Positions 1 through 64,000 of a DNA stretch of 64,000 nucleotides are shown here, one piece after another. The notes beneath the pieces were generated by a model. That model was not told the origin of the DNA. It made no database searches and saw only the letters and a program-made list of their open reading frames with translations. How positions within the stretch are numbered: position 1 is the stretch's first letter; every line of letters begins with the position of its first letter. The stretch is taken from NCBI GenBank assembly GCA_963775955.1, contig CAVZKT010000001.1, forward strand, positions 85,437-149,436. The letters are read 5' to 3'. The position numbers and the translations under genes are program-made. This DNA comes from Candidatus Moraniibacteriota bacterium (GTDB lineage Bacteria > Patescibacteriota > Minisyncoccia > Moranbacterales > UBA2206).

Positions 1-894
1 AGCAGTCTTAGTGTTAAATCCGGGGACACGCTTAGATTTGAAATAGCTTACAAAAACGAGAGTAATATTGGTTATCGCGACGCCATAGTCACAGAAAAAA
101 TAGACAGTCCTGTTTTAGATTATTCAACTCTGCGCTTGGATCAAGGAGCATTTAATTCCGACAGCAAAACTATAACCTGGAAAGCGGCCGATCTTTCTAA
201 TCTGCGATTCCTTGGCCCGGGGCAGAGTGGAATAATTCGTTTTAGCATAAAAGTCAAGGACGTGATTCCTGTTTCCAGTTCAACTGACAAAAATTTTATT
301 ATTTCTGCGCTAGCCAAAATTGACAGTCCGGATATTCCCACGCCAATAAAAACAAATAAAATCATTGCCGGCAATGAAATAGATATGAAACTAATTTCCA
401 AACTTGTTATCAATACTGGGGGATTTTACTATGATCCGATCATTCCCAATTCCGGACCGATTCCGGCGCAAGTCGGAAAAGAAACAACTTATACGGCGCA
501 TTGGATGGTTGGGAATGTCTCTAATGACGTGACCGGAGCCAGAGTTGAAACGGTTTTGCCGACTGGAGTTTCCATGACTGGAAAAATTTATCCGGAAGAT
601 GCGCGATTAACTTATAATGAAAGAAATAATACAATCATTTGGGAAATCGGAAATTTAGGCGCGGGAACCGGCATCATATCTTCTCCGAAAGAAGTGGCTT
701 TTCAAATAAAATTTGTTCCTTCGCCGGAACAGGGCGGAGCCTCTTCGGGCGATATTTTAGGAGTATCAACTTTTTCGGCCAGGGATACTTTTACGGGGAA
801 AGATCTTTCCGCAGCATCAGAAAAAAAGTCAACAATTTTAATGGAAGACACAAAAATGGACTCATCCGGCTATCGAATTTTACCAGCTTCATAG
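1..894 (+). CDS. Repeat-domain (DUF11-like) surface protein, C-terminal part; 5' end lies outside the window
   Basis: Frame 1 is open from nt 1 through the listed Met at 136 to TAG 892-894. Composition is T/S/N/G/I-rich, beta-type. Family assignment is weak. Confidence 0.4.
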   Translation, partial: SSLSVKSGDTLRFEIAYKNESNIGYRDAIVTEKIDSPVLDYSTLRLDQGAFNSDSKTITWKAADLSNLRFLGPGQSGIIRFSIKVKDVIPVSSSTDKNFIISALAKIDSPDIPTPIKTNKIIAGNEIDMKLISKLVINTGGFYYDPIIPNSGPIPAQVGKETTYTAHWMVGNVSNDVTGARVETVLPTGVSMTGKIYPEDARLTYNERNNTIIWEIGNLGAGTGIISSPKEVAFQIKFVPSPEQGGASSGDILGVSTFSARDTFTGKDLSAASEKKSTILMEDTKMDSSGYRILPAS

Positions 895-897
895 AAA

Positions 898-2142
898 ATG
901 TTTGAATTAATAGAAAAAAAACCTGCCCGCAATGCTTCGCATAGCGATGCAGGCAGGGAAAAGGCCAGAACCGGCAAAATAGAAACAAAGAGCGGAGAAA
1001 TAAAAACTCCGTTTTTTATGCCGGACGCGACACGGGGATTTGTAAAATCTTTGGGTCGCGAAGATCTGTTGGAGGCGGGGGTCGGTCCGCTGGTTGTAAA
1101 TGCTTATCATTTATATTTGCAACCGGGGACAAAGCTTATTAAAAAGGCCGGTGGAATCCGCAAATTTATGAACTGGGACGCGCCGCTGCTTTCTGACTCC
1201 GGAGGCTATCAAATTTTTTCTCTGATCCACAAAAATCCGCAAAACGGAAAAATTACGGATGAAAAAGCGATATTTAAATCTCCCTTAGACGGTTCGCTTC
1301 ATGAAATAACTCCCGAAAAGTCCATTCAGATTCAGTTTGATTTGGGCGTGGATATGATGGTGGTTTTGGATGATGTGCCGCCGAATGATTATTCCAAGGA
1401 AAAAATTAGAGACGCAGTTGAGCGGACAATCCGCTGGGCGGAGCGGTGTATGGCTGAATACAAAAAGCAGTTGAAAATCAGAAAAATAAAAAATGAAGAT
1501 CGGCCGCTGATTTTTTGCGTTATTCAAGGAGGAAAATATCCGGATTTAAGAAAAATGTGTGCGGAGGAATTAAAAAAGATTGGATTTTCCGCCAAGGGCG
1601 GACCAGCCTTAGGCTGGGATGGCTATGGTTTCGGTGCAAGGCATATTGATACTGAAGGAAACTTAATGGAGGAAGTGGTGCGCGAAACAGCTGATCTAAT
1701 TCCGGAGGATTCTTTGCGGTTTGCGCTGGGAGTGGGAACGCCGGAGGATATAGTTCGCTGTTTTAATTTAGGCTGGGATATGTTTGATTGCGTAATTCCG
1801 ACAAGAGAAGGCCGCCACGGCCGATTGTTTGTGTGGAAAAACCTCACTCCGACCCTCTCCTTTAAAAGGAGAGGGAGTAACATTGAGAATGGTTTCTATG
1901 AAACCATTAACATTAATAACGAAAAGTTTAAAGAAGATTTTTTACCAGTTGATCCAAATTGTGATTGTGAACTCTGCCAAAATCATTCCCGCGCATATCT
2001 CAAGCATCTTTTCGCGACGGGCGATCCGCTGGCCATGCGCCTGGCCTCAATTCACAATTTAAAATTTTATATGGAACTAATGGAAAAAATAAAATTGACG
2101 TCTTTTCTGCGGAGGGTTGTAAAAATAGCAAAAGCGGGTTAA
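898..2142 (+). CDS. tgt: tRNA-guanine transglycosylase (queuine tRNA-ribosyltransferase)
   Basis: 414-aa ORF with LSDSGGYQIFSL, MMVVLDDV and the Zn site CDCELCQNHSRAYLKHL. Carries two palindromic in-frame extras (922-960, 1853-1875). Confidence 0.93.
   Translation: MFELIEKKPARNASHSDAGREKARTGKIETKSGEIKTPFFMPDATRGFVKSLGREDLLEAGVGPLVVNAYHLYLQPGTKLIKKAGGIRKFMNWDAPLLSDSGGYQIFSLIHKNPQNGKITDEKAIFKSPLDGSLHEITPEKSIQIQFDLGVDMMVVLDDVPPNDYSKEKIRDAVERTIRWAERCMAEYKKQLKIRKIKNEDRPLIFCVIQGGKYPDLRKMCAEELKKIGFSAKGGPALGWDGYGFGARHIDTEGNLMEEVVRETADLIPEDSLRFALGVGTPEDIVRCFNLGWDMFDCVIPTREGRHGRLFVWKNLTPTLSFKRRGSNIENGFYETININNEKFKEDFLPVDPNCDCELCQNHSRAYLKHLFATGDPLAMRLASIHNLKFYMELMEKIKLTSFLRRVVKIAKAG
922..960. repeat. 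Hairpin element P1 (CCTGCCC-GCAATGCTTCGCATAGCGATGC-AGGCAGGG) translated in frame within tgt
   Basis: Flanking inverted repeat CCTGCC/GGCAGG. The 22-nt core recurs as an exact reverse complement at 21518-21539 inside glmS. Confidence 0.85.
1853..1875. repeat. 23-nt perfect palindrome CCCTCTCCTTT-A-AAAGGAGAGGG inside the tgt ORF
   Basis: Read directly from the sequence. It encodes part of an extra segment, LTPTLSFKRRGSNIENG. Confidence 0.85.
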
Positions 2143-2163
2143 GATTGAATAAATTGTAATACC

Positions 2164-3601
2164 ATGGCAATAAAACAGGCCAATTCTATGGATAAAATCG
2201 TCTCCCTTTGCAAAAGGCGAGGGTTTGTGTTTCCGGGAAGCGAGATTTACGGTGGGCTGGCCAATAGCTGGGATTTCGGGCCATATGGAACGGAATTAAA
2301 AAATAATATCAAGCAAGACTGGTGGAAAAATTTTGTGCAAAACCGCGAAGATATAGTTGGATTGGACGCGGCGATTATTATGAATCCAAAAGTGTGGGAA
2401 GCTAGCGGGCATGTTGTTAATTTTTATGATTATTTAATTGAATGTAAAAAGTGTCACAATAGAATAAGGCCAGATACTTTATTAAGCGATGAAGATAAAT
2501 TTAATTCTCGCATCCAAAATAAAAGAAATTAATGCTTTAATAGAAAAAGAAGAAACTAGCGCAACTGCTCAATTAGATAATGTTGAGAAAATTCACAAAG
2601 AAATTCAACAAATATACAAAAAGATAAAATGTCCTACTTGCTCTGAATCCAATTGGACGATGCCGGCAATGTTTAATTTAATGTTTCAGACCAGCATTGG
2701 CCCTAATCGAGAATTAGCTTCAGTCGCATATCTCCGTCCCGAAACGGCGCAGGGAATTTTCGTCAATTTTAAAAATATTTTGGATACCACACGGCAAAAA
2801 TTGCCGTTTGGAATCGCGCAAATAGGCAAAGCTTTTCGCAATGAAATTACGCCTGGAAATTTTATTTTTCGCACGCGCGAATTTGAGCAGATGGAAATCG
2901 AATATTTTTTTAATTCGGAAAAAACAAAATGGGAAGAAAAATTTGACCAGTGGTTGGAAGATTTTAAAATATGGATGAATAAAATCGGAATTGATTCTAA
3001 AAAATTATTTTTTCACAACATAGAAAAAGAAGAACTGGCGCATTATTCCCAAAAAACTATAGATGTAGAATTTGATTTTCCCTTTGGAAGAGAAGAATTG
3101 TTTGGACTGGCTTATCGTACGGATTTTGATTTAAAAAGCCATAAATTAAATTATAGGGATCCAGAAACGCAAAAAGAAATTATTCCCCACGTGATTGAGC
3201 CGAGTTTAGGAGTAGAGAGAATGGCGCTGGCGGTGATGCTTTCGGCTTACATTGAAGAAAAAATTGGAGATGAGATGCGGGTAGTGATGAAATTTAAGAA
3301 TGATCTGGCGCCGATCAAAGTTGCGATTTTTCCGCTTCTGCGCAATAAACCGGAGCTTGTAAAAATTGCCAAAAAGATATATGATGATCTGAAAACTCAA
3401 TTTACGTGTGAGTTTGACGACAACGGGAATATAGGCAAGCGTTATCGCCGGCAGGACGAAATCGGAACGCCCTATTGCGTCACAATTGATTTTGACACTC
3501 TGAAAGATAAGGCGGTAACAGTGCGAGATCGGGATACGATGAAACAGGAGAGGGTTAAGATTGATGATTTGGTAAAATATTTAACCAACAAACTTAAATA
3601 A
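2164..3601 (+). CDS. glyQS: Glycine--tRNA ligase (alpha2 type), frame change within 2489-2532
   Basis: ORFs 2164-2532 (frame 1) and 2489-3601 (frame 2) join into one GlyRS. Motifs: [42 protein letters not shown], plus an anticodon-binding C-terminus. Confidence 0.9.
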
Positions 3602-3604
3602 AAA

Positions 3605-4156
3605 ATGGTCAGTTTTTTTGAAAAAATTTTATCTGGTCAAGCGGGAAGCATTAGCTTTAATAAGAGTCCCGAAAAAATTGTTAAAGAAAAAGAAAATCTT
3701 GAAGGGATATTCAATAAGCTTTTAGCAAGCTTAAACAGTTCTGAAAATCAAGAAAATATTGACAATATTGTCGGTTCAAATTCTGCCAGCGAATTGGCTA
3801 AAAACATTCAAATGGCCAAAGATATTTTAGAAAAAACGGGACTGTTGGCCAGAAGCCACTCAAACGGCAAGGAAATTTTAAGAAATATAGAAGTTTCATT
3901 TAATGGTTTCTTGCGAAGGGATGCTGGAGCTAAAGAAAAAGGATTGGCAGGGTATGCGGATATTATAAAAGAAAACTATAATGAATTGAAAGATTTTGCC
4001 GATTTAATTATTGAATGTGGGGATTACAGAGAAAAAGAATTTGGAGATTATTCCGGATATTTAGCTGAGGACGAAGAAGAAGGTGCAAAGTTGCGGTCAA
4101 ACATGCGCGATTATATAGAAAAGTGCAAGCAAAAAATAAGAAGTCGGAGTAACTAA
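3605..4156 (+). CDS. Hypothetical protein (183 aa, helical, acidic C-terminus)
   Basis: Clean ORF tightly packed between glyQS and the next gene. No motif recognised. Confidence 0.5.
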   Translation: MVSFFEKILSGQAGSISFNKSPEKIVKEKENLEGIFNKLLASLNSSENQENIDNIVGSNSASELAKNIQMAKDILEKTGLLARSHSNGKEILRNIEVSFNGFLRRDAGAKEKGLAGYADIIKENYNELKDFADLIIECGDYREKEFGDYSGYLAEDEEEGAKLRSNMRDYIEKCKQKIRSRSN

Positions 4157-4175
4157 ATTTATAAATATTTATTTT

Positions 4176-5149
4176 ATGACCATCCAACAAATCTACAAGC
4201 TGGCGATTGAATTGGGAATCAAAAATGATTTCCGGCCGAAAACACAAATAGAGAAACAATTAAAAAGGATTAAAGAAAAATATGAGAAACTTTCCAAAGA
4301 CGAGAAAGCTTTATTCGACACGGAGAAGCTCGCCAGTCCATACACTGATTCGCGCATTCATTTTGACAACGGAGTGAAAAATATAAAAAAAGTTATGGCG
4401 GGAATAGATATTGATAGCGCAGAACTGATGATGGCAAAATACTTAACTGATCATAATTCCAAAAAACCGATTGATCTGGTGGTTGCGCATCATCCGGTCG
4501 GGAAAGGGCCTCGCGGATCTCACGGGAGTAATGCACCTCCAGGCGGATGTCCTGGCGCAATACGGCGTGCCGATCAATATTGCCGAAAGTTTGATAAAAA
4601 TAAGAATTGAAGAAGTAACCCGGGGAGTTGATCCGATTAATCATTACAAGCCAGTGGATGCGGCCAGAATTTTAAACTTAAGTTTCATGAATGTCCATAC
4701 GCCGGCGGACAATATGATGGCCAAATTTGTTGAGGCTAAATTAAAAAAAGACAAGCCGGAATATGTCGGCGAAATTTTGAAGTCGCTTTTGGAAATTCCG
4801 GAATATAGAGAAGCGGCCAGGCTGGGAGCTGGGCCGCGGCTTTTTACCGGTTCGGCAGAAAATCGGGCGGGAAAAATTGCTGCTCACGGAGCTTACCGGA
4901 GGAACAGAGGGAAGTCCAAAAATTTATGAAAAAATGTCCCAGGCCGGAATTGGTACGGTCATTTCCATGCACCAAAGCGAAGAGCACAAGAAAGCAGCGG
5001 AAAAAGCGCACATCAATGTCGTCATCGCCGGGCATATTTCTTCCGATTCCATTGGGATGAATTTATTTTTGGACGAGCTGGAGAAAAGAGGAATTGAAAT
5101 TGTGTCATGCTCGGGGCTAATAAGATATAGCCGGGTTAAAAAGAAATGA
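4176..5149 (+). CDS. NIF3/DUF34-like metal-binding protein (tentative), at least 2 frame changes
   Basis: Fragments 4176-4610, 4471-4929 and 4877-5149 join colinearly. AHHP, NVHTPADN and AGHISSDS motifs resemble the NIF3 family. Confidence 0.45.
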
Positions 5150-5150
5150 A

Positions 5151-5184
5151 CCCCGTTAGAATTTTAATCAAAGTTCTCATGGGG
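5151..5184. repeat. Short hairpin of the CCCCGTTAGAA family (CCCCGTTAGAA...TTCTCATGGGG)
   Basis: Imperfect inverted repeat immediately after the TGA stop at 5147-5149. It shares a terminus with the elements at 11278, 29853 and 61149. Confidence 0.6.
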
Positions 5185-5248
5185 CTTGAAGCTAATTTTT
5201 TATATTTTTAATACTTATTATTTTAATAGTAGTATTAATTCTAATGGG

Positions 5249-6523
5249 GTGAAATTCAAAAAAACTACGCTAAAAAATGGCTTGCGCATTCTGACTGTGC
5301 CGATGAAAGATACGCAAACAGCGACAGTGGTTGTTATGGTGGGCGTCGGTTCGCGCTATGAAACTGAAAAAGAAGCCGGAATTTCCCATTTTCTGGAGCA
5401 TATGTTTTTTAAGGGAACGGAAAAGCGGCCGACGACGCTGGATATTTCTTCGGAGCTGGATGCTATTGGCGGAGAATTCAACGCTTTTACGGCTAAAGAT
5501 AAGACCGGATATTATGCCAAAGTGGATTCAAAGCATACAAGCGTTGCATTGGACATTATCTCCGGACATATTTTTAAATTCAAAAATGGAAGCAAAGGAA
5601 ATTGAAAAAGAAAAGGGTACGATTATTCAGGAGATAAATATGTATGAAGATACGCCGAGAATGAAAATAGGGGACGTGTTTGAAAATTTAATTTTTACGG
5701 ACAGTTCTCTGGGAAGGGAAATAATTGGAAATAAAAAGACAGTAAAAAATTTTCAGAGAAAAGAGTTTGTTGGATTATAAAAATAAATTTTATGTGTCCA
5801 ATGATACGGTGGTTTGTGTTGCCGGAAATTTTAATGAAAAGAAAAATATAAAAAGCTTGAGGAATATTTTTCCAGAATGACAAAAAGGGAAAAAACCTGC
5901 ATTTAAAAAGGTCAAGGAAAATCAAAAACAAGCCGCAGGCTATAATGCGAAATTTAAAGAGAACAGATCAAACTCATTTAATACTGGGAAATCTGGCTTA
6001 TCATCATAATCACAAAGACCGTTTTATACTGGGACTTTTGGCCATTATTCTGGGCGGGAATATGAGCAGCCGGCTATTTTCGGAAATACGCGAGAAAAGA
6101 GGTTTGGCATACAGTGTCCATACCGGTGTTGAAGCTTATTCAGATTGCGGCTATATAGCTACGCAAGCCGGAGTAGAACATGGAAATCTTGAAAAAACAG
6201 TTGGAATTATTCTGAAGGAATATAAAAAAATATCAACAGAAAAAGTCAGTGAAAATGAATTAAAAAAAGCCAAAGATTATATTAAAGGGCAGAGTGTGAT
6301 GAATTTTGAATCGTCAGATGAAGTAGCTATGTTTTACATAGATCAGGAATTAATCAGGAAAAAGATAATGAATATGGAGGAGATATTCGCCAAGATTGAC
6401 AAAGTGACGGCAGATGACATACTAAAAGTAGCCAAGGATATTTTCAAAGAAAAAACGCTCAATCTAGCCGTTATTGGACCGCACCAGGACGGCAAAAAAT
6501 TGAAAAGAATACTTAAATTATAA
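5249..6523 (+). CDS. M16 (pitrilysin/insulinase) family zinc peptidase, at least 4 frame changes
   Basis: Contains the HFLEH inverted zincin motif in GISHFLEHMFFKGT. Fragments are 5186-5605, 5331-5780, unlisted frames at 5760-5940, and 5945-6523. The start (GTG 5249 or TTG 5186) is uncertain. Confidence 0.8.
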
Positions 6524-6527
6524 ATTT

Positions 6528-7556
6528 ATGGAAAATAAAAAAACCGTTGATATTTCCACTGGCATTGTTTTCAGAACGGTTTTGATTTTAATCGGCCTGT
6601 GGTTTTTGTATTTCGTCCGCGACATAATCGCCTTGCTTTTTATTTCCATAATTTTGGTGGCGGCCATGGACCCGATTGTTTACCGGCTGCGCCGCAGGCG
6701 AGTGCCGAGATCAATCGGAGTTTTAATTGTTTATGGCTGCCTTTTTGCGGTAATCAGTCTGGCTGTTTCTTTCCTGATTCCTCCGTTGGTCCAACAAATT
6801 AAAGACTTTACCCAGAAACTGCCCGATATCATCCGCAGTTTTGAGAATTCATTTCAGGGAATCAATACCTTTTTTCAAGCCCAGCACATAGCGGTAAGCA
6901 CTCAAGACCTGCTTTCAAGCATTGGAAATACGCTAGCTGGGTCTTCGGGAAATGTTTTCACGGCTACGATCGGCGTATTTTCCGGATTTGTTTCGGTCAT
7001 AATTGTTTTAGTCATGACTTTTTATATGGCGGTCAAAGAAGATGGGATAAAAAATTTCATTGTTTCCATAACGCCGCAAAAGCACAAAGATTATGCCGGC
7101 TCTTTAGTTTTGCGTGTTCAGAAAAAAATCAGCCGCTGGGTTTTGGGACAACTGGCTCTGATGTTTATTATTTTCGCTATGGATTTTATAGGGCTTTCTC
7201 TCTTGAAAGTTCCCTACGCCTTATCTTTGGCGATATTTGCCGGGCTTATGGAAATAATTCCTTTTATCGGACCGATTGTCTCACTGATCCCGGCGGTGCT
7301 GGTGGGGCTCACAATTTCTCCGCTTTCCGGGCTTTTGGTTTTTTTGCTTTATATTCTCGTTCAGCAATTTGAAGGCCATATCATTATTCCGCAGGTTATG
7401 AAAAAGGCGGTAGGACTGCATCCGATCGCGGTGATCCTGGCCTTGCTTGTCGGTTTGAAATTGGGCGGGGTGCTAGGCGCGCTTTTGGCTATTCCAGTGG
7501 CAACCGCCATTAGTGTCTTTGTTGGCGACCTTTTTGAAAAACCAAAAGAAGCGTAA
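6528..7556 (+). CDS. AI-2E family transporter (PerM/YhhT-like, UPF0118)
   Basis: 342 aa, polytopic membrane protein with the typical EIIPFIGPIVS segment. Confidence 0.75.
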   Translation: MENKKTVDISTGIVFRTVLILIGLWFLYFVRDIIALLFISIILVAAMDPIVYRLRRRRVPRSIGVLIVYGCLFAVISLAVSFLIPPLVQQIKDFTQKLPDIIRSFENSFQGINTFFQAQHIAVSTQDLLSSIGNTLAGSSGNVFTATIGVFSGFVSVIIVLVMTFYMAVKEDGIKNFIVSITPQKHKDYAGSLVLRVQKKISRWVLGQLALMFIIFAMDFIGLSLLKVPYALSLAIFAGLMEIIPFIGPIVSLIPAVLVGLTISPLSGLLVFLLYILVQQFEGHIIIPQVMKKAVGLHPIAVILALLVGLKLGGVLGALLAIPVATAISVFVGDLFEKPKEA

Positions 7557-7566
7557 CAAAGTTCCA

Positions 7567-7632
7567 CTTTCTTTTGTCAGCAAAGTATAAGCCTTACTTT
7601 TCTTGTCCCACAAGAAAAGTAACAAAAGAAAG
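7567..7632. repeat. Nested hairpin: outer CTTTCTTTTG/CAAAAGAAAG enclosing perfect TTACTTTTCTTGT-CCC-ACAAGAAAAGTAA
   Basis: Read directly. The inner stem is 13 bp perfect (7594-7622). Confidence 0.8.
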
Positions 7633-7682
7633 GGCCACCCGAAGCTCATCCACTAAAAAATTTTCAACTTTCTCACTAAAAA

Positions 7683-7717
7683 ATACCGGTTGCCCCGAGG
7701 CGGACCGGTATTTTTTT
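7683..7717. terminator. Bidirectional rho-independent terminator
   Basis: ATACCGGT...ACCGGTAT stem with an A-run upstream and T7 downstream. It sits between convergent genes. Confidence 0.75.
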
Positions 7718-7769
7718 ACGCTCGAAAGTCTTAATTTGTAATAGTGTCTGAGCCAGGGTGGGCTATCGG

Positions 7770-8240
7770 TTATTTTATAAATAAAATTATTATAGCGATA
7801 AGGGAAATGACAATATCATTCACGCCATTTCGCAGATTCCAGGCGCAATCGGGAGAAAGAGAAGGATACTTATGGCACCACAAATGGAATTCATAGAGTT
7901 TTTTAAGTAATGGAAAATTAAATTTCCAATATAAAAATGTTAGAGAATCGGGGAATATTGAAGCAAAGATCCCAAGAAAAATGTATTTTATTTGGAGCGC
8001 GCTAAATTGATTAAAATAAATAAGCAGAAGTATAGCAAGAAAACCAACAGAAAAATCCAAAGCCACTTTCCACCAAGTATTTTTAAAAGTGACATTACTG
8101 TCAAAACCTTCCACATATTCCCCGTGGCGGAAAGTGTCCAGAATAAAATGCATGGCCAATGAAAAAATAACAATCAGCCAGGGGTTATGGATTTTTTCGC
8201 CGATGGCGGCGCCGACAAGGGCGTGAGTGGCTAATATCAT
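7770..8240 (-). CDS. Membrane protein, possibly a DUF457/YdjM-like metal-dependent hydrolase
   Basis: 156 aa, 4-5 TM segments. N-terminal MILATHALVGAAIG and HFILDTFRHG His motifs. Confidence 0.45.
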   Translation of the reverse strand: MILATHALVGAAIGEKIHNPWLIVIFSLAMHFILDTFRHGEYVEGFDSNVTFKNTWWKVALDFSVGFLAILLLIYFNQFSALQIKYIFLGIFASIFPDSLTFLYWKFNFPLLKKLYEFHLWCHKYPSLSPDCAWNLRNGVNDIVISLIAIIILFIK

Positions 8241-8348
8241 AATTTTAAATTTTTAATTTCAGATTTTAAAACAATTTCCAATTACTAAATTTTCAAAATT
8301 CTTAAAAGTCGGGTTGATAAACTTTATGTTTTAGGCTAGGATTAATTC

Positions 8349-9019
8349 ATGGATACAGGCATATTATACATCGTCGCCACGCCCATTGGCAATCTGGGAG
8401 ATATTACCTTGCGGGCGCTGGAAACTCTCAAAAAAGCCGATTTGATCGCCTGTGAGGACACGCGGGTGGCTAGAAAGCTACTTGATCGTTATGAAGTCAA
8501 AACTCCGGTCACAAGCTTCTTCCAGCACTCAAAAACGCCTAAAATAGCCAGTATTATTGGGGCTTTAAAAAGCGGACAGAATGTAGCGCTGGTAACGGAC
8601 GCCGGCACGCCGGGCATATCCGACCCGGGAAACAGGCTGGTGGAACAGGCCGTCCTGGAAAATATCGCCGTGATTCCGATTCCGGGTTCCTCGGCGCTGA
8701 CTGCGCTCATCAGCGTGGCCGGAATTGATATGCAGAAGTTTATATTTCTCGGATTTCCTCCGCACAAAAAAGGCAGAGAAACTTTTTTTAAAGAAGTGAT
8801 CGCGCAAAATTATCCGGTCGTGTATTATGAATCTCCGCATCGCGTTCTCAAAAATCTGGAACTTTTGGAAATCTGGGAGCGGGAAAAAATATAATCCTCG
8901 GCCGGGAACTGACAAAAATGTTTGAAGAGACTGTCCGGGGAAATACGGAGGAAGTTTTAAAATATTTTCAAGATAATCCTAGAAAAGTAAAAGGAGAATT
9001 TACGATTATTGTTTATTAA
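8349..9019 (+). CDS. rsmI: 16S rRNA (cytidine1402-2'-O)-methyltransferase, frame change near 8885
   Basis: GILYIVATPIGNLGDITLRALETLKKADLIACEDTR. The C-terminus (GRELTKMFEE...GEFTIIVY) continues in another frame to TAA 9017-9019. Confidence 0.88.
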
Positions 9020-9024
9020 ATTTT

Positions 9025-10437
9025 ATGAAAAATAATTTTATATCACAACCCCAATCTATTATGCCAATGCTAAACCGCATATCGGGCACGCCTACACGAC
9101 CATTGCGGCGGATGTTTTGGCGCGGTTTCACAAACTGCAAAATGAAGAAGTTTTCTTCTTGACCGGCATGGATGAGCACGGAGCTAAAATTCAAAAAGCG
9201 GCCGAAGCGCAAGGCAAAGATCCGCAAAAATTTGTGGACGAGATCGGAGAAGAATTCAAAGATCTCTGGGAAAAGCTTAATATAAAATACGATAATTTTA
9301 TTTGTACCACCAATTCAAAGCACAAGGAGGCGGTGCAAAAAGTTTTGCAAACTCTTTATGACAAGGGCGCGATTTATAAAGGCGAATATAAAGGATTGTA
9401 TTGTGTGGGATGCGAGCAGTTCAAAAATGAAAATGAGCTGGTTGAGGGTAAATGCCCGGATCACAATACTGTTCCAGAAAAAACACGGGAAGAGTGTTAT
9501 CTTTTGAAACTGACTGAAATACAGCCAAAATTGATTGAAAAAATTGAAAAGAACGAATTTGAGATTGCCCCGGAAAGATACAAGAATGAAATACTCTCTT
9601 TTCTTAAAAGCCAGGAACTCAAAGATATTTCTGTTTCCAGGAAGAATGTTGAAATGGGGAGTGCCGCTTCCATTTGACTCGGAGCATACAACCTATGTTT
9701 GGGTGGACGCGTTTTTAAATTATCTCACCGGACTTGGCTGGGATGGCGATATGAATAATATTCCAAAACAATGGCCGGCCGATGTGCAGTTAATCGGCAA
9801 AGATATTTTGCGTGTTCATGCGACTATTTGGCCGGCGATTCTTTTGCATTTAGGGATTGGCCTCCCCAAAATACTTTTTACTCACGGGCATATTCTTTCC
9901 GGCGGGAAAAAAATGAGCAAAACTTTAGGCAATGTGATTAGTATTGATGAAATGCTGGAAAAATTCGGGACGGATGGGACGCGCTATCTTTTGCTTAGCG
10001 CCGGAACATTTGGAGACGATGTGAATGTGACAATGGAAAGAATGATTGAGAAATATAATGCTGATTTGGCGAATGGATTGGGAAATTTAATTTCGCGAGT
10101 TATAAAACTCGCTCAGAATTTCCAATTTCCAATTTCCAATTTCCAATCAATTTCCAATGACCAATTTTTAAATTTTATAAAAAATATAGAAATTGATAAA
10201 GCATTGGATTACGTATGGAATATTATTCAGGCTGATAATAAATACATTGAAGAAAATAAACCATGGGAACTTGTGAAAACCGATAAGAAAAAATTTGAGG
10301 AAGTAATGCGAAAGTTAATTATGGATTTACTTAATATTGCCGATTTAGTATTGCCTTTCATGCCTGAAACTTCGGAGAAAATCAAGAAAGCGCTAGAAAC
10401 CAAAAAAGTTGAACCGCTTTTTCAAAGAATAAAATAA
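9025..10437 (+). CDS. metG: Methionine--tRNA ligase (short form), frame changes near 9035 and 9535-9677
   Basis: ITTPIYYANAKPHIGHAYTTIAAD (HIGH) is readable just after ATG 9025 in a shifted frame. Also FLTGMDEHG, a Zn knuckle CVGCEQF...CPDH, and KMSKTLGN (KMSKS). Confidence 0.88.
10117..10170. repeat. Tandem heptamer array (AATTTCC x4 plus degenerate copies) inside metG
   Basis: Read directly. Translated as NFQFPISNFQSISNDQ. The same word array is in leuS at 19572-19637. Confidence 0.9.
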
Positions 10438-11264
10438 TGTTAATCGATACCCACGCTCATGTCAACTTCGCCGCCTATAAAGACGATGCGGATGAAGTGC
10501 TGAAACGAACGCTTGAAGCGGGCGTTTTTGTCGTGAATGTCGGGTCGCAGTATTCAACCAGCGCGAGAGCCGTAAAGATGGCGGAAAAATATCCGGAGGG
10601 AATATATGCGGCAGTCGGATTGCATCCAATACATCTCGTCAAAAGAAAAATAAATCCCGATGATTCAGAACTTAATGAAAATGATTTTGAAACTACCGGT
10701 GAGATTTTCAATAATCAAAAATATTTGGAACTGGCCAGAAATCCGAAAGTTGTGGCCATCGGCGAAATGGGGCTGGATTATCATCACTTTGAAGAAGGGG
10801 ATAATATAGAAGAATTAAAAAAGAAACAGAAAGAAACTTTTCTTGCGGGTATAAAATTAGCTAATGAAATTAAAAAACCGATAATTATCCATTGCTGGGA
10901 TGCCTATGACGATTTGCTTGAAATTCTTAAAAATAATCCGGTGGAAAAAGAAGGAGTCATTCACAGCTTTATCGGCGGTTACAAAACAGCGCGCAAATTT
11001 ACGGAACTCGGCTACAAAATCGGACTTAATGGCGTTGTGACTTACGCTGAAGATTTTAATCGTTTAATCAAAGAATTGGATATAAGAGATATTGTGCTGG
11101 AAACAGACTGTCCATATCTCACGCCGGTTCCGCATAAAGGCGAAAGAAATGAGCCGCTTTATGTAAAACTAGTAGCTGAAAAAGTGGCTAAAGTAAGAGA
11201 AATTTCAGTTGAAGAGGTGGCGAGTGTTACTACTCAAAATGCGAAAACAATATTTAACTTATAA
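10437..11264 (+). CDS. tatD: TatD family metal-dependent hydrolase
   Basis: MLIDTHAHVNF start, GEMGLDYH, IIHCWDA. The start overlaps the metG stop by 1 nt (TAATG). Confidence 0.88.
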   Translation: MLIDTHAHVNFAAYKDDADEVLKRTLEAGVFVVNVGSQYSTSARAVKMAEKYPEGIYAAVGLHPIHLVKRKINPDDSELNENDFETTGEIFNNQKYLELARNPKVVAIGEMGLDYHHFEEGDNIEELKKKQKETFLAGIKLANEIKKPIIIHCWDAYDDLLEILKNNPVEKEGVIHSFIGGYKTARKFTELGYKIGLNGVVTYAEDFNRLIKELDIRDIVLETDCPYLTPVPHKGERNEPLYVKLVAEKVAKVREISVEEVASVTTQNAKTIFNL

Positions 11265-11277
11265 AAAATTTGATATA

Positions 11278-11394
11278 TTGACCCCGTTAGAAATTCATCT
11301 ATAGCCAGTGCTTTCAGTAAGAACTCGAGTGAAGCGGCTTTGCCTTAGTGTTTAAATATTAGTAGCTATTTGCAAAATTTCTAACGGGGTTGAC
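11278..11394. mobile_element. MITE-like element, termini CCCCGTTAGAAATT / AATTTCTAACGGGG, flanked by direct TTGAC
   Basis: 14-nt terminal inverted repeats. TTGAC at 11278-11282 and 11390-11394. The internal GTGAAGCGGCTTTGCC module is shared with the copy at 61149-61266. Confidence 0.7.
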
Positions 11395-11452
11395 TTTTTT
11401 GCATTTTTAAGAGAAAATAGACAGTGATGTTATAAACATCAATCCTTTATTT

Positions 11453-11677
11453 ATGGCCAATAAAAACCAAAACGAACGACCCTGGAGCGCTCTCGGATTT
11501 GCCTGGCAATTGGGCTATTCCATAACTGTTCCGATAGTAATATTTGCCCTGGCCGGAAGATTTTTAGACAAAAAAATGGGCACTTCGCCCTGGCTTTTAC
11601 TAGGAGGAATATTGATATCAATAATCGTTTCATCATATATGGTCTATAAAAAAACGACAGAAGTGATGAAAGAATAA
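11453..11677 (+). CDS. atpZ: ATP synthase protein I/AtpZ-like small membrane protein
   Basis: 74 aa, two TM helices, first gene of the atp cluster. Confidence 0.7.
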   Translation: MANKNQNERPWSALGFAWQLGYSITVPIVIFALAGRFLDKKMGTSPWLLLGGILISIIVSSYMVYKKTTEVMKE

Positions 11678-11683
11678 TAAAAA

Positions 11684-12436
11684 ATGGAAATTTCACTTGC
11701 CGCGGAACCGATATTTCATATAGGAACTTTTCCGGTCACTAACACTCTTTTGATGACTTTGATTCTGAGCGTTTTGATCATTATCATATCTTTTTTCCTT
11801 AAGAATAAAATCAAGCTTATTCCCAGGGGCTTTCAGAACATTATTGAATCAATTCTGGAAGCTCTTTTAAATTTGGTTGACAGCGTGACGCAGGACAGGA
11901 AGCAGTCGCAAAAGTTTTTTCCGCTAGTCGCGACCATTTTTATTTTTGTCATCCTTTCCAATTGGATTGAAATTATGCCGGGGTTGGGGACAATCGGAAT
12001 AAACGAAATGCATGCGGGAAAAATGACACTGGTGCCGTTTATCCGGAGCGCTTCAGCGGACTTGAATGTCACTCTGGCGATTGCCCTTATTTCCGTTTTT
12101 GCCATCCAGTTTATGGGAATCGCGGCGATTGGCTTGGCGAAATATGCCGGAAAATTTTTCGTAAATCCCTTCCACAAACCGTACTTCATCGGGACCTTTG
12201 TTGGAGCGCTTGAAATAATCAGTGAAATTGCTAAAATAATATCATTCTCCTTCCGTTTATTCGGAAATATTTTCGCGGGAGAGGTGCTGCTGATAGTAAT
12301 GCTTAATCTCGTTCCATATGTCGTGCCTCTGCCGTTTTTATTTTTGGAATTGTTCGTCGGATTTATCCAGGCGCTGGTATTCTCCATGTTAACACTGGTG
12401 TTTCTTAAAATGGCGGTGACGGAAACAGCGCACTAG
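11684..12436 (+). CDS. atpB: F0F1 ATP synthase subunit a
   Basis: 250 aa, FSFRLFGNIFAGE motif. Confidence 0.93.
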   Translation: MEISLAAEPIFHIGTFPVTNTLLMTLILSVLIIIISFFLKNKIKLIPRGFQNIIESILEALLNLVDSVTQDRKQSQKFFPLVATIFIFVILSNWIEIMPGLGTIGINEMHAGKMTLVPFIRSASADLNVTLAIALISVFAIQFMGIAAIGLAKYAGKFFVNPFHKPYFIGTFVGALEIISEIAKIISFSFRLFGNIFAGEVLLIVMLNLVPYVVPLPFLFLELFVGFIQALVFSMLTLVFLKMAVTETAH

Positions 12437-12519
12437 AAAAATTAATTAATTTTATTTAAAATATTTTTCTCCCGATGACCATGAAGCAAATACGTGGGTC
12501 AGGCGAAAAACAAAACATT

Positions 12520-12747
12520 ATGGATGCGGAAGCAGCAAAATCAATCGGAGCGGCCATTGCCATAGCGGTCGGAGCCATAGGCCCGGGCCTGGGCATTGGA
12601 ATCCTGGCCTCAAAAGCCATGGAATCAATCGGGCGCAACCCGGAGGCGACTTCAAAAGTGCAAACCGCGATGATTCTGGCGATTGCTTTCACTGAAGCTA
12701 TCGCGATTTACGCGCTGGTGGTGGCACTGATAATAAAATTTGTTTAA
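12520..12747 (+). CDS. atpE: F0F1 ATP synthase subunit c
   Basis: GAIGPGLGIG loop and the AFTEAIAIYALVVALII helix. ATG 12520 preferred over the upstream 12475 start. Confidence 0.9.
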   Translation: MDAEAAKSIGAAIAIAVGAIGPGLGIGILASKAMESIGRNPEATSKVQTAMILAIAFTEAIAIYALVVALIIKFV

Positions 12748-12804
12748 TACTTTCTCTAAAGTTTAATCTAAAACATTAAGCTTTAGGATAAACTATTAAA
12801 ATTC

Positions 12805-12937
12805 ACCCTGTTAAATAAATTTTGCTAAAGCAAAATTAGATTTGAGAAAAACCGGGTGGATGGGTAAATCAAAAGTAATCATTAGAAAAATAAGGCGATT
12901 CTATAAAAGAATAGACTCAAATCTTATTTAACAGGGT
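12805..12937. mobile_element. MITE-like element (ACCCTGTTAAATAA ... TTATTTAACAGGGT) between atpE and atpF
   Basis: 14-nt perfect terminal inverted repeats. Related to the CCCCGTTAGAA family. The right end is 2 nt from the atpF ATG. Confidence 0.65.
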
Positions 12938-12939
12938 AA

Positions 12940-13425
12940 ATGGAACTACTAAATAATTTGGGAATAAACGGAAAGCTGTTGCTGGCGCAAATGGTCAATT
13001 TTTTGATCCTGCTTTTTGTGTTGCACCGCTTTGCCTACAAGCCCATTCTCAAAATGCTGAACGACCGGACGAATAAAATTGAGAAGGGACTGAAAAATGC
13101 GGAAGAATCGCACAAAAAATTGGCGGAAATTGCCAAAAAAGAAAAAGAAATTATTACAAAAGCCCGCAAAGATGCTCAGGAGATTTTGAAAAAAACCGAA
13201 GATATGGCGAAAAAATCAAAAGATGAAATGGCGCAGGATGCCAAAGCGCAGGCGGAAAAAATAATTTCTGACGCCAAAGCCAGCATTGAATCGGAAAAAA
13301 CCAAGATGTTGCGCGAAGTCAAAGCCGAAGTGGCGGATTTGGTAATTATGGCGACGGAGAAAGTTATTGGAGAAAAAATTGACGATAAAAAAGATAGAGA
13401 ACTAATTGAGAAGAGCATTAAATAA
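12940..13425 (+). CDS. atpF: F0F1 ATP synthase subunit b
   Basis: N-terminal TM helix then a long K/E-rich helix; operon position. Confidence 0.88.
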   Translation: MELLNNLGINGKLLLAQMVNFLILLFVLHRFAYKPILKMLNDRTNKIEKGLKNAEESHKKLAEIAKKEKEIITKARKDAQEILKKTEDMAKKSKDEMAQDAKAQAEKIISDAKASIESEKTKMLREVKAEVADLVIMATEKVIGEKIDDKKDRELIEKSIK

Positions 13426-13827
13426 ATGAAAGTTACAGCCACACAATATGCAAATACTCTGTATGAACTAACTGACGGAAAATCAAAGCAGAAGATTGAT
13501 GATGTTGTTGTTGGATTTTTGAGAGTTTTGCAAAAAAACAATCAGCTGAAAATGGCGGGTAAAATTATTGAAAAATTCAACGGGATTTATAATCAGAAAA
13601 AAGGAATCATAGAAGCGGAAGTTACAAGCCGGGAAGAGCTATGCGGCGAAGTACGTACTAAAGTACTTACTTATGTAAGTAATAAATATAAGGCGAAAGA
13701 AGTTGTGTTGAATAATAAGATTGATGTAAATATAAAAGGCGGAATAATTATCAAAGTCGGAGATGAAATAATAGATGCAAGTATTAAAACACATTTAATA
13801 AATTTGAATAAATTATTAAGAGCTTAA
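13426..13827 (+). CDS. atpH: F0F1 ATP synthase subunit delta (short OSCP)
   Basis: Position between b and alpha. C-terminal [16 protein letters not shown] motif. Confidence 0.85.
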
Positions 13828-13835
13828 TAAAGATT

Positions 13836-15347
13836 ATGAACTCTAAAGATTACGTAGTAAACCAGCTTAAAAAACAAATTGAAGGCTTTGAGGCCGAGGC
13901 GAAAACCGAAAAAGTCGGGACTGTTTTGGAAGTGGGGGATGGCGTGGCGAGGGTTTCGGGACTGTCGGATATTATGGCTTCAGAGATGGTGGAATTCAGC
14001 GATGGTACGATGGGAGTAGTGCTTAATCTTGAAGAAGACCGCATCGGCGTCGTGGTTTTAGGCGAAGATAAAAATATTAAAGAAGGCGACATGGTAAAAT
14101 CCACTGGAAGAATTTTGTCGGTGCCGGTGGGAGAAAACATGATCGGGAGGGTTATCAATCCATTAGGGCAGGCCATTGATGGCAAGGAAGAAATAAAAAC
14201 TGATAAATTTTATCCGATTGAAAAAATTGCTCCCGGTGTTATTACCAGGCAATCAGTCAGCCAGCCGGTGCAGACTGGAATAAAAGCCATTGATGCCATG
14301 ATTCCCATCGGGCGGGGCCAGAGGGAACTTATTATCGGTGACCGGCAAACCGGAAAAACAGCAGTAGCGATTGATACGATTATCAATCAAAAAGGCCAAA
14401 GCATTATTTGCATTTATGTCGCTATCGGGCAGAAGGAATCAAAAATTGCCCGCATTGTGGCAGAATTGCAAAAAAGAGGGGCAATGGATTACACGATCGT
14501 CGTTGTGGCGGGAGCAAGCGATCCGGCGGCATTTTCATATATTGCCCCGTATTCAGGCTGCGCCATCGGCGAATATTTTATGGATCAGGGCAAAGATGTT
14601 CTGGTAATTTACGATGATCTCTCTAAACACGCCTGGGCGTACCGGCAAATTTCTTTGATTTTAAAACGGCCGCCAGGGCGCGAAGCTTATCCCGGAGATA
14701 TTTTTTATTTGCACTCACGGCTTCTGGAGCGCAGCGCCAAACTCAATAAAGATTTTGGAGGCGGATCGCTCACCGCGTTGCCAATTATTGAAACGCAAGC
14801 CGGTGATGTTTCGGCGTATATCCCGACCAATGTTATTTCCATTACTGACGGGCAAATATATCTGGAAGCCGATTTATTTTACAAAGGCATCAGGCCGGCG
14901 CTTAATGTGGGTCTTTCGGTTTCCCGCGTCGGATCGGCGGCGCAAATCAAAGCCATGAAAAAAGTGGCGGGGAAATTGCGCTTGGATCTGGCGCAATTCC
15001 GGGAACTGGAAGCTTTCGCCCAGTTCGGCTCGGATTTGGATGAGAAAACCCGGGCGCAGATTGAACGCGGACGCAGGACGGTGGAAATTTTGAAACAGGA
15101 CCAATATTCTCCGATGCCGGTGGAAAACCAAGTGGCAATTCTTTATGCTCTCACTAATGGATTTTTGGATGATGTGGCGGTGGAAAAAATAAAAAATTGG
15201 GAAAATGATTTTCAAAAATTTATGAAAGCGGAAAAGAAAGAAGTATTGAAATTGATTGCTGATAAAAAAGAGTTAACGGATGATATGGCAATGAAATTAG
15301 AGAAGGCGATCAAGGAATTTAAAGAAATCTATCAGAATGGGAATTAA
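13836..15347 (+). CDS. atpA: F0F1 ATP synthase subunit alpha
   Basis: 503 aa, GDRQTGKT P-loop, intact. Confidence 0.97.
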
Positions 15348-15353
15348 AAATTT

Positions 15354-16312
15354 ATGGCCAGCTCAAAAGACATCAGACGTCGCATAAAGTCTATCAATAA
15401 CACCAAAAAAATAACCCGCGCGATGGAGATGGTTTCGGCTGCCAAAATGAGAAAAGCAGTAGCTTCGGTTTTCGCTATCCGCGCTTATGCGCATAGCGCC
15501 TGGAGCGTGCTCACGAACTTGGCGCGCGCGTTTGCGGAATATAATGTTGGGCTTTTGGAAAAGCGGCCGGTAAAAGCGGTGCTTATAGTAGTCGTTACTT
15601 CCAATAAAGGACTATGCGGATCATTCAATTCCAAATATCCAAAAAAATTATTGAGCAAATAAAAAATCCGGAGAGATTAAAGCTTAACAGGATAAATAAC
15701 AAAAATATTGAATCACCGGTATCTGATAAGGACTTGGTTATCGATTTTATTACTGTCGGCAAAAAAGGCGAAGCGGTGGTGAGGAAAATGGAAAAAAAGA
15801 TTGTTGCCAGTTTTCCGGAACTTACTTATCTTCCCGGGGTTGAAAGCGTGGGAGTTTTGGCGAAAATTGTGATGAATGAATATCTGGCGAAAAAATATGA
15901 CAAAGTGGTGATAATTTATACCGACTATATTTCCACTATTACCCAGCAGACGAAAGTGAGGCAACTTTTGCCAGTTTCCAAAATTGATCTGGAAAAACAA
16001 ATCGCCGAAATGGACAATATGGCCAAGGAATACGGACTCGCGCAGCCGAAAGTGGAATATAAAATTGAACCGAGTCCGGAAATTGTGCTTACCCATATTT
16101 TGCCGAGGCTTCTGGAGATGCAGATTTATCACGCGATTCTGGAATCAAACGCGTCCAAGGAATCGGCGCGCATGATGGCAATGCGCAATGCCACCGACGC
16201 GGCCGGGGAAATGTCAGACGAATTAACATTTGTTTACAACCAATTGCGGCAAATGAAGATCACGCAGGAAATCGCGGAGATTTCAGCAGGCAGAGCAGCG
16301 TTGGAAAATTAA
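15354..16312 (+). CDS. atpG: F0F1 ATP synthase subunit gamma, frame change within 15614-15662
   Basis: KKITRAMEMVSAAKMRKA at the N-terminus and ITQEIAEISAGRAAL at the C-terminus, in two overlapping ORFs. Confidence 0.9.
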
Positions 16313-16342
16313 AATTTAAAAAATTTAAAGCTTAATAAATAT

Positions 16343-17756
<1,414 letters not shown>

Positions 17757-17757
17757 A

Positions 17758-18200
17758 ATGAAAATTAACTTTAAAATTGTTACTCCCGAGAAAACAGTTT
17801 TTGAATCTGAAATTGATCAGGCGACTTTACCCGTGGCCGACGGGGAAGTGACAATTTTGCCCAATCACCGGTCATATATAGCGGCGCTGAAAGCCGGGGA
17901 AATAATGCTGAAAATCGGCAAAGAAGAAATTATCTGGCGATTTCCGGAGGCTTTATTGAATTTAATAAAAATAATCTGGTGGTTTTGGCGGATACGGCGG
18001 AAAGGGCGGAAGAAATTGATTTGAAACGCGCGGAAGAAGCCAAAGCGAGAGCCGAAAAGGTGATGAAAGAAAGGGTCAGAATGGACGATTCTGAATACGC
18101 ACGCGTGGCCGCGGCGATTGAAAAAGAAATGGCGCGGCTTCGGGTCGGTCGAAAACATAGAACAAGAGGGAGTATTAACCTTGGCAATTTTTCAGAATAA
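17758..18200 (+). CDS. atpC: F0F1 ATP synthase subunit epsilon, frame change near 17940-18000
   Basis: IVTPEKTVFESEIDQATLPVADGEVTILPNH plus the helical C-terminus AERAEEIDLKRAEEAKARAE in a second frame. Confidence 0.88.
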
Positions 18201-18209
18201 TTATTCTTC

Positions 18210-18238
18210 TTGACATTTCGCCGAGCCGGAAGTACGAT
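18210..18238 (+). promoter_or_regulatory. Sigma70-type promoter (TTGACA-17-TACGAT)
   Basis: Hexamers at 18210-18215 and 18233-18238, upstream of the ORF at 18281, which has an AAGGAGG RBS. Confidence 0.55.
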
Positions 18239-18280
18239 TTAGGCTGGTGTTAATTTTTAACCAAGGAGGAAAATAATAGC

Positions 18281-18715
18281 ATGCACTATTGCGAAGGAAC
18301 GCTTATTACTTGTGAGGATTTCCGCCTACATCAGCGGAAAGACGGACGCAACTGCGTCGCCAAATTTGTAAAAAACCTTGGCATTGATTGCGATCTGATT
18401 ACCCGGGGAGGAGGCGTGCAGGATATAGTGCGGCCGCCAAGAGAAGACTTTCGTATTTCAATTTTCAGGGACGAAAAAGTTTCCGACAAAATCCACAGTG
18501 CCGGAACGATTATTCTCTTAAACCATGAAGATTGCGGCGCGTACGCGGGCTTAAAGTTTTCTTCAAGGGAGGAGGAATTTGCCCAGCATTACAATGATCT
18601 TAGAGAAGCAAGAAAAATACTTCTTGAAAATTTTCCCGGGAAAGCAGTAATGCTTTATTTCGCGAAGCTTAAGCCCGGAACAAGCGACGCGTTTATTATT
18701 AAAGAAGTGCTATAA
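18281..18715 (+). CDS. Hypothetical protein with beta-carbonic-anhydrase-like CxDxR ... HxxCG motif pair
   Basis: 144 aa. TCEDFRLH and NHEDCGAY motifs, strong RBS. Family call is speculative. Confidence 0.4.
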   Translation: MHYCEGTLITCEDFRLHQRKDGRNCVAKFVKNLGIDCDLITRGGGVQDIVRPPREDFRISIFRDEKVSDKIHSAGTIILLNHEDCGAYAGLKFSSREEEFAQHYNDLREARKILLENFPGKAVMLYFAKLKPGTSDAFIIKEVL

Positions 18716-18877
18716 TCATTTTTTAAGGATTTTAGACAGCAGGACTGCGTTCCTGCCTTTTATTTTTTAATAATTTTAAAGTTTATATTCAAACGCTATC
18801 GCAGACAAATGTTGAAATGCGCGAAGGTTGAAAAAAAAGCGAAAATAGGCTAAAGTTATGGAGTAAACGACACTTTT

Positions 18878-21328
18878 ATGGAAAAATACGATCCAAAGAA
18901 AATAGAACCGAAATGGCAGGAATTTTGGCTTAAAGAAGGCATTTATAAGGATTATGGAAAATCCAAGAAGTTCTACGCTTTGGATATGTTTCCCTATATT
19001 TCCGGCTCCGGCATCCATGTGGGGCATCCGAAGGGGTATATTGCCACTGACGTAGTGTCCCGCTTTAAAATACTCCAAGGATACAGCGTGCTTCATCCGA
19101 TGGGCTGGGACGCTTTCGGGCTGCCAGCGGAAAATTATGCCATTAAAAATAAAATAAATCCCAATATCTTTGTTAAGGAAAATATCATCAGGTTTAAAAA
19201 ACAATTGGAAATGTTCGGCTTTACCTATGATTGGGACAGGGAACTTAGCACTACCGACCCGGATTATTATAAATGGACGCAATGGATATTCCTGAAATTA
19301 TTTGAAAAAAGATTGGCGTATGAATCCAATGAGCCGGTTAATTGGTGTTCCAGCTGTAAAACCGTATTGGCCAACGAAGATTTAGAAGGAGGAAAATGCG
19401 AACGTTGCGGAACCCAAGTAGTCCAAAAGAAGATGAGGCAGTGGGTCCTAAAAATGACCGATTACGCCGACCGTTTGCTTTATGATTTGGATACGGAGGA
19501 TCTGGATTGGGAGGAGCAAATCCTTGAACAGCAGAGAAATTGGATCGGCCGATCAGAAGGAGCCTTGATAGAATTTCCAATTCCCAATTTCCAATTTCCA
19601 AATAAATCCCAAAATCTAAATTCCAAAAATCAAAACTATCTAGAGGTGTTTACCACAAGATTGGACACTATTTACGGCTGCACCTATTGCGTGATCGCGC
19701 CAGAGCACGAAATAATTGAAAAATTGAAAGATAAAATTGAAAATTATGAGGAAGTAAAAAAATATATTATTGCCGCGCAGAATAAAACGGAATTGGAAAG
19801 AATGGAAATGAAAGAAAAAAGCGGAGTAGAACTTAAGGGCATAAAAGTTACCAATCCTTTTAATAATAAAGAAATACCGTTATTCGTGGCGGATTATGTT
19901 TTGGCGCATTACGGCACCGGCGCAGTGATGGCAGTCCCGGCGCACGATGAAAGGGATTTTGAATTCGCCAAGAAGAATAATCTTAAGGTCAAAGAAGCTA
20001 TTAAAAGCGAAGACAGTAAATCTTCCATAGAAAAAGAAGCCTTTATCAATGATGGAGTTTTAGTAAATTCTGAAAAATATTCAGGCTTAACCTCTAAAAA
20101 AGCCCGCGAAAAAATGACCAAGTGGCTGGAAAAAGAAAAGGTCGGCAAGAAAAAAGTAAATTACAAAATGCGCGACTGGGTATTTTCAAGGCAAAGATAT
20201 TGGGGGGAGCCGATTCCCATAATCCACTGCGAAAAATGCGGAACGGTGGCGGTTCCGGAAAAAGAGCTGCCTCTGAAATTGCCGGAGGTCAAAAATTATG
20301 AGCCGACTGGAACGGGCGAAAGTCCGCTAGCCAACATAAAAGATTGGGTTAATACGGTTTGTCCCAAATGCGGCGATCCGGCTAAGCGTGAAACCAACAC
20401 TATGCCGCAATGGGCTGGATCTTCCTGGTATTATCTGCGCTACATCGATCCAAAAAATGACAAAGCTCTGGTTGATAAAGAAAAAGAAAAAAAATGGATG
20501 CCGGTGGATCTGTATGTAGGCGGAGCGGAACATGCCACGCGCCACTTGCTGTATGCCAGATTCTGGCACAAATTTCTCTACGATATTAAAGTGGTTTCCA
20601 CCAAGGAACCTTTTAAAAGATTAATTCATGTCGGTTTGGTTGATGGAGAAGACGGAAAAAAAATGAGCAAGCGCTGGGGGAATGTGATAAATCCTGACGA
20701 TGTGATAAATGAATTCGGAGCCGATTCGCTGCGCCTTTATGAAATGTTTATGGGACCTTTCAGCCAGAACATTGCCTGGAGCACGGATGGCGTAAAAGGA
20801 GTGAGAAGATTTTTAGAAAAAGTTTGGAAATTACATGAAAAAATTAACAAAAATAAATTAGATAATAAAAAAACAGAAGCACTTATCCATAAGACCATTA
20901 AAAAAGTCACGGAAGATATTGAAAATTTCCGGTTCAATACGGCCATCAGCCAGATGATGATATTAGTTAATGAAATGGAAAAAGAAAAAGAGTTACAAGT
21001 TGCAAGTTATGAGTTGCTAATTATTATTTTAAGTTCTTTTGCTCCGCATATTGCCGAAGAGCTTTGGAATAAATTAGGCCGCAAGGAATCAATATTCCTG
21101 CAAAAATGGCCGGAGTATGATCCGGAGATCATTAAAGACGAAAAAATAACTCTAGTGATTCAGGTCAATGGCAAGGTGCGCGATTCAATTGAAGCGGATG
21201 CCGGAATTTCCGAAGCCGAAGCGAAGGAACTGGCCATGCAAAGCGAGAAAATAAAAACCCGGACAGCAGGCAAGGAAATTAAAAAAATCATTTTTGTCAA
21301 AGGCAAATTAATAAATATTGTGCTGTAA
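18878..21328 (+). CDS. leuS: Leucine--tRNA ligase
   Basis: 816 aa, intact. HVGHPKGY (HIGH), KMSKRWGN (KMSKS), CP1 editing domain TTRLDT. Confidence 0.97.
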   Translation: MEKYDPKKIEPKWQEFWLKEGIYKDYGKSKKFYALDMFPYISGSGIHVGHPKGYIATDVVSRFKILQGYSVLHPMGWDAFGLPAENYAIKNKINPNIFVKENIIRFKKQLEMFGFTYDWDRELSTTDPDYYKWTQWIFLKLFEKRLAYESNEPVNWCSSCKTVLANEDLEGGKCERCGTQVVQKKMRQWVLKMTDYADRLLYDLDTEDLDWEEQILEQQRNWIGRSEGALIEFPIPNFQFPNKSQNLNSKNQNYLEVFTTRLDTIYGCTYCVIAPEHEIIEKLKDKIENYEEVKKYIIAAQNKTELERMEMKEKSGVELKGIKVTNPFNNKEIPLFVADYVLAHYGTGAVMAVPAHDERDFEFAKKNNLKVKEAIKSEDSKSSIEKEAFINDGVLVNSEKYSGLTSKKAREKMTKWLEKEKVGKKKVNYKMRDWVFSRQRYWGEPIPIIHCEKCGTVAVPEKELPLKLPEVKNYEPTGTGESPLANIKDWVNTVCPKCGDPAKRETNTMPQWAGSSWYYLRYIDPKNDKALVDKEKEKKWMPVDLYVGGAEHATRHLLYARFWHKFLYDIKVVSTKEPFKRLIHVGLVDGEDGKKMSKRWGNVINPDDVINEFGADSLRLYEMFMGPFSQNIAWSTDGVKGVRRFLEKVWKLHEKINKNKLDNKKTEALIHKTIKKVTEDIENFRFNTAISQMMILVNEMEKEKELQVASYELLIIILSSFAPHIAEELWNKLGRKESIFLQKWPEYDPEIIKDEKITLVIQVNGKVRDSIEADAGISEAEAKELAMQSEKIKTRTAGKEIKKIIFVKGKLINIVL
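19572..19637. repeat. AATTTCC/CCAAA word array inside leuS
   Basis: GAATTTCCAATTCCCAATTTCCAATTTCCAAATAAATCCCAAAATC... translated as FPIPNFQFPNKSQNLNSKNQ, between WIGRSEGA and the editing domain. Confidence 0.88.
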
Positions 21329-21331
21329 TAA

Positions 21332-23197
21332 ATGTGCGGAATCGTGGGTTATATCGGCAAACAAAAAGCGGTGCCGATCCTTATTGAAGGGCTAAAAAGA
21401 CTGGAATACCGGGGCTATGACAGCGCCGGTTTAGCCGTAATTGGAAAGAATAAAATTACAAATGTTAAAGCTGTCGGAAGAGTGGCGGAACTTGAAAATA
21501 AAATCAACGGCCTGCCCGCATCGCTATGCGAAGCATTGCAGGCGGGGAAAAATATTTCAGGAACAATTGGCATAGCGCACACCCGTTGGGCGACGCACGG
21601 AAAACCAAGTGACAGAAATTCCCATCCCCACTCCGATTGCAAAAAAGAAATATACCTTGTCCACAATGGAATCATAGAAAATTATAAAGAACTGAAAGAA
21701 CGGTTAACTAAAAAAGGCCATAAATTTACTTCTGAAACCGACAGTGAAGTTATTGCGCATCTCATTGAAGAATTTAATAAAAAATTAGATTTTAAAAATT
21801 CAGTCATTGAAGCGCTGGAACTGCTTAAAGGAACTTATGGCTTGGCCATTATCAGCAAGCGGGAGCCGGACAAAATAATCGCCGCGCGAATGGGCAGTCC
21901 TTTGGTAATCGGGCTCGGGCGCGATGAAAATATCATTGCTTCCGATGTTTCGGCGATTGTGCGGCACACCGGTCAGGTGATATACCTTGATGACGGAGAA
22001 GTGGCGATTGTCGCGCCGGAAAACTACGAAGTGATAAATATCAAAAAGAAAAAAGTTGAAAAGAAAATCACTAGGCTTGACTGGTCTGTTGAAAAGGCGG
22101 AAAAGGGAGGCTGCGCCCATTTTATGCTCAAGGAAATTTTTGAACAGCCGCATACGATTGAAGATGCAATTCGGGGAAGGTTGGTTGTGCCCGAAGGAAT
22201 GGCAAAATTAGGAGGACTGCGAGATGTCGCAGAACGCTTAAGAGATATTAAAAAAATTATTATTGTCAGCTGCGGAACTTCGTATTATGCCGGGCTTATT
22301 GGCGAATATATGATTGAAGAATACGCTGGAATTCCAGTGGAAGTGGAATATGCCAGCGAATTCCGCTACCGAAAACCAATACTGGGTAAAAATACCGCAG
22401 TGATTGCCATCTCCCAATCCGGTGAAACAGCGGATACTTTGGAAGCGGTGCGAGAGGCAAAAAATAAAGGCGCGCTGGCCCTGGGAATAGTGAATACAGT
22501 CGGATCTACGATTGCCCGGGAAACTGACGCCGGGGTTTACAATTATGCCGGGCCGGAAATTGGGGTGGCTTCAACCAAATCTTTCACTTCGCAGCTTAGC
22601 ATTTTTGTTTTGATAACTCTGATGCTCGGACGACAGCGGGAAATGTCATTTGTGATGGGTAAAAGAATCGCCGGCGAAATGGCAAAAATTCCGAAATTAA
22701 TAAATGTCGTGCTAGAAAAAAGTAGCGACATTAAAAAAATCGCAGCTAAATATCTGAAATATGAAAATTTTTTGTATCTGGGAAGAAAATATAATTTTCC
22801 CATTGCCTGCGAAGGAGCGCTAAAGATAAAAGAAATTTCCTATGTCCACGCGGAAAGATATCCGACGGGCGAAATGAAGCACGGGCCCATCGCCCTGATT
22901 TCCAAAAATTTTCCTTCCATTTTTATTGCTCCACGGGACAGCGTGTATGAAAAAAATATTTCGGGCATGCAGGAAATAAAAGCGCGAGGCGGAAAAATAA
23001 TTGCCATTGCCACCAAGGGGGACAAGGAAATAAAGAAACTGGCCGATGATGTGATTTATATCCCCAAAACCCTGGAGATGCTCACGCCGTTGTTGTCCGT
23101 CGTGCCGTTGCAACTTTTCGCGTATTATGTCGGAACATTAAAAGGCTTTGATGTGGATAAACCCCGTAACCTGGCAAAGTCAGTAACAGTAGAATAG
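21332..23197 (+). CDS. glmS: Glutamine--fructose-6-phosphate aminotransferase
   Basis: MCGIVGY start, GIAHTRWATHG, two SIS domains, C-terminal DVDKPRNLAKSVTVE. Confidence 0.97.
   Translation: MCGIVGYIGKQKAVPILIEGLKRLEYRGYDSAGLAVIGKNKITNVKAVGRVAELENKINGLPASLCEALQAGKNISGTIGIAHTRWATHGKPSDRNSHPHSDCKKEIYLVHNGIIENYKELKERLTKKGHKFTSETDSEVIAHLIEEFNKKLDFKNSVIEALELLKGTYGLAIISKREPDKIIAARMGSPLVIGLGRDENIIASDVSAIVRHTGQVIYLDDGEVAIVAPENYEVINIKKKKVEKKITRLDWSVEKAEKGGCAHFMLKEIFEQPHTIEDAIRGRLVVPEGMAKLGGLRDVAERLRDIKKIIIVSCGTSYYAGLIGEYMIEEYAGIPVEVEYASEFRYRKPILGKNTAVIAISQSGETADTLEAVREAKNKGALALGIVNTVGSTIARETDAGVYNYAGPEIGVASTKSFTSQLSIFVLITLMLGRQREMSFVMGKRIAGEMAKIPKLINVVLEKSSDIKKIAAKYLKYENFLYLGRKYNFPIACEGALKIKEISYVHAERYPTGEMKHGPIALISKNFPSIFIAPRDSVYEKNISGMQEIKARGGKIIAIATKGDKEIKKLADDVIYIPKTLEMLTPLLSVVPLQLFAYYVGTLKGFDVDKPRNLAKSVTVE
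21511..21549. repeat. Hairpin element P1 (inverted copy) translated in frame within glmS
   Basis: CCTGCCC-GCATCGCTATGCGAAGCATTGC-AGGCGGGG. The core is the exact reverse complement of the tgt copy. Confidence 0.85.
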
Positions 23198-23215
23198 CAA
23201 GGGATATGATGCCTG

Positions 23216-23246
23216 CCCCGCACCAAGCGAAGCTTTGGTGCCGGGG
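23216..23246. repeat. Hairpin element P2 (CCCCGCACCAAGC-GAA-GCTTTGGTGCCGGGG)
   Basis: Read directly. A second copy with a flipped loop is at 30921-30951. Confidence 0.85.
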
Positions 23247-23290
23247 TGGATAAGCCTCGGAATCTGGCAAAAAGTGTGACAGTTGAATAG
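23246..23290 (+). other. Second, untranslated copy of the last 14 glmS codons plus stop
   Basis: Encodes VDKPRNLAKSVTVE*, identical to 23153-23197, with 10 nt differences in 8 codons, all synonymous. It is 48 nt downstream of the real stop and in the same frame. Confidence 0.9.
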
Positions 23291-23305
23291 GAAAAGAAAA
23301 TATTT

Positions 23306-23338
23306 AAGTACGTACCCGAGTACGTACTTTTTCTTTTT
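23306..23338 (+). terminator. Rho-independent terminator after the duplicated glmS end
   Basis: AAGTACGTAC-CCGA-GTACGTACTT stem-loop followed by a T-run. Confidence 0.75.
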
Positions 23339-23391
23339 AATAAAAAATTCTGCGTTTTTCCGCGCATAACTCCGCGCCCCTCGGCGGTTAT

Positions 23392-23403
23392 AGTTATCCA
23401 CAG
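23392..23403 (+). promoter_or_regulatory. AGTTATCCACAG motif containing a perfect DnaA box (TTATCCACA)
   Basis: Exact 9-mer consensus. The same 12-mer recurs at 53327-53338 and, reverse-complemented, at 57235-57246. Confidence 0.5.
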
Positions 23404-23419
23404 CCAAGAAAACTCCTTA

Positions 23420-23447
23420 TTGACACCCTTTTAAATTGTTGTATAAT
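23420..23447 (+). promoter_or_regulatory. Sigma70-type promoter (TTGACA-16-TATAAT)
   Basis: Consensus hexamers at 23420-23425 and 23442-23447, in a spacer between convergent genes. Confidence 0.65.
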
Positions 23448-23453
23448 TATATT

Positions 23454-23621
23454 ATCTCAATCTTAGTTTTTAGCTGTTTAACAATAAACCAAAACAGATC
23501 AATGTATCTGATTGGCTCTCCAGGAAAGGAGGTGAAAAGCCATATTATAGTTTCACAAAACGCAAGACCCCTGGGTTAGATCATAGATTTCTATGATTCT
23601 AATCCGGGGGTTACTTATTTT
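23454..23621 (+). ncRNA. Candidate small RNA (unknown class) bounded by a consensus promoter and a long terminator hairpin
   Basis: No ORF. Contains GAAAGGAGGTGA (23524-23535). Has a 20-bp imperfect stem at 23567-23611 followed by a T-rich tail. Confidence 0.4.
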
Positions 23622-23634
23622 AAAATAATAAAAA

Positions 23635-23656
23635 CAGGCTTTTAGCCTGCTTTTTT
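23635..23656. terminator. Bidirectional terminator (CAGGCT-TTT-AGCCTG, A-run / T-run)
   Basis: Read directly. Lies just downstream of the minus-strand gene ending at 23678. Confidence 0.75.
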
Positions 23657-23677
23657 AATTCGTATTGCGGAATTTTG

Positions 23678-24121
23678 TTATTTTCCCATTATCTGCAAGG
23701 CAATTTGCCTGGGACGCGAACGGTCAAGTTCAATGGCGAAAATTCTCTGCCAAGTTCCCAATTGGAGTTGGTTTTTGACGATATTAAGAAAGGTTGAAGT
23801 GGGAAGATGAATGGCTTTGTTGTGAGAATGGCCATTTTTGCATTCCCCATCGCACATATTGACAGTTCTAATTTCAAAGTTATCGTGAAGATATTTGTAA
23901 CTTCTGGGAGCCAGCTTTTCCAGAAAAACTTTCATATCCTGGATGAGAAGCGGCTCGGCCTCGTTAACGAGAATGGCCATAGTGGTGTGCAATGACTGGA
24001 TATTGATCACGCCATTTTTAACTCCGGCTTCTTTTATTTTCCTCTGTATTTTTTCGGTGATGTCTATAAAATCCAAAGTCGTCGCAGTCTTGAGTTTGAT
24101 AATATGGTTTATTATTTTCAT
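23678..24121 (-). CDS. YjbQ/UPF0047 family protein (secondary thiamine-phosphate synthase-like)
   Basis: 147 aa. ITEKIQ...GVINIQSLHTTMAILVNE and NGHSHNKA motifs. Confidence 0.8.
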   Translation of the reverse strand: MKIINHIIKLKTATTLDFIDITEKIQRKIKEAGVKNGVINIQSLHTTMAILVNEAEPLLIQDMKVFLEKLAPRSYKYLHDNFEIRTVNMCDGECKNGHSHNKAIHLPTSTFLNIVKNQLQLGTWQRIFAIELDRSRPRQIALQIMGK

Positions 24122-24207
24122 AGTTTTTTTAATTGTTATTTTGCCTTCCTATTATAGTCTTTTTGGATAAAATTAAAAGGCTCTGTAAAGCAAGAGCCCC
24201 TTTGTCA

Positions 24208-24603
24208 TTATTTTATAAACCCAAAATGTTTCAGAACAGGGACAATATTTGGCGCTAGATTTTTAGGAAGACTCTTAAGATCAATCCAATCCCATTTACG
24301 GATATCTGCGCCAGGCTTGATTTCCCCAATGCGTTTGGCCAAAAAATGAACCAAAATAATATCAATTTTGCCCTCCGGCGTATCTTTGTGGGCAAAAGTG
24401 ATAAAAGGATTTTCATCAAGTAGCTCAATATCAATTCCCATTTCTTCTTTCACTTCCCGCCGAGCATTTTCAATTAAATTAGTTTCGTAATCTTCAACTT
24501 GCCCGCCGCAAAACTTCCAGAAGGTCGTATCCCCGTGCTGGTTAAGTAAAACTTTATTATTTTCCACAATAGCCGGCCCTGATGCGATTATAATCCTTGG
24601 CAT
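24208..24603 (-). CDS. NUDIX hydrolase
   Basis: Nudix box GGQVEDYETNLIENARREVKEEMGI. Confidence 0.88.
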   Translation of the reverse strand: MPRIIIASGPAIVENNKVLLNQHGDTTFWKFCGGQVEDYETNLIENARREVKEEMGIDIELLDENPFITFAHKDTPEGKIDIILVHFLAKRIGEIKPGADIRKWDWIDLKSLPKNLAPNIVPVLKHFGFIK

Positions 24604-24611
24604 AATAATAT

Positions 24612-26184
24612 TTATAAATATTTAACCATATAAGTATCTTTCAGTCTATATCCCAATTTTCGATAATATTCCCTAACTCCCACTCCTGATATTACTACAA
24701 TTTTATTTAAATTAAATTCCTCTTTGGCGATTTGTTCCGCTTTTTGCATTAATTTTTTGCCAAGCCCGATGTGCTGGGGAGAATCCTTACTTTTTTTGCT
24801 TATTTGCGCCATTTTTCCGTAAGTATGAACTTCACGGACAAGGGCAGTATTATTAGAGATGCGGAGGCGGAAGAAGAGCGAATAATTTTCTTTTGTCCGG
24901 CGAAACATATTGTAAAAATATTTCCTTGCCGTCAGAAGCTTCATAATTAATCCTATCCAAAACAATCTTCTCATTAATTTTATAATCCGCTCCAACTTCC
25001 CGGCAGCGGATGCATTGGCACTTTGATTTTTTAGCGATCATCTGGCGGAGGTTTGAAAGCGCTGGTCCGGCAACAATAGAAGTGGCCGGAATGTCTCTTA
25101 CTAACCGCGAAATCCTGGCATAAGGCGGGATAATTTCATTTTTCACCTGCAAAATAAATTTTTCAAACGGTTTGTCATTTAGCGGATTATACCTCCCTTT
25201 TTTCCAAAAATTATATAGAGCGCTGTTTTTCACGACAACAGTCGGGTAAATTTTAAGCATATCAGGCTGAAAGTCCGGATTGGAAAATAATTCCTTGAAC
25301 ATTTCATAATCTTTTTTCAGATTTGATCCCGGAAGTCCGGGCATGATGTGATAATTAATTTTAAATCCTGCGTCTTTCAGTAATTTTGTAGCGCGTATAA
25401 TTTCAACTACACCATGTCCGCGCCTGTTTAATTTCAAAACATCATCAAGAATATTCTGCACTCCCAGCTCCACCCGGGTGCATCCCAATCTCCGGAAATT
25501 CAAAATTTCCTTTTCATCAATATAGTCGGGACGAGTTTCCAGTGTAATTCCCACAATCCGACGTTTTGCTTTCTCGTTTTTTCTTTGCTCGCGTAAAAGT
25601 AAATTATTTAATTTCTTTATAGGCTTTATAAACTTTCTAACTTTATAAACTTTGGGGTATTCATTGCATGCCCTAAAACATTCTTTAATGAACCAAGCTT
25701 GGTAATTTTTTAGCAGATGCGAAAAGGTTCCTCCCATAACGATAAGTTCAATTTTATCGGTTTTGTGCCCGTTAAGTTCCAGCGATCGCAAGCGATTCCA
25801 AACTTGAAGATAGGGATCGAATTTTGAAGCGATAGCGCGCATTACGGCAGGTTCGTTGGAAAGGTAGCTTTTGGGCATATTTTTTTCAGTGGGACAGTAC
25901 AGGCATTTTCCGGGGCAGGGATAAGATTTGGCAAGCACTGCCACGACCGCCACGCCAGATTGGGTTCTCACGCGCCGGCTCAACATTATTTCTTCGAATT
26001 TTAGATCGCGCCTGATTTCTTTCTGTTTTACAAGTTTTTCATATATTTCGCGCAGATCAGCGTTAGTTGGAATAGGCAGTTCCAGCTTTCCTGAAATTTC
26101 CTTTTTTTGAGCCAAAAAATCCTCGCCAGATTTAGGGCGAAATTTGATTGCCAGCTTTACAAAATTGTCGTAAGCTTTAATCAT
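24612..26184 (-). CDS. elp3: Elp3-like radical SAM / GNAT acetyltransferase fusion, frame change within 24853-24995
   Basis: CPGKCLYCP cluster, LETRPDYI, GCTRVELGVQ, HIMPGLPG, and a C-terminal GNAT (QHIGLGKKLMQKAE). Preferred start is MIKAYDNF at 26184. Confidence 0.8.
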
Positions 26185-26887
26185 GGATAAATATGAAGCC
26201 AATAAGATACTGCAAGAAATTGAGTCAGGATATAATTTAATGGCTGACAAATTTTCGGAGACCCGGAAGCATTTTTGGCGGGATTTGGAATTTATCGGAG
26301 ATTGCGCGAAAAATGGGGACAAAGTTTTAGATTATGGATGCGGCAACGGCAGACTCCTTGATTTATTACATGAAAAAAATATCAGCTATACGGGGGTTGA
26401 TGTTTCCCAGAAATTAATTGATATTGCCAGAAACAAATATAAATCGGAAAACAATAGCTTTTACAAAATTAACGCCAGTCAATCCAGTCTACCATTTGAA
26501 AGCAATTATTTCAATACCATTTATTCCATTGCCGTTCTTCACCATATGCCGTCTGAAGAATTAAGAGGTGAAATAACGAGAGAACTGTATCGGGTTTTAA
26601 AGCCCGGAGGGCAAATCATAATTACCGTCTGGAATTTGTGGCAGGGGAGGTATTTAAAAAATATATTTGAGAATTGGCTCAATAAGGTAGTTAAAAAGAA
26701 TAATTTGGATTGGAATGATTGCTACATCGCCTTCAAAAACAATAAAGGAGAATGTTTTAGCCGTTACCATCATGCTTTTACGGGGGATGAGCTGATTAAT
26801 TTATTTCTAAAAACGGGATTTTTCATAGAAAAATGCGAAGTAATTAATAAAAGAAATATAGTTTTGGTTGGAAAAAAGGCGAGATAA
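26183..26887 (+). CDS. Class I SAM-dependent methyltransferase
   Basis: VLDYGCGNGRL motif I and LKPGGQIIITVWN. The ATG overlaps the divergent elp3 start codon. Confidence 0.85.
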   Translation: MDKYEANKILQEIESGYNLMADKFSETRKHFWRDLEFIGDCAKNGDKVLDYGCGNGRLLDLLHEKNISYTGVDVSQKLIDIARNKYKSENNSFYKINASQSSLPFESNYFNTIYSIAVLHHMPSEELRGEITRELYRVLKPGGQIIITVWNLWQGRYLKNIFENWLNKVVKKNNLDWNDCYIAFKNNKGECFSRYHHAFTGDELINLFLKTGFFIEKCEVINKRNIVLVGKKAR

Positions 26888-27062
26888 CGCCTTACCATCG
26901 GCGTTCGTTAAGAGGCATTTAAACATAGAAAAGCTCTCTTTTCAAGAATGGCGAGCTGTGGTATTATTAATTCAAAGAAAAATGAATAACATGCGGGAAA
27001 AATAAATTTGCTTATTATTCTTTGCCGCAAAATAATCCACCAAAATAAAATGGAATATTGTT

Positions 27063-28373
27063 ATGTCGGAGCCAATAATTGATATCAAAAAACTGCAGGT
27101 TGCCTACAATAGGGGCAAAGCCAATGAAATCCGCGCGCTGGATGGCATTGATGTCAAGATCTATCCCGAAGAATATGTTATTATCTGCGGCCCTTCCGGC
27201 TGCGGCAAGTCGACGTTGCTTTATACTATCGCCGGCCTGCAGCCTGCGACCTCCGGCGAGGTGGTCATTGAGAGCAAGGATTTAGCCAGGATGAGCAAAG
27301 AAGAAATGGTTGAACTTCATCAGATGAAAATCGGCATGATTTTTCAGGCTTTCTACCTTATCCCCTCAATCCATGTTCTTTTTAATGTCTGCCTCCCCAA
27401 GATTTTCCGGGGGATAGACAAAAAAACCAGGCAAGAAGGGGGAATGAAGCTTCTTCGCCGTTTTAGCATCGCGGAACAAGCCAGAAAGTTTCCCAGCCAG
27501 CTTTCCGGCGGACAAAAACAAAGAGTGGCTATCGCCAGATCTTTAGTAAATAATCCCGGCATAATTTTGGCTGATGAACCGGTAGGGAACCTGGATAGCG
27601 AATCCGCGGAAAATGTTTTGAATATATTAAAAGAATTGAATGAAGTGGACAAAAAGACAATTATTTTAGTTACTCACAACGCAGAGCACCTTCATTATGC
27701 CGATCGCATATTACACATGAGGGACGGAAAAATTGTCAGCGAGGAAGTAAATAAGGATAAGCGTCCGAAAGACGCGCTAAAAGAAGAAATTGCCAAAGAG
27801 CCGGATGTGATTTCCAGCGAGCTAAAGCTTTTAATGAGAACGTTCAGAAACTTTTCTCCCCAGCAAATTGGAGGGCTTTTAATTCCCTATAAAGCCAAAC
27901 AACTAATCAATCATATTATTATGGAACTGACTGAAGAGCAAATTGCCGCGGCGGAAAATTTTTTGAAAGATCTGCTGTTTAAGAATATTGAAATGGAAGC
28001 TTTTGAAAAAAACATAGATCTAGACCTCAATGAAGGCGGGGGCGGGTGGAACAAGCTGAGAGCAAAATCTTTTTCGGCTAAAGTCAGCGATATTACGGGC
28101 CAGGCAAAGGCTTTGGACAAAGATTACGAAAAAGCCTTACCGGGTTTTGCCGATTATCTTTTGCGTGTTTTTGATCTGAAAATGCAGCCGGAAATTAAAG
28201 CGCGCCTGATTACATTTTTAAAGCTAAGGCTGGAGAATAAAATTGACGCCTTCGGCGTGCAGGAACGCCTAGACGCGCCAATATCTGTTGGTGGAGTGGG
28301 GCTCTATAAAAATACATCTGAAAAAATGATGAGGGAAATAGAGATGGTGATGCTATTAAAATATTCAGCATAG
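27063..28373 (+). CDS. ABC transporter ATP-binding protein (MacB/FtsE-like) with a ~200-aa C-terminal extension
   Basis: [35 protein letters not shown]. The extension is of unknown fold. Confidence 0.9.
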
Positions 28374-28390
28374 ATTAAATTCATCTGGTT

Positions 28391-28547
28391 ATCCCGCACT
28401 AAATTCCGAGTACAATCCGGGGTAATCCAGGGCGTCATTCACGGAATCGCCTGCGGCTTAGATGGTTATTAATAAAAATTTATATTGCGAATTAGTGCGG
28501 GATGCTCAATTTTGTAGCCGCTCGCATAGCTCGCAGACAAAATTGGC
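28391..28547 (+). promoter_or_regulatory. Conserved structured leader/repeat (copy A) abutting the permease start codon
   Basis: Arms are ATCCCGCACTAAATT / AATTAGTGCGGGAT. Blocks shared with copy B (51855-52007): ATTCCGA, CGGAATCGCCTG, GGCTTAG, GGGATGCTCA, GACAAAA. Confidence 0.65.
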
Positions 28548-29762
28548 ATGAGATTTGCGGATCTATTCAAATTATCAACCAGAATGTTTAAAGCGAGGAC
28601 TTCGCGGACACTTTTGACAATTCTCGGCATGAGTATTGGCATTGGGGCCATTCTCTTTTTAGTTTCCTTTGGCGAGGGTTTGCGCAAGACTCTTCTGGAA
28701 AGAATTACAACATCTGAATCCCTGTTGACATTAGACGTGACAGAGGCGAAGGCCGGAATAGTTTTACTCAATGGGGATATGATTAAAAGCATTGAGCAGA
28801 TGAATGGCGTATCAGAAGTAAGCCCGGCGTCGCATCTTACCGCGCAGGGCCTTATGGGCGATATTTCAGCAGACTTAAGCGCGATTTCTGTTAAGCCCTC
28901 CTTTCTCCGGCTGGGCGGAATTAAAATTTTAGAGGGGGAAGCGCTGAATGACGCCAACCCCGAAGGGGTGGTTATGACTTCAGCAATGGCCCAGGTTTTT
29001 GGGAAAAAGGATGCTGCGGAAATGATCGGAAAAGAAATCACCTTTGTTTTCTTTATGCCCAAAAAAATGGAAACTGAAAGCGGGGAAGATTTACAGAATA
29101 ATCTTGAAAAAATGGATTTTGACAAGAAATACAAAATCATCGGAGCAATGGAGGGAGAGGATAATGTGATTTACATCAACTCAAGCTCATTGGATGATTT
29201 GCAACTCAATAGTTTTGTCCAAGCGAAAGTGAAATGTTCATCGCAGCAAGCGATGGGAACAGTGCGTGATACAATTTTGAATCAAGGGCTTTCAGTCTCT
29301 TCTCTTTCGGATACTGTTGACCAAGCTAATCAGATTTTTAGCATCGTCCGCATCGTGCTGATGCTTTTTGGCCTGGTCGCCCTGGTAGTCAGCGCCATTG
29401 GAATGTTTAACACGATGACCATCGCGCTTCTTGAGCGAACCGAAGAAATCGGAATTATGAAATCCATTGGTGCTTCCGATGGCGCAGTGTCCGTGATGTT
29501 TATTATGGAGTCCACCATCATGGGATTTTTGGGCGGGCTGGCCGGAATAGTAATCGGACTTTTGGGCGGCGTGGTTTTCAATCAATTAATTAATTTTATT
29601 GCGTCCCGTTTTGGCGGACAGGCAGTGAGCCTGTTTCACAGCCCGCTTTTATATATTATTGTGATAGTCGTTTTTTCCGGCGTGGTTGGTTTGCTCACTG
29701 GTTTTGTGCCGGCCAGGCGTGCCAGCAAAATCGATCCCCTGGATGCGTTGAGATATAAGTAG
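28548..29762 (+). CDS. ABC transporter permease, FtsX/MacB family
   Basis: 404 aa. N-terminal TM, periplasmic domain, then the C-terminal 3-TM FtsX domain ending RRASKIDPLDALRY. Confidence 0.9.
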   Translation: MRFADLFKLSTRMFKARTSRTLLTILGMSIGIGAILFLVSFGEGLRKTLLERITTSESLLTLDVTEAKAGIVLLNGDMIKSIEQMNGVSEVSPASHLTAQGLMGDISADLSAISVKPSFLRLGGIKILEGEALNDANPEGVVMTSAMAQVFGKKDAAEMIGKEITFVFFMPKKMETESGEDLQNNLEKMDFDKKYKIIGAMEGEDNVIYINSSSLDDLQLNSFVQAKVKCSSQQAMGTVRDTILNQGLSVSSLSDTVDQANQIFSIVRIVLMLFGLVALVVSAIGMFNTMTIALLERTEEIGIMKSIGASDGAVSVMFIMESTIMGFLGGLAGIVIGLLGGVVFNQLINFIASRFGGQAVSLFHSPLLYIIVIVVFSGVVGLLTGFVPARRASKIDPLDALRYK

Positions 29763-29805
29763 AAAGTTTATAAAGTCTGTAAAGTTTAAAGTTCATAAAG
29801 TTTGC

Positions 29806-29831
29806 CGCTGCGTTGCAGCGCTTTTTGTTTT
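29806..29831 (+). terminator. Rho-independent terminator
   Basis: CGCTGC-GTT-GCAGCG followed by CTTTTTGTTTT. Confidence 0.65.
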
Positions 29832-29852
29832 GTGATAGTTTAAAATATATTA

Positions 29853-29948
29853 ACCCTGTTAGAAATTAAGCAGAATTTTTTGCGGGGAGATTTTAATTAT
29901 TTATGTAATTTTGCTGTTTTTAACAGACGGCAGAATTTCTAACGGGGT
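29853..29948. mobile_element. MITE-like element (ACCCTGTTAGAAATT ... GAATTTCTAACGGGGT) abutting folD
   Basis: Terminal inverted repeats of the CCCCGTTAGAA family. The right end overlaps the probable GTG start of folD (29947). Confidence 0.65.
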
Positions 29949-30787
29949 GAAACTACTTAAGGGCAGAAAAATTGCCGATAAAATTTTGGCGGACTTGAAA
30001 AGGGCCGTAAAAAAACAAAAAAGTAAGCCAGCGCTAGCGGTTGTTTTAGTTGGAAAAAATGGGGCGTCCGAAATATATGTTAAGCTAAAAAAACAAGCCG
30101 CCAAAAAAGTCGGCATCAATTTCTCTCTGCATCGATTTTTCAGAAATTCCGGTGAAAGAGAAATTGTCGGAAAAATAAAAGAACTCAATGGGGATAAAAA
30201 AATAAGCGGCATTATCGTCCAATTGCCGCTTCCGAAAAATTTGAGAATGCAGAAAATTATCAACGCCATTTCGCCCGGGAAAGACGCAGACGGATTCCAC
30301 CCGGAAAATTTGAAAAAATTTATGGCCGGGAAAAATGGAGTTGAACCAGTTTTTCCCAAGGCGATTATAAAAATCCTGGAAGCTATTCCAGAATCCGGGA
30401 TTTTGAGAAGGTAAAAAGGCGGCGATTATTACTAATTCCAAAGAATTTGGAAATACTATGCAAGCCGCGCTTAAACAAAAAGGAATTGAGGGACAGTATA
30501 TTCTACACAAAAATTATAAAAAAAGTTTATCCGCCATTGGGCGGACGGACATAGTAATTACTGCTGTTGGAAAACCAGATCTGATTACCAGTGACATGAT
30601 AAAAAAGAATGTGGTAATTATTGACGGAGGAATTGTCAAAAAAGGCAAAAAAGTTTTGGGCGATGTTGATTTTGAGTCAGTAAAAAATAAAGTTTCTTAC
30701 ATAACTCCCGTTCCCGGGGGCGTGGGCCCGGTAACTATTGCATGCCTCCTGGAAAATGTTTTTCTTTTAAGCAAAAAATCCCGGTAA
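29947..30787 (+). CDS. folD: Bifunctional methylenetetrahydrofolate dehydrogenase/cyclohydrolase, frame change near 30403-30407
   Basis: IIVQLPLPKN, GKDADGFHP, TPVPGGVGPVTIACLLEN. GTG start inferred from the alignment pattern MKLLKGRKIA. Confidence 0.88.
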
Positions 30788-30799
30788 AACGGGATTTTT
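30778..30799. terminator. Bidirectional terminator (ATCCCG-GTAAAA-CGGGAT) containing the folD stop codon in its loop
   Basis: A-run upstream and T-run downstream. Serves folD (+) and the tRNA (-). Confidence 0.7.
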
Positions 30800-30806
30800 A
30801 TGGATG

Positions 30807-30889
30807 TGCCCGAGGAGAGAGTCGAACTCTCATGAGATTGCTCTCACACGATTTTGAGTCGTGCGTGTCTGCCATTCCACCACTCGGGC
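30807..30889 (-). tRNA. tRNA-Leu (anticodon CAA)
   Basis: Folded by hand. Acceptor GCCCGAG/CUCGGGC, anticodon stem CACGA/UCGUG with loop CUCAAAA, long variable arm, T arm GAGAG-UUCGACU-CUCUC, discriminator A. CCA is not encoded. Confidence 0.9.
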
Positions 30890-30920
30890 ACCATTTGTGC
30901 GGGGTAAATCTGCCAGCTTG

Positions 30921-30951
30921 CCCCGCACCAAGCTTCGCTTTGGTGCGCGGG
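30921..30951. repeat. Hairpin element P2 (CCCCGCACCAAGC-TTC-GCTTTGGTGCGCGGG)
   Basis: Same stem as 23216-23246 with the loop reverse-complemented. An additional GCGGGG (30899-30904) pairs with CCCCGC. Confidence 0.85.
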
Positions 30952-30990
30952 TTCCGCCATCTCGGCAAATATGATATACTGGAGTTAATT

Positions 30991-31780
30991 ATGGCGAAAA
31001 TTATTTCTTTAGTCAACCAAAAAGGGGGAGTAGGAAAAACCACTTCGGCGATTAATCTGGCGACGTATTTGGCGGCAGCGGGAAAATTTGTACTGTTAGT
31101 CGATCTGGATCCGCAGGGCAATGCTTCTTCCGGGCTAGGCATAGACATCCGCGGCCTTGAGAAAAATCTGTATCATTCAATGATAAATGGCGAGCATCCG
31201 AAAAATATTATTATCAAAACGGAAACTTTGGGGCATGATCTTATTCCATCGTCCCAGGATTTGGCCGGAGCGAGCATTGAACTGGTGCAAATGGAAAATC
31301 GCGAGTTCCGCCTGTATAATGTGCTCCGTGAAATCAGGACTGATTATGATTACATCATTATTGATTCGCCGCCCAGCCTGGGGCTGCTTACGATCAATGG
31401 ATTGGTAGCCAGCGACGAAGTGATAATCCCCGTGCAGACGGAATATTACGCACTGGAGGGATTGAGCCAGCTTCTGAATACCATAAATTTAGTAAAAGAA
31501 AATTTGCAGCCGGATCTCAAAGTAATGGGGGCGGTGCTGACGATGTATGACAAAAGAAACCGGCTGGCGCGCCAGGTCATCAAGGAAGTACAGGATCATT
31601 TCCCGGGGCATGTTTTTGACAGCATTGTTCCGCGCTCGGTACGACTTGGCCGAAGCTCCCGGTTTTGGCAAATCAATTTTAAACTTTGATGCTTTTTCCA
31701 AGGGTGCGCGCGCCTACAAAAATCTGGCGCGGGAGATTATTGAAATGGAAAAAGAAAATAAAAAAGATTTTTCAATTTAA
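30991..31780 (+). CDS. parA: Chromosome partitioning ATPase ParA/Soj, frame change near 31648
   Basis: MAKIISLVNQKGGVGKTT. The C-terminus AEAPGFGKSILNFD... continues in ORF 31547-31780. Extended -10 TGATATACT at 30972-30980. Confidence 0.9.
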
Positions 31781-31786
31781 AAAATC

Positions 31787-31864
31787 CTACAAAATTACAA
31801 AAAAATACAAAAGTGCAAAATTTTGTATTTTTGTAAAAATTCGTAATTTTGTAGAATGATAATT
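31787..31864. repeat. Long imperfect hairpin built from TACAAAA/TTTTGTA words between parA and parB
   Basis: CTACAAAATTAC...GTAATTTTGTAG outer arms, and AAATACAAAA...TTTTGTATTT inner arms. Confidence 0.8.
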
Positions 31865-31888
31865 TATTTTTAAAACGCAAATTTATTT

Positions 31889-32785
31889 ATGACTGCACAA
31901 AACCATGGCCTTGGCCGGGGATTATCCTCGCTCATCCCTAAAAAAACGGACTTACGCAGAACCAGTGCGGACTCGGGCGGAAATATGAACACAGAGAATG
32001 GTTCTCTGTATAAAACTGTCAACAGGACACTGGAAGTTGAAATTGTAAAAATTTCATCCAATCCCCATCAGCCGAGAATGCATTTTGATGAAGAGAAGCT
32101 CAAGGAACTGGCCGACTCTATAAAGGTGCATGGCATTATCCAGCCGATAGTCGCGACTAAAGCTAATAATGGTTACGAAATTATTGTGGGAGAGCGCCGT
32201 TTCCAGGCCGCCAAGCTGGCGGGACTTAAAACAGTGCCGATAATTGTGAGAGACGCGACGGAGCAGCAAAAACTGGAGATGGCCATTGTTGAAAATATCC
32301 AACGGCATGATTTGAATGTTATCGAGGAAGCGAAAGCCTATCAGGAACTGGCCGCGGAGTTTGATTTGAGCCAGGAAGCTATCGCGCAAAAAGTCGGCAA
32401 AAGCCGCAGCGCCGTGGCTAATAAAATCAGGCTTTTAAATTTGCCGGTGGAAATTCAAAGAGCGCTGATTAACGGGCAAATTACTGAAGGGCATGCCAAA
32501 GCGATTTTGGCGATTCCCAATTTGGAAAAACAGAGAGCGCTTTTTGAAATGATATTAAAAAGCAATTTAACGGTTCGCCAAACAGAAGATAAGACCAAAG
32601 AAATTTCCGTGCGCACTCACAAGCGCGTAATTCATATTGATCCAGAAATGAAAGAAGTAGAAAATAAATTAGTGGAAATTTTGGGAACCAGGGTCAAGGT
32701 GGTGAAATCAGGCGGCGGAGGAAAAATTGTGATTGAATATTATTCTCAGGAAGAATTAAATAATATACTTAGCAAAATTTTTTAG
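31889..32785 (+). CDS. parB: Chromosome partitioning protein ParB/Spo0J
   Basis: ISSNPHQPR, IVGERRFQAAKLAG, HTH region. Confidence 0.93.
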   Translation: MTAQNHGLGRGLSSLIPKKTDLRRTSADSGGNMNTENGSLYKTVNRTLEVEIVKISSNPHQPRMHFDEEKLKELADSIKVHGIIQPIVATKANNGYEIIVGERRFQAAKLAGLKTVPIIVRDATEQQKLEMAIVENIQRHDLNVIEEAKAYQELAAEFDLSQEAIAQKVGKSRSAVANKIRLLNLPVEIQRALINGQITEGHAKAILAIPNLEKQRALFEMILKSNLTVRQTEDKTKEISVRTHKRVIHIDPEMKEVENKLVEILGTRVKVVKSGGGGKIVIEYYSQEELNNILSKIF

Positions 32786-32788
32786 AAT

Positions 32789-32939
32789 CTGTTTGAATAG
32801 TCTCTTTCGTCGCGAAATCGTCAAATTTCAAGCGAAAAAAATGAAACGCGAGAAGGCATACTAAAGATATGGCGACGAGCGATGAATTTTTTGCAGCCGA
32901 AATTTGGAGATTGCAGCAGAATATGGACTATTCAAACAG
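32789..32939. repeat. Element with perfect 14-bp terminal inverted repeats CTGTTTGAATAGTC / GACTATTCAAACAG
   Basis: Fills the spacer between convergent parB and relA. There is an inner TCGTCGC/GCGACGA pairing. Confidence 0.8.
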
Positions 32940-32941
32940 GT

Positions 32942-34423
32942 TCACAGCACCCCTTCCCTTTTTAAAGCTTTCTTGATGTGGCTTTTAGCCAAGGTTGTGC
33001 GCACGAAGCGCAGCCAATCCTGGCTGGGTGATTTGTGCTCTTTAGTGGTGATAATTTCAATCACTTCTCCGTTTCTGATTTTATAGTCCAGAGGGACCAT
33101 TTTTCTGTTGGCTTTGGCGCCTACAGCCCGGTCTCCGATTTCGCTATGAACCTTATAGGCAAAATCAACTGGTGTGGCTTCTTCCGGAAGGTCAATAACA
33201 TCCCCATGCGGCGTAAAAGCAAAGATATGGTTTTTAAAAAAATCGATTTTTAACCCTTCAATAAATTCTTCATTGTCCTTTCCTAGTTCACCCTGCCATT
33301 CCTGAAGCTGGCGCACCCAGACTAGTTCTTCATCCGGTACTTTTTCTTTTTTGCCAAAACCAAAAAACGATTTCCACTTTTTGGATTGTTCGCTGTAAAT
33401 CCAGTGGGCGGCGATTCCAAACTCCGCTTCGTCATGCATCTTTTGAGTTCTAATCTGAACCTCCATTATTTTTCCTTCCGGTCCAAAAACTGTGGTATGA
33501 ATGGACTGGTAGCCATTGGGCTTGGGCAGTGATATGTAGTCTTTTATTCTCCCGACCAATGGGCGATATTTTTTGTGGACGATACCCAGAGTTTCATAGC
33601 AATCAGCAACTTCAGGAACAATGATTCTAATGCCGGCTAAATCATAAATTTTATTAATATCCATATCATGCCGCTGCAGTTTTAAAAAGAGCCGGTAGAT
33701 GCGCTTGGTGCGCCCGTAAATGTCGAGAACTTCAATTTTGGATTTTCCTAACTCTTTTTTAAGTTCGCCTACCATTTTTTCCAAATTCTTTTTGCGTATT
33801 CCAAATTCTTTTTCCTCCAGATTTTTTACAAGTTCGTAATTTTTCGGATCCAGGTATTTAAAAGCCAGATCTTCAAGGCGTCCTTTTATTTCTCCGATTC
33901 CCAAGCGGTTGGCGATAGGAACATAAACATCAAGAGTTTCGCGCGCAATGCGTGTTCGTTTTTCGGGCGGGAGCGCTCCCAGGGTTTCCATATTATGCAG
34001 GCGGTCAGCCAATTTTATAATCACCACGCGTATATCTTCCGCCATGGCCAAAAACATTTTGCGCAGATTTTCAAGATAAAGCTCTTCCTTGGTTCCGCGC
34101 AATTTTATTTTTCCCAGCTTTGTGACTCCATCAACCAAAAAAGCGATTTCACGGCCGAATTTATCTTCAATTTCTTTAAGGGTTACATTAGTGTCTTCGG
34201 GAATGTCATGCAAGAGTCCGACTGAAATAGTTTTTGAGCCCATGCCAATATGGGCGATGTTTAGCGCGGTATGCAGGGAATGCTGGATATATTCCTCGCC
34301 GGATTTCCTTTTTTGTCCCTTATGGGCGCGCTCGGCAAATTCAAAAGCGCTGCGAATCAGTTTTTCGCGTTCCGGCGTGTGGGCGCCCCGCAGGTTTTTT
34401 AACACGGTTTCAATGGTAATCAT
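32942..34423 (-). CDS. relA: Bifunctional (p)ppGpp synthetase/hydrolase (RelA/SpoT homologue)
   Basis: HD domain (HDIPEDT), synthetase domain (YQSIHTTV), and TGS (FTPHGDVIDLPEEATPVDFAY). Confidence 0.93.
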   Translation of the reverse strand: MITIETVLKNLRGAHTPEREKLIRSAFEFAERAHKGQKRKSGEEYIQHSLHTALNIAHIGMGSKTISVGLLHDIPEDTNVTLKEIEDKFGREIAFLVDGVTKLGKIKLRGTKEELYLENLRKMFLAMAEDIRVVIIKLADRLHNMETLGALPPEKRTRIARETLDVYVPIANRLGIGEIKGRLEDLAFKYLDPKNYELVKNLEEKEFGIRKKNLEKMVGELKKELGKSKIEVLDIYGRTKRIYRLFLKLQRHDMDINKIYDLAGIRIIVPEVADCYETLGIVHKKYRPLVGRIKDYISLPKPNGYQSIHTTVFGPEGKIMEVQIRTQKMHDEAEFGIAAHWIYSEQSKKWKSFFGFGKKEKVPDEELVWVRQLQEWQGELGKDNEEFIEGLKIDFFKNHIFAFTPHGDVIDLPEEATPVDFAYKVHSEIGDRAVGAKANRKMVPLDYKIRNGEVIEIITTKEHKSPSQDWLRFVRTTLAKSHIKKALKREGVL

Positions 34424-34428
34424 ATTTT

Positions 34429-36656
34429 TTACTTTTCAAACTTACACTCTTTGTTTGAACATTTGATTTTGCCTTTGGCGGCGAAGACAAGAAGGGACTT
34501 GCATTGCGGGCAGATTTCGCCGTTAGGTTTGTTCCAGAGCGCGAAGTCGCATTTGGGATAAGTATTGCAGCCGTAAAACAGACGGCCGCGTTTGGATTTT
34601 CGCTCAACAATATCCCCAACATTGCATTTAGGGCAAGTAATGCCCGTTTTCTTTTCAATTTTTTTAATGCCTTTGCATTGGGGATAATTGGAACAGCCGA
34701 GAAAAGTTCCAAATTTGCCGCGCTTCACCGCCATCGGCGCGCCGCAAATTTCGCAAATTTCGCCCCTATGTTCTTCATCCACTTTTTTTTCCGCGTCTGT
34801 TTTTTCCGTATGCTTGCAATTCGGATAGTTGGAGCAGGCGATGAATTTTCCAAAGCGCCCGAACTTCATGATCAAATCCCCGCCGCAATCGGGGCAGGCG
34901 CGGTCAAGTTTTTCCTGAAAATCTTCCTTTTTCACTTCTTTGGTTTTGGCCTCCAGATTTTTTTGGAAGGGCTTGTAAAATTCGCGGATTACCGGAACCC
35001 ACTTTCTTTTGCCTTCGGCAATTTCGTCAAAATCCATTTCAATGGTGGCGGTGAATTTAATATCCACTATTTCCGGAAAATGAGCGACCAAAAGATCATT
35101 GACTAAGGCGCCGATTTCCAGGGGATATAATCTTTTTTCTTCATTTTTATCGACATATTTTCTTTCAATAATAGTGGAAATTGTCGGCGCGTAAGTTGAC
35201 GGCCGGCCGATGCCGTTTTCTTCCATAACTTTTACCAGGGTGGCCTCATTGTAGCGCGGAGGCGCGGCTGTTTCTTTTTGGGCGGCCAGGATTCCGACCA
35301 AATCCAGATTTTCGCCGATTTTCATTTTTGGCAAAAGATTTTCGCCGTTGGCTTTGCCGTCCGTAGACTTTTGAGATAACCGTCAAATTTAACAGTGGAT
35401 CCATTAGCCTGCAATAAATATTTGTTTTTACCAGTAGCATCCACTTCGAGTTTTACTGAATCGAAAATTGCCGGCTGCATCTGGGAAGCAAGCATCTTTT
35501 TCCAGATGAGGCTGTATAATTTATATTCGCTTGGATCAATTTTGGCTTTCAGGTCATCCGGAGTTTTGTCGGGATAGGCCGGACGGATGGCCTCATGTGC
35601 TTCCTGGGCGCCTTTAGATTTGGTTTTATAAAATTTCGGATCAGGGAGAGCGTAATTTTTTCCGAATAACCGCGCGATGGTTTTTTGCGCGGAAAGCATT
35701 GACTCTAAAGAAAGATTCAGGCTGTCGGTGCGCATATAGGTGATATATCCTTTTTCGTAAAGTTTCTGCGCCTTGCTCATGGTGAACTTGGCGGAAAATC
35801 CCAGATTGCTGATAGCCGCCTGCTGCAGGGAAGAAGTGGTGAAAGGAGGGGAGGGATAACGCAGAGTTTCTTTTTCAGTTATATTACTGACTTTGAATTT
35901 AGCGCGCTTAAGATCGGCCACAATTTCGTCAGCCTTTTTCTGGCTGTCGATTAAAGTCTTTTTAATTTTATAATCGCCGGCGAATAATTTTAAGATTGCG
36001 GCTTGTTCAATTTTCTCACCGTTTTTTTCCGTGAGATTGGCCGTAAAATCCTGCTTTGAGCTCTGAACTTTGAACTTTGAATTTATAGCGTAGTATTTTT
36101 CAGACTTGAATTTTTCGATTTCTCTTTCTCTTTCAACGATCAGGCGCAGAGCTACCGATTGCACGCGCCCGGCGGAAAGTCCGCGGCGGATTTTTTTCCA
36201 GAGGAACGGGGAAAGTTCAAAACCGACCAGACGGTCCAAAATTCTTCTGGCTTGCTGGGCGTCCACCAGATTAAGATCAATCGCGCGCGGATTGTCTAAT
36301 GCTTTTTCAATGGCGCTTTTGGTAATTTCGTGAAAAACAATGCGCTTTGCTTCTTTGGGATTTAAATCCAAGGCTGAAACCAAATGCCAGGAAATAGCTT
36401 CTCCTTCGCGGTCTTCGTCAGTGGCGAGAATCACGTCTTCAGATTTTTTGGCCAGTTCTTTGAGTTCCTCTACTCTCTCGGCGGATTTGGCCGGAATAAC
36501 ATATTCCGGCGCAAAGTTATTCTCAATATCAATGCCCATTTTTTTGGCGGGCAGATCGCGGATATGGCCGTAGGAAGATTTAACGGTAAAAGCCTTCCCT
36601 AAAAATTTGGAAATAGTTTTGGCTTTAGTGGGGGACTCAACTATAACTAGCTTCAT
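34429..36656 (-). CDS. topA: DNA topoisomerase I, frame change near 35322-35334
   Basis: KLVIVESPTKAKTI, TOPRIM DEDREGE, and four C-terminal Cys4 zinc ribbons. Start at MKLVIVES (36656); an alternative is 36677. Confidence 0.92.
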
Positions 36657-36728
36657 GGAGCATGGAACATGGAACATGGAACAATTTTTCTTTAAATTGT
36701 TTTATGTTCTATGTTATGTGTTATGTGA
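36654..36728. repeat. Hairpin built from CATGGAA words (left) and GTTCTATG/GTTATGTG words (right)
   Basis: CATGGAGCATGGAACATGGAACATGGAAC ... GTTCTATGTTATGTGTTATGTG. It overlaps the topA start and the dprA stop. Confidence 0.75.
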
Positions 36729-37809
36729 TTATATAATTCTGTCCTCCGATATTTTTTACCCAGCCTTTTATTTCCATCAAAGCGAGCGTGGAAGAAACGG
36801 ACACTGCTCCCAGTTTAGACAGTTTGGAAATATTGTCAATATGAATGGGATCGCCGGACAAATATTTTAATAAAATTTCTTCTTCTTTATTTTCGGGAAT
36901 TTTGGGAAGCGGACTGGTTTTTTCCCGGCCTTCGTTTAAGTTTAATTCTTCCAGAATATCTTTGACGCCAGTGGCGATTTTCGCGCCCTGGCGCAAAAGA
37001 TTATTGGTGCCGGCCGATTGCGGAGAAAATATCGAACCGGGGACGGAAAAAACTTCGCGGTTATATTCCAGCGCGCAACTGGCGGTAATGAGCGTTCCAC
37101 TTTCTTCGCCCGCCTCAACGACCAAAGTTCCCAGGGATAGCCCGGCGATGATCCGGTTTCTGGCCGGAAAATTTCCCGGCAGCCCCGCCGGTGTTTCAAT
37201 TGGATAGTCTGAGATAAGCGCGCCGTTTTCCATAATCTCGCGCGCCAAATTGAAATTCACGCGCGGATAAATATTGGCATCGTCCAGGCTTCCTCCCAAA
37301 ACGGCGATTGTTTTTCCGCCGCCATCAAGCGCGCCGCGGTGGGCGATGGCGTCAATACCAATAGCCATTCCACTCACTACTGTTACGCCGGCACCGGCCA
37401 AGTCTTTGGCAAAAGAACTGGCGGCTTGCGCGCCATAAGAAGTATATTTTCTGGAACCGACAATGGAAATCATAGGACGCGCGTTCAGGTCCAAAGTTTC
37501 GTCATTTGACTTCATGTATATAATATAAGGCGGATTGGAGGTTTCTTTGAGAAGCGCAGGATAATTGGGGCTGGGAAAGGTAATCATTTTAACATTTTCT
37601 TTTTGCATTTTTTTCCACTCAGCGTCCGGGTCAATGATTTTTCTTTGCTCGCAAATCTTTTCCGCTATTTTTTCACCGACTTTGCTCGCCAAAAGCGTGT
37701 TAAAATCGGCCTGCCAGATATTTTCCGGCTCGCCGAAATAAGAAAGCAAGGCGCGCATTTTCTGCGAGCCCAGTCCCTGGATTTTATTGAGAGCGTTTAA
37801 GTATTTCAA
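36721..37809 (-). CDS. dprA: DNA processing protein DprA
   Basis: 362 aa, SGMAIGIDAIAHRGAL Rossmann-like core, C-terminal wHTH. Confidence 0.92.
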   Translation of the reverse strand: MKYLNALNKIQGLGSQKMRALLSYFGEPENIWQADFNTLLASKVGEKIAEKICEQRKIIDPDAEWKKMQKENVKMITFPSPNYPALLKETSNPPYIIYMKSNDETLDLNARPMISIVGSRKYTSYGAQAASSFAKDLAGAGVTVVSGMAIGIDAIAHRGALDGGGKTIAVLGGSLDDANIYPRVNFNLAREIMENGALISDYPIETPAGLPGNFPARNRIIAGLSLGTLVVEAGEESGTLITASCALEYNREVFSVPGSIFSPQSAGTNNLLRQGAKIATGVKDILEELNLNEGREKTSPLPKIPENKEEEILLKYLSGDPIHIDNISKLSKLGAVSVSSTLALMEIKGWVKNIGGQNYIIT

Positions 37810-37867
37810 GTTTTTTTATTGATAATTGAGGCTTGATTTTTCTCTTGTTTTATGATATCATTATCTT

Positions 37868-38116
37868 ATGAGAAAGAAAAATTTAAAACCGATTAAGTTC
37901 CGCCAGGAGCTTTTTTGGGACGTTAATCTCAAGACAATTGATCCCAAAAAACACGCTGAATATATCATCGAGCGGATTTTGGATTTTGGGAGAGATAATG
38001 AAGTGAGGTGGATGAATAAATTTTATTCAAGAGTAATTATCAAAAGAACTCTAGATGGTTCCAGGGTTTTACACAATAAGACAAGAGCTTTATGGCAACT
38101 ACTGCTAAAAAACTAG
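37868..38116 (+). CDS. Small protein paired with AbiEii-type nucleotidyltransferase (putative antitoxin/partner)
   Basis: 82 aa, overlaps the next ORF by 25 nt. No HTH recognised. Confidence 0.5.
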   Translation: MRKKNLKPIKFRQELFWDVNLKTIDPKKHAEYIIERILDFGRDNEVRWMNKFYSRVIIKRTLDGSRVLHNKTRALWQLLLKN

Positions 38117-38778
38117 AAAACACGGAATTAAAATTTGAAATCTTGCCATCAAAAACAAAAAAAGCTTTTTTGTATTGCGCGGAAAGTTTTTTCTGGTTGA
38201 ATAAGTATGGATTATATCTTGCTGGTGGAACAGCACTGGCCTTGCAGACTGGCCACAGACAATCAGTGGATCTTGATTTTTTTACAAGAAAAGATGACTT
38301 TAACAATGTATCTTTGGAAAGAAAATTATTATCTACTAAAAATTGGGAAACAACATACGCTGAAGAAGGAACGATTTACGGAAAACTAGCCGGCGCAAAA
38401 ATGAGCCTTATCGCTTATCCTTTTTTTATTCCTGCCAGGCCGTTTTTAAAATTTGGAAAGTTAAGAATTTTAGCCAAAGAAGATATCGCAGTTATGAAAA
38501 TAATCGCAATTAGCCAGAGAGGTCGTAAACGTGATTTTGTGGACTTGTATTGGTATTTTAGAAACTGTGAACCGCTTATAGATGTGCTTCGGCGGGTAAA
38601 AAAACAATATCCTCAACAGAAACACAATATGCATCATTTTTTAAAAAGTCTGGTATACTTTGACGATGCAGAAAAAGATCCGATGCCATCTCTGTTTTTT
38701 TCTGTTTCATGGAAAGAGATCAAAAGTTATTTTCAAAAAGAAATTAAGCAGGTTTCGGAATCTTTAAATTTATTATAA
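38092..38778 (+). CDS. Nucleotidyltransferase, AbiEii/AbiGii toxin family (DUF1814-like)
   Basis: LAGGTALALQTGHRQSVDLDFFT motif. Confidence 0.75.
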   Translation: MATTAKKLENTELKFEILPSKTKKAFLYCAESFFWLNKYGLYLAGGTALALQTGHRQSVDLDFFTRKDDFNNVSLERKLLSTKNWETTYAEEGTIYGKLAGAKMSLIAYPFFIPARPFLKFGKLRILAKEDIAVMKIIAISQRGRKRDFVDLYWYFRNCEPLIDVLRRVKKQYPQQKHNMHHFLKSLVYFDDAEKDPMPSLFFSVSWKEIKSYFQKEIKQVSESLNLL

Positions 38779-38817
38779 TTTTAAATCTTAGGTAAGCACC
38801 ACCTTCCTGGGCAGCGC

Positions 38818-38846
38818 TTGACAAGAGGGCTGTTTTTTGATACGCT
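38818..38846 (+). promoter_or_regulatory. Sigma70-type promoter (TTGACA-17-TACGCT)
   Basis: Hexamers at 38818-38823 and 38841-38846, in a gene-free region. Confidence 0.55.
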
Positions 38847-38852
38847 CTAATG

Positions 38853-38980
38853 TCGTTATAAAATTGGTTTTCACGGTCCCGTTCGTAAGTTTGAATGCAA
38901 GCCTCCTCCTTGGTTTGCGTTTGAGTAAGCGCAACTCAAAGTGATAATTCACCGCGGGATGCCGCTTGCGCGCGGGACCG
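38853..38980 (+). ncRNA. Candidate structured RNA (unknown class)
   Basis: 13-bp closing helix TTTCACGGTCCCG/CGGGACCGTGAAA (38869-38881 / 38963-38975). Internal hairpins are GCAAGCC-TCCTCCTT-GGTTTGC and TTTGAGT-AAGCGCA-ACTCAAA. No ORF. Confidence 0.45.
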
Positions 38981-39188
38981 TGAAAGGCAAGGGAGAAAAT
39001 AAAAAAACATTATACCAGGCAAGTATGATCATACTTTAAAATGGCATAATGCATTTTTATAAAAGCTTTTTGATCCTCCTTCGCCAAAGCTATGGAAGGA
39101 TTTCACTCAATTTATTTTTGTAGGAGTTGTTCAATTTCATTTAAGATATCAGGTGATATCTTTTTTACCCCAGCACTTTTTTGTTTTC

Positions 39189-39776
39189 TTAATTCGTATT
39201 TAGAATTAATTTTGGCAGCTCGTTTTCAATTATTTGCAAAAGTGCGGGGTAAATTTTTTCAGATTCATCTTCGGTAAATTTATCTAATACATAATCTTGT
39301 GCGCCCAACCTGCATTTTTTAGAGTCCTCGATAGAATCCTCTTTAGAGGCCTCTACTCCGATGCCGATGCGGATGCGTTTGAATTTTTGCGTGCCTAAGT
39401 TTTCAATAATATTCTCAACTCCGTGATGACCGGCGGAAGAGGAATCGGTCGCGATTTTATATTTTTCAACAGCAATGTCCAGATCGTCGTGGATGACGAT
39501 AATATCATCAGCCGTTAATTTATAAAAATCCAAAATATTTTTTACAGTGGTGCCGGAGAGATTCATATATGTTGCTGGCTTAATCAAGAGAAGTTTGTAG
39601 TTTGTAGTTTGTAGTTTGTAGTTTCCTTCGGATATTTTAGAATTAAATTTTTTATTGTATGCAAATGGAGGAAAATCCCAAAGCTCGCGCAACTTATCCG
39701 TAAAGAAAAAGCCGACATTGTGGCGGGTGTTTTCATATTCTTTGCCGGGATTACCTAAACCAAAAATTATTTTCAT
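39189..39776 (-). CDS. pth: Peptidyl-tRNA hydrolase
   Basis: MKIIFGLGNPGKEYENTRHNVGF, YMNLSG, HDDLD. Confidence 0.93.
   Translation of the reverse strand: MKIIFGLGNPGKEYENTRHNVGFFFTDKLRELWDFPPFAYNKKFNSKISEGNYKLQTTNYKLLLIKPATYMNLSGTTVKNILDFYKLTADDIIVIHDDLDIAVEKYKIATDSSSAGHHGVENIIENLGTQKFKRIRIGIGVEASKEDSIEDSKKCRLGAQDYVLDKFTEDESEKIYPALLQIIENELPKLILNTN
39592..39626. repeat. Tandem heptamer AGTTTGT x4.7 inside pth
   Basis: Read directly. Translated on the minus strand as NYKLQTTNYKL. Confidence 0.9.
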
Positions 39777-39778
39777 AA

Positions 39779-41284
39779 TTAATTTTTATTAAATTCTAAA
39801 TTATCCTGATTGTCCCTCTCGCTGTTCAAATCTTGAATCGTTCCTTCTTCCATATTATACCTTTCCACCAGATCTTTTCCAATCACCAAAATCATATCGG
39901 TTTTTTGGTTGCCGGCCAATTTTTGGATCTCCGGCGCAACAGAATATGAAACAACCGCCGGCAGCCTGGTCGCCAGCTCATCAAGCGTAAAAGGCTTGGC
40001 GCCATTTTTCAAATCATAAGCCATAGTTTTGTCAGCAACAAAATTTCCAATGCCGGCCACCGCCACGTTTTTATAATTCAAATTCACGCTCAAAAGTTTT
40101 TTAAGGGCATTTAAAATTTTGTAATCCCCGCTGGCGTTTATGAGAGTGATGCTCGCGTCTTCCTTTTCAATTTCAGCGCGCCGCCTCTTGAGGACATTCA
40201 AATCAAAAACATTCTGGGCCAGCTCCTGGATTTCGCTTAAGTTTCCCACCCTCGGCACCAGCGCGGAAAATTGTGAATTGTTTCCATTGATATGAACTAT
40301 TTTTAAAAGGCTGTCTTTGTTCCAAGCGTCCAAAACAACATTATTGATATTTTGCGTATCCATTTTTCGGGCAAGTTCCAAAAAGCTTACAATTTCAGCG
40401 GGAGTGACATTGGTAATGATGTTGTCTCCCAGCGCGTCAAAAAGATTATTAATTGCGATCGGATTGAAAAAAATTCCGGCGGAAAATATTTTGTTTTTGG
40501 CGGACTGTAAAACTTGCTGCTGCCTTTTGGCCCGGCCGAAATCGCCTTCGGGATCATTATGCCTTTCGCGGGCATATTTGAGCGCCGTGGCTCCATCCAG
40601 ATGATGAAAGCCCTTTTCCAATTTAAAAGGCGCGTAACTATAATTAGGTCCGGGATAACTGGGGTCGCTTATATCTCTTTCATTCACGATGTTAATTCCG
40701 CCGATGGTGTCGATTATTTTTTCAAAACCGCCAAAATTCAAAATCGCGTAATAATTTATTTTCTGCGCGGTTAGCTCCTCAATTGTCTTCACGATTAAAT
40801 CCGCTCCGGGGGCGGAATCATTCTTGCCACTGTTTAATCCCGCCTGATAGACCGTATTAATTTTCGCCGAGAAATTCCAGCCGGGAATTTCAACATACAT
40901 ATCCCGGGGAATGGAATAAAGCGCTACCTGATTTGTTTTGGTATTGAGGCTTACGAGCATGATAGTGTCGGTGAGATTTTGGCCGGGGTGCCCCTTGCCG
41001 CCGATGCCGAGAAGCAGGATATTGATCCGGCCGTCTTCGTATCCTTTCAAATCAAAAGAAGAAGCCGAAGTGAGGGATTTCGCGGTTTGCAAAAATGACG
41101 GCGGGCTCGCGTTTTCAATATTTATTTTTTTGCCGACGGAATAAATCTTATAAGTCAGAAAAGATCCGTAAATCGAGCCGGCAATAATTAAAAACAAAAA
41201 CAGCCAAAGAGCCAGCTTTTTTAGAAAAGCCGACCCGGGAGCTTTGTTTGTGTATGGGTAAGAGATCTCATCCATCCTTTTCAT
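39779..41284 (-). CDS. LytR-CpsA-Psr (LCP) family cell-envelope phosphotransferase
   Basis: N-terminal TM, NILLLGIGG...TDTIMLVSLN, ARERH motif, LytR_C-like tail. Confidence 0.88.
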   Translation of the reverse strand: MKRMDEISYPYTNKAPGSAFLKKLALWLFLFLIIAGSIYGSFLTYKIYSVGKKINIENASPPSFLQTAKSLTSASSFDLKGYEDGRINILLLGIGGKGHPGQNLTDTIMLVSLNTKTNQVALYSIPRDMYVEIPGWNFSAKINTVYQAGLNSGKNDSAPGADLIVKTIEELTAQKINYYAILNFGGFEKIIDTIGGINIVNERDISDPSYPGPNYSYAPFKLEKGFHHLDGATALKYARERHNDPEGDFGRAKRQQQVLQSAKNKIFSAGIFFNPIAINNLFDALGDNIITNVTPAEIVSFLELARKMDTQNINNVVLDAWNKDSLLKIVHINGNNSQFSALVPRVGNLSEIQELAQNVFDLNVLKRRRAEIEKEDASITLINASGDYKILNALKKLLSVNLNYKNVAVAGIGNFVADKTMAYDLKNGAKPFTLDELATRLPAVVSYSVAPEIQKLAGNQKTDMILVIGKDLVERYNMEEGTIQDLNSERDNQDNLEFNKN

Positions 41285-41411
41285 TTTACTATAATATTGG
41301 AGATACTAAAAATCGGGCTTTAATACGGGTTAAATTGCTCTTGCCAAGGGCTGAAAATTATGATAAGCTGGTAAAGTCAAATGATTTTCAAGGGTCTTTT
41401 AAAGATAAATT

Positions 41412-42035
41412 ATGGATTTTGAACCAAAAAAGAACACAAAAGAAGAGCAATACTATGGCATTGGCGGTTTTATTTTGGAAATAATCAAAGTTTTTGTTTT
41501 GGCGCTGGTCATTATTTTACCAATCAGGGTTTTTTTGTTTCAGCCTTTTTTTGTGCAGGGCGCTTCCATGGAGCCGAATTTTGAAGACAGCCAATATCTC
41601 ATCATCAATGAACTTGGCTATAAACAAACCGCGGTGGATATAAGTAATTTTCATTTGTTTACTGTAAGTCCTTTTCGGGAACTGGAAAGGCAAGAAGTCG
41701 CAGTTTTTCGCTATCCGAAAAATCGCAGCCAATTTTTCATTAAAAGAATAATCGGCCTGCCGGGAGAAAAGGTGCAAATAAAAGAAGGAGTAGTGACTAT
41801 ATTTAACAAAGAAAATGCAGATGGTTTTCTTCTGGATGAAAGCGCCTATCTTTCTTCCAAAGTGAAAACTCAGGGAGAGATGGCGCTTGCCCTCAAGGAT
41901 GATGAATATTTCGTCATGGGAGATAACCGCGGCGCCAGTTCAGATTCCCGCTCCTGGGGTCCGGTAAAGGAAAATAATATTATTGGAAAAGTATTATTGC
42001 GGGCGTGGCCGCTTGATCAGCTATCGCTGTATTAA
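41412..42035 (+). CDS. lepB: Signal peptidase I
   Basis: GASMEPNF (Ser box), RIIGLPGE, GDNRGASSDSR. Confidence 0.92.
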   Translation: MDFEPKKNTKEEQYYGIGGFILEIIKVFVLALVIILPIRVFLFQPFFVQGASMEPNFEDSQYLIINELGYKQTAVDISNFHLFTVSPFRELERQEVAVFRYPKNRSQFFIKRIIGLPGEKVQIKEGVVTIFNKENADGFLLDESAYLSSKVKTQGEMALALKDDEYFVMGDNRGASSDSRSWGPVKENNIIGKVLLRAWPLDQLSLY

Positions 42036-42160
42036 ATCCAAAATCCAAAATCTCAAATTCCAAATAAATAATAAATTCAAAAACCAAAATACAAAACTCT
42101 CTATATTTTAAAAATTATAATTTTAAATTTGTTTGTGATTTGTAATTTTGTATTTGTAAT
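42036..42160. repeat. Word-hairpin element (CCAAAAT words / ATTTGTAATTTTG words) abutting hisS
   Basis: Shares a ~60-nt core (AAATTATAATTTTRAATTT...GATTTGTAATTTTGWATTTGTAATTT) with 60205-60336. Confidence 0.8.
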
Positions 42161-42169
42161 TTAAGCAGT

Positions 42170-43576
42170 ATGGCAAAGAAAAAAATTAAGCTAAAGAGAA
42201 AGGTTAAAATTAAATTCAAATCAGTAAAAAAGCTGAAACTTAAAAAAAGCGGAGAAACTATTGAAACGATTATTTTGCAGCCGCCACGGGGCATGAAAGA
42301 TATTTTGCCGGAAGAACAGCCCTATTGGGATCAAGTCAGAAGAACGACAGAAAGACTGGCGCGCGAATACGGTTTTTCCCGGATTGACGTTCCGGTGGTT
42401 GAGTATGCCAATCTTTTCAATCGCAGTATCGGGGAAGGAACTGATATAGTCAGCAAGGAAATGTATGCCTTTGTCACTAAGGGCGGGGATAAGGTAGCGT
42501 TGCGCCCCGAATTTACAGCCGGCATTGCTCGCGCCTACATCCAGCATGGAATGAGCGTTTGGCCGAAGCCGATCAAGCTTTTTTCCACAGGATCAGCCTA
42601 TCGCTATAATCGCCCGCAAGAAGGCAGATACCGGGAATTTTTTCAGGTTAATTATGATATTTTGGGGGAGCAAGATCCGATTTTGGACGCGCAGATAATC
42701 CAGGTGGCGCATCGCGTCGTCCAAAGTCTAGGCATTAAGTCGGTGCAAATCCAAGTCAACTCAATCGGCTGTCCCGGTTGCCGCAAGGAATATAAAGAAT
42801 TGCTGGTGAATTATCTGGAATCGAAAAAACAAAAACTTTGCCAGGATTGCAAAAATCGCCTGGAAAAAAATCCGCTACGAGTTTTGGATTGCAAAGAGGA
42901 TAAGTGCGCGCAAGTGGCGGCCACGGCGCCGCAATCCATTGATCATCTTTGCGATGAATGCCGGGTGCATTTCAAACATGTTTTGGAGTATCTGGATGAG
43001 TTGGAATTGAACTATGTTATCAACCCGCAAATGGTGCGCGGACTGGATTATTATACCAAGACGGTTTTTGAAGTCTGGTCGGGTTCGGAAGAAGGCAGAA
43101 AGAGCTCCTTGGGTGGAGGCGGAAGATATGACGGGCTCGTGAAAATGCTGGGAGGAGAACTGACGCCGGCCATTGGTTTTGGTTTTGGCGTGGAAAGGCT
43201 GATTTTGGAAATGAAGCGGGTGCAGGCCAAGCCGTACCGCATGCCGCGGCCCAAAGTCTTTTTGGCGCAGCTGGGGGAATTGGCCAAGAAAAAAAGTCTG
43301 AAGCTTTTTTCCGAATTGGAAAAAAATGGAATTCTCACCGCTGAAAGTTTCGGGCGCGGAAGCCTGAAATCGCAGCTGCGCGAGGCGGACAGGCTGGGCG
43401 TGGAAATAACTTTGATTCTGGGCCAGAAAGAAGCGCTGGACAAAACTGTAATAATAAAAAATATGACATCGGGCGTGCAGGAAATTGTGAGTGTGGATAA
43501 GTTGGTTGATTTGGTGAAAAGAAAACTTAAGGCGGACAATGTGGTCGTATACCACGAAAATTCGCATAACACATAA
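42170..43576 (+). CDS. hisS: Histidine--tRNA ligase with Lys-rich N-terminal extension
   Basis: GMKDILPEE, ALRPEFT, RYDGL, and an anticodon-binding C-terminus. About 35 extra K-rich residues at the N-terminus. Confidence 0.93.
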   Translation: MAKKKIKLKRKVKIKFKSVKKLKLKKSGETIETIILQPPRGMKDILPEEQPYWDQVRRTTERLAREYGFSRIDVPVVEYANLFNRSIGEGTDIVSKEMYAFVTKGGDKVALRPEFTAGIARAYIQHGMSVWPKPIKLFSTGSAYRYNRPQEGRYREFFQVNYDILGEQDPILDAQIIQVAHRVVQSLGIKSVQIQVNSIGCPGCRKEYKELLVNYLESKKQKLCQDCKNRLEKNPLRVLDCKEDKCAQVAATAPQSIDHLCDECRVHFKHVLEYLDELELNYVINPQMVRGLDYYTKTVFEVWSGSEEGRKSSLGGGGRYDGLVKMLGGELTPAIGFGFGVERLILEMKRVQAKPYRMPRPKVFLAQLGELAKKKSLKLFSELEKNGILTAESFGRGSLKSQLREADRLGVEITLILGQKEALDKTVIIKNMTSGVQEIVSVDKLVDLVKRKLKADNVVVYHENSHNT

Positions 43577-43592
43577 CAGAAAGGGGGTCTTT

Positions 43593-43853
43593 ATGATTGA
43601 AGTAAAAAAGAAGGACAGGGAAACCAGTGAAAGCTTGATCAGACGTTTTAGCCGCCGGATTCAACAAAGCGGTGTTTTGGTGCACGCCAGAAAAACGCGC
43701 TTTCGCCAGGAAGAAAAAAGCAAGCGGGAAATCAGAGAGGGAGCGATGTATAAAGCCAAAGTCAAAAAAGTCGTGGACCGGCTCAAAAAAATGGGCAAGT
43801 TTGACGAAGGAACTTTTAGAAACGTAAAAAAGAAATTAATTCCGAAAGAGTAA
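43593..43853 (+). CDS. rpsU: 30S ribosomal protein S21
   Basis: MIEVKKKDRETSESLIRRFSRRIQQSGVL. ATG 43593 follows an AAAGGGGG RBS. Confidence 0.85.
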   Translation: MIEVKKKDRETSESLIRRFSRRIQQSGVLVHARKTRFRQEEKSKREIREGAMYKAKVKKVVDRLKKMGKFDEGTFRNVKKKLIPKE

Positions 43854-43854
43854 T

Positions 43855-43934
43855 CATATAACATACAACATGAAACATGTAACAAAAACTACTAATTAGA
43901 AAATTGTTACATGCTATATGCTTCATGCTTCATG
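43855..43934. repeat. Hairpin built from ACATG/CATGA words
   Basis: CATATAACATACAACATGAAACATGTAACAA ... TTGTTACATGCTATATGCTTCATGCTTCATG. The right arm runs into the next ORF's start. Confidence 0.75.
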
Positions 43935-44390
43935 AGTATTTCTTTAAAACAAAAAATATTTTCCGATCTAAAAGAAGCGATGAAGGCGGGGGACGCGTTG
44001 AAGCGCGATACTCTGCGGATGCTGGATGCAATGATAAAAAACACGGAAATAGAAAAAATGAAAAAGGAAGATGGGCTGACTGACGCGGAAACTGTTGAAG
44101 TTTTGTCGCGCGCGGTAAAGCAGAGGCGCGACAGCGTAGAGCAATTTGAAAAAGGCGGCCGGCAGGATTTAGCCGAAAAAGAAAAAAAAGAAATAGAAAT
44201 CATTTCCGCCTATCTTCCGGAACAACTGGGCGAGGATAAAATCAGGGAAATTATCAAAGAAGTTATCACGGCCGCCGGAGCCAGCTCCAAAGCTGACATC
44301 GGAAAAGTTATGGGGCAGGCGATGGGCAAATTAAAAGGCCAGGCGGACGGGAACATGGTGAAAAAAATTGCGGAAGAAGAATTGCCGTAA
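43932..44390 (+). CDS. yqeY: GatB/YqeY domain protein
   Basis: LKEAMKAGDALKRDTLRML and GKVMGQAMGKLKGQADG motifs. Confidence 0.88.
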   Translation: MSISLKQKIFSDLKEAMKAGDALKRDTLRMLDAMIKNTEIEKMKKEDGLTDAETVEVLSRAVKQRRDSVEQFEKGGRQDLAEKEKKEIEIISAYLPEQLGEDKIREIIKEVITAAGASSKADIGKVMGQAMGKLKGQADGNMVKKIAEEELP

Positions 44391-44449
44391 TTACCAGAGA
44401 AATATAGAAAAGCGGCTCTTTCGGGAGCTGTTTTTTTACATAAAAACGC

Positions 44450-44478
44450 TTGACAAAATAAGAATCACATGATAATAT
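44450..44478 (+). promoter_or_regulatory. Sigma70-type promoter (TTGACA-17-TAATAT)
   Basis: Upstream of ORF 44534 (RBS AAAAGGAGGG, GTG start). Confidence 0.55.
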
Positions 44479-44533
44479 TTTCTGATTTGCATATTAACAA
44501 AAGAAAAGAAAAAATATAAAAAGGAGGGATCTA

Positions 44534-44833
44534 GTGGAGAGTTATTTAATTACCGAAATAAAAAAATTAGCGGAAGAGCTCGTTAAAAATTTGAAACAAA
44601 AAAGAGTGGATGAAGTTGAAATATCAGCGGACATCAATTTTTTTATAATGCCGCTATGCGAGCTATGGGGCCATGGTGTGGCGGTAAAAATAGAGAAAAA
44701 AGTGTTCGTTTATATTATTGTCGAAAAAGCTTGTTCCCGCATCTATATCAGAAAAAGCAAACTTTATGAAAAATATCCTTGGGAATATAGAAAAACAGTA
44801 GAGGAGATTATGCAAAAATATGATATTTTTTAA
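44534..44833 (+). CDS. Hypothetical protein (99 aa)
   Basis: ORF with strong RBS, own promoter and own terminator. No motif recognised. Confidence 0.55.
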   Translation: MESYLITEIKKLAEELVKNLKQKRVDEVEISADINFFIMPLCELWGHGVAVKIEKKVFVYIIVEKACSRIYIRKSKLYEKYPWEYRKTVEEIMQKYDIF

Positions 44834-44851
44834 AAGTCCGAAAAAAATAGC

Positions 44852-44882
44852 AGGGCCGAAGATAACTTCGGCCCTTTGTTTT
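44852..44882 (+). terminator. Rho-independent terminator
   Basis: AGGGCCGAAG-ATAA-CTTCGGCCCT then TTTGTTTT. A second hairpin TCCCGG-CAC-CCGGGA plus T-run follows at about 44915-44940. Confidence 0.8.
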
Positions 44883-44955
44883 AATAATACGACAAAGATG
44901 CAAATTTCCCGGCACCCGGGATTTTTCTTTTTAAATTTGCTTTTTACCCGCTTAT

Positions 44956-44976
44956 TTGCTACGATAAAATACTTTG
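44956..44976 (+). promoter_or_regulatory. Shared 21-nt motif TTGCTACGATAAAATACTTTG (copy 1)
   Basis: Identical to the copy at 48541-48561 and 20/21 to the copy at 46467-46487. Followed by a GATCTTTGACA block. 51 nt upstream of ATG 45027. Confidence 0.7.
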
Positions 44977-45026
44977 AAAAGAGCGGATCTTTGACAATTT
45001 AAATTTGAAAAAGAAAGGAAGGCAAT

Positions 45027-45641
45027 ATGAATATTTTTTTGTTTCTCTATCCAATTATTCCTTATATGGATTTTCTGGTTAAAGAGTATGATTATCCTTT
45101 TAAGAGAAAACGTTGCGATGTTAATTGGTTAAATAATATCATAGAAAAACGTTATCGGAGCAAAAAATTTCAAATTGCATGGGTATATTTTTCGGAAAAT
45201 GGCAAAGTCTCGCCTGATATTACAATGCATTACGGTCTGATTAAAAAGAAAACAGACGATTTAAATATTAATGCAGGGTTGAGTTTTATGCGGCATATGC
45301 AGGAAAAAATATATTCTGATCCAGCATGCATTATTGGCCAGCTTCCACAGCCAATTGAAAATCTTGTAGTCGGCGGATTTCATCGTTCTGATTGCGTTGA
45401 CCGTGTTGCAGAATACGCGCATAAGAAGGGAATCTCAGTGGCAGTTGACGAAGACACAACAGAATTTTTCTTTGTAATTACTTCGCTTCATGGGAAAATA
45501 CCCCTTAGAAGAAATACTCGTTTCTTACCAAAATATTTAATTCGGTTTGCTTATGATAAGGCGGGCGGAAAATCTCTAATTTTGGAACATATAAAGAAAC
45601 ATCGCGAAGAACGTCCATGGCTTGCGCAAATCAGATTGTAA
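45027..45641 (+). CDS. Divergent isochorismatase-like (cysteine hydrolase fold) protein
   Basis: LVVGGFHRSDCVDRVAEYAHKKGISVAVDEDTT matches the G-x5-CV...G..V.V.ED pattern of the family. The N-terminal catalytic Asp is not evident. Confidence 0.45.
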   Translation: MNIFLFLYPIIPYMDFLVKEYDYPFKRKRCDVNWLNNIIEKRYRSKKFQIAWVYFSENGKVSPDITMHYGLIKKKTDDLNINAGLSFMRHMQEKIYSDPACIIGQLPQPIENLVVGGFHRSDCVDRVAEYAHKKGISVAVDEDTTEFFFVITSLHGKIPLRRNTRFLPKYLIRFAYDKAGGKSLILEHIKKHREERPWLAQIRL

Positions 45642-45659
45642 TACGAATTTAAAATATTC

Positions 45660-45689
45660 CTGGCAGGGAACCAACCTGCCAGTTTTTTT
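45660..45689 (+). terminator. Rho-independent terminator
   Basis: CTGGCAGG-GAACCAA-CCTGCCAG followed by T7. Confidence 0.85.
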
Positions 45690-45701
45690 ATGACAAAATT
45701 T

Positions 45702-45723
45702 AATACGTATTATAATACGTATT
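45702..45723. promoter_or_regulatory. Tandem perfect palindromes AATACGTATT-AT-AATACGTATT (candidate operator)
   Basis: Read directly, followed by a half-site AATAC. Located where a -35 element would sit for the -10 at 45747. Confidence 0.55.
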
Positions 45724-45743
45724 TTAATACTTACCCTTTTTAG

Positions 45744-45752
45744 TGGTATAAT
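45744..45752 (+). promoter_or_regulatory. Extended -10 (TGGTATAAT), 6 nt upstream of ATG 45759 (leaderless geometry)
   Basis: TATAAT at 45747-45752. No room for an SD. Confidence 0.55.
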
Positions 45753-45758
45753 TATTTT

Positions 45759-46415
45759 ATGAGTCTGAAGAATATTCTGCCTAAAAAAGAATATAGGATT
45801 TTGAAAAAATTAAAGACTCCGGCTAGGATCCAGGATTTTTTAGATACCATGCCGATGAATTTTGAAGAAGATGACGACACTTGTTTTTCTCCCAGGACAG
45901 TTTTGGAAAAAGGAACTTGCCATTGCATCGAGGGCGCCATATTAGCCGCCTTGGCCTTGCGAGTGAACGGCTACCCGCCGCTTCTTTTGGATTTGACGGC
46001 AGATAAAACTGATTATGACCATGTGGTGGCTGTTTTCAAAATTGATGGCAAGTGGGGAGCTATTTCCAAAACCAATCATTCTGTTTTGCGCTATCGCGAA
46101 CCAATTTACAGCTCCATCCGGGAATTGGCCATGAGCTATTTCCACGATTATGTGAATATTAACACTGGTAAGAAAACTTTGCGCAGTTTCGCGCGGCCGG
46201 TAAATTTGAAGCGTTTTGATTCTTTGGGCTGGATGACAACCAAGGAAGAAGTTTTTTATATCCCCGCGCACTTGGCTGACGTTAAGCACTACAAAATTTT
46301 GAATCGGAAACAAATTCGGAATTTACGTCCAGCCGATGCGGTTGAGGTCAAAGGCGGCAGTATTCAGGAGTGGCAAGACTCGCAGGGCAGCGCGCCCAAG
46401 TATCCATCCTGCTGA
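45759..46415 (+). CDS. Transglutaminase-like (papain-fold) cysteine peptidase family protein
   Basis: GTCHCIEGAILAALALRVNGYP (Cys), DHVVAVFKIDGKWGAISKTN (His/Asn). Confidence 0.55.
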   Translation: MSLKNILPKKEYRILKKLKTPARIQDFLDTMPMNFEEDDDTCFSPRTVLEKGTCHCIEGAILAALALRVNGYPPLLLDLTADKTDYDHVVAVFKIDGKWGAISKTNHSVLRYREPIYSSIRELAMSYFHDYVNINTGKKTLRSFARPVNLKRFDSLGWMTTKEEVFYIPAHLADVKHYKILNRKQIRNLRPADAVEVKGGSIQEWQDSQGSAPKYPSC

Positions 46416-46466
46416 AAAAAAGTTTACATGCGGGAAGCTGTTTGCACTTGCCTTTCTGGGTAATAC

Positions 46467-46487
46467 TTGCTACGATTAAATACTTTG
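46467..46487 (+). promoter_or_regulatory. Shared 21-nt motif TTGCTACGATTAAATACTTTG (copy 2)
   Basis: 20/21 identity to copies 1 and 3. A GGTCTTTAACA block lies 18 nt downstream. Confidence 0.7.
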
Positions 46488-46612
46488 AAATGGAGGGCAA
46501 AGCTGGTCTTTAACATCTGAATATATATAAATCCAAAATTTTTGGAAAATGGATGGAATATGAAACTCACGGAAAATCAGCCGTAAAAATTCAAAAAAGA
46601 AAGGAGATTAGT

Positions 46613-46921
46613 ATGGCAAAGGAAAAAATGATAATTTATCTGGAAACGCTAGGACTATGCGAACATTGCGGTCAGTTAATTACTTTACAAGACATGCCGG
46701 CGGATTCCATGGATGCTGAATGGAAATGTCCGAAGTGTGAAAAAATACTTGGCAATAATACATTCGGATACGAAAAAGTTGGAAAAGAGGGGAACCGGGA
46801 AAAATATGAGAAAACGCGGTGGGTTGGTCCTGGAAAAAAATGGGTTGAACAAAAACCAACTAAAGATTTTGATTTGGGCAACTGGCACATTATGATAAAT
46901 GTTCCACGCCATTATTTTTGA
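46613..46921 (+). CDS. Small zinc-ribbon protein
   Basis: CEHCGQ...CPKCEK. ATG 46613 follows AAAGGAG; an alternative upstream start is 46553. Confidence 0.55.
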   Translation: MAKEKMIIYLETLGLCEHCGQLITLQDMPADSMDAEWKCPKCEKILGNNTFGYEKVGKEGNREKYEKTRWVGPGKKWVEQKPTKDFDLGNWHIMINVPRHYF

Positions 46922-46951
46922 AAAAATCAGTACCATAAAAGGAGATAGAAT

Positions 46952-48232
46952 ATGAAAGTTTTAGTGATTGGAGGCGGAGGAAGAGAACACGCGATTTGCG
47001 AAAAAGTAGCCGAGTCCAATTTTGCGGATATATGTTTTTGGGCGCCGGGAAACAAAACGCTGGATGCGAGGGGTAAAATCAAACCAATTAATATCCCCGT
47101 AAAGGACACTGAAAGCCTGATTAGGTTTTCCAAAGACAATGGCATTGACCTTATAATTCCCGGTCCGGAAGATCCGTTATGCAATGGCTTTGTTAATAAA
47201 GCGAGAGAAGCAGGGATAAAAATTTTCGGGCCGACCAAGGAGGCAGCTATTCTTGAGGGATCTAAAGTATTTGCAAAACGATTCATGAAAAGGAACGGAA
47301 TCCCAACAGCCGCTTTTAAGGTTTTTGATAACGCGCCGAATGCAATCAACTATGCCTATCTGGCAAAATATCCTCTGGTTATCAAGGCCGATGGTCTGGC
47401 TGCCGGGAAGGGCGTTTACATTTGCGAATCAACTGATGAAGCAATTGGTGCCATAACGGAAATAATGATAATCCGCAAATATGGGAAGGCGGGGGACAAG
47501 ATTGTTATTGAAGATTTTATTCCTGGCGAGGAAGCATCGCACATTGAAATGGTTGATGTTAAGGGGAATGATCGTCCGTTAGCCTCATCCCAGGATCACA
47601 AGCGTGTGCTTGACGGCGACAAGGGACCGAACACCGGCGGAATGGGCGCTTATTCGCCGGCACCGATAGTAACTCCCGAGGTGGAAGAAAAAATTCTTTC
47701 CCGAATTGTTTATCCGACAATCAAAGGAATGAAAAAAGAAGGGAGGCCATATGTCGGGTTTCTCTATTTCGGACTAATGATTGATGAAAATGGAAATCCG
47801 CAGCTGCTGGAATACAATGTGCGGCTGGGAAACCCGGAAACTCAAGCAATATTGCCCAGAATGAAAACCGATTTCGTATGGCTTGTAAACCAAGCCCTTA
47901 TCGGCAACCTGAACAGTGTCAGGATCAAATGGGATCCTCGTCCGGCCGTGTGTGTGGTTATGGCTTCTGAAGGATATCCGGCTTCTTCCACAAAAGGCGC
48001 GGTTATCAACGGAATTAAGTACGCTAAAAAAATTGGCGCTAGCGTATATTTTGCGGGAACTACCCTAAATGAAAAGGGACAAATCGTCACGGCCGGCGGC
48101 AGGATTCTCAATATAACCGCCAAGGGAAATAATTTCGCCGAAGCCCAGCGCAATGCTTACGCGGCGGTCAAAGCAATCCGTTGCGATAAGCTTTTCTATA
48201 GGACTGATATCGCCAACCGGGCGATAATATAG
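46952..48232 (+). CDS. purD: Phosphoribosylamine--glycine ligase
   Basis: MKVLVIGGGGREHAI, ATP-grasp core, PNTGGMGAYSP, RLGNPE. Confidence 0.9.
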   Translation: MKVLVIGGGGREHAICEKVAESNFADICFWAPGNKTLDARGKIKPINIPVKDTESLIRFSKDNGIDLIIPGPEDPLCNGFVNKAREAGIKIFGPTKEAAILEGSKVFAKRFMKRNGIPTAAFKVFDNAPNAINYAYLAKYPLVIKADGLAAGKGVYICESTDEAIGAITEIMIIRKYGKAGDKIVIEDFIPGEEASHIEMVDVKGNDRPLASSQDHKRVLDGDKGPNTGGMGAYSPAPIVTPEVEEKILSRIVYPTIKGMKKEGRPYVGFLYFGLMIDENGNPQLLEYNVRLGNPETQAILPRMKTDFVWLVNQALIGNLNSVRIKWDPRPAVCVVMASEGYPASSTKGAVINGIKYAKKIGASVYFAGTTLNEKGQIVTAGGRILNITAKGNNFAEAQRNAYAAVKAIRCDKLFYRTDIANRAII

Positions 48233-48250
48233 ATATGAGGTCAAAACAAT

Positions 48251-48305
48251 GAGGCAACATTAATTGCGCCAGCGAGCGTGAAAAAGTGTTGCCTCTTTTA
48301 TTTTT
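48251..48305 (+). terminator. Terminator-like hairpin after purD
   Basis: GAGGCAACA...TGTTGCCTC (27-nt loop) followed by a T-rich tract. Confidence 0.55.
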
Positions 48306-48325
48306 AGGGCAATATTTTTTGGAGC

Positions 48326-48363
48326 AGTGTGATTTTTTCCGCATATGCGGAAAAAATCACACT
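48326..48363. repeat. 38-nt perfect palindrome AGTGTGATTTTTTCCGCAT|ATGCGGAAAAAATCACACT
   Basis: Read directly. Confidence 0.95.
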
Positions 48364-48388
48364 TGGTAAATAATTATTTCTTTTATGT

Positions 48389-48420
48389 CTGTTATTTTCT
48401 GCGTAAGCAAAAAATAACAG
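48389..48420. repeat. Hairpin CTGTTATTTTCTGC-GTAA-GCAAAAAATAACAG
   Basis: 14-bp stem with one mismatch and a GTAA loop. Confidence 0.9.
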
Positions 48421-48457
48421 GTTTTTGAGATTTTTGTTTTAAGAAATTATTCAGTGG

Positions 48458-48485
48458 CGATGTAAGTAATTAATTACTTACATCG
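48458..48485. repeat. 28-nt perfect palindrome CGATGTAAGTAATT|AATTACTTACATCG
   Basis: Read directly. Confidence 0.95.
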
Positions 48486-48540
48486 AATTTTTATTACAGC
48501 ATAATTTTAAATTTCCGCAAGTTGCGGATTGGGCGGAAAA

Positions 48541-48561
48541 TTGCTACGATAAAATACTTTG
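48541..48561 (+). promoter_or_regulatory. Shared 21-nt motif TTGCTACGATAAAATACTTTG (copy 3)
   Basis: Identical to copy 1. Overlaps the hairpin CTTTGCG-AAGT-CGCAAAG. A GATCTTTAAAA block lies 15 nt downstream. Confidence 0.7.
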
Positions 48562-48652
48562 CGAAGTCGCAAAGCGATCTTTAAAAACTGAAAAAGATTA
48601 GCGTAAAAACAATAAAAATCGGCTAAAAAAACCGGAAAGGAAAGGGTGATAT

Positions 48653-49037
48653 ATGCTAGTTCTTGCGATTGATGACGATTTACATTTTCAAAGAATTTTC
48701 AAAGAAGAATTTGAAGACAGAGGGCATGAAGTTTTGCTGGCCATAGACGGTCAGGAAGCTTTGGAAATTTATGAGCGAGAACAGAATCGCATTGATGTTG
48801 TGACTATTGATATTATACTGCCCGATATAGACGGCATCCGGCTGCTTAGGAGGTTTGTAGAAATAAACAAAAAGATTCCGAAGATTATGCTGAGCGCCTA
48901 CGACTACCGGGATGACTTTGCGATTTGGGCATCGGATGCATATATAGTTAAGAGCAGTGATTTCGAAGAAATCATTATCACGGTCAGAAAAACTGGCTGC
49001 GGGATATGGGGAGCAACGAGCAAAAAACAAACTGTAA
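48653..49037 (+). CDS. Stand-alone response-regulator receiver domain protein, probable frame change in the A-run near 48988
   Basis: LAIDDD, DIILPDIDG and IMLSAY motifs. The listed ORF runs to 49129 with an implausible C/W/R-rich tail. Shifting one base gives ...VRKLAAGYGEQRAKNKL* ending at TAA 49035-49037, just before the next RBS. Confidence 0.75.
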
Positions 49038-49050
49038 AAGGAGGAATAAG

Positions 49051-49368
49051 ATGGAGAAGAGGAAAGATCAATATGTTCCAGTTTCTCGGGAAATGCACGA
49101 CTTTTTGTTGCAGATGTATGATGCAGTAATGACAAAGTCTCCAGAGGAAAGTAAATTGTGGTGTGAAAGGCTCAAAGGAGCCCTGGAAGGATGGCGGGCT
49201 GCGAGAATGGGCGGAATGTTTCCTGTATTTCTGATCAGTGAGTTCCACAAAGATATCACCCATGTCATGGGAGTAGTCCATAAAAAGGTGAAAGTTGAAA
49301 AACTGGCTGAGCATCAGAAAGTCTTTACTTTCAATATGGCTACTCTGCAAAACGAGTTCAGGGATTAA
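49051..49368 (+). CDS. Hypothetical protein (105 aa)
   Basis: ATG 49051 is preceded by AAAGGAGGAATAAG. No motif recognised. Confidence 0.55.
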   Translation: MEKRKDQYVPVSREMHDFLLQMYDAVMTKSPEESKLWCERLKGALEGWRAARMGGMFPVFLISEFHKDITHVMGVVHKKVKVEKLAEHQKVFTFNMATLQNEFRD

Positions 49369-49386
49369 TAGTTGTGAAATATAGTC

Positions 49387-49418
49387 GGCCGTGGTCTTTG
49401 TGATCACGGCCTTTTTTT
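49387..49418 (+). terminator. Rho-independent terminator
   Basis: GGCCGTGGTC-TTTGT-GATCACGGCC followed by T7. Confidence 0.85.
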
Positions 49419-49419
49419 G

Positions 49420-49428
49420 TGCTATAAT
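49420..49428 (+). promoter_or_regulatory. Extended -10 (TGCTATAAT), 6 nt upstream of the ybeY ATG (leaderless geometry)
   Basis: TATAAT at 49423-49428, ATG at 49435. Confidence 0.5.
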
Positions 49429-49434
49429 TTATCT

Positions 49435-49886
49435 ATGCCGATTAATATTGAATTCAACAACACCACCAAAAACCCGATTCGGAAAAAGTTTTTGGAAGAC
49501 GCGGTGAAAAAAACGCTCAAGGCCAGCGGGCTGGATTTTTTGGCGCGGAAAAGCATAACTTTAAGCATTGCGGTAGTCAGCGCGCGGGAAATAAAAAGGC
49601 TGAATAAAATTTATCGCAAGACTGACGCGGTGACGGATGTGTTGTCATTCGCGGAATATAAAAATGTGGAAGCCCTAAGGGAGGCTATGGACAAACCGCC
49701 CAAGGGCGAGTCGGCGGAATATTTCTCGGCGAGCTGATTTTGTGCTATACTGATATCAGGGAATATGCCCGAAAAAACAAGATTGGTCTTGCGCAAGAAT
49801 TAGCCAATGTTGTTTCTCATGGTGTTCTGCACCTTTTGGGAATGAAGCATGGGAAAAAAATGTTTGAAATACAAAAAAGGTTATAA
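49435..49886 (+). CDS. ybeY: Endoribonuclease YbeY, frame change near 49725
   Basis: TDVLSF in the first frame, and HGVLHLLGMKHG (H-x3-H-x5-H) in the second. Confidence 0.85.
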
Positions 49887-49933
49887 ATTCATCCCATGGA
49901 GTAATTTTTCCTCCGGAAAAATAATTTCGTTCT

Positions 49934-50338
49934 ATGAAATTTACCCCACGGGGTAAAAAAACAAAAATGCCTGACGATATTAGAAAATTAGGGAAAAGCT
50001 GCCGGCATGCCTGCCGGGGCATCAAGTATGTGCTGGCCAATGAAAGAAATTTTCAAATCGAACTGATAATCGGATTTTTCGTGGTCATTCTGATTTTTAT
50101 TTTCAAAATTAAGAACTGGGAGGCCGTGATTCTGATGCTCATAATTATGTGGGTGCTGATCGCGGAACTTACCAATACCGTAGTTGAGCGCGTGGTGGAT
50201 ATTTTAAAACCCCGCATCCATCCCTATGCCCGCCTGGTCAAAGACATTATGGCAGCCGTAGTGCTCATCTCGGCCGTCATGGCCGTGGTTGTCGGCGTAA
50301 TTATTTTCTATCCTTATTTTAGAAGCCTTATTAATTAG
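49934..50338 (+). CDS. dgkA: Diacylglycerol/undecaprenol kinase family protein
   Basis: ERNFQIEL, and AELTNTVVERVVD (E..NT..E..VD). Confidence 0.85.
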   Translation: MKFTPRGKKTKMPDDIRKLGKSCRHACRGIKYVLANERNFQIELIIGFFVVILIFIFKIKNWEAVILMLIIMWVLIAELTNTVVERVVDILKPRIHPYARLVKDIMAAVVLISAVMAVVVGVIIFYPYFRSLIN

Positions 50339-50343
50339 AAGCT

Positions 50344-51609
50344 ATGGCAAAAAACGAAATTATTGTCGGCATCGATGTGGGTTCGGCGAATGTCCGGACA
50401 GTGATCGTTCAAATTTTTCCCGAGGAAGAACTCCCGCGGGTTATTGGCGTGGGTGTTTCCGAGTCGGCCGGCATCAGAAAGGGCATAATCGTTGATTTGG
50501 AAGAAGCGATTAAAGCAGTCAATGACTCGGTGGAGAAAGCGGAAAGAAGCGCCGGCGTTTCAGTGAAGAGCGCGGTCGTGAGCATTGGAGGAAATCATAT
50601 TATTTCCCAGAACTCAAAAGGCGTGATCGCGGTGGGGCGCGCCGACGGAGAAGTGACTGAAGACGATATAGAGCGGGTGATCAACGCAGCGCAGGCCATT
50701 TCCATCCCGCCCAACAAAGAAATAATCCATATCATTCCGCGCAGCTATTCCCTGGACGACCAAAAAAATATCAAAGATCCGCTGAGCATGAATGGGGTGC
50801 GCCTGGAGGTGGACGCCATGATTATTGAAGGATCTGCTCCGGTTATCAAAAATCTCCAGAAATCCATTGAACAGGCCGGCATAGAAATCGGGGAATTTGT
50901 GCTGGCGCCCCTGGCCGCGGCCAAGGCTACCCTTTCCAAACGGCAAAAAGAATTGGGAGTCGTTTTGGTGGATATTGGCGGAGGGACGACATCCATCGCG
51001 GTTTATGAAGAGAACGATCTTTTGCATACGGCCATTTTACCGGTGGGCGGCAATCATATTACCAATGATCTGGCGATAGGCCTGCGCACCTCCATCGACG
51101 TGGCGGAAAAAGTGAAGATAGAATTCGGCAACGCTCTGCCGCGCGATATTAACAAAAAAGAAGATATTAATCTGGCGGAAATTGATCCCAATGAAGAAGG
51201 CATGGTATCGCGGCATCATGTGGCAGAAATTATTGAGGCCAGACTGGAAGAAATTTTGAATATGGTGAATAAGGAATTAAAAATGATCGCCCGTGACAAG
51301 CTTCTGCCGGGCGGAGTCGTGCTGGCAGGCGGAACCGCCAAACTTCCGGGAGTGGTTGATTTGGCAAAAAATATTTTGGGGCTTCCTGCGCAAACCGGAT
51401 TTCCGGTGCGGCTCGGCGGGCTGGTTGACAAAGTTGACGAGCCGTCATTCGTGACGGCGGTCGGCCTGGTGCTTTGGGGGGTGGAGAACGCAAGCCGGGG
51501 ATCGCATGGGGGCGGATTTTTCGGAAAAAAAATAGCCGGGCATATTGGAGGCAGTGTGGGAGGCTCAGTGGAGCATATGAAAAAATGGCTGGGCAAATTT
51601 CTGCCGTAA
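50344..51609 (+). CDS. ftsA: Cell division protein FtsA
   Basis: 421 aa, actin-like. VGIDVGSANV, VDIGGGTTSIAVY. Confidence 0.93.
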   Translation: MAKNEIIVGIDVGSANVRTVIVQIFPEEELPRVIGVGVSESAGIRKGIIVDLEEAIKAVNDSVEKAERSAGVSVKSAVVSIGGNHIISQNSKGVIAVGRADGEVTEDDIERVINAAQAISIPPNKEIIHIIPRSYSLDDQKNIKDPLSMNGVRLEVDAMIIEGSAPVIKNLQKSIEQAGIEIGEFVLAPLAAAKATLSKRQKELGVVLVDIGGGTTSIAVYEENDLLHTAILPVGGNHITNDLAIGLRTSIDVAEKVKIEFGNALPRDINKKEDINLAEIDPNEEGMVSRHHVAEIIEARLEEILNMVNKELKMIARDKLLPGGVVLAGGTAKLPGVVDLAKNILGLPAQTGFPVRLGGLVDKVDEPSFVTAVGLVLWGVENASRGSHGGGFFGKKIAGHIGGSVGGSVEHMKKWLGKFLP

Positions 51610-51854
51610 AAAAGGGGTAAAACTTGATTTTCCGTAACGCATTTGACAGGATAGACAGCCATATGATAGATTTAGATACTGAGAAAGCGGGGATTCTTTA
51701 GGTGAAAATCAGGCGTTTTTCAAAACCAAAACCAAAAGTCTAAAACAAAAAATATTAAAAACTGATTGATAGAAACAGGTTTTTGATTTTTATTTTTAGG
51801 CTTATTTTTTTTGAATTTTTTAAATTTTCAAGTATATTAAAGAAATAGTAAGGC

Positions 51855-52007
51855 ATCCCAGTACCGATTCCGACTGAGATTTGCCAAATATAATAATTTT
51901 TCTGCGGAATCGCCTGATGGCTTAGTCAGGGTATAATTTAAAGATTTAATTTAGAATCGGTACGGGATGCTCATTTTTGCAGCTTCTCGCTATCGCTCAA
52001 GACAAAA
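51855..52007 (+). promoter_or_regulatory. Conserved structured leader/repeat (copy B) abutting the ftsZ start codon
   Basis: Arms are ATCCCAGTACCGATTC / GAATCGGTACGGGAT. Same conserved blocks as copy A (28391-28547). An internal GGGTATAAT is present. Confidence 0.65.
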
Positions 52008-53214
52008 ATGGCAGAAATCAAACCACCCGTAGAAACATTCGCGCGCATTAAAGTCGTGGGCGTTGGCGGTTCTGGAGGAAGCGCGATCAGCCGGATGATT
52101 GAATCAAAACTGCGCGGCGTTGAATTCGTGGCGATCAATACTGACGCGCAGGCCCTGCATCACAATAAAGCCACGGAAAAAGTGCATATCGGAAAAAATC
52201 TGACCAAGGGACTGGGGGCCGGGATGAATCCGGATATCGGACGGCAGGCGGCCGAAGAGAACCGCGAAGAAATTCAGGAGGTGCTTAAAGGGCTCGGATA
52301 TGGTTTTTGTCACTTGCGGATTAGGCGGCGGAACCGGGACAGGCGCGGCGCCGATTGTGGCGGAAACTGCCAAAGAACTGGGAGCTCTCACGGTCGCGGT
52401 GGTAACTAAGCCGTTTGCTTTTGAAGGCGCGCAAAGAAGGGCGATTGCGGAAGAGGGACTGGAAAATTTGCGCGAACGAGTAGATACTCTCATTATTATT
52501 CCCAACGACAAGCTGCTGCAGATTATCGACAAGAAAACGACGCTTATAAATTCCTTTCAAGATTGTGGATGATGTCCTGCGCCAGGGCGTGCAGGGGATT
52601 TCGGATCTTATTACCAAGCCAGGAGTGGTGAATGTTGACTTTGCCGACGTGAAAGCGATTATGGCAAGACAGCGGGTCAGCTCTTATGGGGATTGGCGTG
52701 GGACCGGGGGAAAATCGCGCGGCGGACGCGGCCAAGGCGGCCATCAACAGCCCGCTTTTGGAACTTTCCATTGACGGCGCCAAAGGCGTGCTTTTCAATG
52801 TCAGCGGGATCCAATGATCTGACAATGCTGGAAATCAATGAAGCGGCCAATATTATCACTGAATCCATTGACCCGAACGCCAAAGTCATTTTCGGCGCGG
52901 TGGTGGAGGAAACTATCAGAAAAGGGGAGGTGCAGATTACAGTAGTCGCGACCGGATTTGACGCGGAAAGAGTGAAGGAATCTCCAATAGAAAAAATGTC
53001 GCGGCTTTCCATTGAGCGCGGTAAAAATCAGGAAAGCGAAGGAAAAGAAAAGTCAAAAATTACTTTTCCGGCGCAGGGCGAGCACAAAATGATTATCGAG
53101 GAAAAGGTCCAGCCGAAACCGCAAAGAACTTTCACGCAGGTGGAAAAATCTTTAGAGGATGAGGATGACGAACTGGAAATCCCGGCGTTCATCCGGAGGA
53201 AGATGGGGAAGTAG
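52008..53214 (+). CDS. ftsZ: Cell division protein FtsZ, 4 frame changes
   Basis: [42 protein letters not shown], and C-terminal [12 protein letters not shown]. Junctions near 52295, 52560, 52665 and 52812 each look like one extra base in a GG/GGG or AA run. Confidence 0.93.
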
Positions 53215-53225
53215 ATTCACGTGGC

Positions 53226-53318
53226 ACATAACTCGTAACTCATAACGCATATTTATTAAAATAACCTTGAGAAATCAGGGTTATTTTTTTAGTGTCGAGT
53301 TATGGGTTACGAGAGTTG
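53226..53318. repeat. Word hairpin (CATAACTCGTAACTCATAAC / GTTATGGGTTACGAG) enclosing the ftsZ terminator
   Basis: The inner AATAACCTTGA-GAAA-TCAGGGTTATT hairpin plus T7 (53260-53290) is a rho-independent terminator. Confidence 0.75.
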
Positions 53319-53326
53319 AGGTAAAA

Positions 53327-53338
53327 AGTTATCCACAG
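53327..53338 (+). promoter_or_regulatory. AGTTATCCACAG motif with a perfect DnaA box; part of 17-mer AAAAGTTATCCACAGGC (53324-53340)
   Basis: Exact consensus TTATCCACA. The 17-mer recurs inverted at 57233-57249. Confidence 0.55.
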
Positions 53339-53346
53339 GCGGGAGT

Positions 53347-53374
53347 TTGACAGGATATTGCTTAGTGATATAAT
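53347..53374 (+). promoter_or_regulatory. Sigma70-type promoter (TTGACA-16-TGATATAAT) for lexA
   Basis: Consensus hexamers with an extended -10. Confidence 0.65.
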
Positions 53375-53404
53375 AACACTATAATCAACTAACAATATAA
53401 ACCT

Positions 53405-54070
53405 ATGGAACAATTAACATCAAAGCAAAATACGGTTTTGGAAACTATCCGGGAAATTATTGAGGCGGAAAAAGAAAATCCGACGACTTATCGCGTGCAT
53501 AAATTTTTGGAAGAAAGGGGGGTGGAAGTCGGCAGCCTCAAGGGAACAGTCCAAGTCATTGAAGCGCTGGAGAAAAAAGATCTGCTTAAGCGCGATAAAA
53601 GCAAAAAAATATATCTGGTGGAAAATGATAATTATGCCAACCTGGGAAATATTTTTTCCATTCCGATGTATGGCCTGGCTTCCTGTGGAGAAGCGCTGGC
53701 TTATGCCGAAGGCAATGTGGATGGATATCTCCAAATTTCCGAAAGCCTTTTCAGAAAGGCCGATCCGGCCAAACTTTTTGCCGTAAAAGCTTTGGGTGAT
53801 TCCATGGACAAAGAGGAAATCGGCGACGGTGATTATGTAGTTTTTGAAAAATGCGAACTGGACCAGGATTTTGAAAATAAAATAGTGGTGGCAGTCATCA
53901 ACGGCATGGCGACGATCAAGAGATATAAAAAACTCAAGCACGGCATCATCGGACTTTTTCCGCAATCGCGAAATCCCATCCACCAGCCGATTTATTTGGA
54001 TGAATCAGACTCCATTCTCATTGCCGGAATTTTCCGCAAAGTCCTGCCGGTGGCGTATGTGAGCTTGTAA
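53405..54070 (+). CDS. lexA: LexA-type repressor (wHTH plus S24 peptidase)
   Basis: N-terminal LTSKQNTVLETIRE wHTH, an ASCGEALAYAEG cleavage-site region, GDSM (Ser) and ATIKRY (Lys). Confidence 0.88.
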   Translation: MEQLTSKQNTVLETIREIIEAEKENPTTYRVHKFLEERGVEVGSLKGTVQVIEALEKKDLLKRDKSKKIYLVENDNYANLGNIFSIPMYGLASCGEALAYAEGNVDGYLQISESLFRKADPAKLFAVKALGDSMDKEEIGDGDYVVFEKCELDQDFENKIVVAVINGMATIKRYKKLKHGIIGLFPQSRNPIHQPIYLDESDSILIAGIFRKVLPVAYVSL

Positions 54071-54104
54071 AAGACGGGGTAAAAACCAATAAAAAGCTGA
54101 AATT

Positions 54105-54929
54105 ATGGAAACAACAAAAATAGTTTTATTTAGAAATCGAAAAATCAGGAAAACTTTGCATAATAATGAGTGGTGGTTTGTGGTTGAAGATGTTGTATTT
54201 GCGCTTACGGATTCAGTTAATCCCAAGGATTATATAAATAAGATGAGGACCAGAGATAAAGAATTAAACAAGGGGTATGGACAAATTGTCCATACCCTTG
54301 AGGTTCCAACTGGGGGAGGAAAACAAAAAATGAATTGTGCGGATACGGAAGGCATTTTTCGCATTATTCAATCAATCCCGTCATCCAAAGCCGAACCATT
54401 TAAGCGCTGGCTGGCGAAAGTTGGGTATGAACGAGTGCAAGAAATTAAAAACCCGGAACTGGCAACTAAAAGAACAAGGATACTTTATAAGCTCAAAGGA
54501 TATAGCGATGACTGGATTGAAAAACGGATGCGCGGAATCGCTGTCCGCGAAGAATTGACGGACGAATGGCAAAAGCGAGGCGCGCGCGAACAAAAAAATT
54601 ATGAAATTCTGACGGCGGAAATTTCCAGGGCGACTTTCGGAATGACCCCGGGCAAATACAAAAAATATAAAAACCTGAAGCGCGAAAATTTGCGGGATCA
54701 CATGGATGATTTGGAACTGATTTTCACTATGCTGGGAGAAAGGGCAACAACGGAAATTCATCGCGACGAAAATTCTTATGGTATGCCAAAATTAAAAACT
54801 GATGCCAGGGAAGGCGGCGATATTGCCGGCGGAGCAAGGAGAAAATTGGAAAAAAGGCTAGGGAGACCTGTTACGACCAGGAGCAATTATAAGAAAATAA
54901 AACCGGGGAAGATTATAGAACGGCGATAG
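54105..54929 (+). CDS. Bro-N domain protein with DinD-like C-terminal region (DNA-damage-inducible protein D-like / antirepressor-like)
   Basis: WWFVVEDVVFALTD...GGGKQKMNCADTEGIFRIIQSIPSSKAEPFKRWLAKV (Bro-N pattern). The C-terminus KNLKRENLRDHMDDLELIF resembles DinD as recalled from memory. Confidence 0.65.
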   Translation: METTKIVLFRNRKIRKTLHNNEWWFVVEDVVFALTDSVNPKDYINKMRTRDKELNKGYGQIVHTLEVPTGGGKQKMNCADTEGIFRIIQSIPSSKAEPFKRWLAKVGYERVQEIKNPELATKRTRILYKLKGYSDDWIEKRMRGIAVREELTDEWQKRGAREQKNYEILTAEISRATFGMTPGKYKKYKNLKRENLRDHMDDLELIFTMLGERATTEIHRDENSYGMPKLKTDAREGGDIAGGARRKLEKRLGRPVTTRSNYKKIKPGKIIERR

Positions 54930-55087
54930 TATTCTTTTTCGGAAAGTTATGCTGGAAGTGTACGTGAATTTGTAAAATTGCTTTAGTGCGTTAAAAAGAC
55001 TATAATTATAAAAGAAACAGTAAAATAAAAAAATAACACTTACAGTATGTCGCAAATCAATATTGTAAATAATAATTTTATTAAAAT

Positions 55088-55285
55088 ATGATTGATGCCA
55101 GAAAGCCAAATTATTCAGAAACAGTAGACCAAACTCAAGAATTAATTTTTCTAATTGAAAAGCTCGAGAAAAATGTTTTGTTTCAGCTTCCACAAGGCAT
55201 TGCTAATAATTTTATCGCAACAAAAAATATTTTTTTGAATTGGATCGAAGAAGTCGAGTTCACTTTGGAAAATTATAAAAAATAA
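55088..55285 (+). CDS. Hypothetical small protein (65 aa) in AT-rich islet
   Basis: ORF only. No RBS, no motif. Confidence 0.35.
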   Translation: MIDARKPNYSETVDQTQELIFLIEKLEKNVLFQLPQGIANNFIATKNIFLNWIEEVEFTLENYKK

Positions 55286-55298
55286 TAAAAAATCAAAT

Positions 55299-55805
55299 AT
55301 GATTAAGTATCAATTTTTTCCAAGATCAGTTGGAATAAATAAACAAGTCCAAAAAATTATTGATTGCTTTTTAGCTGTTAATGATAGAATTTGTTCGCCA
55401 GAGCACACTCTTTCAAGTAATGAGGTCCTGTCAATTTTAAGATTGCAGTTGCTTAAAGTGCCAATGAGAGTTGAACAAGGGAAAGCTAGGGGATCAAAAA
55501 TTCCTGTCCCTGTCTTATTTGGTCTTGATAATAAAATTGATCAGCATTTCGATGCTGATGCATTAAGTTCTGATGGAACAATTGTTTTAGAAGTAGAAGC
55601 AGGAAGAGCGGTTGATAATTATCAGTTTTTAAAAGATATATTTCAAGCCTCAATGATGTATGGAGTTGAATACTTAGTTTTAGCTGTAAGAAATAATTAT
55701 CGCGGGCATGATGATTTTAAGAAAATATATACTTTTTTAGAAACACTTTATATTAGCAATAGGCTCCATCTACCACTAAAAGGTGTTTTGTTGGTAGGGT
55801 ATTGA
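55299..55805 (+). CDS. Hypothetical protein with PD-(D/E)xK-like D...ExE signature (BamHI-like arrangement)
   Basis: FDADALSSDGTIVLEVEAGRAVDNYQFLKD. Compare the BamHI D94...E111-F-E113 layout recalled from memory. AT-rich and lacks an SD. Confidence 0.4.
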   Translation: MIKYQFFPRSVGINKQVQKIIDCFLAVNDRICSPEHTLSSNEVLSILRLQLLKVPMRVEQGKARGSKIPVPVLFGLDNKIDQHFDADALSSDGTIVLEVEAGRAVDNYQFLKDIFQASMMYGVEYLVLAVRNNYRGHDDFKKIYTFLETLYISNRLHLPLKGVLLVGY

Positions 55806-55927
55806 TTTTTTGGATATTTTAAAATTTATCTAAATAGTATCTCCAATTTTTTAAATGAAAACAATCAAACCAAAACCAAGCGACAAGGAATATATTTTTA
55901 AAATAGAGTTACTTTTGAAGAATAACT

Positions 55928-57244
55928 ATGAACCAAAAAACCGCGTTGGAAATTTTAAAGCTGGGGCATAATGTTTTTTTGACCGGGGCGGCGGGAAGCG
56001 GGAAAACCTATCTTTTAAACCAATATATCCAATATCTTAAAAGTAAAAATATCAAAACAGCGGTGACAGCTTCCACCGGCATTGCGGCCACGCATATGAG
56101 CGGCATCACGATTCATTCATGGTCGGGCATGGGCATTAAAGATAAAATTACGGAGATTGATTTGCGCAAGCTTTCCCGCAACCGGCGCGTGCAAAAGCGG
56201 ATGGAAAAAACCAAAGTCTTGATTATCGATGAGATCTCAATGCTCCATGCCCATCAGTTGGACAATGTAGACAAAATTTGCCGATATCTGAAAGAAGAAA
56301 CCTTCTTGCCCTTTGGCGGCTTGCAAGTTGTGTTGTGCGGTGATTTTTTTCAACTTCCGCCGGTACAAAAAAACAGAAGTGAAAAAGTAAAATTTGCCCA
56401 TACTTCTCAAGTCTGGCAAGAAATGAAACTCAAGGTGTGTTATCTGGATGAACAGCACCGGCAAGAGGATGATCGCATGCTGGAGCTGCTAAATGATATC
56501 CGAGGCGCTAGGGTGAGCGAAAGAACTTGGGAAATAATATTGTCGCGCGGAAACAAGGAAATTTCAGAAATTAGCCAACCGACAAAACTTTTTACGCACA
56601 ATGTTGATGTTGACGGGATTAATAATCGCGAGTTGGAAAAAATTAAAGAAAAATCACTGGGCTATGAAATGCAAGCCAGGGGCAATAAAAAATTGATTGA
56701 ATTTCTCAAGCAAAGCTGTTTGGCGCCGGAGAAGTTGGTTCTCAAAAAAGGCGCGCGGGTAATGTTTGTCAAAAATAATTTTGATGAAGGATATGTTAAT
56801 GGAACAGTTGGAGATATAATCGGTTTTAATCCGGAAAACAATTTTCCGGTGGTCAAGACCTTGCAGGGAAGAAAAATAATTGTTTCTCCGGCGACCTGGG
56901 AAGTGCTGGAAGATGATGTGGCGCTGGCTAGAATAAAGCAAATCCCGTTGCGCCTGGCTTGGGCGATTACGGTGCATAAAAGCCAAGGCATGAGTTTGGA
57001 CGCGGCTGAAATTGATTTAGGAAAATCATTTGAATATGGAATGGGTTATGTGGCGTTGTCGCGCGTCAGAAAACTTTCCGGTATAAAGCTTTTAGGAATT
57101 AATGAAATGGCTTTGGAAATAAGCGAAGAAATATATAAACTGGATAATGAGTTGCAAAAGTTATCAGAGGATGCCAAACAAGAACTGGAAAAAATAGATT
57201 GGTTTGAAAAAAGAGAAAAACAAAGAAAGTTTGCCTGTGGATAA
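55928..57244 (+). CDS. pif1: PIF1/RecD-family SF1 DNA helicase
   Basis: FLTGAAGSGKT (Walker A), LIIDEISM (Walker B), LCGDFFQLPPV, ITVHKSQGMSLD. Confidence 0.88.
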   Translation: MNQKTALEILKLGHNVFLTGAAGSGKTYLLNQYIQYLKSKNIKTAVTASTGIAATHMSGITIHSWSGMGIKDKITEIDLRKLSRNRRVQKRMEKTKVLIIDEISMLHAHQLDNVDKICRYLKEETFLPFGGLQVVLCGDFFQLPPVQKNRSEKVKFAHTSQVWQEMKLKVCYLDEQHRQEDDRMLELLNDIRGARVSERTWEIILSRGNKEISEISQPTKLFTHNVDVDGINNRELEKIKEKSLGYEMQARGNKKLIEFLKQSCLAPEKLVLKKGARVMFVKNNFDEGYVNGTVGDIIGFNPENNFPVVKTLQGRKIIVSPATWEVLEDDVALARIKQIPLRLAWAITVHKSQGMSLDAAEIDLGKSFEYGMGYVALSRVRKLSGIKLLGINEMALEISEEIYKLDNELQKLSEDAKQELEKIDWFEKREKQRKFACG

Positions 57245-57246
57245 CT
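57235..57246 (-). promoter_or_regulatory. AGTTATCCACAG motif (reverse strand) with a perfect DnaA box; part of the inverted 17-mer 57233-57249
   Basis: The + strand reads GCCTGTGGATAACTTTT. It overlaps the pif1 stop codon. Confidence 0.55.
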
Positions 57247-57344
57247 TTTCCAGAGGATTTAAAAATAGCTTTAAAAGGGGCTGTTTTTAAAACTCTTGCC
57301 AAAGCTTGGCGGATTTTGTAGTTGTGGTATAATAGTATTTACAT

Positions 57345-57360
57345 ACACAATATGTGGTAT
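57345..57360. promoter_or_regulatory. Candidate NrdR box (ACACAATATGTGGTAT)
   Basis: 13/16 match to the recalled consensus acaCwAtATaTwGtgt. Lies 12 nt downstream of the extended -10 TGGTATAAT (57325-57333), upstream of nrdR-nrdD. Confidence 0.3.
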
Positions 57361-57367
57361 ATACTAG

Positions 57368-57456
57368 TTATAAAGTTTATAAAGTTAGAAAGTTTATAAA
57401 AAAAATAGTTAGAAAGAATAATCTTTACGAACTTTAAAAACTTGATAAACTTTTTT
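57368..57456. repeat. Word hairpin (ATAAAGTTT words / AAACTTT words) upstream of nrdR
   Basis: TTATAAAGTTTATAAAGTTAGAAAGTTTATAAA ... TCTTTACGAACTTTAAAAACTTGATAAACTTTTTT. Confidence 0.75.
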
Positions 57457-57467
57457 AACTTATTTTT

Positions 57468-57920
57468 ATGGATTGTCCTTTTTGCAATCATACGGAAACC
57501 AAAGTAGTTGATTCGCGCGAAACGAATGAAGGAAAAATTACCCGTCGGAGAAGGGAATGCGAAAAATGCGGTGCTCGCTTCAGCACTTATGAAGAAGTGG
57601 AGCTTTTGCGCCTCACCGTCGTGAAAAAAAACGGAGAAAAAGTGGACTATGACAAGACGAAAATAGAAACCGGAATAAGAAGAGCGCTGGTCAAGAGGCC
57701 GGTTTCTGAAGAAAAAATTGCCAAACTGGTGGGCGACATTGAATATGAAATTCAATCGCTGGAAAAACCGGAGGTGACCACGCGGGAAATAGGCAGAATT
57801 ATACTTAAAAAACTGAAAGAGCTGGATGAAGTGGCTTATGTCCGGTTCGCCAGCGTCTACAAATCATTTGGAAGCATCGAGAGTTTCAAAAAGGAACTGG
57901 ACATGCTGGAGGATAAGTAA
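57468..57920 (+). CDS. nrdR: Transcriptional repressor NrdR
   Basis: MDCPFCNHTETKVVDSRE...RRRRECEKCGARFSTYE zinc ribbon plus ATP-cone. Confidence 0.95.
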   Translation: MDCPFCNHTETKVVDSRETNEGKITRRRRECEKCGARFSTYEEVELLRLTVVKKNGEKVDYDKTKIETGIRRALVKRPVSEEKIAKLVGDIEYEIQSLEKPEVTTREIGRIILKKLKELDEVAYVRFASVYKSFGSIESFKKELDMLEDK

Positions 57921-57966
57921 GGTTAATTTGTTTTCTAATATTTAAATAATTCGGGGGAACAAGATT

Positions 57967-60138
57967 ATGGTAGGTAAATACAAAAATAAAATTACTAAAG
58001 TCATCAAAAGAAGCGGGAACGTCGTGGAGCTTGATCCGGAAAAAATTACCAAAGCGGTAATAAAAGCGTTTGCAGCCACCGGCGAAGGCAGTAAGGCGGA
58101 CGCCCAAAAAGTCAGCGACAAAGTCGTCCAGCTTCTCAATAAAAATTACAAAAAAGGCTATATTCCGGAAATTGAAGAAATCCAGGATTTAGTGGAAAGA
58201 GTGCTGATGATTTTGGATTTTGAGGAAACAGCCAAGGCCTACATTCTTTATCGCGAACAGCACCGGAAAATCCGCGAAACCGAAGAAACCTTGAAAGAGG
58301 CGGTGGATTTGGTGGATAAATATATCCAGGAAATTGACTGGAAAGTGAAAGAAAATGCCAATATGGCCTATTCCCTCCAGGGACTTAATAATTATATTTC
58401 TTCCATTGTCAGTTCCAAATATTGGATGAACAAGGTTTACACCAAAGAAATCCGCGAAGCGCACGAAAGCGGAGATTTTCATATCCATGATCTGCAGCTG
58501 GTGGCGGCTTATTGCTGCGGCTGGGATTTGCAGGATCTTATCCGCCGGGGTTTTACGGGAGTTCCCGGAAAAGTTGCCTGCAAGCCGGCCAAACATTTTG
58601 GTTCAATTTTGGGGCAGATGGTGAATTTTATCTATACTCTTCAGGGGGAAGTGGCCGGCGCGCAAGCTTTTTCCAATTTTGACACCTTGCTGGCTCCGTT
58701 TGTCCGTTATGATAAATTGACTTATGAAAAAGTAAAACAGGAGATCCAGTCTTTTGTTTTTAATATGAATGTTTCCACGCGCGTCGGATTTCAAACGCCC
58801 TTTTCCAATATCACCATGGACATCAACGCGCCCAAGACCCTGGCCAAGGAAACAGTGATAATCGGCGGAGTTCCGCAAAAAGAAACCTACGGAGAATTTC
58901 AGGAAGAAATGAATATGATCAATCGCGCTTTTGCCGAAGTGATGACCGAAGGCGATGCCAGCGGGCGAATTTTTACTTTTCCGATTCCGACTTATAACAT
59001 CGGAAAAGATTTTGACTGGAATGACGAAAAATTCAATCCGATTTGGGAAATGACGGCCAAATATGGCATTCCCTATTTTGCCAATTTCATAAATTCCGAT
59101 ATGGATCCGGATGACGCGCGTTCCATGTGTTGCCGGCTGCGGCTGGATAATCGCGAACTGCACAAGCGCGGCGGCGGACTTTTTGGCGCGAATCCTCTGA
59201 CCGGATCGGTCGGCGTGGTTACGATAAATATGCCGCGCCTGGGCTATCTGCCAAAAGCAAAAAAGATTTTTTTGCGCAGCTTAGACAAGCTGATGGATCT
59301 GGCCAAAGAAAGTTTGGAAACCAAAAGAAAAATAATGGAAACATTGACGGAAAAAGGATTATATCCATATTCCAAATTTTATCTGGATGCCATCAAGATG
59401 CGCCGGGGCGAATATTGGGCCAATCATTTTTCAACTATCGGCCTGGTCGGCATGAATGAAGCGCTGTTGAATTTGATTGGAAAAGATATAACTTCAAAAG
59501 CCGGGCAAAAATTGGCGGAGGAAATTTTATCGCATATGCGCGACAGGATAATCAAGTATCAGGAAGAAACCGGCAATATGTATAATTTGGAAGCCACGCC
59601 GGCCGAAGGAACATCCTACCGCCTGGCGCGCAAAGACCGGCTGCGATTTCCGGAAATGATTTTTGCCAACGATGAAGCGGTCAAGCATAAGGGGGCGGAA
59701 CCGTATTATACCAATTCCTCGCAGCTGCCGGTGCATTTTACGGAAGATATTTTTGAAGCGCTGGATCTGCAGGAGGATTTGCAGACAAAATATACCGGCG
59801 GGACGGTTTTGCATGGATTTCTGGGAGAGCGGATTTGGGACATTGAAACCACAAAAAAATTGGTCAGAAAAATCGCCGAAAGCTATACGTTGCCGTATTT
59901 CACGCTGACTCCGACTTTCAGCATCTGTCCGGTGCACGGCTATATCGCCGGCGAACATTACACTTGCCCGAAATGCGTAGTGGAACAAAAAACTGAAGTT
60001 TACTCCCGCGTAGTCGGCTATATCCGGCCGGTTGAACAATGGAACAGGGGCAAGCAGGCCGAATTCAACGACCGCAAAGAGTATGTGGTAAAGCAAAAAC
60101 GAAAAGCCGGACAGAAACAAAAACAGCTGGCGTTGTAA
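57967..60138 (+). CDS. nrdD: Anaerobic ribonucleoside-triphosphate reductase (class III)
   Basis: 723 aa. N-terminal ATP-cone, C-terminal Zn site CPVHG...CPKC, and the glycyl-radical motif SRVVGYIRP. Confidence 0.95.
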   Translation: MVGKYKNKITKVIKRSGNVVELDPEKITKAVIKAFAATGEGSKADAQKVSDKVVQLLNKNYKKGYIPEIEEIQDLVERVLMILDFEETAKAYILYREQHRKIRETEETLKEAVDLVDKYIQEIDWKVKENANMAYSLQGLNNYISSIVSSKYWMNKVYTKEIREAHESGDFHIHDLQLVAAYCCGWDLQDLIRRGFTGVPGKVACKPAKHFGSILGQMVNFIYTLQGEVAGAQAFSNFDTLLAPFVRYDKLTYEKVKQEIQSFVFNMNVSTRVGFQTPFSNITMDINAPKTLAKETVIIGGVPQKETYGEFQEEMNMINRAFAEVMTEGDASGRIFTFPIPTYNIGKDFDWNDEKFNPIWEMTAKYGIPYFANFINSDMDPDDARSMCCRLRLDNRELHKRGGGLFGANPLTGSVGVVTINMPRLGYLPKAKKIFLRSLDKLMDLAKESLETKRKIMETLTEKGLYPYSKFYLDAIKMRRGEYWANHFSTIGLVGMNEALLNLIGKDITSKAGQKLAEEILSHMRDRIIKYQEETGNMYNLEATPAEGTSYRLARKDRLRFPEMIFANDEAVKHKGAEPYYTNSSQLPVHFTEDIFEALDLQEDLQTKYTGGTVLHGFLGERIWDIETTKKLVRKIAESYTLPYFTLTPTFSICPVHGYIAGEHYTCPKCVVEQKTEVYSRVVGYIRPVEQWNRGKQAEFNDRKEYVVKQKRKAGQKQKQLAL

Positions 60139-60204
60139 GGTTTAGGAAAAAACAAAGAGATAAAGGGGCGGCTTTGGTTTTTAAATCAGGTCGCCCTTAA
60201 TTTA

Positions 60205-60336
60205 AAAAATCCAAAATTCGAAATCACAAATTCCAAACAAATTACAATGTTCAAAAAACAAAACCCAAAACATTTTGAATTTTGAAAATTATAATTTTGA
60301 ATTTATTTAGGATTTGTAATTTTGAATTTGTAATTT
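60205..60336. repeat. Word-hairpin element abutting the nrdG start (same family as 42036-42160)
   Basis: AATCCAAAATTCGAAATCACAAATTCCAAAC ... GATTTGTAATTTTGAATTTGTAATTTT. The shared core contains ATTATAAT. Confidence 0.8.
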
Positions 60337-60337
60337 T

Positions 60338-61041
60338 ATGGTGTTGGGCGGTTACCAAAAACTTACCCTCATTGATTATCCCGGAAAAATTGCCACCACG
60401 GTTTTTACGGTTGGCTGCAGTTTTCGCTGTCCGTTTTGCCATAATCCGGAATTAGTTAAACATGGAACATGGAACATGGAACAAAGAACAACGATGGAAA
60501 AAGAGTTTTTTGAGTTTTTGAAAAAAAGCAAAGGCAAGCTGGAAGGCGTGTGCATTACTGGAGGCGAGCCGGCGATCCAGCCTGATTTGGAAGAATTTAT
60601 CAAAAAAATAAAAAAGCTGGGTTTTTTGGTAAAGCTGGATACTAATGGCAGCCGGCCGGATGTGCTCAAGAAACTTATGGATAAAAAACTTCTGGATTTT
60701 GTGGCAATGGACATAAAAAGCAGCTCGAAAAATTATATTAAAACGACAGGATTAAAAGTGGATATCAAAAGGATAAAATTAAGCGTTAATTTGATAATGA
60801 AACAGCAAACTGCCGTATGAATTTCAGAACTACGGTTGTGCCCGGCATCCACACGGAAAAAGATTTTGAGGAAATCGCCAAATGGATCAAAGGCGCCAAG
60901 ACTTATTATCTCCAGGAATACCGCGAAATTAAAATTCTGGATCCCAAGCTTAAGAAAAAAACCAAAGGCAAAACCATTGATCTGGAAAAAATTAAGAAAA
61001 AAATCGAGAAAAATTTCGGGAAGATGGGAATCAGGAGGTAA
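60338..61041 (+). CDS. nrdG: Anaerobic RNR activating enzyme (radical SAM), 2 frame changes near 60800-60825
   Basis: CSFRCPFCHN cluster, ITGGEP. YEFRTTVVPG is readable only after removing one A (AAA run) and one base in ATTTCAG. Confidence 0.88.
60461..60482. repeat. CATGGAA x3 array inside nrdG
   Basis: The 22-mer CATGGAACATGGAACATGGAAC is identical to 36663-36684. Translated as HGTWNMEQ. Confidence 0.9.
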
Positions 61042-61051
61042 AATCATACCT

Positions 61052-61383
61052 ATGAGAATTTATATAAAAGTCCTGCCTCGTTCGTCAAAAAATGAGGTCG
61101 CGAAAGTTTCCGAAGGGGAATATAAAGTGAAGCTGACCGCCCCACCAATTGACCCCGTACGAAGTTCATCAACAATTTTGTTTTTACAAACACGCTCAAG
61201 CGAAGCGGCTTCGCCTCTATATTTTTCTGTCAGCAAGCGCTTCTCAAAACTTCTAACGGGGTTGACGGCGCGGCCAATAAAATGCTATTAGATATACTAG
61301 CGGAGTATTTTAGTATTAGCAGAAGTTCGTTAAAAATCATCGGCGGAAAAACTGCCAGGGTTAAATTAGTAGAAATTTCATAA
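61052..61383 (+). pseudogene. yggU: DUF167/YggU family gene interrupted by a 113-nt MITE-like insertion
   Basis: MRIYIKVLPRSSKNEVAKVSEGEYKVKLTAPPID (frame 2) resumes as GAANKMLLDILAEYFSISRSSLKIIGGKTARVKLVEIS* (frame 1) after the insertion. Confidence 0.8.
61149..61266. mobile_element. MITE-like element (CCCGTACGAAGTT ... AACTTCTAACGGGG) flanked by direct TTGAC, inside yggU
   Basis: TTGAC at 61149-61153 and 61262-61266. The internal CTCAAGCGAAGCGGCTTCGCC module matches the copy at 11278-11394. Confidence 0.75.
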
Positions 61384-61399
61384 ATTTAAGGAGGTTTTT

Positions 61400-61594
61400 A
61401 TGAGAGATGCGATGGAAATAGCGGGGAAAAATAAGAGATTCAGCAATCCATTAGATTGGGATATGACGACTCTTCGCATAGAACACGATCGTGAATATAC
61501 TCCTCTGGGTAGGCCTATTTACAAAGGAGAAAGACCAAGCGATATTATAAGAAAATGTCGTGAGGCGGAAAAAGAGTTAAGGAAAACTATATAG
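61400..61594 (+). CDS. Hypothetical small protein (64 aa)
   Basis: AAGGAGG RBS 7 nt upstream, followed by a terminator. Confidence 0.55.
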   Translation: MRDAMEIAGKNKRFSNPLDWDMTTLRIEHDREYTPLGRPIYKGERPSDIIRKCREAEKELRKTI

Positions 61595-61624
61595 GGGGCG
61601 GAGAAATCCACCCCTTCTTTTTTT
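61595..61624 (+). terminator. Rho-independent terminator
   Basis: GGGGCGGA-GAAA-TCCACCCC followed by a T-rich run. Confidence 0.8.
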
Positions 61625-61628
61625 AGAG

Positions 61629-61634
61629 TATAAT
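61629..61634 (+). promoter_or_regulatory. -10 box TATAAT, 6 nt upstream of the comEC ATG (leaderless geometry)
   Basis: TATAAT at 61629-61634, ATG at 61641. Confidence 0.45.
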
Positions 61635-61640
61635 AACTTT

Positions 61641-63092
61641 ATGACCAAATCCAAAATCTTCCTCGTTTTATCTTTAAGTTTTATTTCCGGAATTTTTTTA
61701 GCGTCTTTTTTCAAACTAGATGCTTTTTTATTTTACGCGCTGGCGGTAATTTCCGTCATAATTGTTACCTTGGGTTATAAAAATAAAATCGCACTGATTG
61801 TGGGGTTGGCAATTTTATTTCTGGCATTGGGAATCTGGCGGACGCAAAGCGATCTTCAAAAAATTGCGGAAAATAATCTGGACGGAAAAAATATTTCTGA
61901 AAATGTGGTGGTCGCCAAAGAGCCGGAGGAAAAAGATAATTACAAAAATATTGTGGTAAAAACAGAAGAAGGGCTAAAAGTTTTAGTACGCGCGAACATT
62001 AATTCTGACATAAATTACGGCGATGAATTAAAAATTGAATGCGCGCTGAAAATTCCGGAAAACAAGGAAGATTTTGATTATAAAATGTATTTAGCCAAGG
62101 ACAAAATTTTCTATCTTTGCCAAGGCGCCAAATTCGAGAAAACCGGAAATAATCGGGGCAACAAACTCTATGCGGGAATATTAAATTTAAAAAACAAAAT
62201 GGCGGGCAATATCAACCGCGTGGTTCCCTATCCGGAATCGGCTTTGGGAAGCGGGCTTATTTTCGGCGGAAGCGGAGATTTGCCGAAGGAACTGAAAAAT
62301 AATTTTTCCCGCACCGGCATGACCCATATCGTGGCTGTTTCCGGCTATAATGTCACAATCATCGCGGAATATCTGATTTTATTCGGCATATTTTTCGGAC
62401 TTGGGAGAAAACAAGCTTTTTGGTTCGCGATTTTCGGAATAATTTTATTTGTAACGATGATCGGCCTCCCTTCCTCGGCGGTGCGCGCCGGAGTGATGGG
62501 TTCACTTCTGCTTTGGGCGATGAAAAACGGGCGGCTCGCCAATTCCTGGAACGCCATAATTTTTGCCGGCGCGGTGATGCTTTTCATTAACCCGCTGGTT
62601 TTGCGCTGGGATATCGGGTTCCAGCTTTCATTTCTGGCGGCCATCGGCATAATCGCGCTCGCGCCTTTTTGGGAAAAGGTGTTTATTAAAAACCACAAAG
62701 CATTAGGCTTTTCCGAAATATTTTTTTTGACTTTTTCGGCTCAGATTTTTGTCCTGCCGGTGATTCTTTATAATTTTCAAACTCTGTCAGTCGTATCTCT
62801 GGCCGCCAATTTGTTGATTTTTCCCGTCATTCCCGTTTCCATGCTCCTGGTTTTCTTGACCGCGGTTGCCGGATTGATTTTTACAACCCTGTCTTTGCCC
62901 TTTGCCTGGCTGGCGTATCTTCCGCTAAAATACGAGGTGTGGATAATTGAGACTTTGGGAGGCCTGACTTGGGCCAGCAAGCCAATAAAAAGTTTTGGCT
63001 GGCAAGGATTCTTTTTATGGTATCTGGCGCTGGGTCTGGCGGTTTATCTATTAAAGAAAAAATTAAATGCTAAACCGGAAAATAATTTATAG
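61641..63092 (+). CDS. comEC: ComEC/Rec2 DNA internalisation channel (DUF4131 plus competence domain)
   Basis: 483 aa, polytopic. GMTHIVAVSGYNVTII motif. Confidence 0.88.
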   Translation: MTKSKIFLVLSLSFISGIFLASFFKLDAFLFYALAVISVIIVTLGYKNKIALIVGLAILFLALGIWRTQSDLQKIAENNLDGKNISENVVVAKEPEEKDNYKNIVVKTEEGLKVLVRANINSDINYGDELKIECALKIPENKEDFDYKMYLAKDKIFYLCQGAKFEKTGNNRGNKLYAGILNLKNKMAGNINRVVPYPESALGSGLIFGGSGDLPKELKNNFSRTGMTHIVAVSGYNVTIIAEYLILFGIFFGLGRKQAFWFAIFGIILFVTMIGLPSSAVRAGVMGSLLLWAMKNGRLANSWNAIIFAGAVMLFINPLVLRWDIGFQLSFLAAIGIIALAPFWEKVFIKNHKALGFSEIFFLTFSAQIFVLPVILYNFQTLSVVSLAANLLIFPVIPVSMLLVFLTAVAGLIFTTLSLPFAWLAYLPLKYEVWIIETLGGLTWASKPIKSFGWQGFFLWYLALGLAVYLLKKKLNAKPENNL

Positions 63093-63930
63093 CGTTCTCG
63101 CGATGCTTTTGGCGCTCGGCGTTATTCTGTTCCTGATTTTATGTTCTTTCGCGCATAGCCAGAATCTCAAAGTGATTTTTTTTGACGTCGGGCAGGGCGA
63201 CGCGATTCTCATAAGCCAGGGGCAGAATCAAGTGCTGATTGACGGCGGAAAAGACGGTAAAATAATTCTGGAAAAACTGGGGAAATACGTTCCTTTCTGG
63301 GACCGGACGATTGAAATGGTCATCGCCACTCATCCGGACGCGGATCATATCGGAGGGCTGATTGAGGTGGCGAGAAATTATAAAATCGAAACTGTTTTGG
63401 AAACTGATGCCAAGAGCGATTCGCAAACTTTCAAGACCTGGGAAGATTTAATTAATAGTAAAAATATTGAAAAAACAGAAGCCTTAAAAAATACGGCCAT
63501 CAAGTTTCCCAATGAAGCGCAAATTCAAATTTTGTATCCGTTCTCTCTGGCAAACAGTTCCGGATCCGACAGCAATGACTGGAGCGTCGCGGCCAGGTTG
63601 AATTTCGGAAAAAATAAATTCTTGTTTACCGGCGACCTGCCAAGCGCCAAAGAAGCTGAGTTGATGAACAGTAAAAGCGATGTAAGCGCGGATGTTTTAA
63701 AAGTTTCCCATCACGGGTCAAAATACGCGACCAGTGAAGAATTTTTGAACGCGGTTAGCCCCGAAGAAGCGGTGATTTCCGTCGGCAAAAATAATTCTTA
63801 CGGCCATCCGGCGCCGGAAATTATTGAAAGGTTGCTTAAAAATGGAACAAAAATTTGGCGGACAGACGAGGCGGGAGATATAAGATATACTTGTGCCAAT
63901 CCGGAAACGCGCTGCGCGATTGCCAACTGA
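63067..63930 (+). CDS. MBL-fold metallo-hydrolase (ComEC C-terminal domain encoded as a separate ORF)
   Basis: FFDVGQGDAILI, HPDADHIGG, VSHHGSK. Overlaps comEC by 26 nt. Confidence 0.88.
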   Translation: MLNRKIIYSVLAMLLALGVILFLILCSFAHSQNLKVIFFDVGQGDAILISQGQNQVLIDGGKDGKIILEKLGKYVPFWDRTIEMVIATHPDADHIGGLIEVARNYKIETVLETDAKSDSQTFKTWEDLINSKNIEKTEALKNTAIKFPNEAQIQILYPFSLANSSGSDSNDWSVAARLNFGKNKFLFTGDLPSAKEAELMNSKSDVSADVLKVSHHGSKYATSEEFLNAVSPEEAVISVGKNNSYGHPAPEIIERLLKNGTKIWRTDEAGDIRYTCANPETRCAIAN

Positions 63931-64000
63931 ATTTTTTTATGGTAAACTGTTTACGTGGCGCCTCGGAAGAGGTTTTTAATTAGCACTTATTTAATGAAAC

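Follow-up and report, generated by a model that had tools for sequence, protein, structure and literature searches.

Palindromic repeats lying in frame within bacterial genes are already known, both as Rickettsia palindromic elements (RPEs; PMC10969869, PMC3184786) and as intragenic REPs (PMC3733652). RPEs (Ogata et al. 2000, as summarised in the same two reports) are repeats of ~105–150 bp, reported from Rickettsia, which lie in frame in unrelated housekeeping genes of a reduced genome, encode a conserved peptide, and are thought to be tolerated by the fold of the host protein. REPs are imperfect palindromes of 20–40 bp with an unpaired GTAG or CGTC at one end (Di Nocera et al. 2013, PMC3733652). 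The verrucomicrobium Opitutus terrae and R. conorii have the most intragenic REPs encoding extra residues, and the proposed agent of REP mobility is RAYT, an HUH transposase that has a single-copy gene and acts in trans (PMC3733652). Here, we describe two inserts, in tgt and glmS, that probably belong to one family of 36-bp palindromic selfish DNA resembling REPs and RPEs. This element, termed E, is described here as working like a REP or an RPE rather than as belonging to one of these families.

Elements of the IS200/IS605 type, together with their palindrome-only derivatives, move by a 'peel and paste' process that depends on hairpins, leaves no target duplication and is precise in both excision and insertion; they carry distinct left and right hairpins, insert 3' of a specific target of 4–5 nt and show a replication-strand bias. 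The small dispersed repeats of heterocystous cyanobacteria, described by Elhai and colleagues in 2008, reportedly occur nested within one another. GC clusters and byp elements of yeast mitochondria insert inside coding regions, the byp elements being bypassed by the ribosome. E resembles these cyanobacterial and mitochondrial elements in being very small (the class of ~20–50 nt), in different lineages and with different sequences, and it differs from byp elements in that its frame bias points to translation. MITEs have terminal inverted repeats, a target-site duplication and lengths of ~50–500 bp, whereas E measures 36 bp and shows no duplication at its glmS site or at nested sites.

The window, meaning the whole 64-kb stretch of DNA that was analysed, belongs to a Moranbacteria MAG (metagenome-assembled genome) of the Patescibacteria, or candidate phyla radiation (CPR), and holds two copies of E (Table 1). 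The earlier note on this DNA had drawn them at 922–960 and 21511–21549 (38–39 nt), which is too long, the element proper being 36 nt. It had also described the 22-nt cores of the two copies as exact reverse complements and both copies as being read through in frame in different phases, and both descriptions are borne out. The core, GCAATGCTTCGCATAGCGATGC, occurs twice in the window, once per strand, against an expectation of zero from 100 dinucleotide shuffles of the window, and no third copy is present there even with up to three mismatches. The host ORFs continue through the inserts, the tgt copy giving PARNASHSDAGR(E) and the glmS copy (G)LPASLCEALQAG, or GLPASLCEALQA when the G of the preceding codon is included; the peptide segments spanning the inserts are IEKKPARNASHSDAGREK in Tgt and NGLPASLCEALQAGK in GlmS. 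Since the genome has a G+C content of ~41%, both copies stand out as G+C-rich islands. Folded as single strands, both 36-mers reach -11 to -13 kcal/mol, moderately better than shuffles. The nearest named relatives of the window Tgt and GlmS proteins come from Moranbacteria and Parcubacteria. A 20-nt E-like string at 34879–34898 was rejected as ordinary coding sequence in a cysteine-rich (CxxC-repeat) ORF.

Table 1. Positions of the two copies of element E and of their host ORFs in the window.
Feature	Position	Strand	Description	DNA
Element E, copy 1	922..957	+	36 nt; variable pairs AT/TC; in frame, tgt codons 9–20, read PARNASHSDAGR	CCTGCCCGCAATGCTTCGCATAGCGATGCAGGCAGG
Element E, copy 2	21511..21546	+	36 nt; variable pairs TC/AT; in frame in glmS, starts at codon position 2	CCTGCCCGCATCGCTATGCGAAGCATTGCAGGCGGG
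tgt (tRNA-guanine transglycosylase), host ORF	898..2142	+	414 aa; PF01702 in homologues; PDB Tgt chains matched	
glmS (glutamine--fructose-6-phosphate aminotransferase), host ORF	21332..23197	+	621 aa vs usual 609	

Relatives of the host genes show both filled and empty versions of the two sites. In glmS, the empty sites of L124 and L125 read AACGG^GAAAG and the filled site reads AACGG-[36 nt]-GAAAA, a difference of exactly 36 nt (12 codons) without a target-site duplication, and the orthologous site in L123 is likewise filled with E. A length of 609 aa is shared by most of the 120 top-ranking homologues of GlmS, and among these 120 only the window protein and P0130 have GLPASL[C/R]EALQA at the insert position. 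Alignment of orthologues agrees with an insertion in both genes, the segment being missing from more than 100 Moranbacteria homologues of Tgt and GlmS; at the Tgt site, LIxKK is followed directly by the next strand in more than 100 homologues. Three homologues do carry inserts there, namely PARNASYSDAGG in P0006, a 21-nt mini version, CCTGCCCGTCCGGCAGGCGGG, in P0002, and a 21-nt mini version split by a 33-nt relative, CCTGCCCGAAGTTGCAACATCGTTGCAGGCGGG, in P0005, all three with lengths that are multiples of three. Both insertions are old, being common to hosts at 76–83% amino-acid identity.

The earlier note gave E. coli Tgt and GlmS as about 12–13 residues shorter at these positions, and for GlmS the alignment with the E. 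coli enzyme (1XFF, 4AMV) indeed leaves a gap of 11–12 residues, between a helix and the GIAHTRW strand. Comparison with PDB Tgt chains places the Tgt insert in the N-terminal hairpin. AlphaFold models have an overall pLDDT of 89 for Tgt (confident) and 78 for GlmS (fair), and in these models both inserts are predicted to be low-confidence loops between regular secondary-structure elements: Tgt residues 11–20 have a mean pLDDT of 52 and are flanked by strands 2–7 and 24–30, and GlmS residues 61–70 have a mean of 49 and are flanked by helix 51–59 and strand 79–85. Orthologue alignments, empty-site DNA and structure models thus support the original comparison of the inserts to RPE-like in-frame palindromic repeats about three times shorter. 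E resembles RPEs in being palindromic, in lying in frame inside housekeeping ORFs and in encoding a conserved peptide; it differs in being 36 bp long and spread across CPR and PVC genomes rather than ~105–150 bp long and reported from Rickettsia.

The wider family was delimited by a pattern scan for CCTGCCCGCANNGCNNNGCNNNGCNNTGCAGGC in one genome per GTDB species, which found E in related metagenome-assembled genomes (MAGs) and far beyond them, at no fewer than 119 loci (8-kb stretches) holding at least 126 copies with the consensus CCTGCCC-GCAnnGCTnnGCnnAGCnnTGC-AGGCGGG; the exact tgt-type 33-mer occurs at least 24 times. Among the matches listed, the flanks of the loci are unrelated, the element boundaries are sharp, and the 3' GGG, which lies outside the search pattern, is present in 97% of copies; the conserved GGG and the unrelated flanks define E as a unit of 36 nt with sharp ends. 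The sole upstream bias in these matches is at position -1, where A accounts for ~50% and T for 6%. The earlier note had placed the element in a lineage other than Rickettsia; E is not confined to the lineage of this genome and recurs nearly unchanged across many CPR groups and PVC phyla. The CPR records are labelled Saccharibacteria, Nomura-, Roizman-, Levy-, Gottesman-, Davies-, Staskawicz-, Nealson-, Magasanik-, Moraniibacteriota and Paceibacterota, and records of high G+C content are labelled Verrucomicrobiota, Kiritimatiellia and Lentisphaerae, on contigs of up to 678 kb; a few low-G+C records have the putative labels Gammaproteobacteria or Bdellovibrionales. Most of the 8-kb loci hold a single copy, and several MAGs contain multiple copies with a sub-variant of their own, such as GT/AC in Kiritimatiellia SO_2017_LW3_126; one Kiritimatiellia MAG has at least eight copies, compared with two in the 64-kb window. 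Viral contigs contribute eight loci, all of high G+C content, and E had no match in PLSDB plasmids or cultured-phage genomes. In Rfam, the tgt copy had no match close to the threshold and the whole window yielded a single tRNA, and in the searchable literature no paper prints the sequence of E, keyword searches leading only to work on RPEs, REPs and MITEs.

A rival reading is that the inserts are artefacts of sequencing or assembly, such as an adapter, a chimera or a repeat-induced misjoin. All sources are MAGs, and several window genes look frameshifted, both of which would suit an artefact. However, the same insertion appears at the same codon in independent assemblies produced by different projects and assemblers, the variants are lineage-specific and compensatory, and each gene runs on through its insert without a break or a loss of frame. 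The earlier note had allowed for an assembly chimera whose core is found nowhere else; the probability of an artefact is negligible.

The 51 distinct 36-mers of the family share the core form GCA-N1N2-GC-T-N3N4-GC-N2'N1'-A-GC-N4'N3'-TGC, in which four pairs of positions covary (11–21, 12–20, 16–26 and 17–25). Base-pairing holds in 85.8% of the cells at these positions (64.1% in shuffles), and 49 cells are changed on both sides (16.5 in shuffles); the observed covariation values were reached in none of 500 shuffles, and in controls, moving the partners along by one to three columns abolishes the signal. A long single hairpin fares no better than shuffles at its inner pairs (11–26, 16–21 and 17–20). 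The outer stems were set by the search pattern, so that their invariance is uninformative. Judged from this covariation, the predicted conserved fold is that of two mini-hairpins that overlap, each having a 4-bp stem and a triloop and each lengthened by GC pairs on the far side of an A.A or T.T mismatch. The two have G18–C19 in common and are related by a pseudo-dyad, and either DNA strand therefore presents the same fold.

This symmetry changes how the relation between the tgt and glmS copies is to be read. The reverse complement of the core has the same form with N1N2 and N3N4 exchanged, and for this reason a core of the AT/TC type, as in tgt, and one of the TC/AT type, as in glmS, are exact reverse complements, while the asymmetric positions C7 and A30 keep the same orientation in both copies. 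In the L123 genome, the orthologous glmS copy is TC/AC, and two mutually compensating changes, C17>T and G25>A, are all that separates it from the window copy; as the L123 copy is already of the TC type, the glmS arrangement must be old. The earlier description of an 'exactly inverted twin' consequently stands in so far as the cores are exact reverse complements, but a physical inversion of the tgt copy is not required, given the pseudo-dyad and the TC/AC copy of L123. A direct relation between the window copies, through physical inversion of the core between the CCTGCC/GGCAGG arms (a hairpin flip-flop) or through ectopic gene conversion, is nonetheless possible, if rather doubtful. The two 36-mers are 92% complementary to each other, the glmS-type arrangement relative to C7/A30 makes up only ~3–4% of the family among the matches listed, and the same flip of the loop (GAA/AAA vs TTC/TTT) is seen in a minority of H, a second hairpin family that is present in the window. 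Conversion of the 17/25 pair of an ancestral TC/AC copy with tgt as the template would yield exactly the observed glmS sequence. Against inversion, any flip must be older than the divergence of the genomes, L123 already having the TC arrangement, and did not come from the present tgt copy; against conversion, the single compensatory pair that remains is explicable by ordinary mutation. The final match of glmS to the tgt core thus arose either by the double change C17>T/G25>A or by antiparallel gene conversion.

A second case of compensatory change is provided by the orthologous copies of L003 and L054, which differ by the pair 16/26. Such change in resident orthologous copies could reflect selection in situ for a host function rather than retained competence for transposition, and E might accordingly be a domesticated cis-acting structure of its hosts, either at the level of DNA, as a binding or topological site of the kind proposed for REPs, or as an mRNA hairpin acting in ribosome pausing or decay. 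Pairing is kept by compensatory changes in orthologous copies of diverged hosts, and E is kept in essential genes across hosts at the 76–83% amino-acid identity noted above, both of which speak for such a role. Yet E occurs in unrelated genes, in intergenic DNA, on either strand (in high-G+C genomes), within MITE-like repeats and within E itself, and close relatives lack it at the same sites with no visible consequence; for a constraint on mRNA in particular, the strand-equalising pseudo-dyad argues for the DNA level instead. We therefore consider a cis-acting host structure unlikely, and selfish DNA remains our preferred reading.

The behaviour of E within genes is most apparent in the low-G+C loci, where among the matches listed it is embedded in long ORFs in 32 of 61 copies. 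All but one of these 32 (31/32, among the same matches) lie on the coding strand in phase 0, in which E reads PAR[N/I]A[S/T/A][H/Q]S[D/V/A]AGG, i.e., a peptide like PARNASHSDAGG. The tgt copy is in this typical phase and the glmS copy in a rare one. Read directly from the sequence, the common variant of E is open in five of its six frames, and the near-exclusive use of one of them thus implies strong selection of that frame. From this frame bias, the inserts are probably translated. Besides tgt and glmS, the host genes encode UvrC, ribonucleotide reductase, two Mur ligases, GluRS, MetRS, a PBP transpeptidase and FtsZ, in the linker of the latter.

Use of a single frame in 31 of the 32 ORF-embedded low-G+C copies listed is what would be expected if the 12-residue peptide were itself under selection, as a functional protein module spread among proteins. 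The amino acids, however, vary as base-pairing dictates, including radical changes at the variable positions (N/I, S/T/A, H/Q and D/V/A), which places the constraint on the sequence at the level of the nucleic acid. Moreover, about half of the copies among the matches listed lie outside ORFs, the glmS copy has persisted in a different frame that yields an unrelated peptide, and the insert regions are modelled as low-confidence loops. A selected peptide is thus very improbable, and the constraint on frame is most simply explained as tolerance of a small hydrophilic Pro...Gly-Gly loop.

Several observations indicate that E is a discrete unit that inserts precisely and without target-site duplication. 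Copies of E are found within other copies, as a triple nesting in L025 and at one level in each of L036, L078 and L115; the nested guest is inverted relative to its host copy and sits at or next to the apex of the palindrome (17^18), again without duplication. E also lies within two unrelated MITE-like repeat families with terminal inverted repeats, in one of them at a hairpin loop. It is enriched more generally in the loops of pre-existing hairpins: among the matches listed, 10.8% of high-G+C copies are flanked by the arms of a perfect hairpin of 7 bp or more and so occupy its loop, compared with 0.65% of control positions. Whether a given site is filled varies patchily among close relatives. 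A quick neighbour-joining tree of GlmS does not join as sisters the two proteins that carry E with the same site and the same rare core type, and these have closer relatives that are empty; in the Tgt clade the 36-nt form, the 21-nt form and empty sites are interleaved, a pattern that requires E to have been lost precisely more than once or inserted more than once at a hot spot. There are nonetheless old insertions common to different genomes: in L003 and L054, E occupies an identical position close to the N-terminus of one and the same protein. In L068 and L101, which have homologous flanks, E lies near the N-terminus of the spanning ORF.

These features are best accommodated by a non-autonomous element that, by analogy with what has been proposed for REPs and RAYTs, would be moved in trans through single-stranded DNA. 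Such a route agrees with the way in which E inserts precisely and without duplication, depends on hairpins, is equivalent on its two strands, targets single-stranded hairpin tips and is, apparently, lost cleanly. E would move as DNA, probably by way of a single-stranded hairpin intermediate, and would be mobilised by an enzyme encoded away from it. The leading candidate is an HUH/Y1 transposase (RAYT or IS200/IS605-like), as this class acts on hairpins and leaves no duplication. Single-stranded hairpin tips would be the preferred targets and, in the gene-dense genomes of CPR bacteria, many insertions would fall in ORFs. Those that survive there would be the ones that keep the frame (36 nt being 12 codons), avoid stops and occupy surface loops, and they would be read in the single frame that yields the small hydrophilic Pro...Gly-Gly peptide (PARNASHSDAGG). 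On this reading the tgt and glmS copies would be translated and tolerated passengers rather than functional protein modules.

Like a REP, E is an imperfect palindrome, of 36 bp, present in multiple copies. Unlike REPs, it has no GTAG or CGTC tag, ending instead in CCTG.../...CGGG on one strand and CCCG.../...CAGG on the other, and it consists of two overlapping covarying mini-hairpins. REPs are predominantly extragenic and commonly form inverted doublets, whereas E is mostly solitary and, among the matches listed, inside ORFs in the 32 of 61 low-G+C copies mentioned above. A REP family is in most cases limited to a single species or to a few, whereas E is nearly identical across phyla. No RAYT gene was found near E in the 119 8-kb loci. 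With IS200/IS605 elements, E shares precision, the lack of target duplication and patchy occupancy with clean empty sites, but its target preference is confined to a weak one for A and against T at position -1, and it has no GC-skew bias in high-G+C genomes. The lack of a GTAG/CGTC tag, of doublets and of an IS200/IS605 strand bias is the reason why E is likened to REPs and RPEs without being classed with them.

The strand bias was assessed by comparing the orientation of E with GC skew among the matches listed. High-G+C loci show no bias (27:26), which counts against insertion into the lagging-strand template in the manner of IS200/IS605, where a bias is predicted. In low-G+C loci the orientation weakly follows the skew (37:19), as is explained by gene orientation. 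All-against-all clustering of ORFs from the 119 8-kb loci, in which a single-copy transposase or RAYT gene elsewhere in the genome would escape notice, returned only housekeeping families as candidates for a linked mobilising gene; no protein family occurred in more than eight of the 119 loci, and none of the recurring families was transposase-like. A bolder proposal, which we put forward only tentatively, is that E and the H family of the same window, which is built in a similar way, stand for a class of minimal mobile DNA not described before: a 36-bp structural palindrome that inserts without duplication into single-stranded hairpin tips, crosses between CPR and PVC bacteria, has been shaped to read as a harmless loop in its commonest frame, and depends on a new or unexpected enzyme activity.

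In-frame palindromic repeats as such being known, what appears to be new is the 36-bp family with its doubly symmetric covarying fold, the near-identity of E across CPR and PVC genomes, the self-nesting directed to the apex, and the near-exclusive use of a single reading frame inside essential CPR genes. If this reading is true, the lower size limit of recognisable bacterial mobile DNA falls to 36 bp, and translated selfish DNA is scattered through CPR proteins such as aminoacyl-tRNA synthetases, FtsZ, Mur ligases, Tgt and GlmS, a circumstance that would bear on annotation, on structure prediction and on the interpretation of 'lineage-specific insertions' in these proteins. As minimal mobile DNA, E would moreover be able to colonise essential genes of the most gene-dense genomes. 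As E is nearly identical in CPR and PVC genomes, its sequence can serve to trace horizontal exchange between these groups, which are not known to have other mobile elements in common. Taken together, the doubly symmetric hairpins, the apex nesting and the lack of a linked transposase pose a biochemical question, namely which enzyme recognises the fold of E, and the compensatory changes between orthologous copies offer a clean test of selection on the element versus selection on the host.

A further type of 36-nt unit has been described in TIGR-Tas systems, whose guide (tigRNA) units have this length and which are present in CPR (PMC12045711). Arrays of the CRISPR or TIGR type consist of tandem repeats that alternate with variable spacers, with box C/D-like motifs and a neighbouring Tas or Cas gene. 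Such an array was rejected for E, which is solitary, has base-paired dinucleotides rather than spacers at its variable positions and showed no linked gene in the 119 loci. Small GIY-YIG genes adjoin E in L033, L038 and L110, though the link is probably indirect because E lies there in duplicated 5' fragments of tRNA genes or in tandem gene repeats; these duplicated fragments and repeats are again hairpin-rich targets. The viral contig L130 has a 4-kb stretch between inverted copies of E that contains no obvious transposase, and a tyrosine-integrase-like ORF is located just outside this E-bounded stretch.

A second family of mini-hairpins, here called H, occurs in the window alongside E, the 36-nt palindromic element that is read in frame in tgt and glmS. 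Members of H are about 35 nt long and conform to the consensus YTKG-CCCCGCACCAAGC-loop-GCTTTGGTGC-NGGGG, their termini, CCTGCCCCGCA...TGCCGGGG, being like those of E. One of the copies in the window lies directly 3' of the glmS stop codon and the other is flanked by a tRNA gene and parA, the triloops of the two being mutually flipped (GAA versus TTC). A metagenome scan yielded 27 further H loci with sharp boundaries (L134-L160), on contigs of 31-56% G+C, in which the loop is TTT or TTC in most cases and AAA or GAA in a minority.

The H copy behind glmS is accompanied by a repeat of the gene's own 3' end. The final 14 codons of glmS (VDKPRNLAKSVTVE plus the stop codon) occur again 48 nt downstream, where they adjoin H right after the hairpin, with the frame unchanged and with nucleotide differences that are all synonymous. 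The order of glmS end, spacer, H, and second glmS end is identical in L152, an independent metagenome contig, and is absent from L123-L125, the relatives compared at the glmS site. The repeated end resembles a scar, as if something carrying a replacement end had integrated at the 3' end of glmS.

Coordinates and loci of hairpins, repeats, and neighbouring genes (window positions unless a locus or protein is named)
Feature	Location	Remark
H copies	23212-23246; 30917-30951	
glmS end and its repeat	23153-23197; 23246-23290	
Perfect 10-bp hairpin in tgt	1853-1875	CCCTCTCCTTTAAAAGGAGAGGG
AT-rich repeat copies	19568-19638; 8237-8307; 10113-10183	first within leuS
Overlapping-ORF regions	2164-3601; 15354-16312; 16343-17393; 52008-53214	
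MITE-like repeats with E	L016, L032, L097; L025, L030, L049	
Small GIY-YIG genes	L022, L033, L038, L053, L077, L110, L124 (19834-20088)	
GlmS homologues with other inserts	P0146, P0161, P0186, P0188, P0197, P0216, P0232 (query position ~151), and others	

Elsewhere, one copy of E is carried in each of two MITE-like repeat families of about 190 nt, whose terminal inverted repeats are GAGTCAGTTTCAAAAGTCC in a Verrucomicrobia MAG and GTAACAACTCAGG... in a Kiritimatiellia MAG. CPR genomes contain small GIY-YIG nuclease genes (~80-100 aa) between short inverted repeats of their own, often adjoined by tRNA genes and accompanied by a tRNA 5' fragment that has been duplicated. This fragment carries an inserted E in L033 and L038, and in L110 E and the GIY-YIG gene are tandemly duplicated together.

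The perfect 10-bp hairpin in tgt, read in frame as TLSFKRRG, lies in a hypervariable loop where relatives have varied short inserts (NLTPSLSL..RRG, SNFQFP.., and others), and it coincides with the second confidence dip of the AlphaFold Tgt model (residues 325-330). Several further short in-frame inserts, such as PASTRG(x)SSTRGG, KYPPKADSPLA, SQPKADPPMAEKLKVKSDC, and PPRVDEQSSLRVEAGNQQPAI, occur in Moranbacteria GlmS away from the E site; judged from sequence, they suggest additional translated G+C-rich palindromes.

The window holds three copies of an AT-rich repeat (TTTCCAATTTCCAAT..., about 71 nt), of which the one in the leuS ORF is read in frame as FPIPNFQFPNKSQNLNSKNQ; in relatives, the Tgt loops contain 'NFQFP' segments resembling this peptide. 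At several places, two or three overlapping ORFs on one strand stand where a single gene is expected, which could reflect assembly indels or genuine frameshifts. One such region corresponds to glycyl-tRNA synthetase, encoded by one ORF in relatives.

What the first reader, a model, noticed from the sequence alone, without database searches (positions are those of the whole stretch)
5151..61266. Almost every intergenic spacer is a long, locus-specific hairpin
Spacers at 5151, 7567, 11278, 12805, 23216, 28391, 29853, 30899 and 31787 each consist largely of one imperfect inverted repeat. So do those at 32789, 36654, 42036, 43855, 48326, 51855, 53226, 57368, 60205 and 61154. The arms differ from locus to locus, and each repeat often nests a terminator. 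Ordinary terminators explain only the innermost stems. The scale (70-150 nt) and ubiquity suggest a genome-wide process or function, such as transcript insulation, RNase processing, nucleoid organisation or selfish hairpin proliferation.
Basis: seen in the sequence. Interest (0 to 1): 0.55.

Follow-up and report, generated by a model that had tools for sequence, protein, structure and literature searches.

The report
Mobile hairpin elements fill gene junctions
A bit over half of the gaps between genes in this small-genome (Patescibacteria/CPR) bacterium hold short inverted-repeat DNA elements from a handful of repeated, mobile (MITE-like) families, one of them shared across many bacterial phyla, so they look like tolerated genomic parasites rather than locus-specific regulatory hairpins.

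Summary
The hairpins are real. All 19 listed sites fold, and 16 of 19 fold better than at least 198 of 200 shuffles. Spacers fold far better than matched coding DNA (median z -2.2 against -0.1).

Two parts of the claim fail. Only about 20 of 36 true spacers carry a long inverted repeat, not "almost every" one. The arms are not locus-specific: they fall into multi-copy families.

Family A has the ends CCCCGTTAGAAATT...AATTTCTAACGGGG and five copies in the window. It is flanked by 4-bp target-site duplications (T-N-N-A) in 49 of 92 copies, against a null of 8%. It occurs in CPR, Planctomycetota, Omnitrophota, Deltaproteobacteria and other phyla. It inserts at TGAA of ATGAA start regions and ATGA stop/start overlaps, turning the start codon into GTG.

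Families B, C1-C4, D, E and F are also dispersed repeats. Close relatives have empty sites (0-12 nt spacers) at the same junctions, or different hairpins there.

The stems show no sense-strand bias, and some elements sit inside the atp operon. This argues against selected RNA hairpins.

Best reading: MITE-like elements tolerated only at gene junctions of a compact genome that rarely uses Shine-Dalgarno sites. No transposase was found. The insertion mechanism is well supported only for family A.

The parts
5151..5249 (.). Family A MITE-like element. TGAA is duplicated on both sides (5147-5150 and 5250-5253). It splits an ATGA stop/start overlap. The upstream ORF keeps its TGA stop (5147-5149). 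The downstream M16 peptidase starts at GTG 5249-5251, whose G comes from the element end.
   Evidence: z -3.1
7567..7761 (.). Two hairpins between convergent genes. The first is 7567-7632 (11+12 bp stems). The second is a 127-nt inverted repeat at 7635-7761 whose core, 7678-7716, is a bidirectional terminator (A-run, stem, T-run). Family not assigned.
   Evidence: z -6.9
8241..8307 (.). Family F: an AT-rich hairpin of AATTTTAAATTT units. It is not significant on its own. It is homologous to hairpins in the parA-parB junction of about ten relatives, and to two copies in L145.
11282..11389 (.). Family A element with perfect 14-bp ends (15 bp counting the flanking A and T) and a TTGA duplication. 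It lies between tatD and the atp operon.
   Evidence: z -5.0
12805..12937 (.). Family A variant (CCCTGTTAAATAA...TTATTTAACAGGG). Both arms have changed together. It lies inside the atp operon, between atpE and atpF, and ends 2 nt before the atpF ATG.
   Evidence: z -6.3
16445..16493 (.). A 49-nt hairpin (two 15-mers, AGACATCCGATGTCT and AGACATCGGATGTCT, 19 nt apart) lying in frame inside atpD. It adds 11 residues relative to L145.
23216..23247 (.). Family D-like minimal palindrome, CCCCGCACCAAGC-GAAG-CTTTGGTGCCGGGG, just after glmS. It is similar by eye to the palindrome at 30921-30951.
   Evidence: z -3.8
28391..28547 (.). Family B element: a long outer hairpin (28391-28503) plus a second stem, ending at the ftsX ATG. 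In relative L123 the two genes overlap (ATGA) at this site. An imperfect direct repeat GCAT(G)AGATT flanks the insertion.
29763..29947 (.). Composite spacer with three parts: a half copy of a C3 arm (29763-29801), a terminator (29806-29820), and a family A element (29854-29947). The element is inserted at TGAA of the folD ATGAAA, and folD now starts at GTG 29947. L123 is empty at this site.
   Evidence: z -3.5
30921..30951 (.). Family D-like palindrome, CCCCGCACCAAGCTTCGCTTTGGTGCGCGGG, next to tRNA-Leu (30806-30889, minus strand).
   Evidence: z -3.7
31787..31857 (.). Class C hairpin with arms of TACAAAA / TTTTGTA units, in the parA-parB junction. The junction is 107 nt here and 9-26 nt in 12 relatives.
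   Evidence: z -7.0
32785..32943 (.). Family E: a 159-nt near-perfect hairpin (52 of 61 positions paired, 14-bp perfect ends) that fills the whole gap between the convergent parB and relA stop codons. That gap is 12 nt or less in 15 relatives.
   Evidence: z -4.1
36657..36727 (.). Family C2 hairpin, with arms of about four heptamers each. Read in the direction of the genes (minus strand), the units are CACATAA-like and then TTCCATG. The last ATG is the topA start (36656-36654). The dprA stop lies in the other arm. The site is empty in L126, L133 and L163.
   Evidence: z -6.7
39164..39253 (.). Family D-like element, TTTACCCCAGCAC...GTGCGGGGTAAA, overlapping the 3' end of the pth gene.
42034..42162 (.). 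Family C1 element with arms of CCAAAAT-like heptamers. It is 83% identical over 130 nt to 60207-60336. It starts at the lepB stop codon. L124 has a 10-nt spacer at this site.
43854..43935 (.). Family C2 element (CATNNAA x4 then TTNNATG x4). It starts right after a TAA stop. The last ATG (43932) is the start of the YqeY-like gene.
   Evidence: z -3.4
48326..48485 (.). Three perfect palindromes: 48326-48363 (19-bp arms), 48389-48420 and 48458-48485 (14-bp arms). No related copy was found. Nature undetermined (operators or terminators).
   Evidence: z -10.8
51722..52010 (.). A class C-like hairpin (51722-51819, AAAACC units) followed by a family B element (51855-52010). The 3' end of the family B element contains the ftsZ ATG (52008).
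   Evidence: z -3.5
53226..53320 (.). Class C4 hairpin with arms of CNTAACN heptamers. It encloses a terminator-like inner hairpin with a T-run.
   Evidence: z -7.6
57366..57463 (.). Family C3 hairpin (TAAAGTT / AACTTTA units) ending 4 nt before the nrdR ATG. L151 holds related copies. At the same junction L001 has a different hairpin and L002 has a family A element. The neighbouring palindrome 57338-57383 matches the NrdR-box consensus as I recall it (not tested) and is not part of the element.
   Evidence: z -2.9
60207..60336 (.). Family C1 element, the second copy in the window. It ends exactly at the nrdG ATG (60338). Related copies are in L139 and L160.
61153..61261 (.). Family A element with a TTGA duplication. 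It is 70% identical to the copy at 11282. An orthologous copy is present in L001 (about 13286-13394).
   Evidence: z -3.0

Best explanation
The long spacer hairpins are copies of several families of short, non-coding inverted-repeat elements (MITE-like). These elements have inserted, repeatedly and in a lineage-specific way, into the gene junctions of a compact Patescibacteria genome.

The ancestral junctions were only 0-25 nt long or overlapping. One 70-160 nt insertion therefore becomes essentially the whole spacer, which is why 'the spacer is a hairpin'.

Family A (ends 5'-CCCCGTTAGAAATT) inserts by a staggered 4-bp cut at T-N-N-A (TTAA-like). This is the signature of a cut-and-paste DDE transposase of the piggyBac/IS1380 type acting in trans. 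When family A lands in the TGAA of an ATGAA start or an ATGA stop/start overlap, the duplication preserves the upstream stop. Together with the element's terminal G, it also rebuilds a GTG start. Both genes therefore survive.

The other families (B, C1-C4, D, E, F) are dispersed repeats with the same junction habit. Their insertion chemistry is not established.

The hairpin-forming potential is a by-product of terminal inverted repeats at the DNA level. It is not an RNA structure selected at each locus. Insertions that abut start codons are probably tolerated because most genes here lack a Shine-Dalgarno site and many look leaderless.

Shown: enrichment, families, duplications for family A, empty sites, cross-phylum spread, lack of strand bias. 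Inferred: the type of transposase, the mobility mechanism of families B to F, and neutrality.
For: (1) Families rather than unique arms.
- Family A has five copies in the window.
- Family B has two copies, plus copies in L001 and L123.
- The two C1 copies are 83% identical over 130 nt, loop included, at unrelated loci, with further copies in L139 and L160.
- C2 has two copies plus L148/L149, and C3 has four more in L151.
- Family F has two copies 5.5 kb apart in L145, one of them between atpA and atpG.

(2) Target-site duplication for family A.
- In 92 complete copies, the 4 nt on either side are identical in 49. Mismatched pairs give a null of 8.2%.
- The signal appears only at a length of 4.
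- The consensus is T (43 of 49), N, N, A (47 of 49), with T and A commonest in the middle.

(3) Pairing of the ends is specific to cellular genomes. It is seen for 103 of 139 exact motif hits in genome contigs, against 2 of 79 in viral contigs.

(4) Host loci range from 32% to 56% G+C and carry many phylum labels.

(5) Empty sites in close relatives.
- ABC/ftsX: the genes overlap in L123, against a 174-nt spacer holding family B here.
- ftsX/folD: no element in L123, and folD starts ATGAAACTT there.
- parB/relA: 12 nt or less in 15 relatives, against 156 nt here.
- lepB/hisS: 10 nt in L124, against 134 nt here.
- parA/parB: 9-26 nt in 12 relatives, and 76-174 nt holding at least seven different hairpin types in 19 others (window included).
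- The converse also occurs: relA/topA is 5 nt here but 254-540 nt with large inverted repeats in L124 and L135.

(6) Inverted-repeat density varies from 1.3 to 7.7 per 10 kb among relatives. It is 1.4 in the closest relative by ParB identity (L123) and 4.1 here.

(7) No RNA-level signature. On the sense strand, G-U-type mismatches number 13 and A-C-type 15. Summed folding energy is -440 kcal/mol for sense and -447 for antisense. The F-family alignment gives no covariation support. No Rfam family matches, even at E up to 1.

(8) Elements lie inside operons: atpE-atpF here, atpA-atpG in L145.

(9) Complete or half elements also occur in frame in variable loops of coding genes: atpD, an ELP3-like gene, and nrdG.

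(10) Only 11 of 72 genes have a Shine-Dalgarno-like 4-mer upstream, against an 8% background.

(11) Published features of the piggyBac superfamily are a 4-bp TTAA duplication (variants TAAA, CTAA, TCAA) and ends beginning CCC. IS1380 is its prokaryotic relative, and one IS1380-family member has a 5-bp duplication (PMC10813416; PMC3281130).
Against: - No autonomous element with these ends was found in 119 genome loci. ORFs next to unpaired motifs are ordinary genes.
- No ORF in the window matches a transposase family in Pfam.
- There is no match in the plasmid collection.
- Duplications are demonstrated only for family A. The class C, D and E ends are AT-rich or palindromic, and no duplication could be read.
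- In families B and D and in the 12805 variant, the two arms differ between copies but stay complementary within a copy. This is not what independent transposase-binding ends predict.
- Different hairpins occupy the same junction in different relatives (upstream of nrdR, upstream of topA, parA-parB). This could also reflect selection for 'some hairpin' there.
- The phylum labels come from metagenome bins.
- Only 64 kb of this genome and fragments of about 45 relatives were seen.
Confidence: 0.7

Rival explanations
1. The hairpins are functional RNA structures selected in place at each junction. They would act as terminators or insulators between transcription units, as RNase III or other processing sites, or as mRNA stabilisers. 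Their sequences turn over quickly because only the structure matters.
For: - Different hairpins occupy the same junctions in different relatives.
- Arms co-vary between family B copies.
- Some hairpins enclose or sit beside real terminator-like stems with T-runs: 7678-7716, 53226-53320 and 29806-29820.
- Many hairpins end at the start codon, where structure could tune translation.
Against: - Every junction checked has relatives with abutting or overlapping genes, so the hairpin is dispensable.
- Sense and antisense strands fold equally well, and G-U-type mismatches are not favoured on the sense strand.
- Hairpins sit inside the atp operon, where termination would be harmful.
- Most lack a T-run.
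- Copies at unrelated loci share loop sequence as well as arms.
- Family A has target-site duplications.
- The F-family alignment shows no covariation support.
Confidence: 0.12
2. The low-complexity hairpins (class C and F) are not transposed. They grow in place from small palindromes in AT-rich spacers, by replication slippage of 7-9 nt units and by template switching that copies one arm onto the other.
For: - The arms are tandem arrays of 7-9 nt units (CATNNAA, CCAAAAT, TACAAAA, TAAAGTT).
- No duplication could be read at their ends.
- Arm complementarity is kept while sequences differ between families.
- No transposase was found.
Against: - Two C1 copies at unrelated loci share 83% identity over 130 nt, including the non-repetitive loop.
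- Two F copies lie at unrelated junctions in L145.
- The same families occur at different junctions in different genomes. This requires movement or copying between loci.
- In-place growth does not explain family A.
Confidence: 0.1
3. The repeats are binding sites for a host DNA-binding protein, comparable to REP/BIME elements that bind gyrase or IHF, or are mobilised by a REP-associated tyrosine transposase as REPIN-like doublets. They would then serve nucleoid organisation.
For: - They are intergenic, abundant and palindromic.
- The family A ends are strongly conserved across phyla, which implies recognition by a conserved protein.
- The inverted-repeat doublet with a variable spacer resembles the REPIN layout.
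Against: - REP elements and RAYT-type single-strand transposition make no target-site duplication, whereas family A has a 4-bp one.
- I saw no conserved 5' GTAG motif in the sequences printed.
- The single ends are not themselves palindromes.
- There is no RAYT-like or other transposase-like gene in the window.
- Hairpin load differs several-fold between close relatives.
Confidence: 0.05
4. The hairpins belong to a known hairpin-based array system: integron attC recombination sites following gene cassettes, or TIGR stem-loop guide-RNA arrays.
For: - attC sites are variable 57-141 nt imperfect palindromes that follow each cassette ORF (from my own knowledge).
- TIGR stem-loop arrays occur in CPR bacteria and lack sequence conservation (PMC12045711).
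Against: - The flanking genes are housekeeping genes kept in conserved order (leuS, glmS, atp operon, parAB, topA, nrdDG, ftsAZ), not cassettes.
- Pfam found no integrase domain and no Tas-like (Nop-domain) protein in the window.
- The family A ends read 5'-GTTAG...CTAAC-3', the reverse of the attC order R''(..TAAC)...R'(GTTA..).
- The hairpins are dispersed singly, not in tandem arrays. Box C/D motifs were checked only by eye in a few loops, and none was seen.
Confidence: 0.02

Closest known systems
Bacterial MITEs at gene junctions: Correia elements (NEMIS) of Neisseria, RUP of Streptococcus pneumoniae, ERIC/IRU of enterobacteria (comparison from my own knowledge)
   Same: - They are short (about 100-160 bp) and non-coding.
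- They have terminal inverted repeats that make long hairpins.
- They have many dispersed copies in intergenic DNA.
- They are often co-transcribed with neighbouring genes.
- Their presence or absence differs between strains.
- Family A also has a short target-site duplication.
   Different: - The duplication is 4 bp (T-N-N-A), not TA.
- The ends are unrelated in sequence.
- Several unrelated families coexist in a genome of roughly 1 Mb with no transposase in view.
- Family A is shared across phyla rather than confined to one genus.
- The elements typically fill the entire stop-to-start gap and can rebuild the start codon.
piggyBac superfamily and its prokaryotic relatives, the IS1380 family (PMC10813416, PMC3281130)
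   Same: - The duplication is 4 bp with a TTAA-like consensus, and the variants seen (TAAA, TCAA, CTAA) match published piggyBac variants.
- The ends begin with 5'-CCC.
- The behaviour is consistent with cut-and-paste.
   Different: - No transposase gene with these ends was found.
- The middle two bases of the target are relaxed.
- The IS1380 member read about has a 5-bp duplication.
- The assignment rests on end and duplication features only.
Rickettsia palindromic elements (RPE) (from my own knowledge)
   Same: They are palindromic repeats in a reduced genome, found in spacers and also in frame inside protein-coding genes. Here that applies to atpD 16445-16493, and to arm fragments in the ELP3-like gene and nrdG.
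   Different: - RPEs are 100-150 bp and are mostly noted within genes.
- Here the in-gene cases are short, and the bulk of copies lies at junctions.
- There is no sequence relationship.
REP / REPIN elements mobilised by RAYT transposases (from my own knowledge)
   Same: The layout is an inverted doublet forming a hairpin of about 100 nt, intergenic and abundant.
   Different: - REPINs make no duplication.
- REPINs carry a conserved GTAG.
- REPINs accompany a RAYT gene.
- None of these three features was seen here.
Intrinsic (Rho-independent) terminators
   Same: A minority of the stems are GC-rich with a T-run: 7678-7716, 23306-23329, 29806-29820, 44852-44875 and the core of 53226-53320.
   Different: Terminators explain only these short inner or adjacent stems. 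The 70-160 nt outer repeats lack T-runs, occur inside operons, and belong to repeat families.

Membership tests
MITE (miniature inverted-repeat transposable element) | Short (under about 300 bp), with no coding capacity | tested here: met
   Elements are 23-220 bp, and those in the window are 31-159 bp. Coding scores of the spacers holding them are near zero.
MITE (miniature inverted-repeat transposable element) | Terminal inverted repeats | tested here: met
   Family A has 14-15 bp ends, family B 12-16 bp, family E 14 bp perfect, and class C 30-70 nt imperfect arms.
MITE (miniature inverted-repeat transposable element) | Target-site duplication flanking the element | tested here: met
   Met for family A only: 49 of 92 copies have identical flanking 4-mers against an 8.2% null, and only at a length of 4. 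Family B has imperfect 6-9 bp direct repeats, which is inconclusive. For classes C, D, E and F no duplication could be read.
MITE (miniature inverted-repeat transposable element) | Multiple dispersed copies within and between genomes | tested here: met
   Window copy numbers are A x5, B x2, C1 x2, C2 x2 and C3 x1.5, with further copies in relatives. Family A is found in 92 complete copies across many phyla.
MITE (miniature inverted-repeat transposable element) | Insertion polymorphism with recognisable empty sites | tested here: met
   Empty orthologous junctions were found in L123, L124, L126 and others for families A, B, C1, C2 and E and for the parA-parB hairpin.
MITE (miniature inverted-repeat transposable element) | A cognate autonomous element (transposase gene) with the same ends | tested here: not met
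   None was found in 119 genome loci of up to 8 kb each, in the window (Pfam) or in the plasmid collection. The search was limited: whole genomes could not be scanned.
piggyBac / IS1380 superfamily (as the mobilising enzyme for family A) | 4-bp (IS1380: 4-5 bp) duplication, TTAA-like | tested here: met
   The consensus is T-N-N-A, with T then A commonest in the middle. The comparison is with PMC10813416 and PMC3281130.
piggyBac / IS1380 superfamily (as the mobilising enzyme for family A) | Ends beginning 5'-CC(C) | tested here: met
   Family A ends begin CCCCG, and families B and D begin (A/T)CCCG or CCCCC. The comparison is with PMC10813416.
piggyBac / IS1380 superfamily (as the mobilising enzyme for family A) | DDD/DDE transposase of that family encoded by a full-length copy | tested here: not met
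   No full-length copy was found.
Integron attC sites | Follow promoterless cassettes next to an integron integrase, with R''(RYYYAAC) at the 5' end and R'(GTTRRRY) at the 3' end | tested here: not met
   The genes are housekeeping genes in conserved order, and Pfam found no integrase. Family A reads GTTAG...CTAAC, the opposite order.
TIGR stem-loop arrays (TIGR-Tas) | Tandem arrays of stem-loops with box C / box D motifs and dual spacers, next to a Tas gene | tested here: not met
   The hairpins are single and dispersed, and there is no Tas-like (Nop-domain) protein in the window. Box C/D motifs were checked only by eye in a few loops. The features are taken from PMC12045711.
REP / REPIN | No duplication, a conserved GTAG beside a short palindrome, and an associated RAYT gene | tested here: not met
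   Family A has a 4-bp duplication. The window encodes no transposase-like or RAYT-like protein. No GTAG was seen by eye in the printed sequences; this was not searched systematically.
Any Rfam RNA family | Match to a curated covariance model | tested here: not met
   Only tRNA-Leu reaches the gathering score. At E up to 1 the only addition is a chance-level MicC hit.

The most novel reading that the evidence does not exclude
These could be transposase-orphan hairpin elements specifically adapted to the gene junctions of streamlined genomes that rarely use Shine-Dalgarno sites.

Their polarity is a G-poor 5' arm and a C-poor 3' arm, and it is the same on both strands. In either orientation the 5' arm therefore offers TAA stops but few start codons, and the 3' arm offers ATG, GTG or TTG next to the downstream gene. 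Such elements could split overlapping stop/start junctions, or sit in frame in coding loops, while rebuilding both codons.

On this reading family A would be a pan-bacterial piggyBac/IS1380-type MITE. The co-varying arms of families B and D would point to hairpin-dependent copying rather than classical recognition of the ends.
Probability: 0.22. Interest if true: 0.7.

Novelty: new member of a known kind. Interest (0 to 1): 0.5.

Why it matters
CPR/Patescibacteria genomes are usually described as streamlined and poor in mobile DNA. Here a substantial share of the non-coding DNA is made of small inverted-repeat elements that turn over between close relatives.

This matters in four ways:
- **Annotation.** Start codons are shifted to GTG at element ends, and spacers could be misread as regulatory RNAs.
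- **Comparative genomics and strain typing.** The junctions are polymorphic between relatives.
- **Gene expression.** Hairpins are placed inside operons and against start codons.
- **Mobile-element biology.** One 14-nt end with a 4-bp T-N-N-A duplication is shared by CPR, Planctomycetota, Omnitrophota, Deltaproteobacteria and others. That implies a widespread transposase that has not been identified, or frequent horizontal spread.

No paper in the searchable library contains the end sequence or describes MITEs in this group.

Tried and rejected
- **Autonomous copy of family A.** I looked for ends 0.6-4 kb apart in all loci and inspected ORFs beside 27 unpaired motifs. All were ordinary genes, such as response regulators, 6-phosphogluconate dehydrogenase and ABC components.
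- **Plasmid collection.** A 50-nt family A copy gave no match.
- **Viral contigs.** There were 79 exact motif hits but only 2 paired ends. Phages are therefore not obvious carriers, and this served as a negative control.
- **Rfam.** Searches at the gathering score and at E up to 1 found nothing for any hairpin.
- **Literature.** A search for the end sequence, and for MITEs or palindromes in Patescibacteria, found nothing relevant.
- **TIGR stem-loop arrays and integron attC sites.** Both were considered and rejected on architecture and gene context (Pfam calls).
- **Sense-strand RNA selection.** No G-U excess and no energy asymmetry were found.
- **Covariation in family F orthologues.** The arms are conserved in sequence and the covariation term is not supportive.
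- **Exact-protein look-up of the window's own contig.** Not on record. The rest of the 287-kb source contig could therefore not be read.
- **First gene model.** It counted pieces of frameshift-split genes as spacers. This was corrected with coding scores and Pfam.
- **Duplications for classes C, D and E.** They could not be determined because the flanks are AT-rich or extend the palindrome.

Full report
**Source and context.** The window has about 41% G+C, and most genes lie on the + strand. Its NrdD is identical to a protein from a 287-kb NCBI/ENA contig. The nearest named relatives are Patescibacteria, mostly labelled Moranbacteria.

The genes are housekeeping genes: tgt, proS-like, the atp operon, leuS, glmS, an ABC/ftsX pair, folD, parAB, relA, topA, dprA, pth, lepB, hisS, purD, ftsAZ, nrdR/D/G and comEC. 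No ORF matches a transposase, integrase or Tas-like family. The only Rfam hit is tRNA-Leu.

- All 19 listed sites contain an inverted repeat. Folded as single-stranded DNA, their z-scores are -1.7 to -10.8. Sixteen of 19 are reached by at most 2 of 200 dinucleotide shuffles.
- Spacers have a median RNA-fold z of -2.18, with 58% below -2. Matched coding segments have a median of -0.12, with 9% below -2 (p = 4e-7).
- A DNA-level inverted-repeat score is significant (at most 5 of 100 shuffles) in 19 of 39 spacers, against 3 of 39 coding controls.
- Perfect stems of 10 bp or more are about 5.5-fold denser in spacers than in coding DNA.
- The window holds 26 strong inverted repeats; a shuffled copy holds 4.

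'Almost every spacer' is too strong, however. Many genes in this window are split by frameshifts, and about ten of my first 'spacers' are really coding. After correction, about 20 of 36 true spacers hold a long repeat, about 6 hold only a short terminator or palindrome, and about 9 hold nothing.

**The arms are not locus-specific.** The spacers at 5151, 11278, 29853 and 61154 share the ends CCCCGTTAGAAATT / AATTTCTAACGGGG, and 12805 carries a variant. All-against-all BLAST of the spacers, against the window and against relatives' loci, defines further families:
- **B:** 28391 and 51855, plus copies in L001 and L123.
- **C1:** 42034-42162 and 60207-60336, 83% identical over 130 nt including the loop, plus L139 and L160.
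- **C2:** 36657 and 43854, plus L148/L149. Each arm has four heptamers (CATNNAA, then TTNNATG).
- **C3:** 57366, a half copy at 29763, and four copies in L151.
- **C4:** 53226.
- **D-like:** CCCCGCACC palindromes at 23216, 30921 and 39164, with CCCCCACACCAATT relatives in L001, L002 and L160.
- **E:** 32785-32943.
- **F:** the AT-rich element at 8241, with two copies in L145.

**Family A behaves as a transposable element.** In these loci, 103 of 139 exact occurrences have an inverted partner within 450 nt. In viral contigs only 2 of 79 do, which serves as a control.

The 92 complete copies are 23-220 bp long, and their internal sequences are unrelated between lineages. The four bases immediately outside the two ends are identical in 49 of 92 copies. 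Mismatched left/right pairs give 8.2%, and no other length shows the effect. The consensus is T-N-N-A, with T and A commonest in the middle.

The hosts carry labels from CPR groups, Saccharibacteria, Planctomycetota, Omnitrophota, Deltaproteobacteria/Thermodesulfobacteriota, Nitrospirae, KSB1 and others. Their loci range from 32% to 56% G+C, so this is not one mis-binned lineage.

A 4-bp TTAA-like duplication with ends beginning CCC is the published signature of piggyBac elements, whose prokaryotic relatives are the IS1380 family (PMC10813416; PMC3281130). That assignment is an inference: no autonomous copy was found.

**Empty sites and how insertions spare the genes.** Relatives were fetched around nrdD (L001 at 94% and L002 at 89% protein identity) and around parB (L123 at 85%, L124 at 82%, and about 40 more).
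- In L123 the ABC and ftsX genes overlap (ATGA). The window has a 174-nt spacer holding family B at that site.
- In L123 folD starts ATGAAACTT after a terminator and promoter. In the window, family A sits at that TGAA, and folD now starts GTGAAACTA, the G being the last base of the element.
- The same pattern is seen at 5151, where the TGAA duplication splits an ATGA overlap. The upstream TGA is kept and the peptidase starts at GTG.
- It is also seen at nrdR in L002.
- The convergent parB and relA stops are 12 nt or less apart in 15 relatives and 156 nt apart here (family E).
- lepB/hisS is 10 nt in L124 and 134 nt here (C1).

The parA-parB junction is the most informative. It is 9-26 nt in 12 relatives. 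It is 76-174 nt in 19 others (window included), filled by at least seven different hairpin types, including C1, C3 and F.

The converse also occurs. relA/topA and several atp junctions are tight here but hold large inverted repeats in relatives.

Inverted-repeat density ranges from 1.3 to 7.7 per 10 kb among relatives. Because ancestral junctions are tiny, one insertion becomes the entire spacer.

**DNA-level repeats, not selected RNA folds.** For 15 elements between co-directional genes, G-U-type mismatches on the sense strand number 13, against 15 of the A-C type. Summed RNA folding energies are -440 kcal/mol (sense) and -447 (antisense). Family F orthologues conserve arm sequence without supportive covariation.

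Elements sit inside the atp operon (atpE-atpF here, atpA-atpG in L145), so they cannot be efficient terminators. Only a few stems look like ordinary terminators.

Only 11 of 72 genes have a Shine-Dalgarno-like motif, against an 8% background. Several genes have TATAAT 6-9 nt before the ATG. This plausibly explains why insertions that abut start codons are tolerated.

**What remains unexplained.**
- No transposase is in view.
- Family B, family D and the 12805 variant have arms that differ between copies yet stay complementary within a copy. Family B always ends at a start codon (ftsX, ftsZ, nrdD, a pilB-like gene).
- Class C arms are tandem 7-9 nt units.
- Across 93 non-coding inverted repeats in the window and its CPR relatives, the 5' arm is C-rich and the 3' arm G-rich in 59, against 27 of the opposite kind (32 against 6 for strong cases). 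This polarity reads the same on both strands. It gives TAA stops but no start codons in the 5' arm, and start codons in the 3' arm.
- A complete hairpin lies in frame in atpD, and half arms lie in variable loops of an ELP3-like gene and nrdG. This recalls Rickettsia palindromic elements.

These points keep open a more novel reading (junction-adapted, possibly hairpin-dependent elements) and a minority role for growth in place.

**Verdict.** 'Locus-specific' is wrong.

These are new families of a known kind of element (bacterial MITEs; the closest analogues are Correia, RUP and ERIC elements, with family A showing a piggyBac/IS1380-like insertion signature). They are noteworthy for their density in a CPR genome, for the cross-phylum reach of family A, and for the way insertions rebuild stop and start codons.

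Noticed in passing
window 5249-6523, 8895-10437, 15354-18200, 29947-30787, about 31655, 34429-36656, 52008-53214, 60338-61041: Many essential genes are broken into two or three overlapping or adjacent ORFs in different frames: M16 peptidase, metG, atpG, atpD, atpC, folD, parA, topA, ftsZ and nrdG. folD, topA, ftsZ and nrdG were seen to be (or appear) uninterrupted in a relative. This suggests an indel-rich assembly, or less likely widespread pseudogenes. It inflates the apparent number of 'spacers'.
   Followed up: partly
window 16445-16493: A complete 49-nt hairpin (two 15-mers, AGACATCCGATGTCT and AGACATCGGATGTCT, 19 nt apart) lies in frame in the N-terminal barrel of atpD. It adds 11 residues relative to L145. 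This resembles Rickettsia palindromic elements inside genes.
   Followed up: partly
window 25625-25653 and 60463-60484: Exact copies of hairpin-arm sequence lie inside variable loops of coding genes. A 29/29 match to the C3 arm at 57372-57400 lies in an ELP3-like radical-SAM gene. A 22/22 match to the C2 arm at 36663-36684 lies in nrdG.
   Followed up: partly
window 38864-38990 (promoter-like site at 38837-38864): A structured non-coding element of about 125 nt is conserved at 84-88% nucleotide identity at the same place in L124, L126 and L163. It has a long closing stem and a CCUCCUCC loop, and no Rfam match. It is a candidate small RNA gene, and is not one of the mobile hairpins.
   Followed up: partly
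window 23420-23447: A perfect 12/12 sigma-70 consensus promoter (TTGACA, 16 nt, TATAAT) on the + strand lies in a 480-nt spacer with no downstream + strand ORF. It is followed by a 129-nt inverted repeat (23525-23653) ending in a bidirectional terminator. This may be an unannotated small transcript.
   Followed up: no
window, all gene starts: Only 11 of 72 predicted starts have a Shine-Dalgarno-like 4-mer at -20 to -4, against an 8% background. Several genes (45759, 49435, 61641) have TATAAT 6-9 nt before the ATG, suggesting leaderless mRNAs.
   Followed up: partly
window 57338-57383: A palindromic ACACAATATGTGGTATATAC region upstream of nrdR lies within a stretch (57235-57359) conserved in L001, and more weakly in L002. 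From my recall of the NrdR-box consensus it looks like NrdR operator boxes; this was not tested. It is a regulatory palindrome, distinct from the adjacent mobile hairpin.
   Followed up: partly
window 53405-57244 and L001 1171-9032: This is a variable island holding a LexA-like S24 peptidase, a BRO-N protein and a PIF1-type helicase. L001 carries extra genes here: NYN, a Tsp45I-like restriction enzyme and a methylase.
   Followed up: no
window 37868-38778: A DUF6922 protein and an AbiEii-type nucleotidyltransferase toxin form a pair, likely a type IV toxin-antitoxin system. They lie between dprA and the conserved RNA-like element.
   Followed up: no
L148/L149 parA-parB junction, against L143/L147: A GC-rich insertion of about 41 nt (CCGCCTCGCGTCGACGAACGTTTCCGCGAGTCGAGGCTGGC), which by eye looks able to fold into a hairpin, is nested inside an AT-rich TACGAAT-unit element. 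This suggests that elements also insert into one another.
   Followed up: no

Follow-up and report, generated by a model that had tools for sequence, protein, structure and literature searches.

The closest known kinds of sequence to the arrays analyzed here are heptanucleotide simple-sequence repeats (SSRs), the STRRs of cyanobacteria and the in-frame palindromic elements of Rickettsia (RPEs). The units of STRR1, STRR2 and STRR3 are CCCCAGT, TTGGTCA and CAACAGT, respectively; STRRs are described as intergenic, and we know of no description in which residence in frame within housekeeping genes is one of their features. The STRR heptamers of heterocystous cyanobacteria reportedly have small dispersed repeats nested inside them, as Elhai et al. 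are said to have described in 2008. RPEs are MITE-like palindromic repeats of about 150 bp, which lie in frame in metabolic genes (review PMC10969869). The TAACTGA heptamer repeats of marine Beggiatoaceae, cyanobacteria and Bacteroidetes are mainly intergenic or located at ORF ends, because this unit bears stops in all three forward frames (MacGregor, 2015; PMC4679880). Concerning unit length, multiple-of-three units are the likeliest in coding regions according to Mrazek, Guo and Shah (2007), as cited in PMC4679880. No description of heptanucleotide or simple-sequence repeats in CPR/Patescibacteria was found in the literature searched, nor any paper on the peptide strings NFQFPIS, AATTTCCAATTTCC and related ones.

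The material analyzed here is a 64,000-nt stretch (hereafter the window) of the Candidatus Moraniibacteriota contig CAVZKT010000001.1 (GCA_963775955.1, positions 85,437-149,436), in which metG and leuS, each present once, both bear an AATTTCC array (Table 1). An earlier note on this DNA had reported the two arrays as translated; Tandem Repeats Finder retrieved both, and the ORF translations showed that each is read in the frame of its gene. It had also stated that slippage by one unit would cause a frameshift, which holds, as 7 is not divisible by three, and a stop is then reached about 10-15 codons past the array in both genes. Genes for aminoacyl-tRNA synthetases (aaRSs) are essential. Many single-base indel errors are present in the assembly and, because of their frequency, the exact array copy numbers in the window rest on corroboration by other assemblies. 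The frame of metG itself is broken twice by single-base changes, once around 9036-9043, at a T run, and once around 9648-9652, at an A run. We read these breaks as assembly errors, because they are located at homopolymers away from the array and because atpG, atpD and atpC are also frame-broken by single-base changes in comparison with close relatives; in view of the equally placed breaks of these genes, we rejected the reading of metG as a pseudogene. At the Rfam gathering threshold one tRNA was the sole match in the window, and the array elements matched no family.

Table 1. Heptamer arrays, host genes and hairpins of the window (positions counted from its first nucleotide).
Position	Strand	Feature	Evidence or remark
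8242..8312	+	Degenerate intergenic composite copy, 5' of gene starting at 8349	nhmmer E 6e-4, profile positions 2-72
9025..10437	+	metG (MetRS), host gene	ORF translation, comparison with relatives
10117..10147	+	Perfect (AATTTCC)x4.4 array in metG	Peptide NFQFPISNFQ
10117..10180	+	Complete metG composite element	nhmmer E 2e-16, 64 profile positions
18878..21328	+	leuS (LeuRS, 816 aa), host gene	Translation, comparison with relatives and structure
19572..19601	+	(AATTTCC)x4.3 array in leuS, one mismatch (AATTCCC)	Peptide (E)FPIPNFQFP; profile E 2e-5
19572..19642	+	Complete leuS element, array plus tail AAATAAATCCCAAAATCTAAATTCCAAAAATCAAAAC	Net 13-codon insertion
36054..36081	-	In-frame (TTCAAAG)-type array in topA-like ORF	Peptide NSKFKVQSSK; ORF named by sequence inspection
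36654..36683	-	(TTCCATG)x4 array adjoining and overlapping likely topA start (..CCATG AAG CTA GTT = MKLV)	
39592..39624	-	In-frame (ACAAACT)x4.7 array in pth (peptidyl-tRNA hydrolase, named by sequence inspection)	Peptide GNYKLQTTNYKL; Tandem Repeats Finder, perfect-array count
42032..42164	.	Intergenic hairpin, heptamer-array arms	z -4.4
43910..43934	+	(CATGCTT)x3.6 array adjoining and overlapping likely start of ORF 43911-44390	
53232..53313	.	Hairpin, outer arms are CATAACT/AGTTATG heptamer arrays	z -7.5
60195..60341	.	Second intergenic hairpin of like build	z -2.9; right arm adjoins ATG at 60338
60459..60483	+	In-frame (AACATGG)x3.6 array in radical-SAM activase-like ORF, directly after CPFCHNPEL	ORF named by sequence inspection

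Including its imperfect units, the metG repeat extends over 10117-10167 (period 7, 7.7 copies, unit AATTTCC; Tandem Repeats Finder) and is read in the gene's own frame as NFQFPISNFQSISNDQ. The complete element consists of the array, a truncated unit (CAAT), TTCCAAT, GACCAAT and an A/T tail, the word TGACCAA occurring once in the metG tail, and it was retrieved by an nhmmer profile made solely from copies in other metagenomes, with the window copies left out. It is established in a loop of the anticodon-binding domain, between GNLISR and KPWEL, which comprises 53 aa (47-58 aa in most relatives), and alignment with the MetRS of A. aeolicus (2csx) revealed no net insertion at the array; the array fills a variable loop without lengthening MetRS. 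As RNA, the element is unstructured (-0.5 kcal/mol, z +1.7). The same element occurs at the identical metG junction in several Moranbacteria whose proteins are only 57-67% identical. Its identity between orthologues is 80-98%, against 63-68% for the flanks, a kind of contrast that is partly inflated by the way in which loci were obtained, some of them through exact-word searches or through selection for peptide likeness. The one likeness comparison free of ascertainment is a test of codon identity, in which codons were the same at 10/10 array residues and at 49% of conserved residues elsewhere (P ~8e-4). Judging by these alignments, orthologous copies are more alike in DNA than the flanking gene in the comparisons made. 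The orthologues that keep AATTTCC (the window, L001 and L162) have an equal number of units (~4.3), whereas the unit drifts by lineage elsewhere (AATTTTC, AATTTNG): every unit is AATTTTC in L004 and L005, and unit positions 6-7 are variable in L003, with the hydrophobic residues retained. Copy-number variants were sought in metagenomes with the metG flanks of the window and a gap of variable length between them, and no contig matched.

The leuS array (period 7, 91% matches by Tandem Repeats Finder) is followed by an A/C-rich tail, and array and tail are translated as FPIPNFQFPNKSQNLNSKNQ. The complete element is a 71-nt G-free run (maximum in 200 shuffles, 65) and is also unstructured as RNA (z 0.2). 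Its insertion site is the tip of the beta-hairpin leading into the CP1 editing domain. The estimate of the earlier note that LeuRS is about 13 residues longer than the E. coli spacing agrees with a 13-residue gap opposite the element in the alignment with T. thermophilus LeuRS (1h3n), and with a WIGRSxG..TTRxDT spacing of 30 aa in the window, the corresponding value being 17 aa in 81 of the 118 relatives compared. In the predicted structure, residues 242-251 have a pLDDT <50 and lie between strands 225-234 and 254-259, and the inserted tip is thus predicted to be disordered. At least five unrelated kinds of insertion occupy this hairpin among relatives. Three other CPR genomes (L077, L090 and L108) have an AATTTCC array at the same hairpin, with L077 and L108 accommodating four units within a 17-aa hairpin of unchanged length, and the window element shares 54/60 positions with that of L090, while the flanks are 60% identical. 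In the nearest leuS relatives (80-81% identical) the element is absent or AAATCCC arrays are present instead; the nearest, L128, has a degenerate period-7 signal in a hairpin that is not lengthened. The leuS element is consequently common to a distant relative and absent from the nearest ones. A second LeuRS site (WYYLAYIMRG-ISNFQFPIS-KYK) also bears the array, in uncultured relatives of the cultivable Saccharibacteria. Arrays private to this lineage and unstable, as had been implied, do not accord with the recurrence at the same metG junction and the same leuS hairpin, and the idea of a private insertion fails because the peptide segment, supposed to be confined to the lineage, is conserved outside it. 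As far as can be judged from sequence, the metG and leuS arrays look like copies of a widely dispersed repeat family and do not look like private microsatellites born by slippage.

We were able to trace this family with the 20-mer TTCCAATCAATTTCCAATGA, which runs from the end of the array through a truncated unit of 4 nt into a variant unit. This 20-mer is present in 42 metagenome contigs representing 34 distinct contexts, about 20 of them with a full array upstream and a similar tail downstream; among the contexts are a MetRS orthologue, GT4 glycosyltransferases and GatB, as well as an insertion in 23S rRNA and intergenic hairpins. The family composite comprises 3-4 AATTTCC units and then an irregular tail (a 3-4-nt truncated unit, one unit, GAYMAA and more similar sequence), and a small palindromic insert (CCTTGCCTACCGGCAGGCAGG) is nested within the arrays of L168 and L169. 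In GTDB species genomes at least 120 stretches of three or more AATTTCC units were found. Among the 122 arrays listed, 56 lie in long ORFs in sense orientation, 14 in antisense and 44 are intergenic, and the ORFs tested were confirmed as Pfam families in 18/20 sense and 10/10 antisense cases (MnmA, UvrD, PolA-exo, MetRS, LeuRS, IleRS, DprA, Mur ligase, RluD, PGM, Fmt, KsgA, SecA, GT4, TsaD, TopA and others). All copies found within long ORFs keep the frame and contain no stop, coding copies shun the single composite frame holding a stop, and they are located in variable loops or hairpin tips, whereas spacer copies are often inverted pairs that form hairpins. Among the matches listed, the unit is also present in widely differing phyla, some of the genomes having a G+C content of 60-69%, and a filamentous cyanobacterium (L066) has one match. 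In 960 kb of loci, most of them chosen because they contain an AATTTCC array, period 7 accounted for 191 perfect arrays of three or more copies (63 of them unseeded), whereas the other periods between 5 and 12 gave 0-11. In viral contigs only, AATTTCC arrays (11) were as frequent as those of composition-matched heptamers (9 and 11), giving no sign of a special unit there. One and the same protein site can hold different units, depending on the genome. Inspection by eye of coding junctions against insert-free relatives revealed neither terminal inverted repeats nor target-site duplications, and we know of no gene associated with the element. With the 41-aa NFQFPIS/SISNDQ consensus as query, 10 short hypothetical proteins were the sole matches, the word index being poor for a low-complexity query. 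A/T-rich low-complexity sequence is also prone to convergence, which we counted against the explanation favored below.

The arrays share with heptanucleotide long simple-sequence repeats (LSSRs) a head-to-tail 7-nt organization, far commoner than neighboring periods, and plausibly a purity of slippage type, the copy numbers in metG and leuS exceeding chance. They differ in that AATTTCC copies have irregular tails in common across unrelated loci and genomes, so that each array does not appear to have an independent local origin, as the distribution of the leuS element also indicates, and in that copies lie in frame in essential genes and are more conserved than the host genes where compared. 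Like the TAACTGA repeats, AATTTCC is one heptamer spread over distant phyla with no evident vector, mostly as short arrays, some adjoining start codons and few inside ORFs in the case of TAACTGA (PMC4679880). However, AATTTCC contains no stop in any of the six frames and occurs mid-enzyme, and unit and CPR host range are different. The STRRs resemble our arrays as tandem heptamers forming a dispersed family with nested palindromic inserts (here in L168 and L169), but the unit is AATTTCC and the hosts are Moranbacteria/CPR, and the metG and leuS copies are translated and not intergenic, although related copies in the window are. As with RPEs, members of a short dispersed family recur in frame within housekeeping ORFs that are unrelated to one another, and they encode a conserved passenger peptide at fold-compatible positions. 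In contrast to these palindromes, the coding copies are direct arrays of 45-70 nt without hairpin potential, and only the intergenic relatives form hairpins (z -2.9 to -7.5).

On balance, both arrays are probably in-frame copies of a dispersed family of G-poor heptamer arrays, about 45-70 nt long, which populates CPR/Patescibacteria and is copied as blocks encoding a passenger peptide. The best reading of the data is selfish or neutral repeat DNA that is block-copied into permissive surface loops and filtered for open frames. The copies would be acquired, or overwritten onto a loop, as preformed blocks that alter the length of the gene by a multiple of three overall, either through ectopic copying from a template (by template switching or by gene conversion, at microhomologies of AATTT type) or through some form of transposition. 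Selection would then retain only the copies that fall in permissive surface loops with an open frame. Array purity may be upheld by concerted evolution, that is, by conversion or in-frame slippage of 21 nt, and the lineage-wide change of unit in L004 and L005 fits such a process. The NFQFPIS-type peptide would be a tolerated passenger, a disordered beta-hairpin extension in LeuRS and a loop filler in MetRS, with no role as a functional module, and single-unit slippage variants would be null alleles that are purged, so that the arrays would not serve as switches. Concerning orientation, coding copies were 59 in sense and 12 in antisense among the matches listed (~5:1, AATTTCC in the mRNA), but the intergenic ones, also among the matches listed, were mixed with respect to their neighboring genes (18 same, 15 opposite, 14 mixed); we therefore favor a filter over strand-specific insertion, and an IS200/IS605-like process was not supported, on account of the missing intergenic bias. 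Translational bypass of the element was likewise dismissed as needless, all coding copies being open and the stop-bearing frame avoided.

It is unlikely that the arrays are ordinary microsatellites, each produced by slippage in situ, with the likeness between loci due to convergence of A/T-rich codons. Heptanucleotides are the most abundant LSSR class, for which polymerase slippage has been proposed (Mrazek et al., 2007, as cited in PMC4679880), both the window and related loci have an excess of period-7 arrays with many different units, perfect units are found on the 5' side and decayed ones on the 3' side, and the viral counts do not set AATTTCC apart from control heptamers; moreover, the degenerate pattern at the unlengthened hairpin of L128 would fit growth from a proto-array. 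However, one irregular tail recurs in unrelated genes, rRNA and spacers, four-unit arrays replace the leuS hairpin at constant length, and the leuS element is missing from the lineages nearest to the window. Growth unit by unit would also appear excluded, because an essential single-copy gene must stay in frame at each fixed step. Slippage enters differently in the proposal of a phase-variation contingency locus, where one-unit slips would toggle the synthetases off and on. A coding tract with a non-triplet unit is present, a premature stop follows a one-unit slip either way, and heptanucleotide tracts are reported to switch some pathogen genes, e.g., HMW1A and NeuO. Nevertheless, this proposal is barely credible: contingency loci reside in dispensable genes, whereas MetRS and LeuRS are essential and encoded once each in the window, all copies found in long ORFs are in frame without stops, unit number is equal in the window, L001 and L162, and the metG frame breaks are situated away from the array and, like those of the atp genes, point to assembly error. 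No evidence was found that the arrays act as a phase-variation switch.

Selection at the level of nucleotides, with a G-free C-punctuated repeat bound as RNA or DNA (candidates being S1/Csp-type, Rho-type or nucleoid proteins), could explain why the element is conserved beyond its host gene, synonymous sites included, and is consistent with unstructured coding copies, long G-free runs and the occurrence of the unit in very different phyla up to high G+C content, among the matches listed. Other arrays of the window adjoin start codons, like TAACTGA in Beggiatoaceae (PMC4679880). We nonetheless regard such a motif as quite improbable, since intergenic copies have no preferred orientation to genes, units drift by lineage, one protein site bears different units in different genomes, no Rfam family was matched, and scans for promoter and terminator consensus sequences at the hairpins (41800-42400 and 60000-60500) gave no match. 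To our knowledge, no factor binding the element has been reported. An adaptive protein insertion, in which the alternating hydrophobic/polar peptide would extend the CP1 hairpin or the MetRS loop, for instance as an interaction surface, is in turn very unlikely. The peptide does recur at the same sites in several lineages, coding copies are strongly sense-biased, and L003 retains the hydrophobic positions despite its variable units, yet codon conservation exceeds what amino-acid identity needs, the same DNA is present in unrelated proteins, rRNA and non-coding DNA, quite different peptides occupy the same sites in other relatives, and the inserted tip is predicted to be disordered.

If the block-copy reading is correct, the streamlined genomes of CPR bacteria both tolerate and conserve 7-nt repeats of selfish appearance in the frames of their most essential enzymes, and the copies map by nature which loops of aaRSs, SecA, MnmA and further enzymes accept insertions. 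They would also be a source of lineage-specific variation in protein length that can mislead annotation and phylogeny, and short shared repeats could in principle affect metagenome assembly and binning. The conservation of DNA beyond the host gene is a puzzle which points to a mechanism of copying or correction, or to a function at the RNA or DNA level. We tentatively raise the possibility, in which we place rather low confidence, that these are undescribed, very small CPR elements which are actively copying, or copy-corrected, into essential-gene loops, rRNA and spacers, their DNA outlasting the conservation of the host gene across deep lineages. This would call for a dedicated machinery of templated insertion or conversion, or for a nucleic-acid function, such as a binding platform common to hundreds of transcripts and loci, and with either alternative the CPR radiation would have a genome-wide feature of a new kind.

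Heptamer arrays are not restricted to metG and leuS within the window, as seven perfect period-7 arrays of at least 2.5 copies were counted and none of periods 8-12. The copies within the window are not especially alike, which counts against the favored explanation as far as intragenomic conversion is concerned. The earlier note had assigned the complementary words GGAAATT and TTTGG to the arms of intergenic hairpins at 42036-42160 and 60205-60336. Hairpins exist at both sites and contain related heptamer words (AAATCCA/AAATTCC in the left arms, TTTGTAA/TTTGAAT in the right ones), but neither GGAAATT nor TTTGG is present in the two intervals and the proposed complementary link is lost. The first hairpin has 46-nt arms, 74% complementary; its left arm, rich in A and C (AAATCCA, AAATTCC), lies inside a G-free run of 101 nt, and its right arm, rich in T and G (TTTGTAA), ends 6 nt ahead of the next start codon; the arms of the second are 37 nt long and 73% complementary. 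Within the third hairpin (Table 1), an inner hairpin followed by a T run looks by eye like an intrinsic terminator. Finally, at the CPFCHNPEL site of the activase-like protein, where the window has its AACATGG array, another Moraniibacteriota genome (L064) has (AATTTCC)x4.

The AATTTCC arrays of metG (MetRS) and leuS (LeuRS) both lie in the reading frame and gave the same peptides that the earlier note had quoted as translated. Counting perfect arrays of 2.5 copies or more, the window has seven of period 7 against none of periods 8-12, and the leuS element is a 71-nt run free of G (maximum among 200 shuffles, 65); both features exceed chance by far. The best named relatives of the two synthetases are all Moranbacteria (Parcubacteria/CPR), and the window comes from an uncultured member of this group. 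The suspected lengthening of LeuRS by about 13 residues was recovered as a 13-residue gap against the T. thermophilus enzyme, in the hairpin before TTRPDT; at the array site 81 of 118 relatives have a spacing of 17 aa and the window protein one of 30 aa. MetRS shows no lengthening, its array occupying a loop of ordinary length. The AlphaFold model of the window LeuRS (mean pLDDT 82) predicts the insertion to be a coil joining strands 225-234 and 254-259, with residues 242-251 below a pLDDT of 50. Coding copies are unstructured as RNA (fold computation for metG, -0.5 kcal/mol, z +1.7). All six frames of the unit are free of stops, and because 7 and 3 are coprime its arrays give the same cyclic heptapeptide whichever frame is read. 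Slippage by one unit would shift the frame, as anticipated, with a stop 10-15 codons downstream in metG and leuS alike.

Repeat features and frame breaks located in the window
Feature	Position	Strand	Remark
Perfect (AATTTCC)x4.4, metG	10117-10147	+	degenerate units onward to ~10167
(AATTTCC)x4.3, leuS	19572-19601	+	1 mismatch; then A/C-rich tail to 19642
Degenerate intergenic copy	8242-8312		profile match, E 6e-4
Intergenic hairpin	42032-42164		46-nt arms; RNA fold z -4.4
Intergenic hairpin	60195-60341		37-nt arms; RNA fold z -2.9
Near-palindrome AAAATTATAATTTT	42108-42127, 60282-60301		TATAAT inside
Strong hairpin	53232-53313		-40 kcal/mol, z -7.5
(TTCCATG)x4	36654-36683	-	likely topA start codon
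(CATGCTT)x3.6	43910-43934	+	likely start codon of ORF 43911-44390
(AACATGG)x3.6	60459-60483		radical-SAM activase-like protein
Homopolymer frame breaks, metG	9025-9060, 9640-9660		single-base
Homopolymer frame break, atpG	~15635-15660		single-base
Homopolymer frame breaks, atpD	~16675-16710, 17420-17500		single-base
Homopolymer frame break, atpC	~17934-17937		single-base

The two frame changes of metG are both distant from the array. Judged against close relatives, atpG, atpD and atpC show breaks of this kind too, and the breaks are therefore read as assembly indel errors, not biology. A pseudogene status of metG was rejected, as several essential genes are split alike at homopolymers; the assembly looks error-prone, possibly long-read. 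The public annotation of metG consists of a 262-aa C-terminal piece alone (P0121).

The arrays are not confined to this genome. The metG element recurs at the identical junction in several Moranbacteria whose MetRS are just 57-67% identical. At the DNA level the element is, among the loci compared, more alike than its host gene. The 45-nt metG element shares 80-98% nucleotide identity with five orthologues and the flanks 63-68%. Across the comparisons, several loci were located via exact words or picked for peptide likeness, and identities are inflated by this. The codon test, conditional on amino-acid identity, is free of this inflation: against the orthologous locus L001, 10 of 10 array codons are identical, versus 49% of the codons for conserved residues in the rest of the gene (P ~8e-4). 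The unit is altered across the metG array in two lineages, L004 (AATTTTC in three of four units) and L003 (AATTTNG), both of which retain the tail AATCAATTTCYAATGAY; this variation tracks the 7-nt unit, not the codon.

The leuS element has 54 of 60 positions in common with that of a distant relative, L090, with flanks at 60% nucleotide identity, and its tail (AAATAAATCCCAAAATC..) is found after arrays in other genes too (L090, L114, L118, L111). The distribution of the element is discordant with host phylogeny. Of the two nearest leuS relatives (80-81% identity), L128 has no insertion, its 17-aa hairpin bearing a mere degenerate period-7 trace, and L007 has AAATCCC arrays at the site. Two other CPR LeuRS genes, L077 and L108, hold four AATTTCC units within a 17-aa hairpin of unchanged length, an overwriting and not an insertion. 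In relatives the same hairpin also bears repeat-derived insertions of no fewer than four further kinds, unrelated to this one, and the site is a general hot spot for insertion. Insertion types at the site (window 19572-19642) include VIASEAKQSR..APRND, VILNGAERSEESR and GGSTSIMEVEPP, which look like translated palindromic repeats; holders of such insertions are the proteins P0012, P0014, P0016, P0035, P0038, P0040, P0082 and P0090, among others. Many Moranbacteria LeuRS (~930-1000 aa) also bear a NUDIX domain (PF00293), missing from the 816-aa window protein, after the residue equivalent to its ~378-386; it lies mid-enzyme in L007 (10001-12928) and L128 (10001-12850), the two read as DNA.

These elements belong to a dispersed composite repeat family. 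An exact scan for (AATTTCC)x3 over one genome per GTDB species gave at least 120 stretches. Among the matches listed, most are in CPR, in classes of all sorts, and some in unrelated bacteria, even of 60-69% G+C, where inverted pairs form intergenic hairpins; the 122 arrays among the matches listed include 56 sense in long ORFs, 14 antisense and 44 intergenic. The elements reside in frame in permissive loops of essential genes, and 28 of the 30 host ORFs tested fall in solid Pfam families (among them MnmA, UvrD, PolA-exo, MetRS, LeuRS at two sites, IleRS, DprA, Mur ligases, RluD, PGM, Fmt, KsgA, SecA, GT4, GT2, TsaD, HypF, TopA). The 20-mer TTCCAATCAATTTCCAATGA, which takes in the array end, a unit lacking 3 nt and one variant unit, occurs on 42 metagenome contigs in 34 distinct contexts, among them a MetRS orthologue, GT4, GatB and a GlyRS-like gene as well as intergenic hairpins; in about 20 of the 34 the 20-mer is preceded by a full array and followed by a similar tail. 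A profile built solely from these metagenome copies matched, in the window, the metG element (E 2e-16), the leuS array (E 2e-5) and a degenerate intergenic copy; likeness among copies extends beyond the bare unit. The 20-mer also lies within a 23S rRNA insertion on GTDB contig L106, a composite-type heptamer-array hairpin in the apparent 5' part of the gene; some of the rRNA insertions already described for CPR may derive from an element like this. On metagenome contigs L168 and L169, a small G+C-rich palindrome, CCTTGCCTACCGGCAGGCAGG, is nested in an AATTTCC array inside an ORF, a repeat within a repeat that is identical in two orthologues with 67% identical flanks; it translates as PTLPTGRQV, and the peptides are also in proteins P0128 and P0061. 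A class I synthetase of a Paceibacteria MAG (L031, 3366-7073, -), IleRS by motif inspection, has an AATTTCC array near the CP1 start and an inserted histidine-phosphatase domain (PF00300).

The TGA-bearing frame of the composite is used by none of the coding copies, which argues that the element is translated. Coding copies favour about 5:1 the orientation placing AATTTCC in the mRNA, whereas among intergenic copies neither orientation with respect to the genes alongside prevails; the bias therefore reflects a filter on coding copies, and a strand-specific insertion mechanism is not supported. We lean, with moderate confidence, towards copies that arrive or overwrite as blocks, evolve in concert and encode a passenger peptide. 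Because an essential gene would not survive 7-nt steps, the net length change would have to be divisible by three. The blocks would probably come by ectopic copying from a template at microhomology of the AATTT type, or by some unknown form of transposition, and concerted evolution would account for array purity and lineage-wide unit changes. On viral contigs, AATTTCC arrays were no commoner than composition-matched control heptamers. Purely local slippage with convergence is unlikely, weakened by the tails common to the copies. Less probable again is a function at the nucleic-acid level, such as a binding platform: the contrast in conservation between element and host gene favours it, but neither the orientation data nor the drift of the unit gives it support. 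That the peptide is adaptive seems quite improbable, and that the arrays act as a phase-variation switch most improbable of all.

In their heptamer-array build, the CPR elements resemble heptanucleotide simple-sequence repeats, TAACTGA repeats and the cyanobacterial STRRs, tandem heptamers serving as dispersed repeats. Heptanucleotide units are given as the commonest long simple-sequence repeat class in prokaryotes (Mrazek, 2007, as cited in PMC4679880). The TAACTGA repeats are also alike in cross-phylum spread and place near start codons, but contain stops and lie mainly outside ORFs (PMC4679880). In-frame residence in housekeeping genes is shared with the Rickettsia palindromic elements, the classic selfish repeats of this kind, which are ~150-bp palindromes (PMC10969869). 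Among the papers searched, none described such elements in CPR or contained their sequence words; the combination of the two properties appears to be new, each half being known separately.

Concerning the two intergenic hairpins whose arms had been ascribed to GGAAATT and TTTGG, the hairpins are real but both words are absent from them. Their arms are 73-74% complementary, the left ones carrying words related, on the same strand, to the leuS tail (AAATCCA, AAATTCC) and the right ones TTTGTAA and TTTGAAT. The near-palindrome AAAATTATAATTTT lies at or near the centre of both, and a consensus promoter scan made no call at it in either. In the strong hairpin at 53232, outer arms of CATAACT/AGTTATG heptamer arrays enclose an inner hairpin with a T run after it, resembling an intrinsic terminator. 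The (TTCCATG)x4 and (CATGCTT)x3.6 arrays adjoin and overlap their likely start codons and supply ATGs in all three frames directly upstream, recalling the start-proximal TAACTGA repeats of Beggiatoaceae. The (AACATGG)x3.6 array directly follows CPFCHNPEL, and at this point of the protein another Moraniibacteriota genome (L064) has (AATTTCC)x4; one activase-like loop is filled by different heptamer units in the two genomes.
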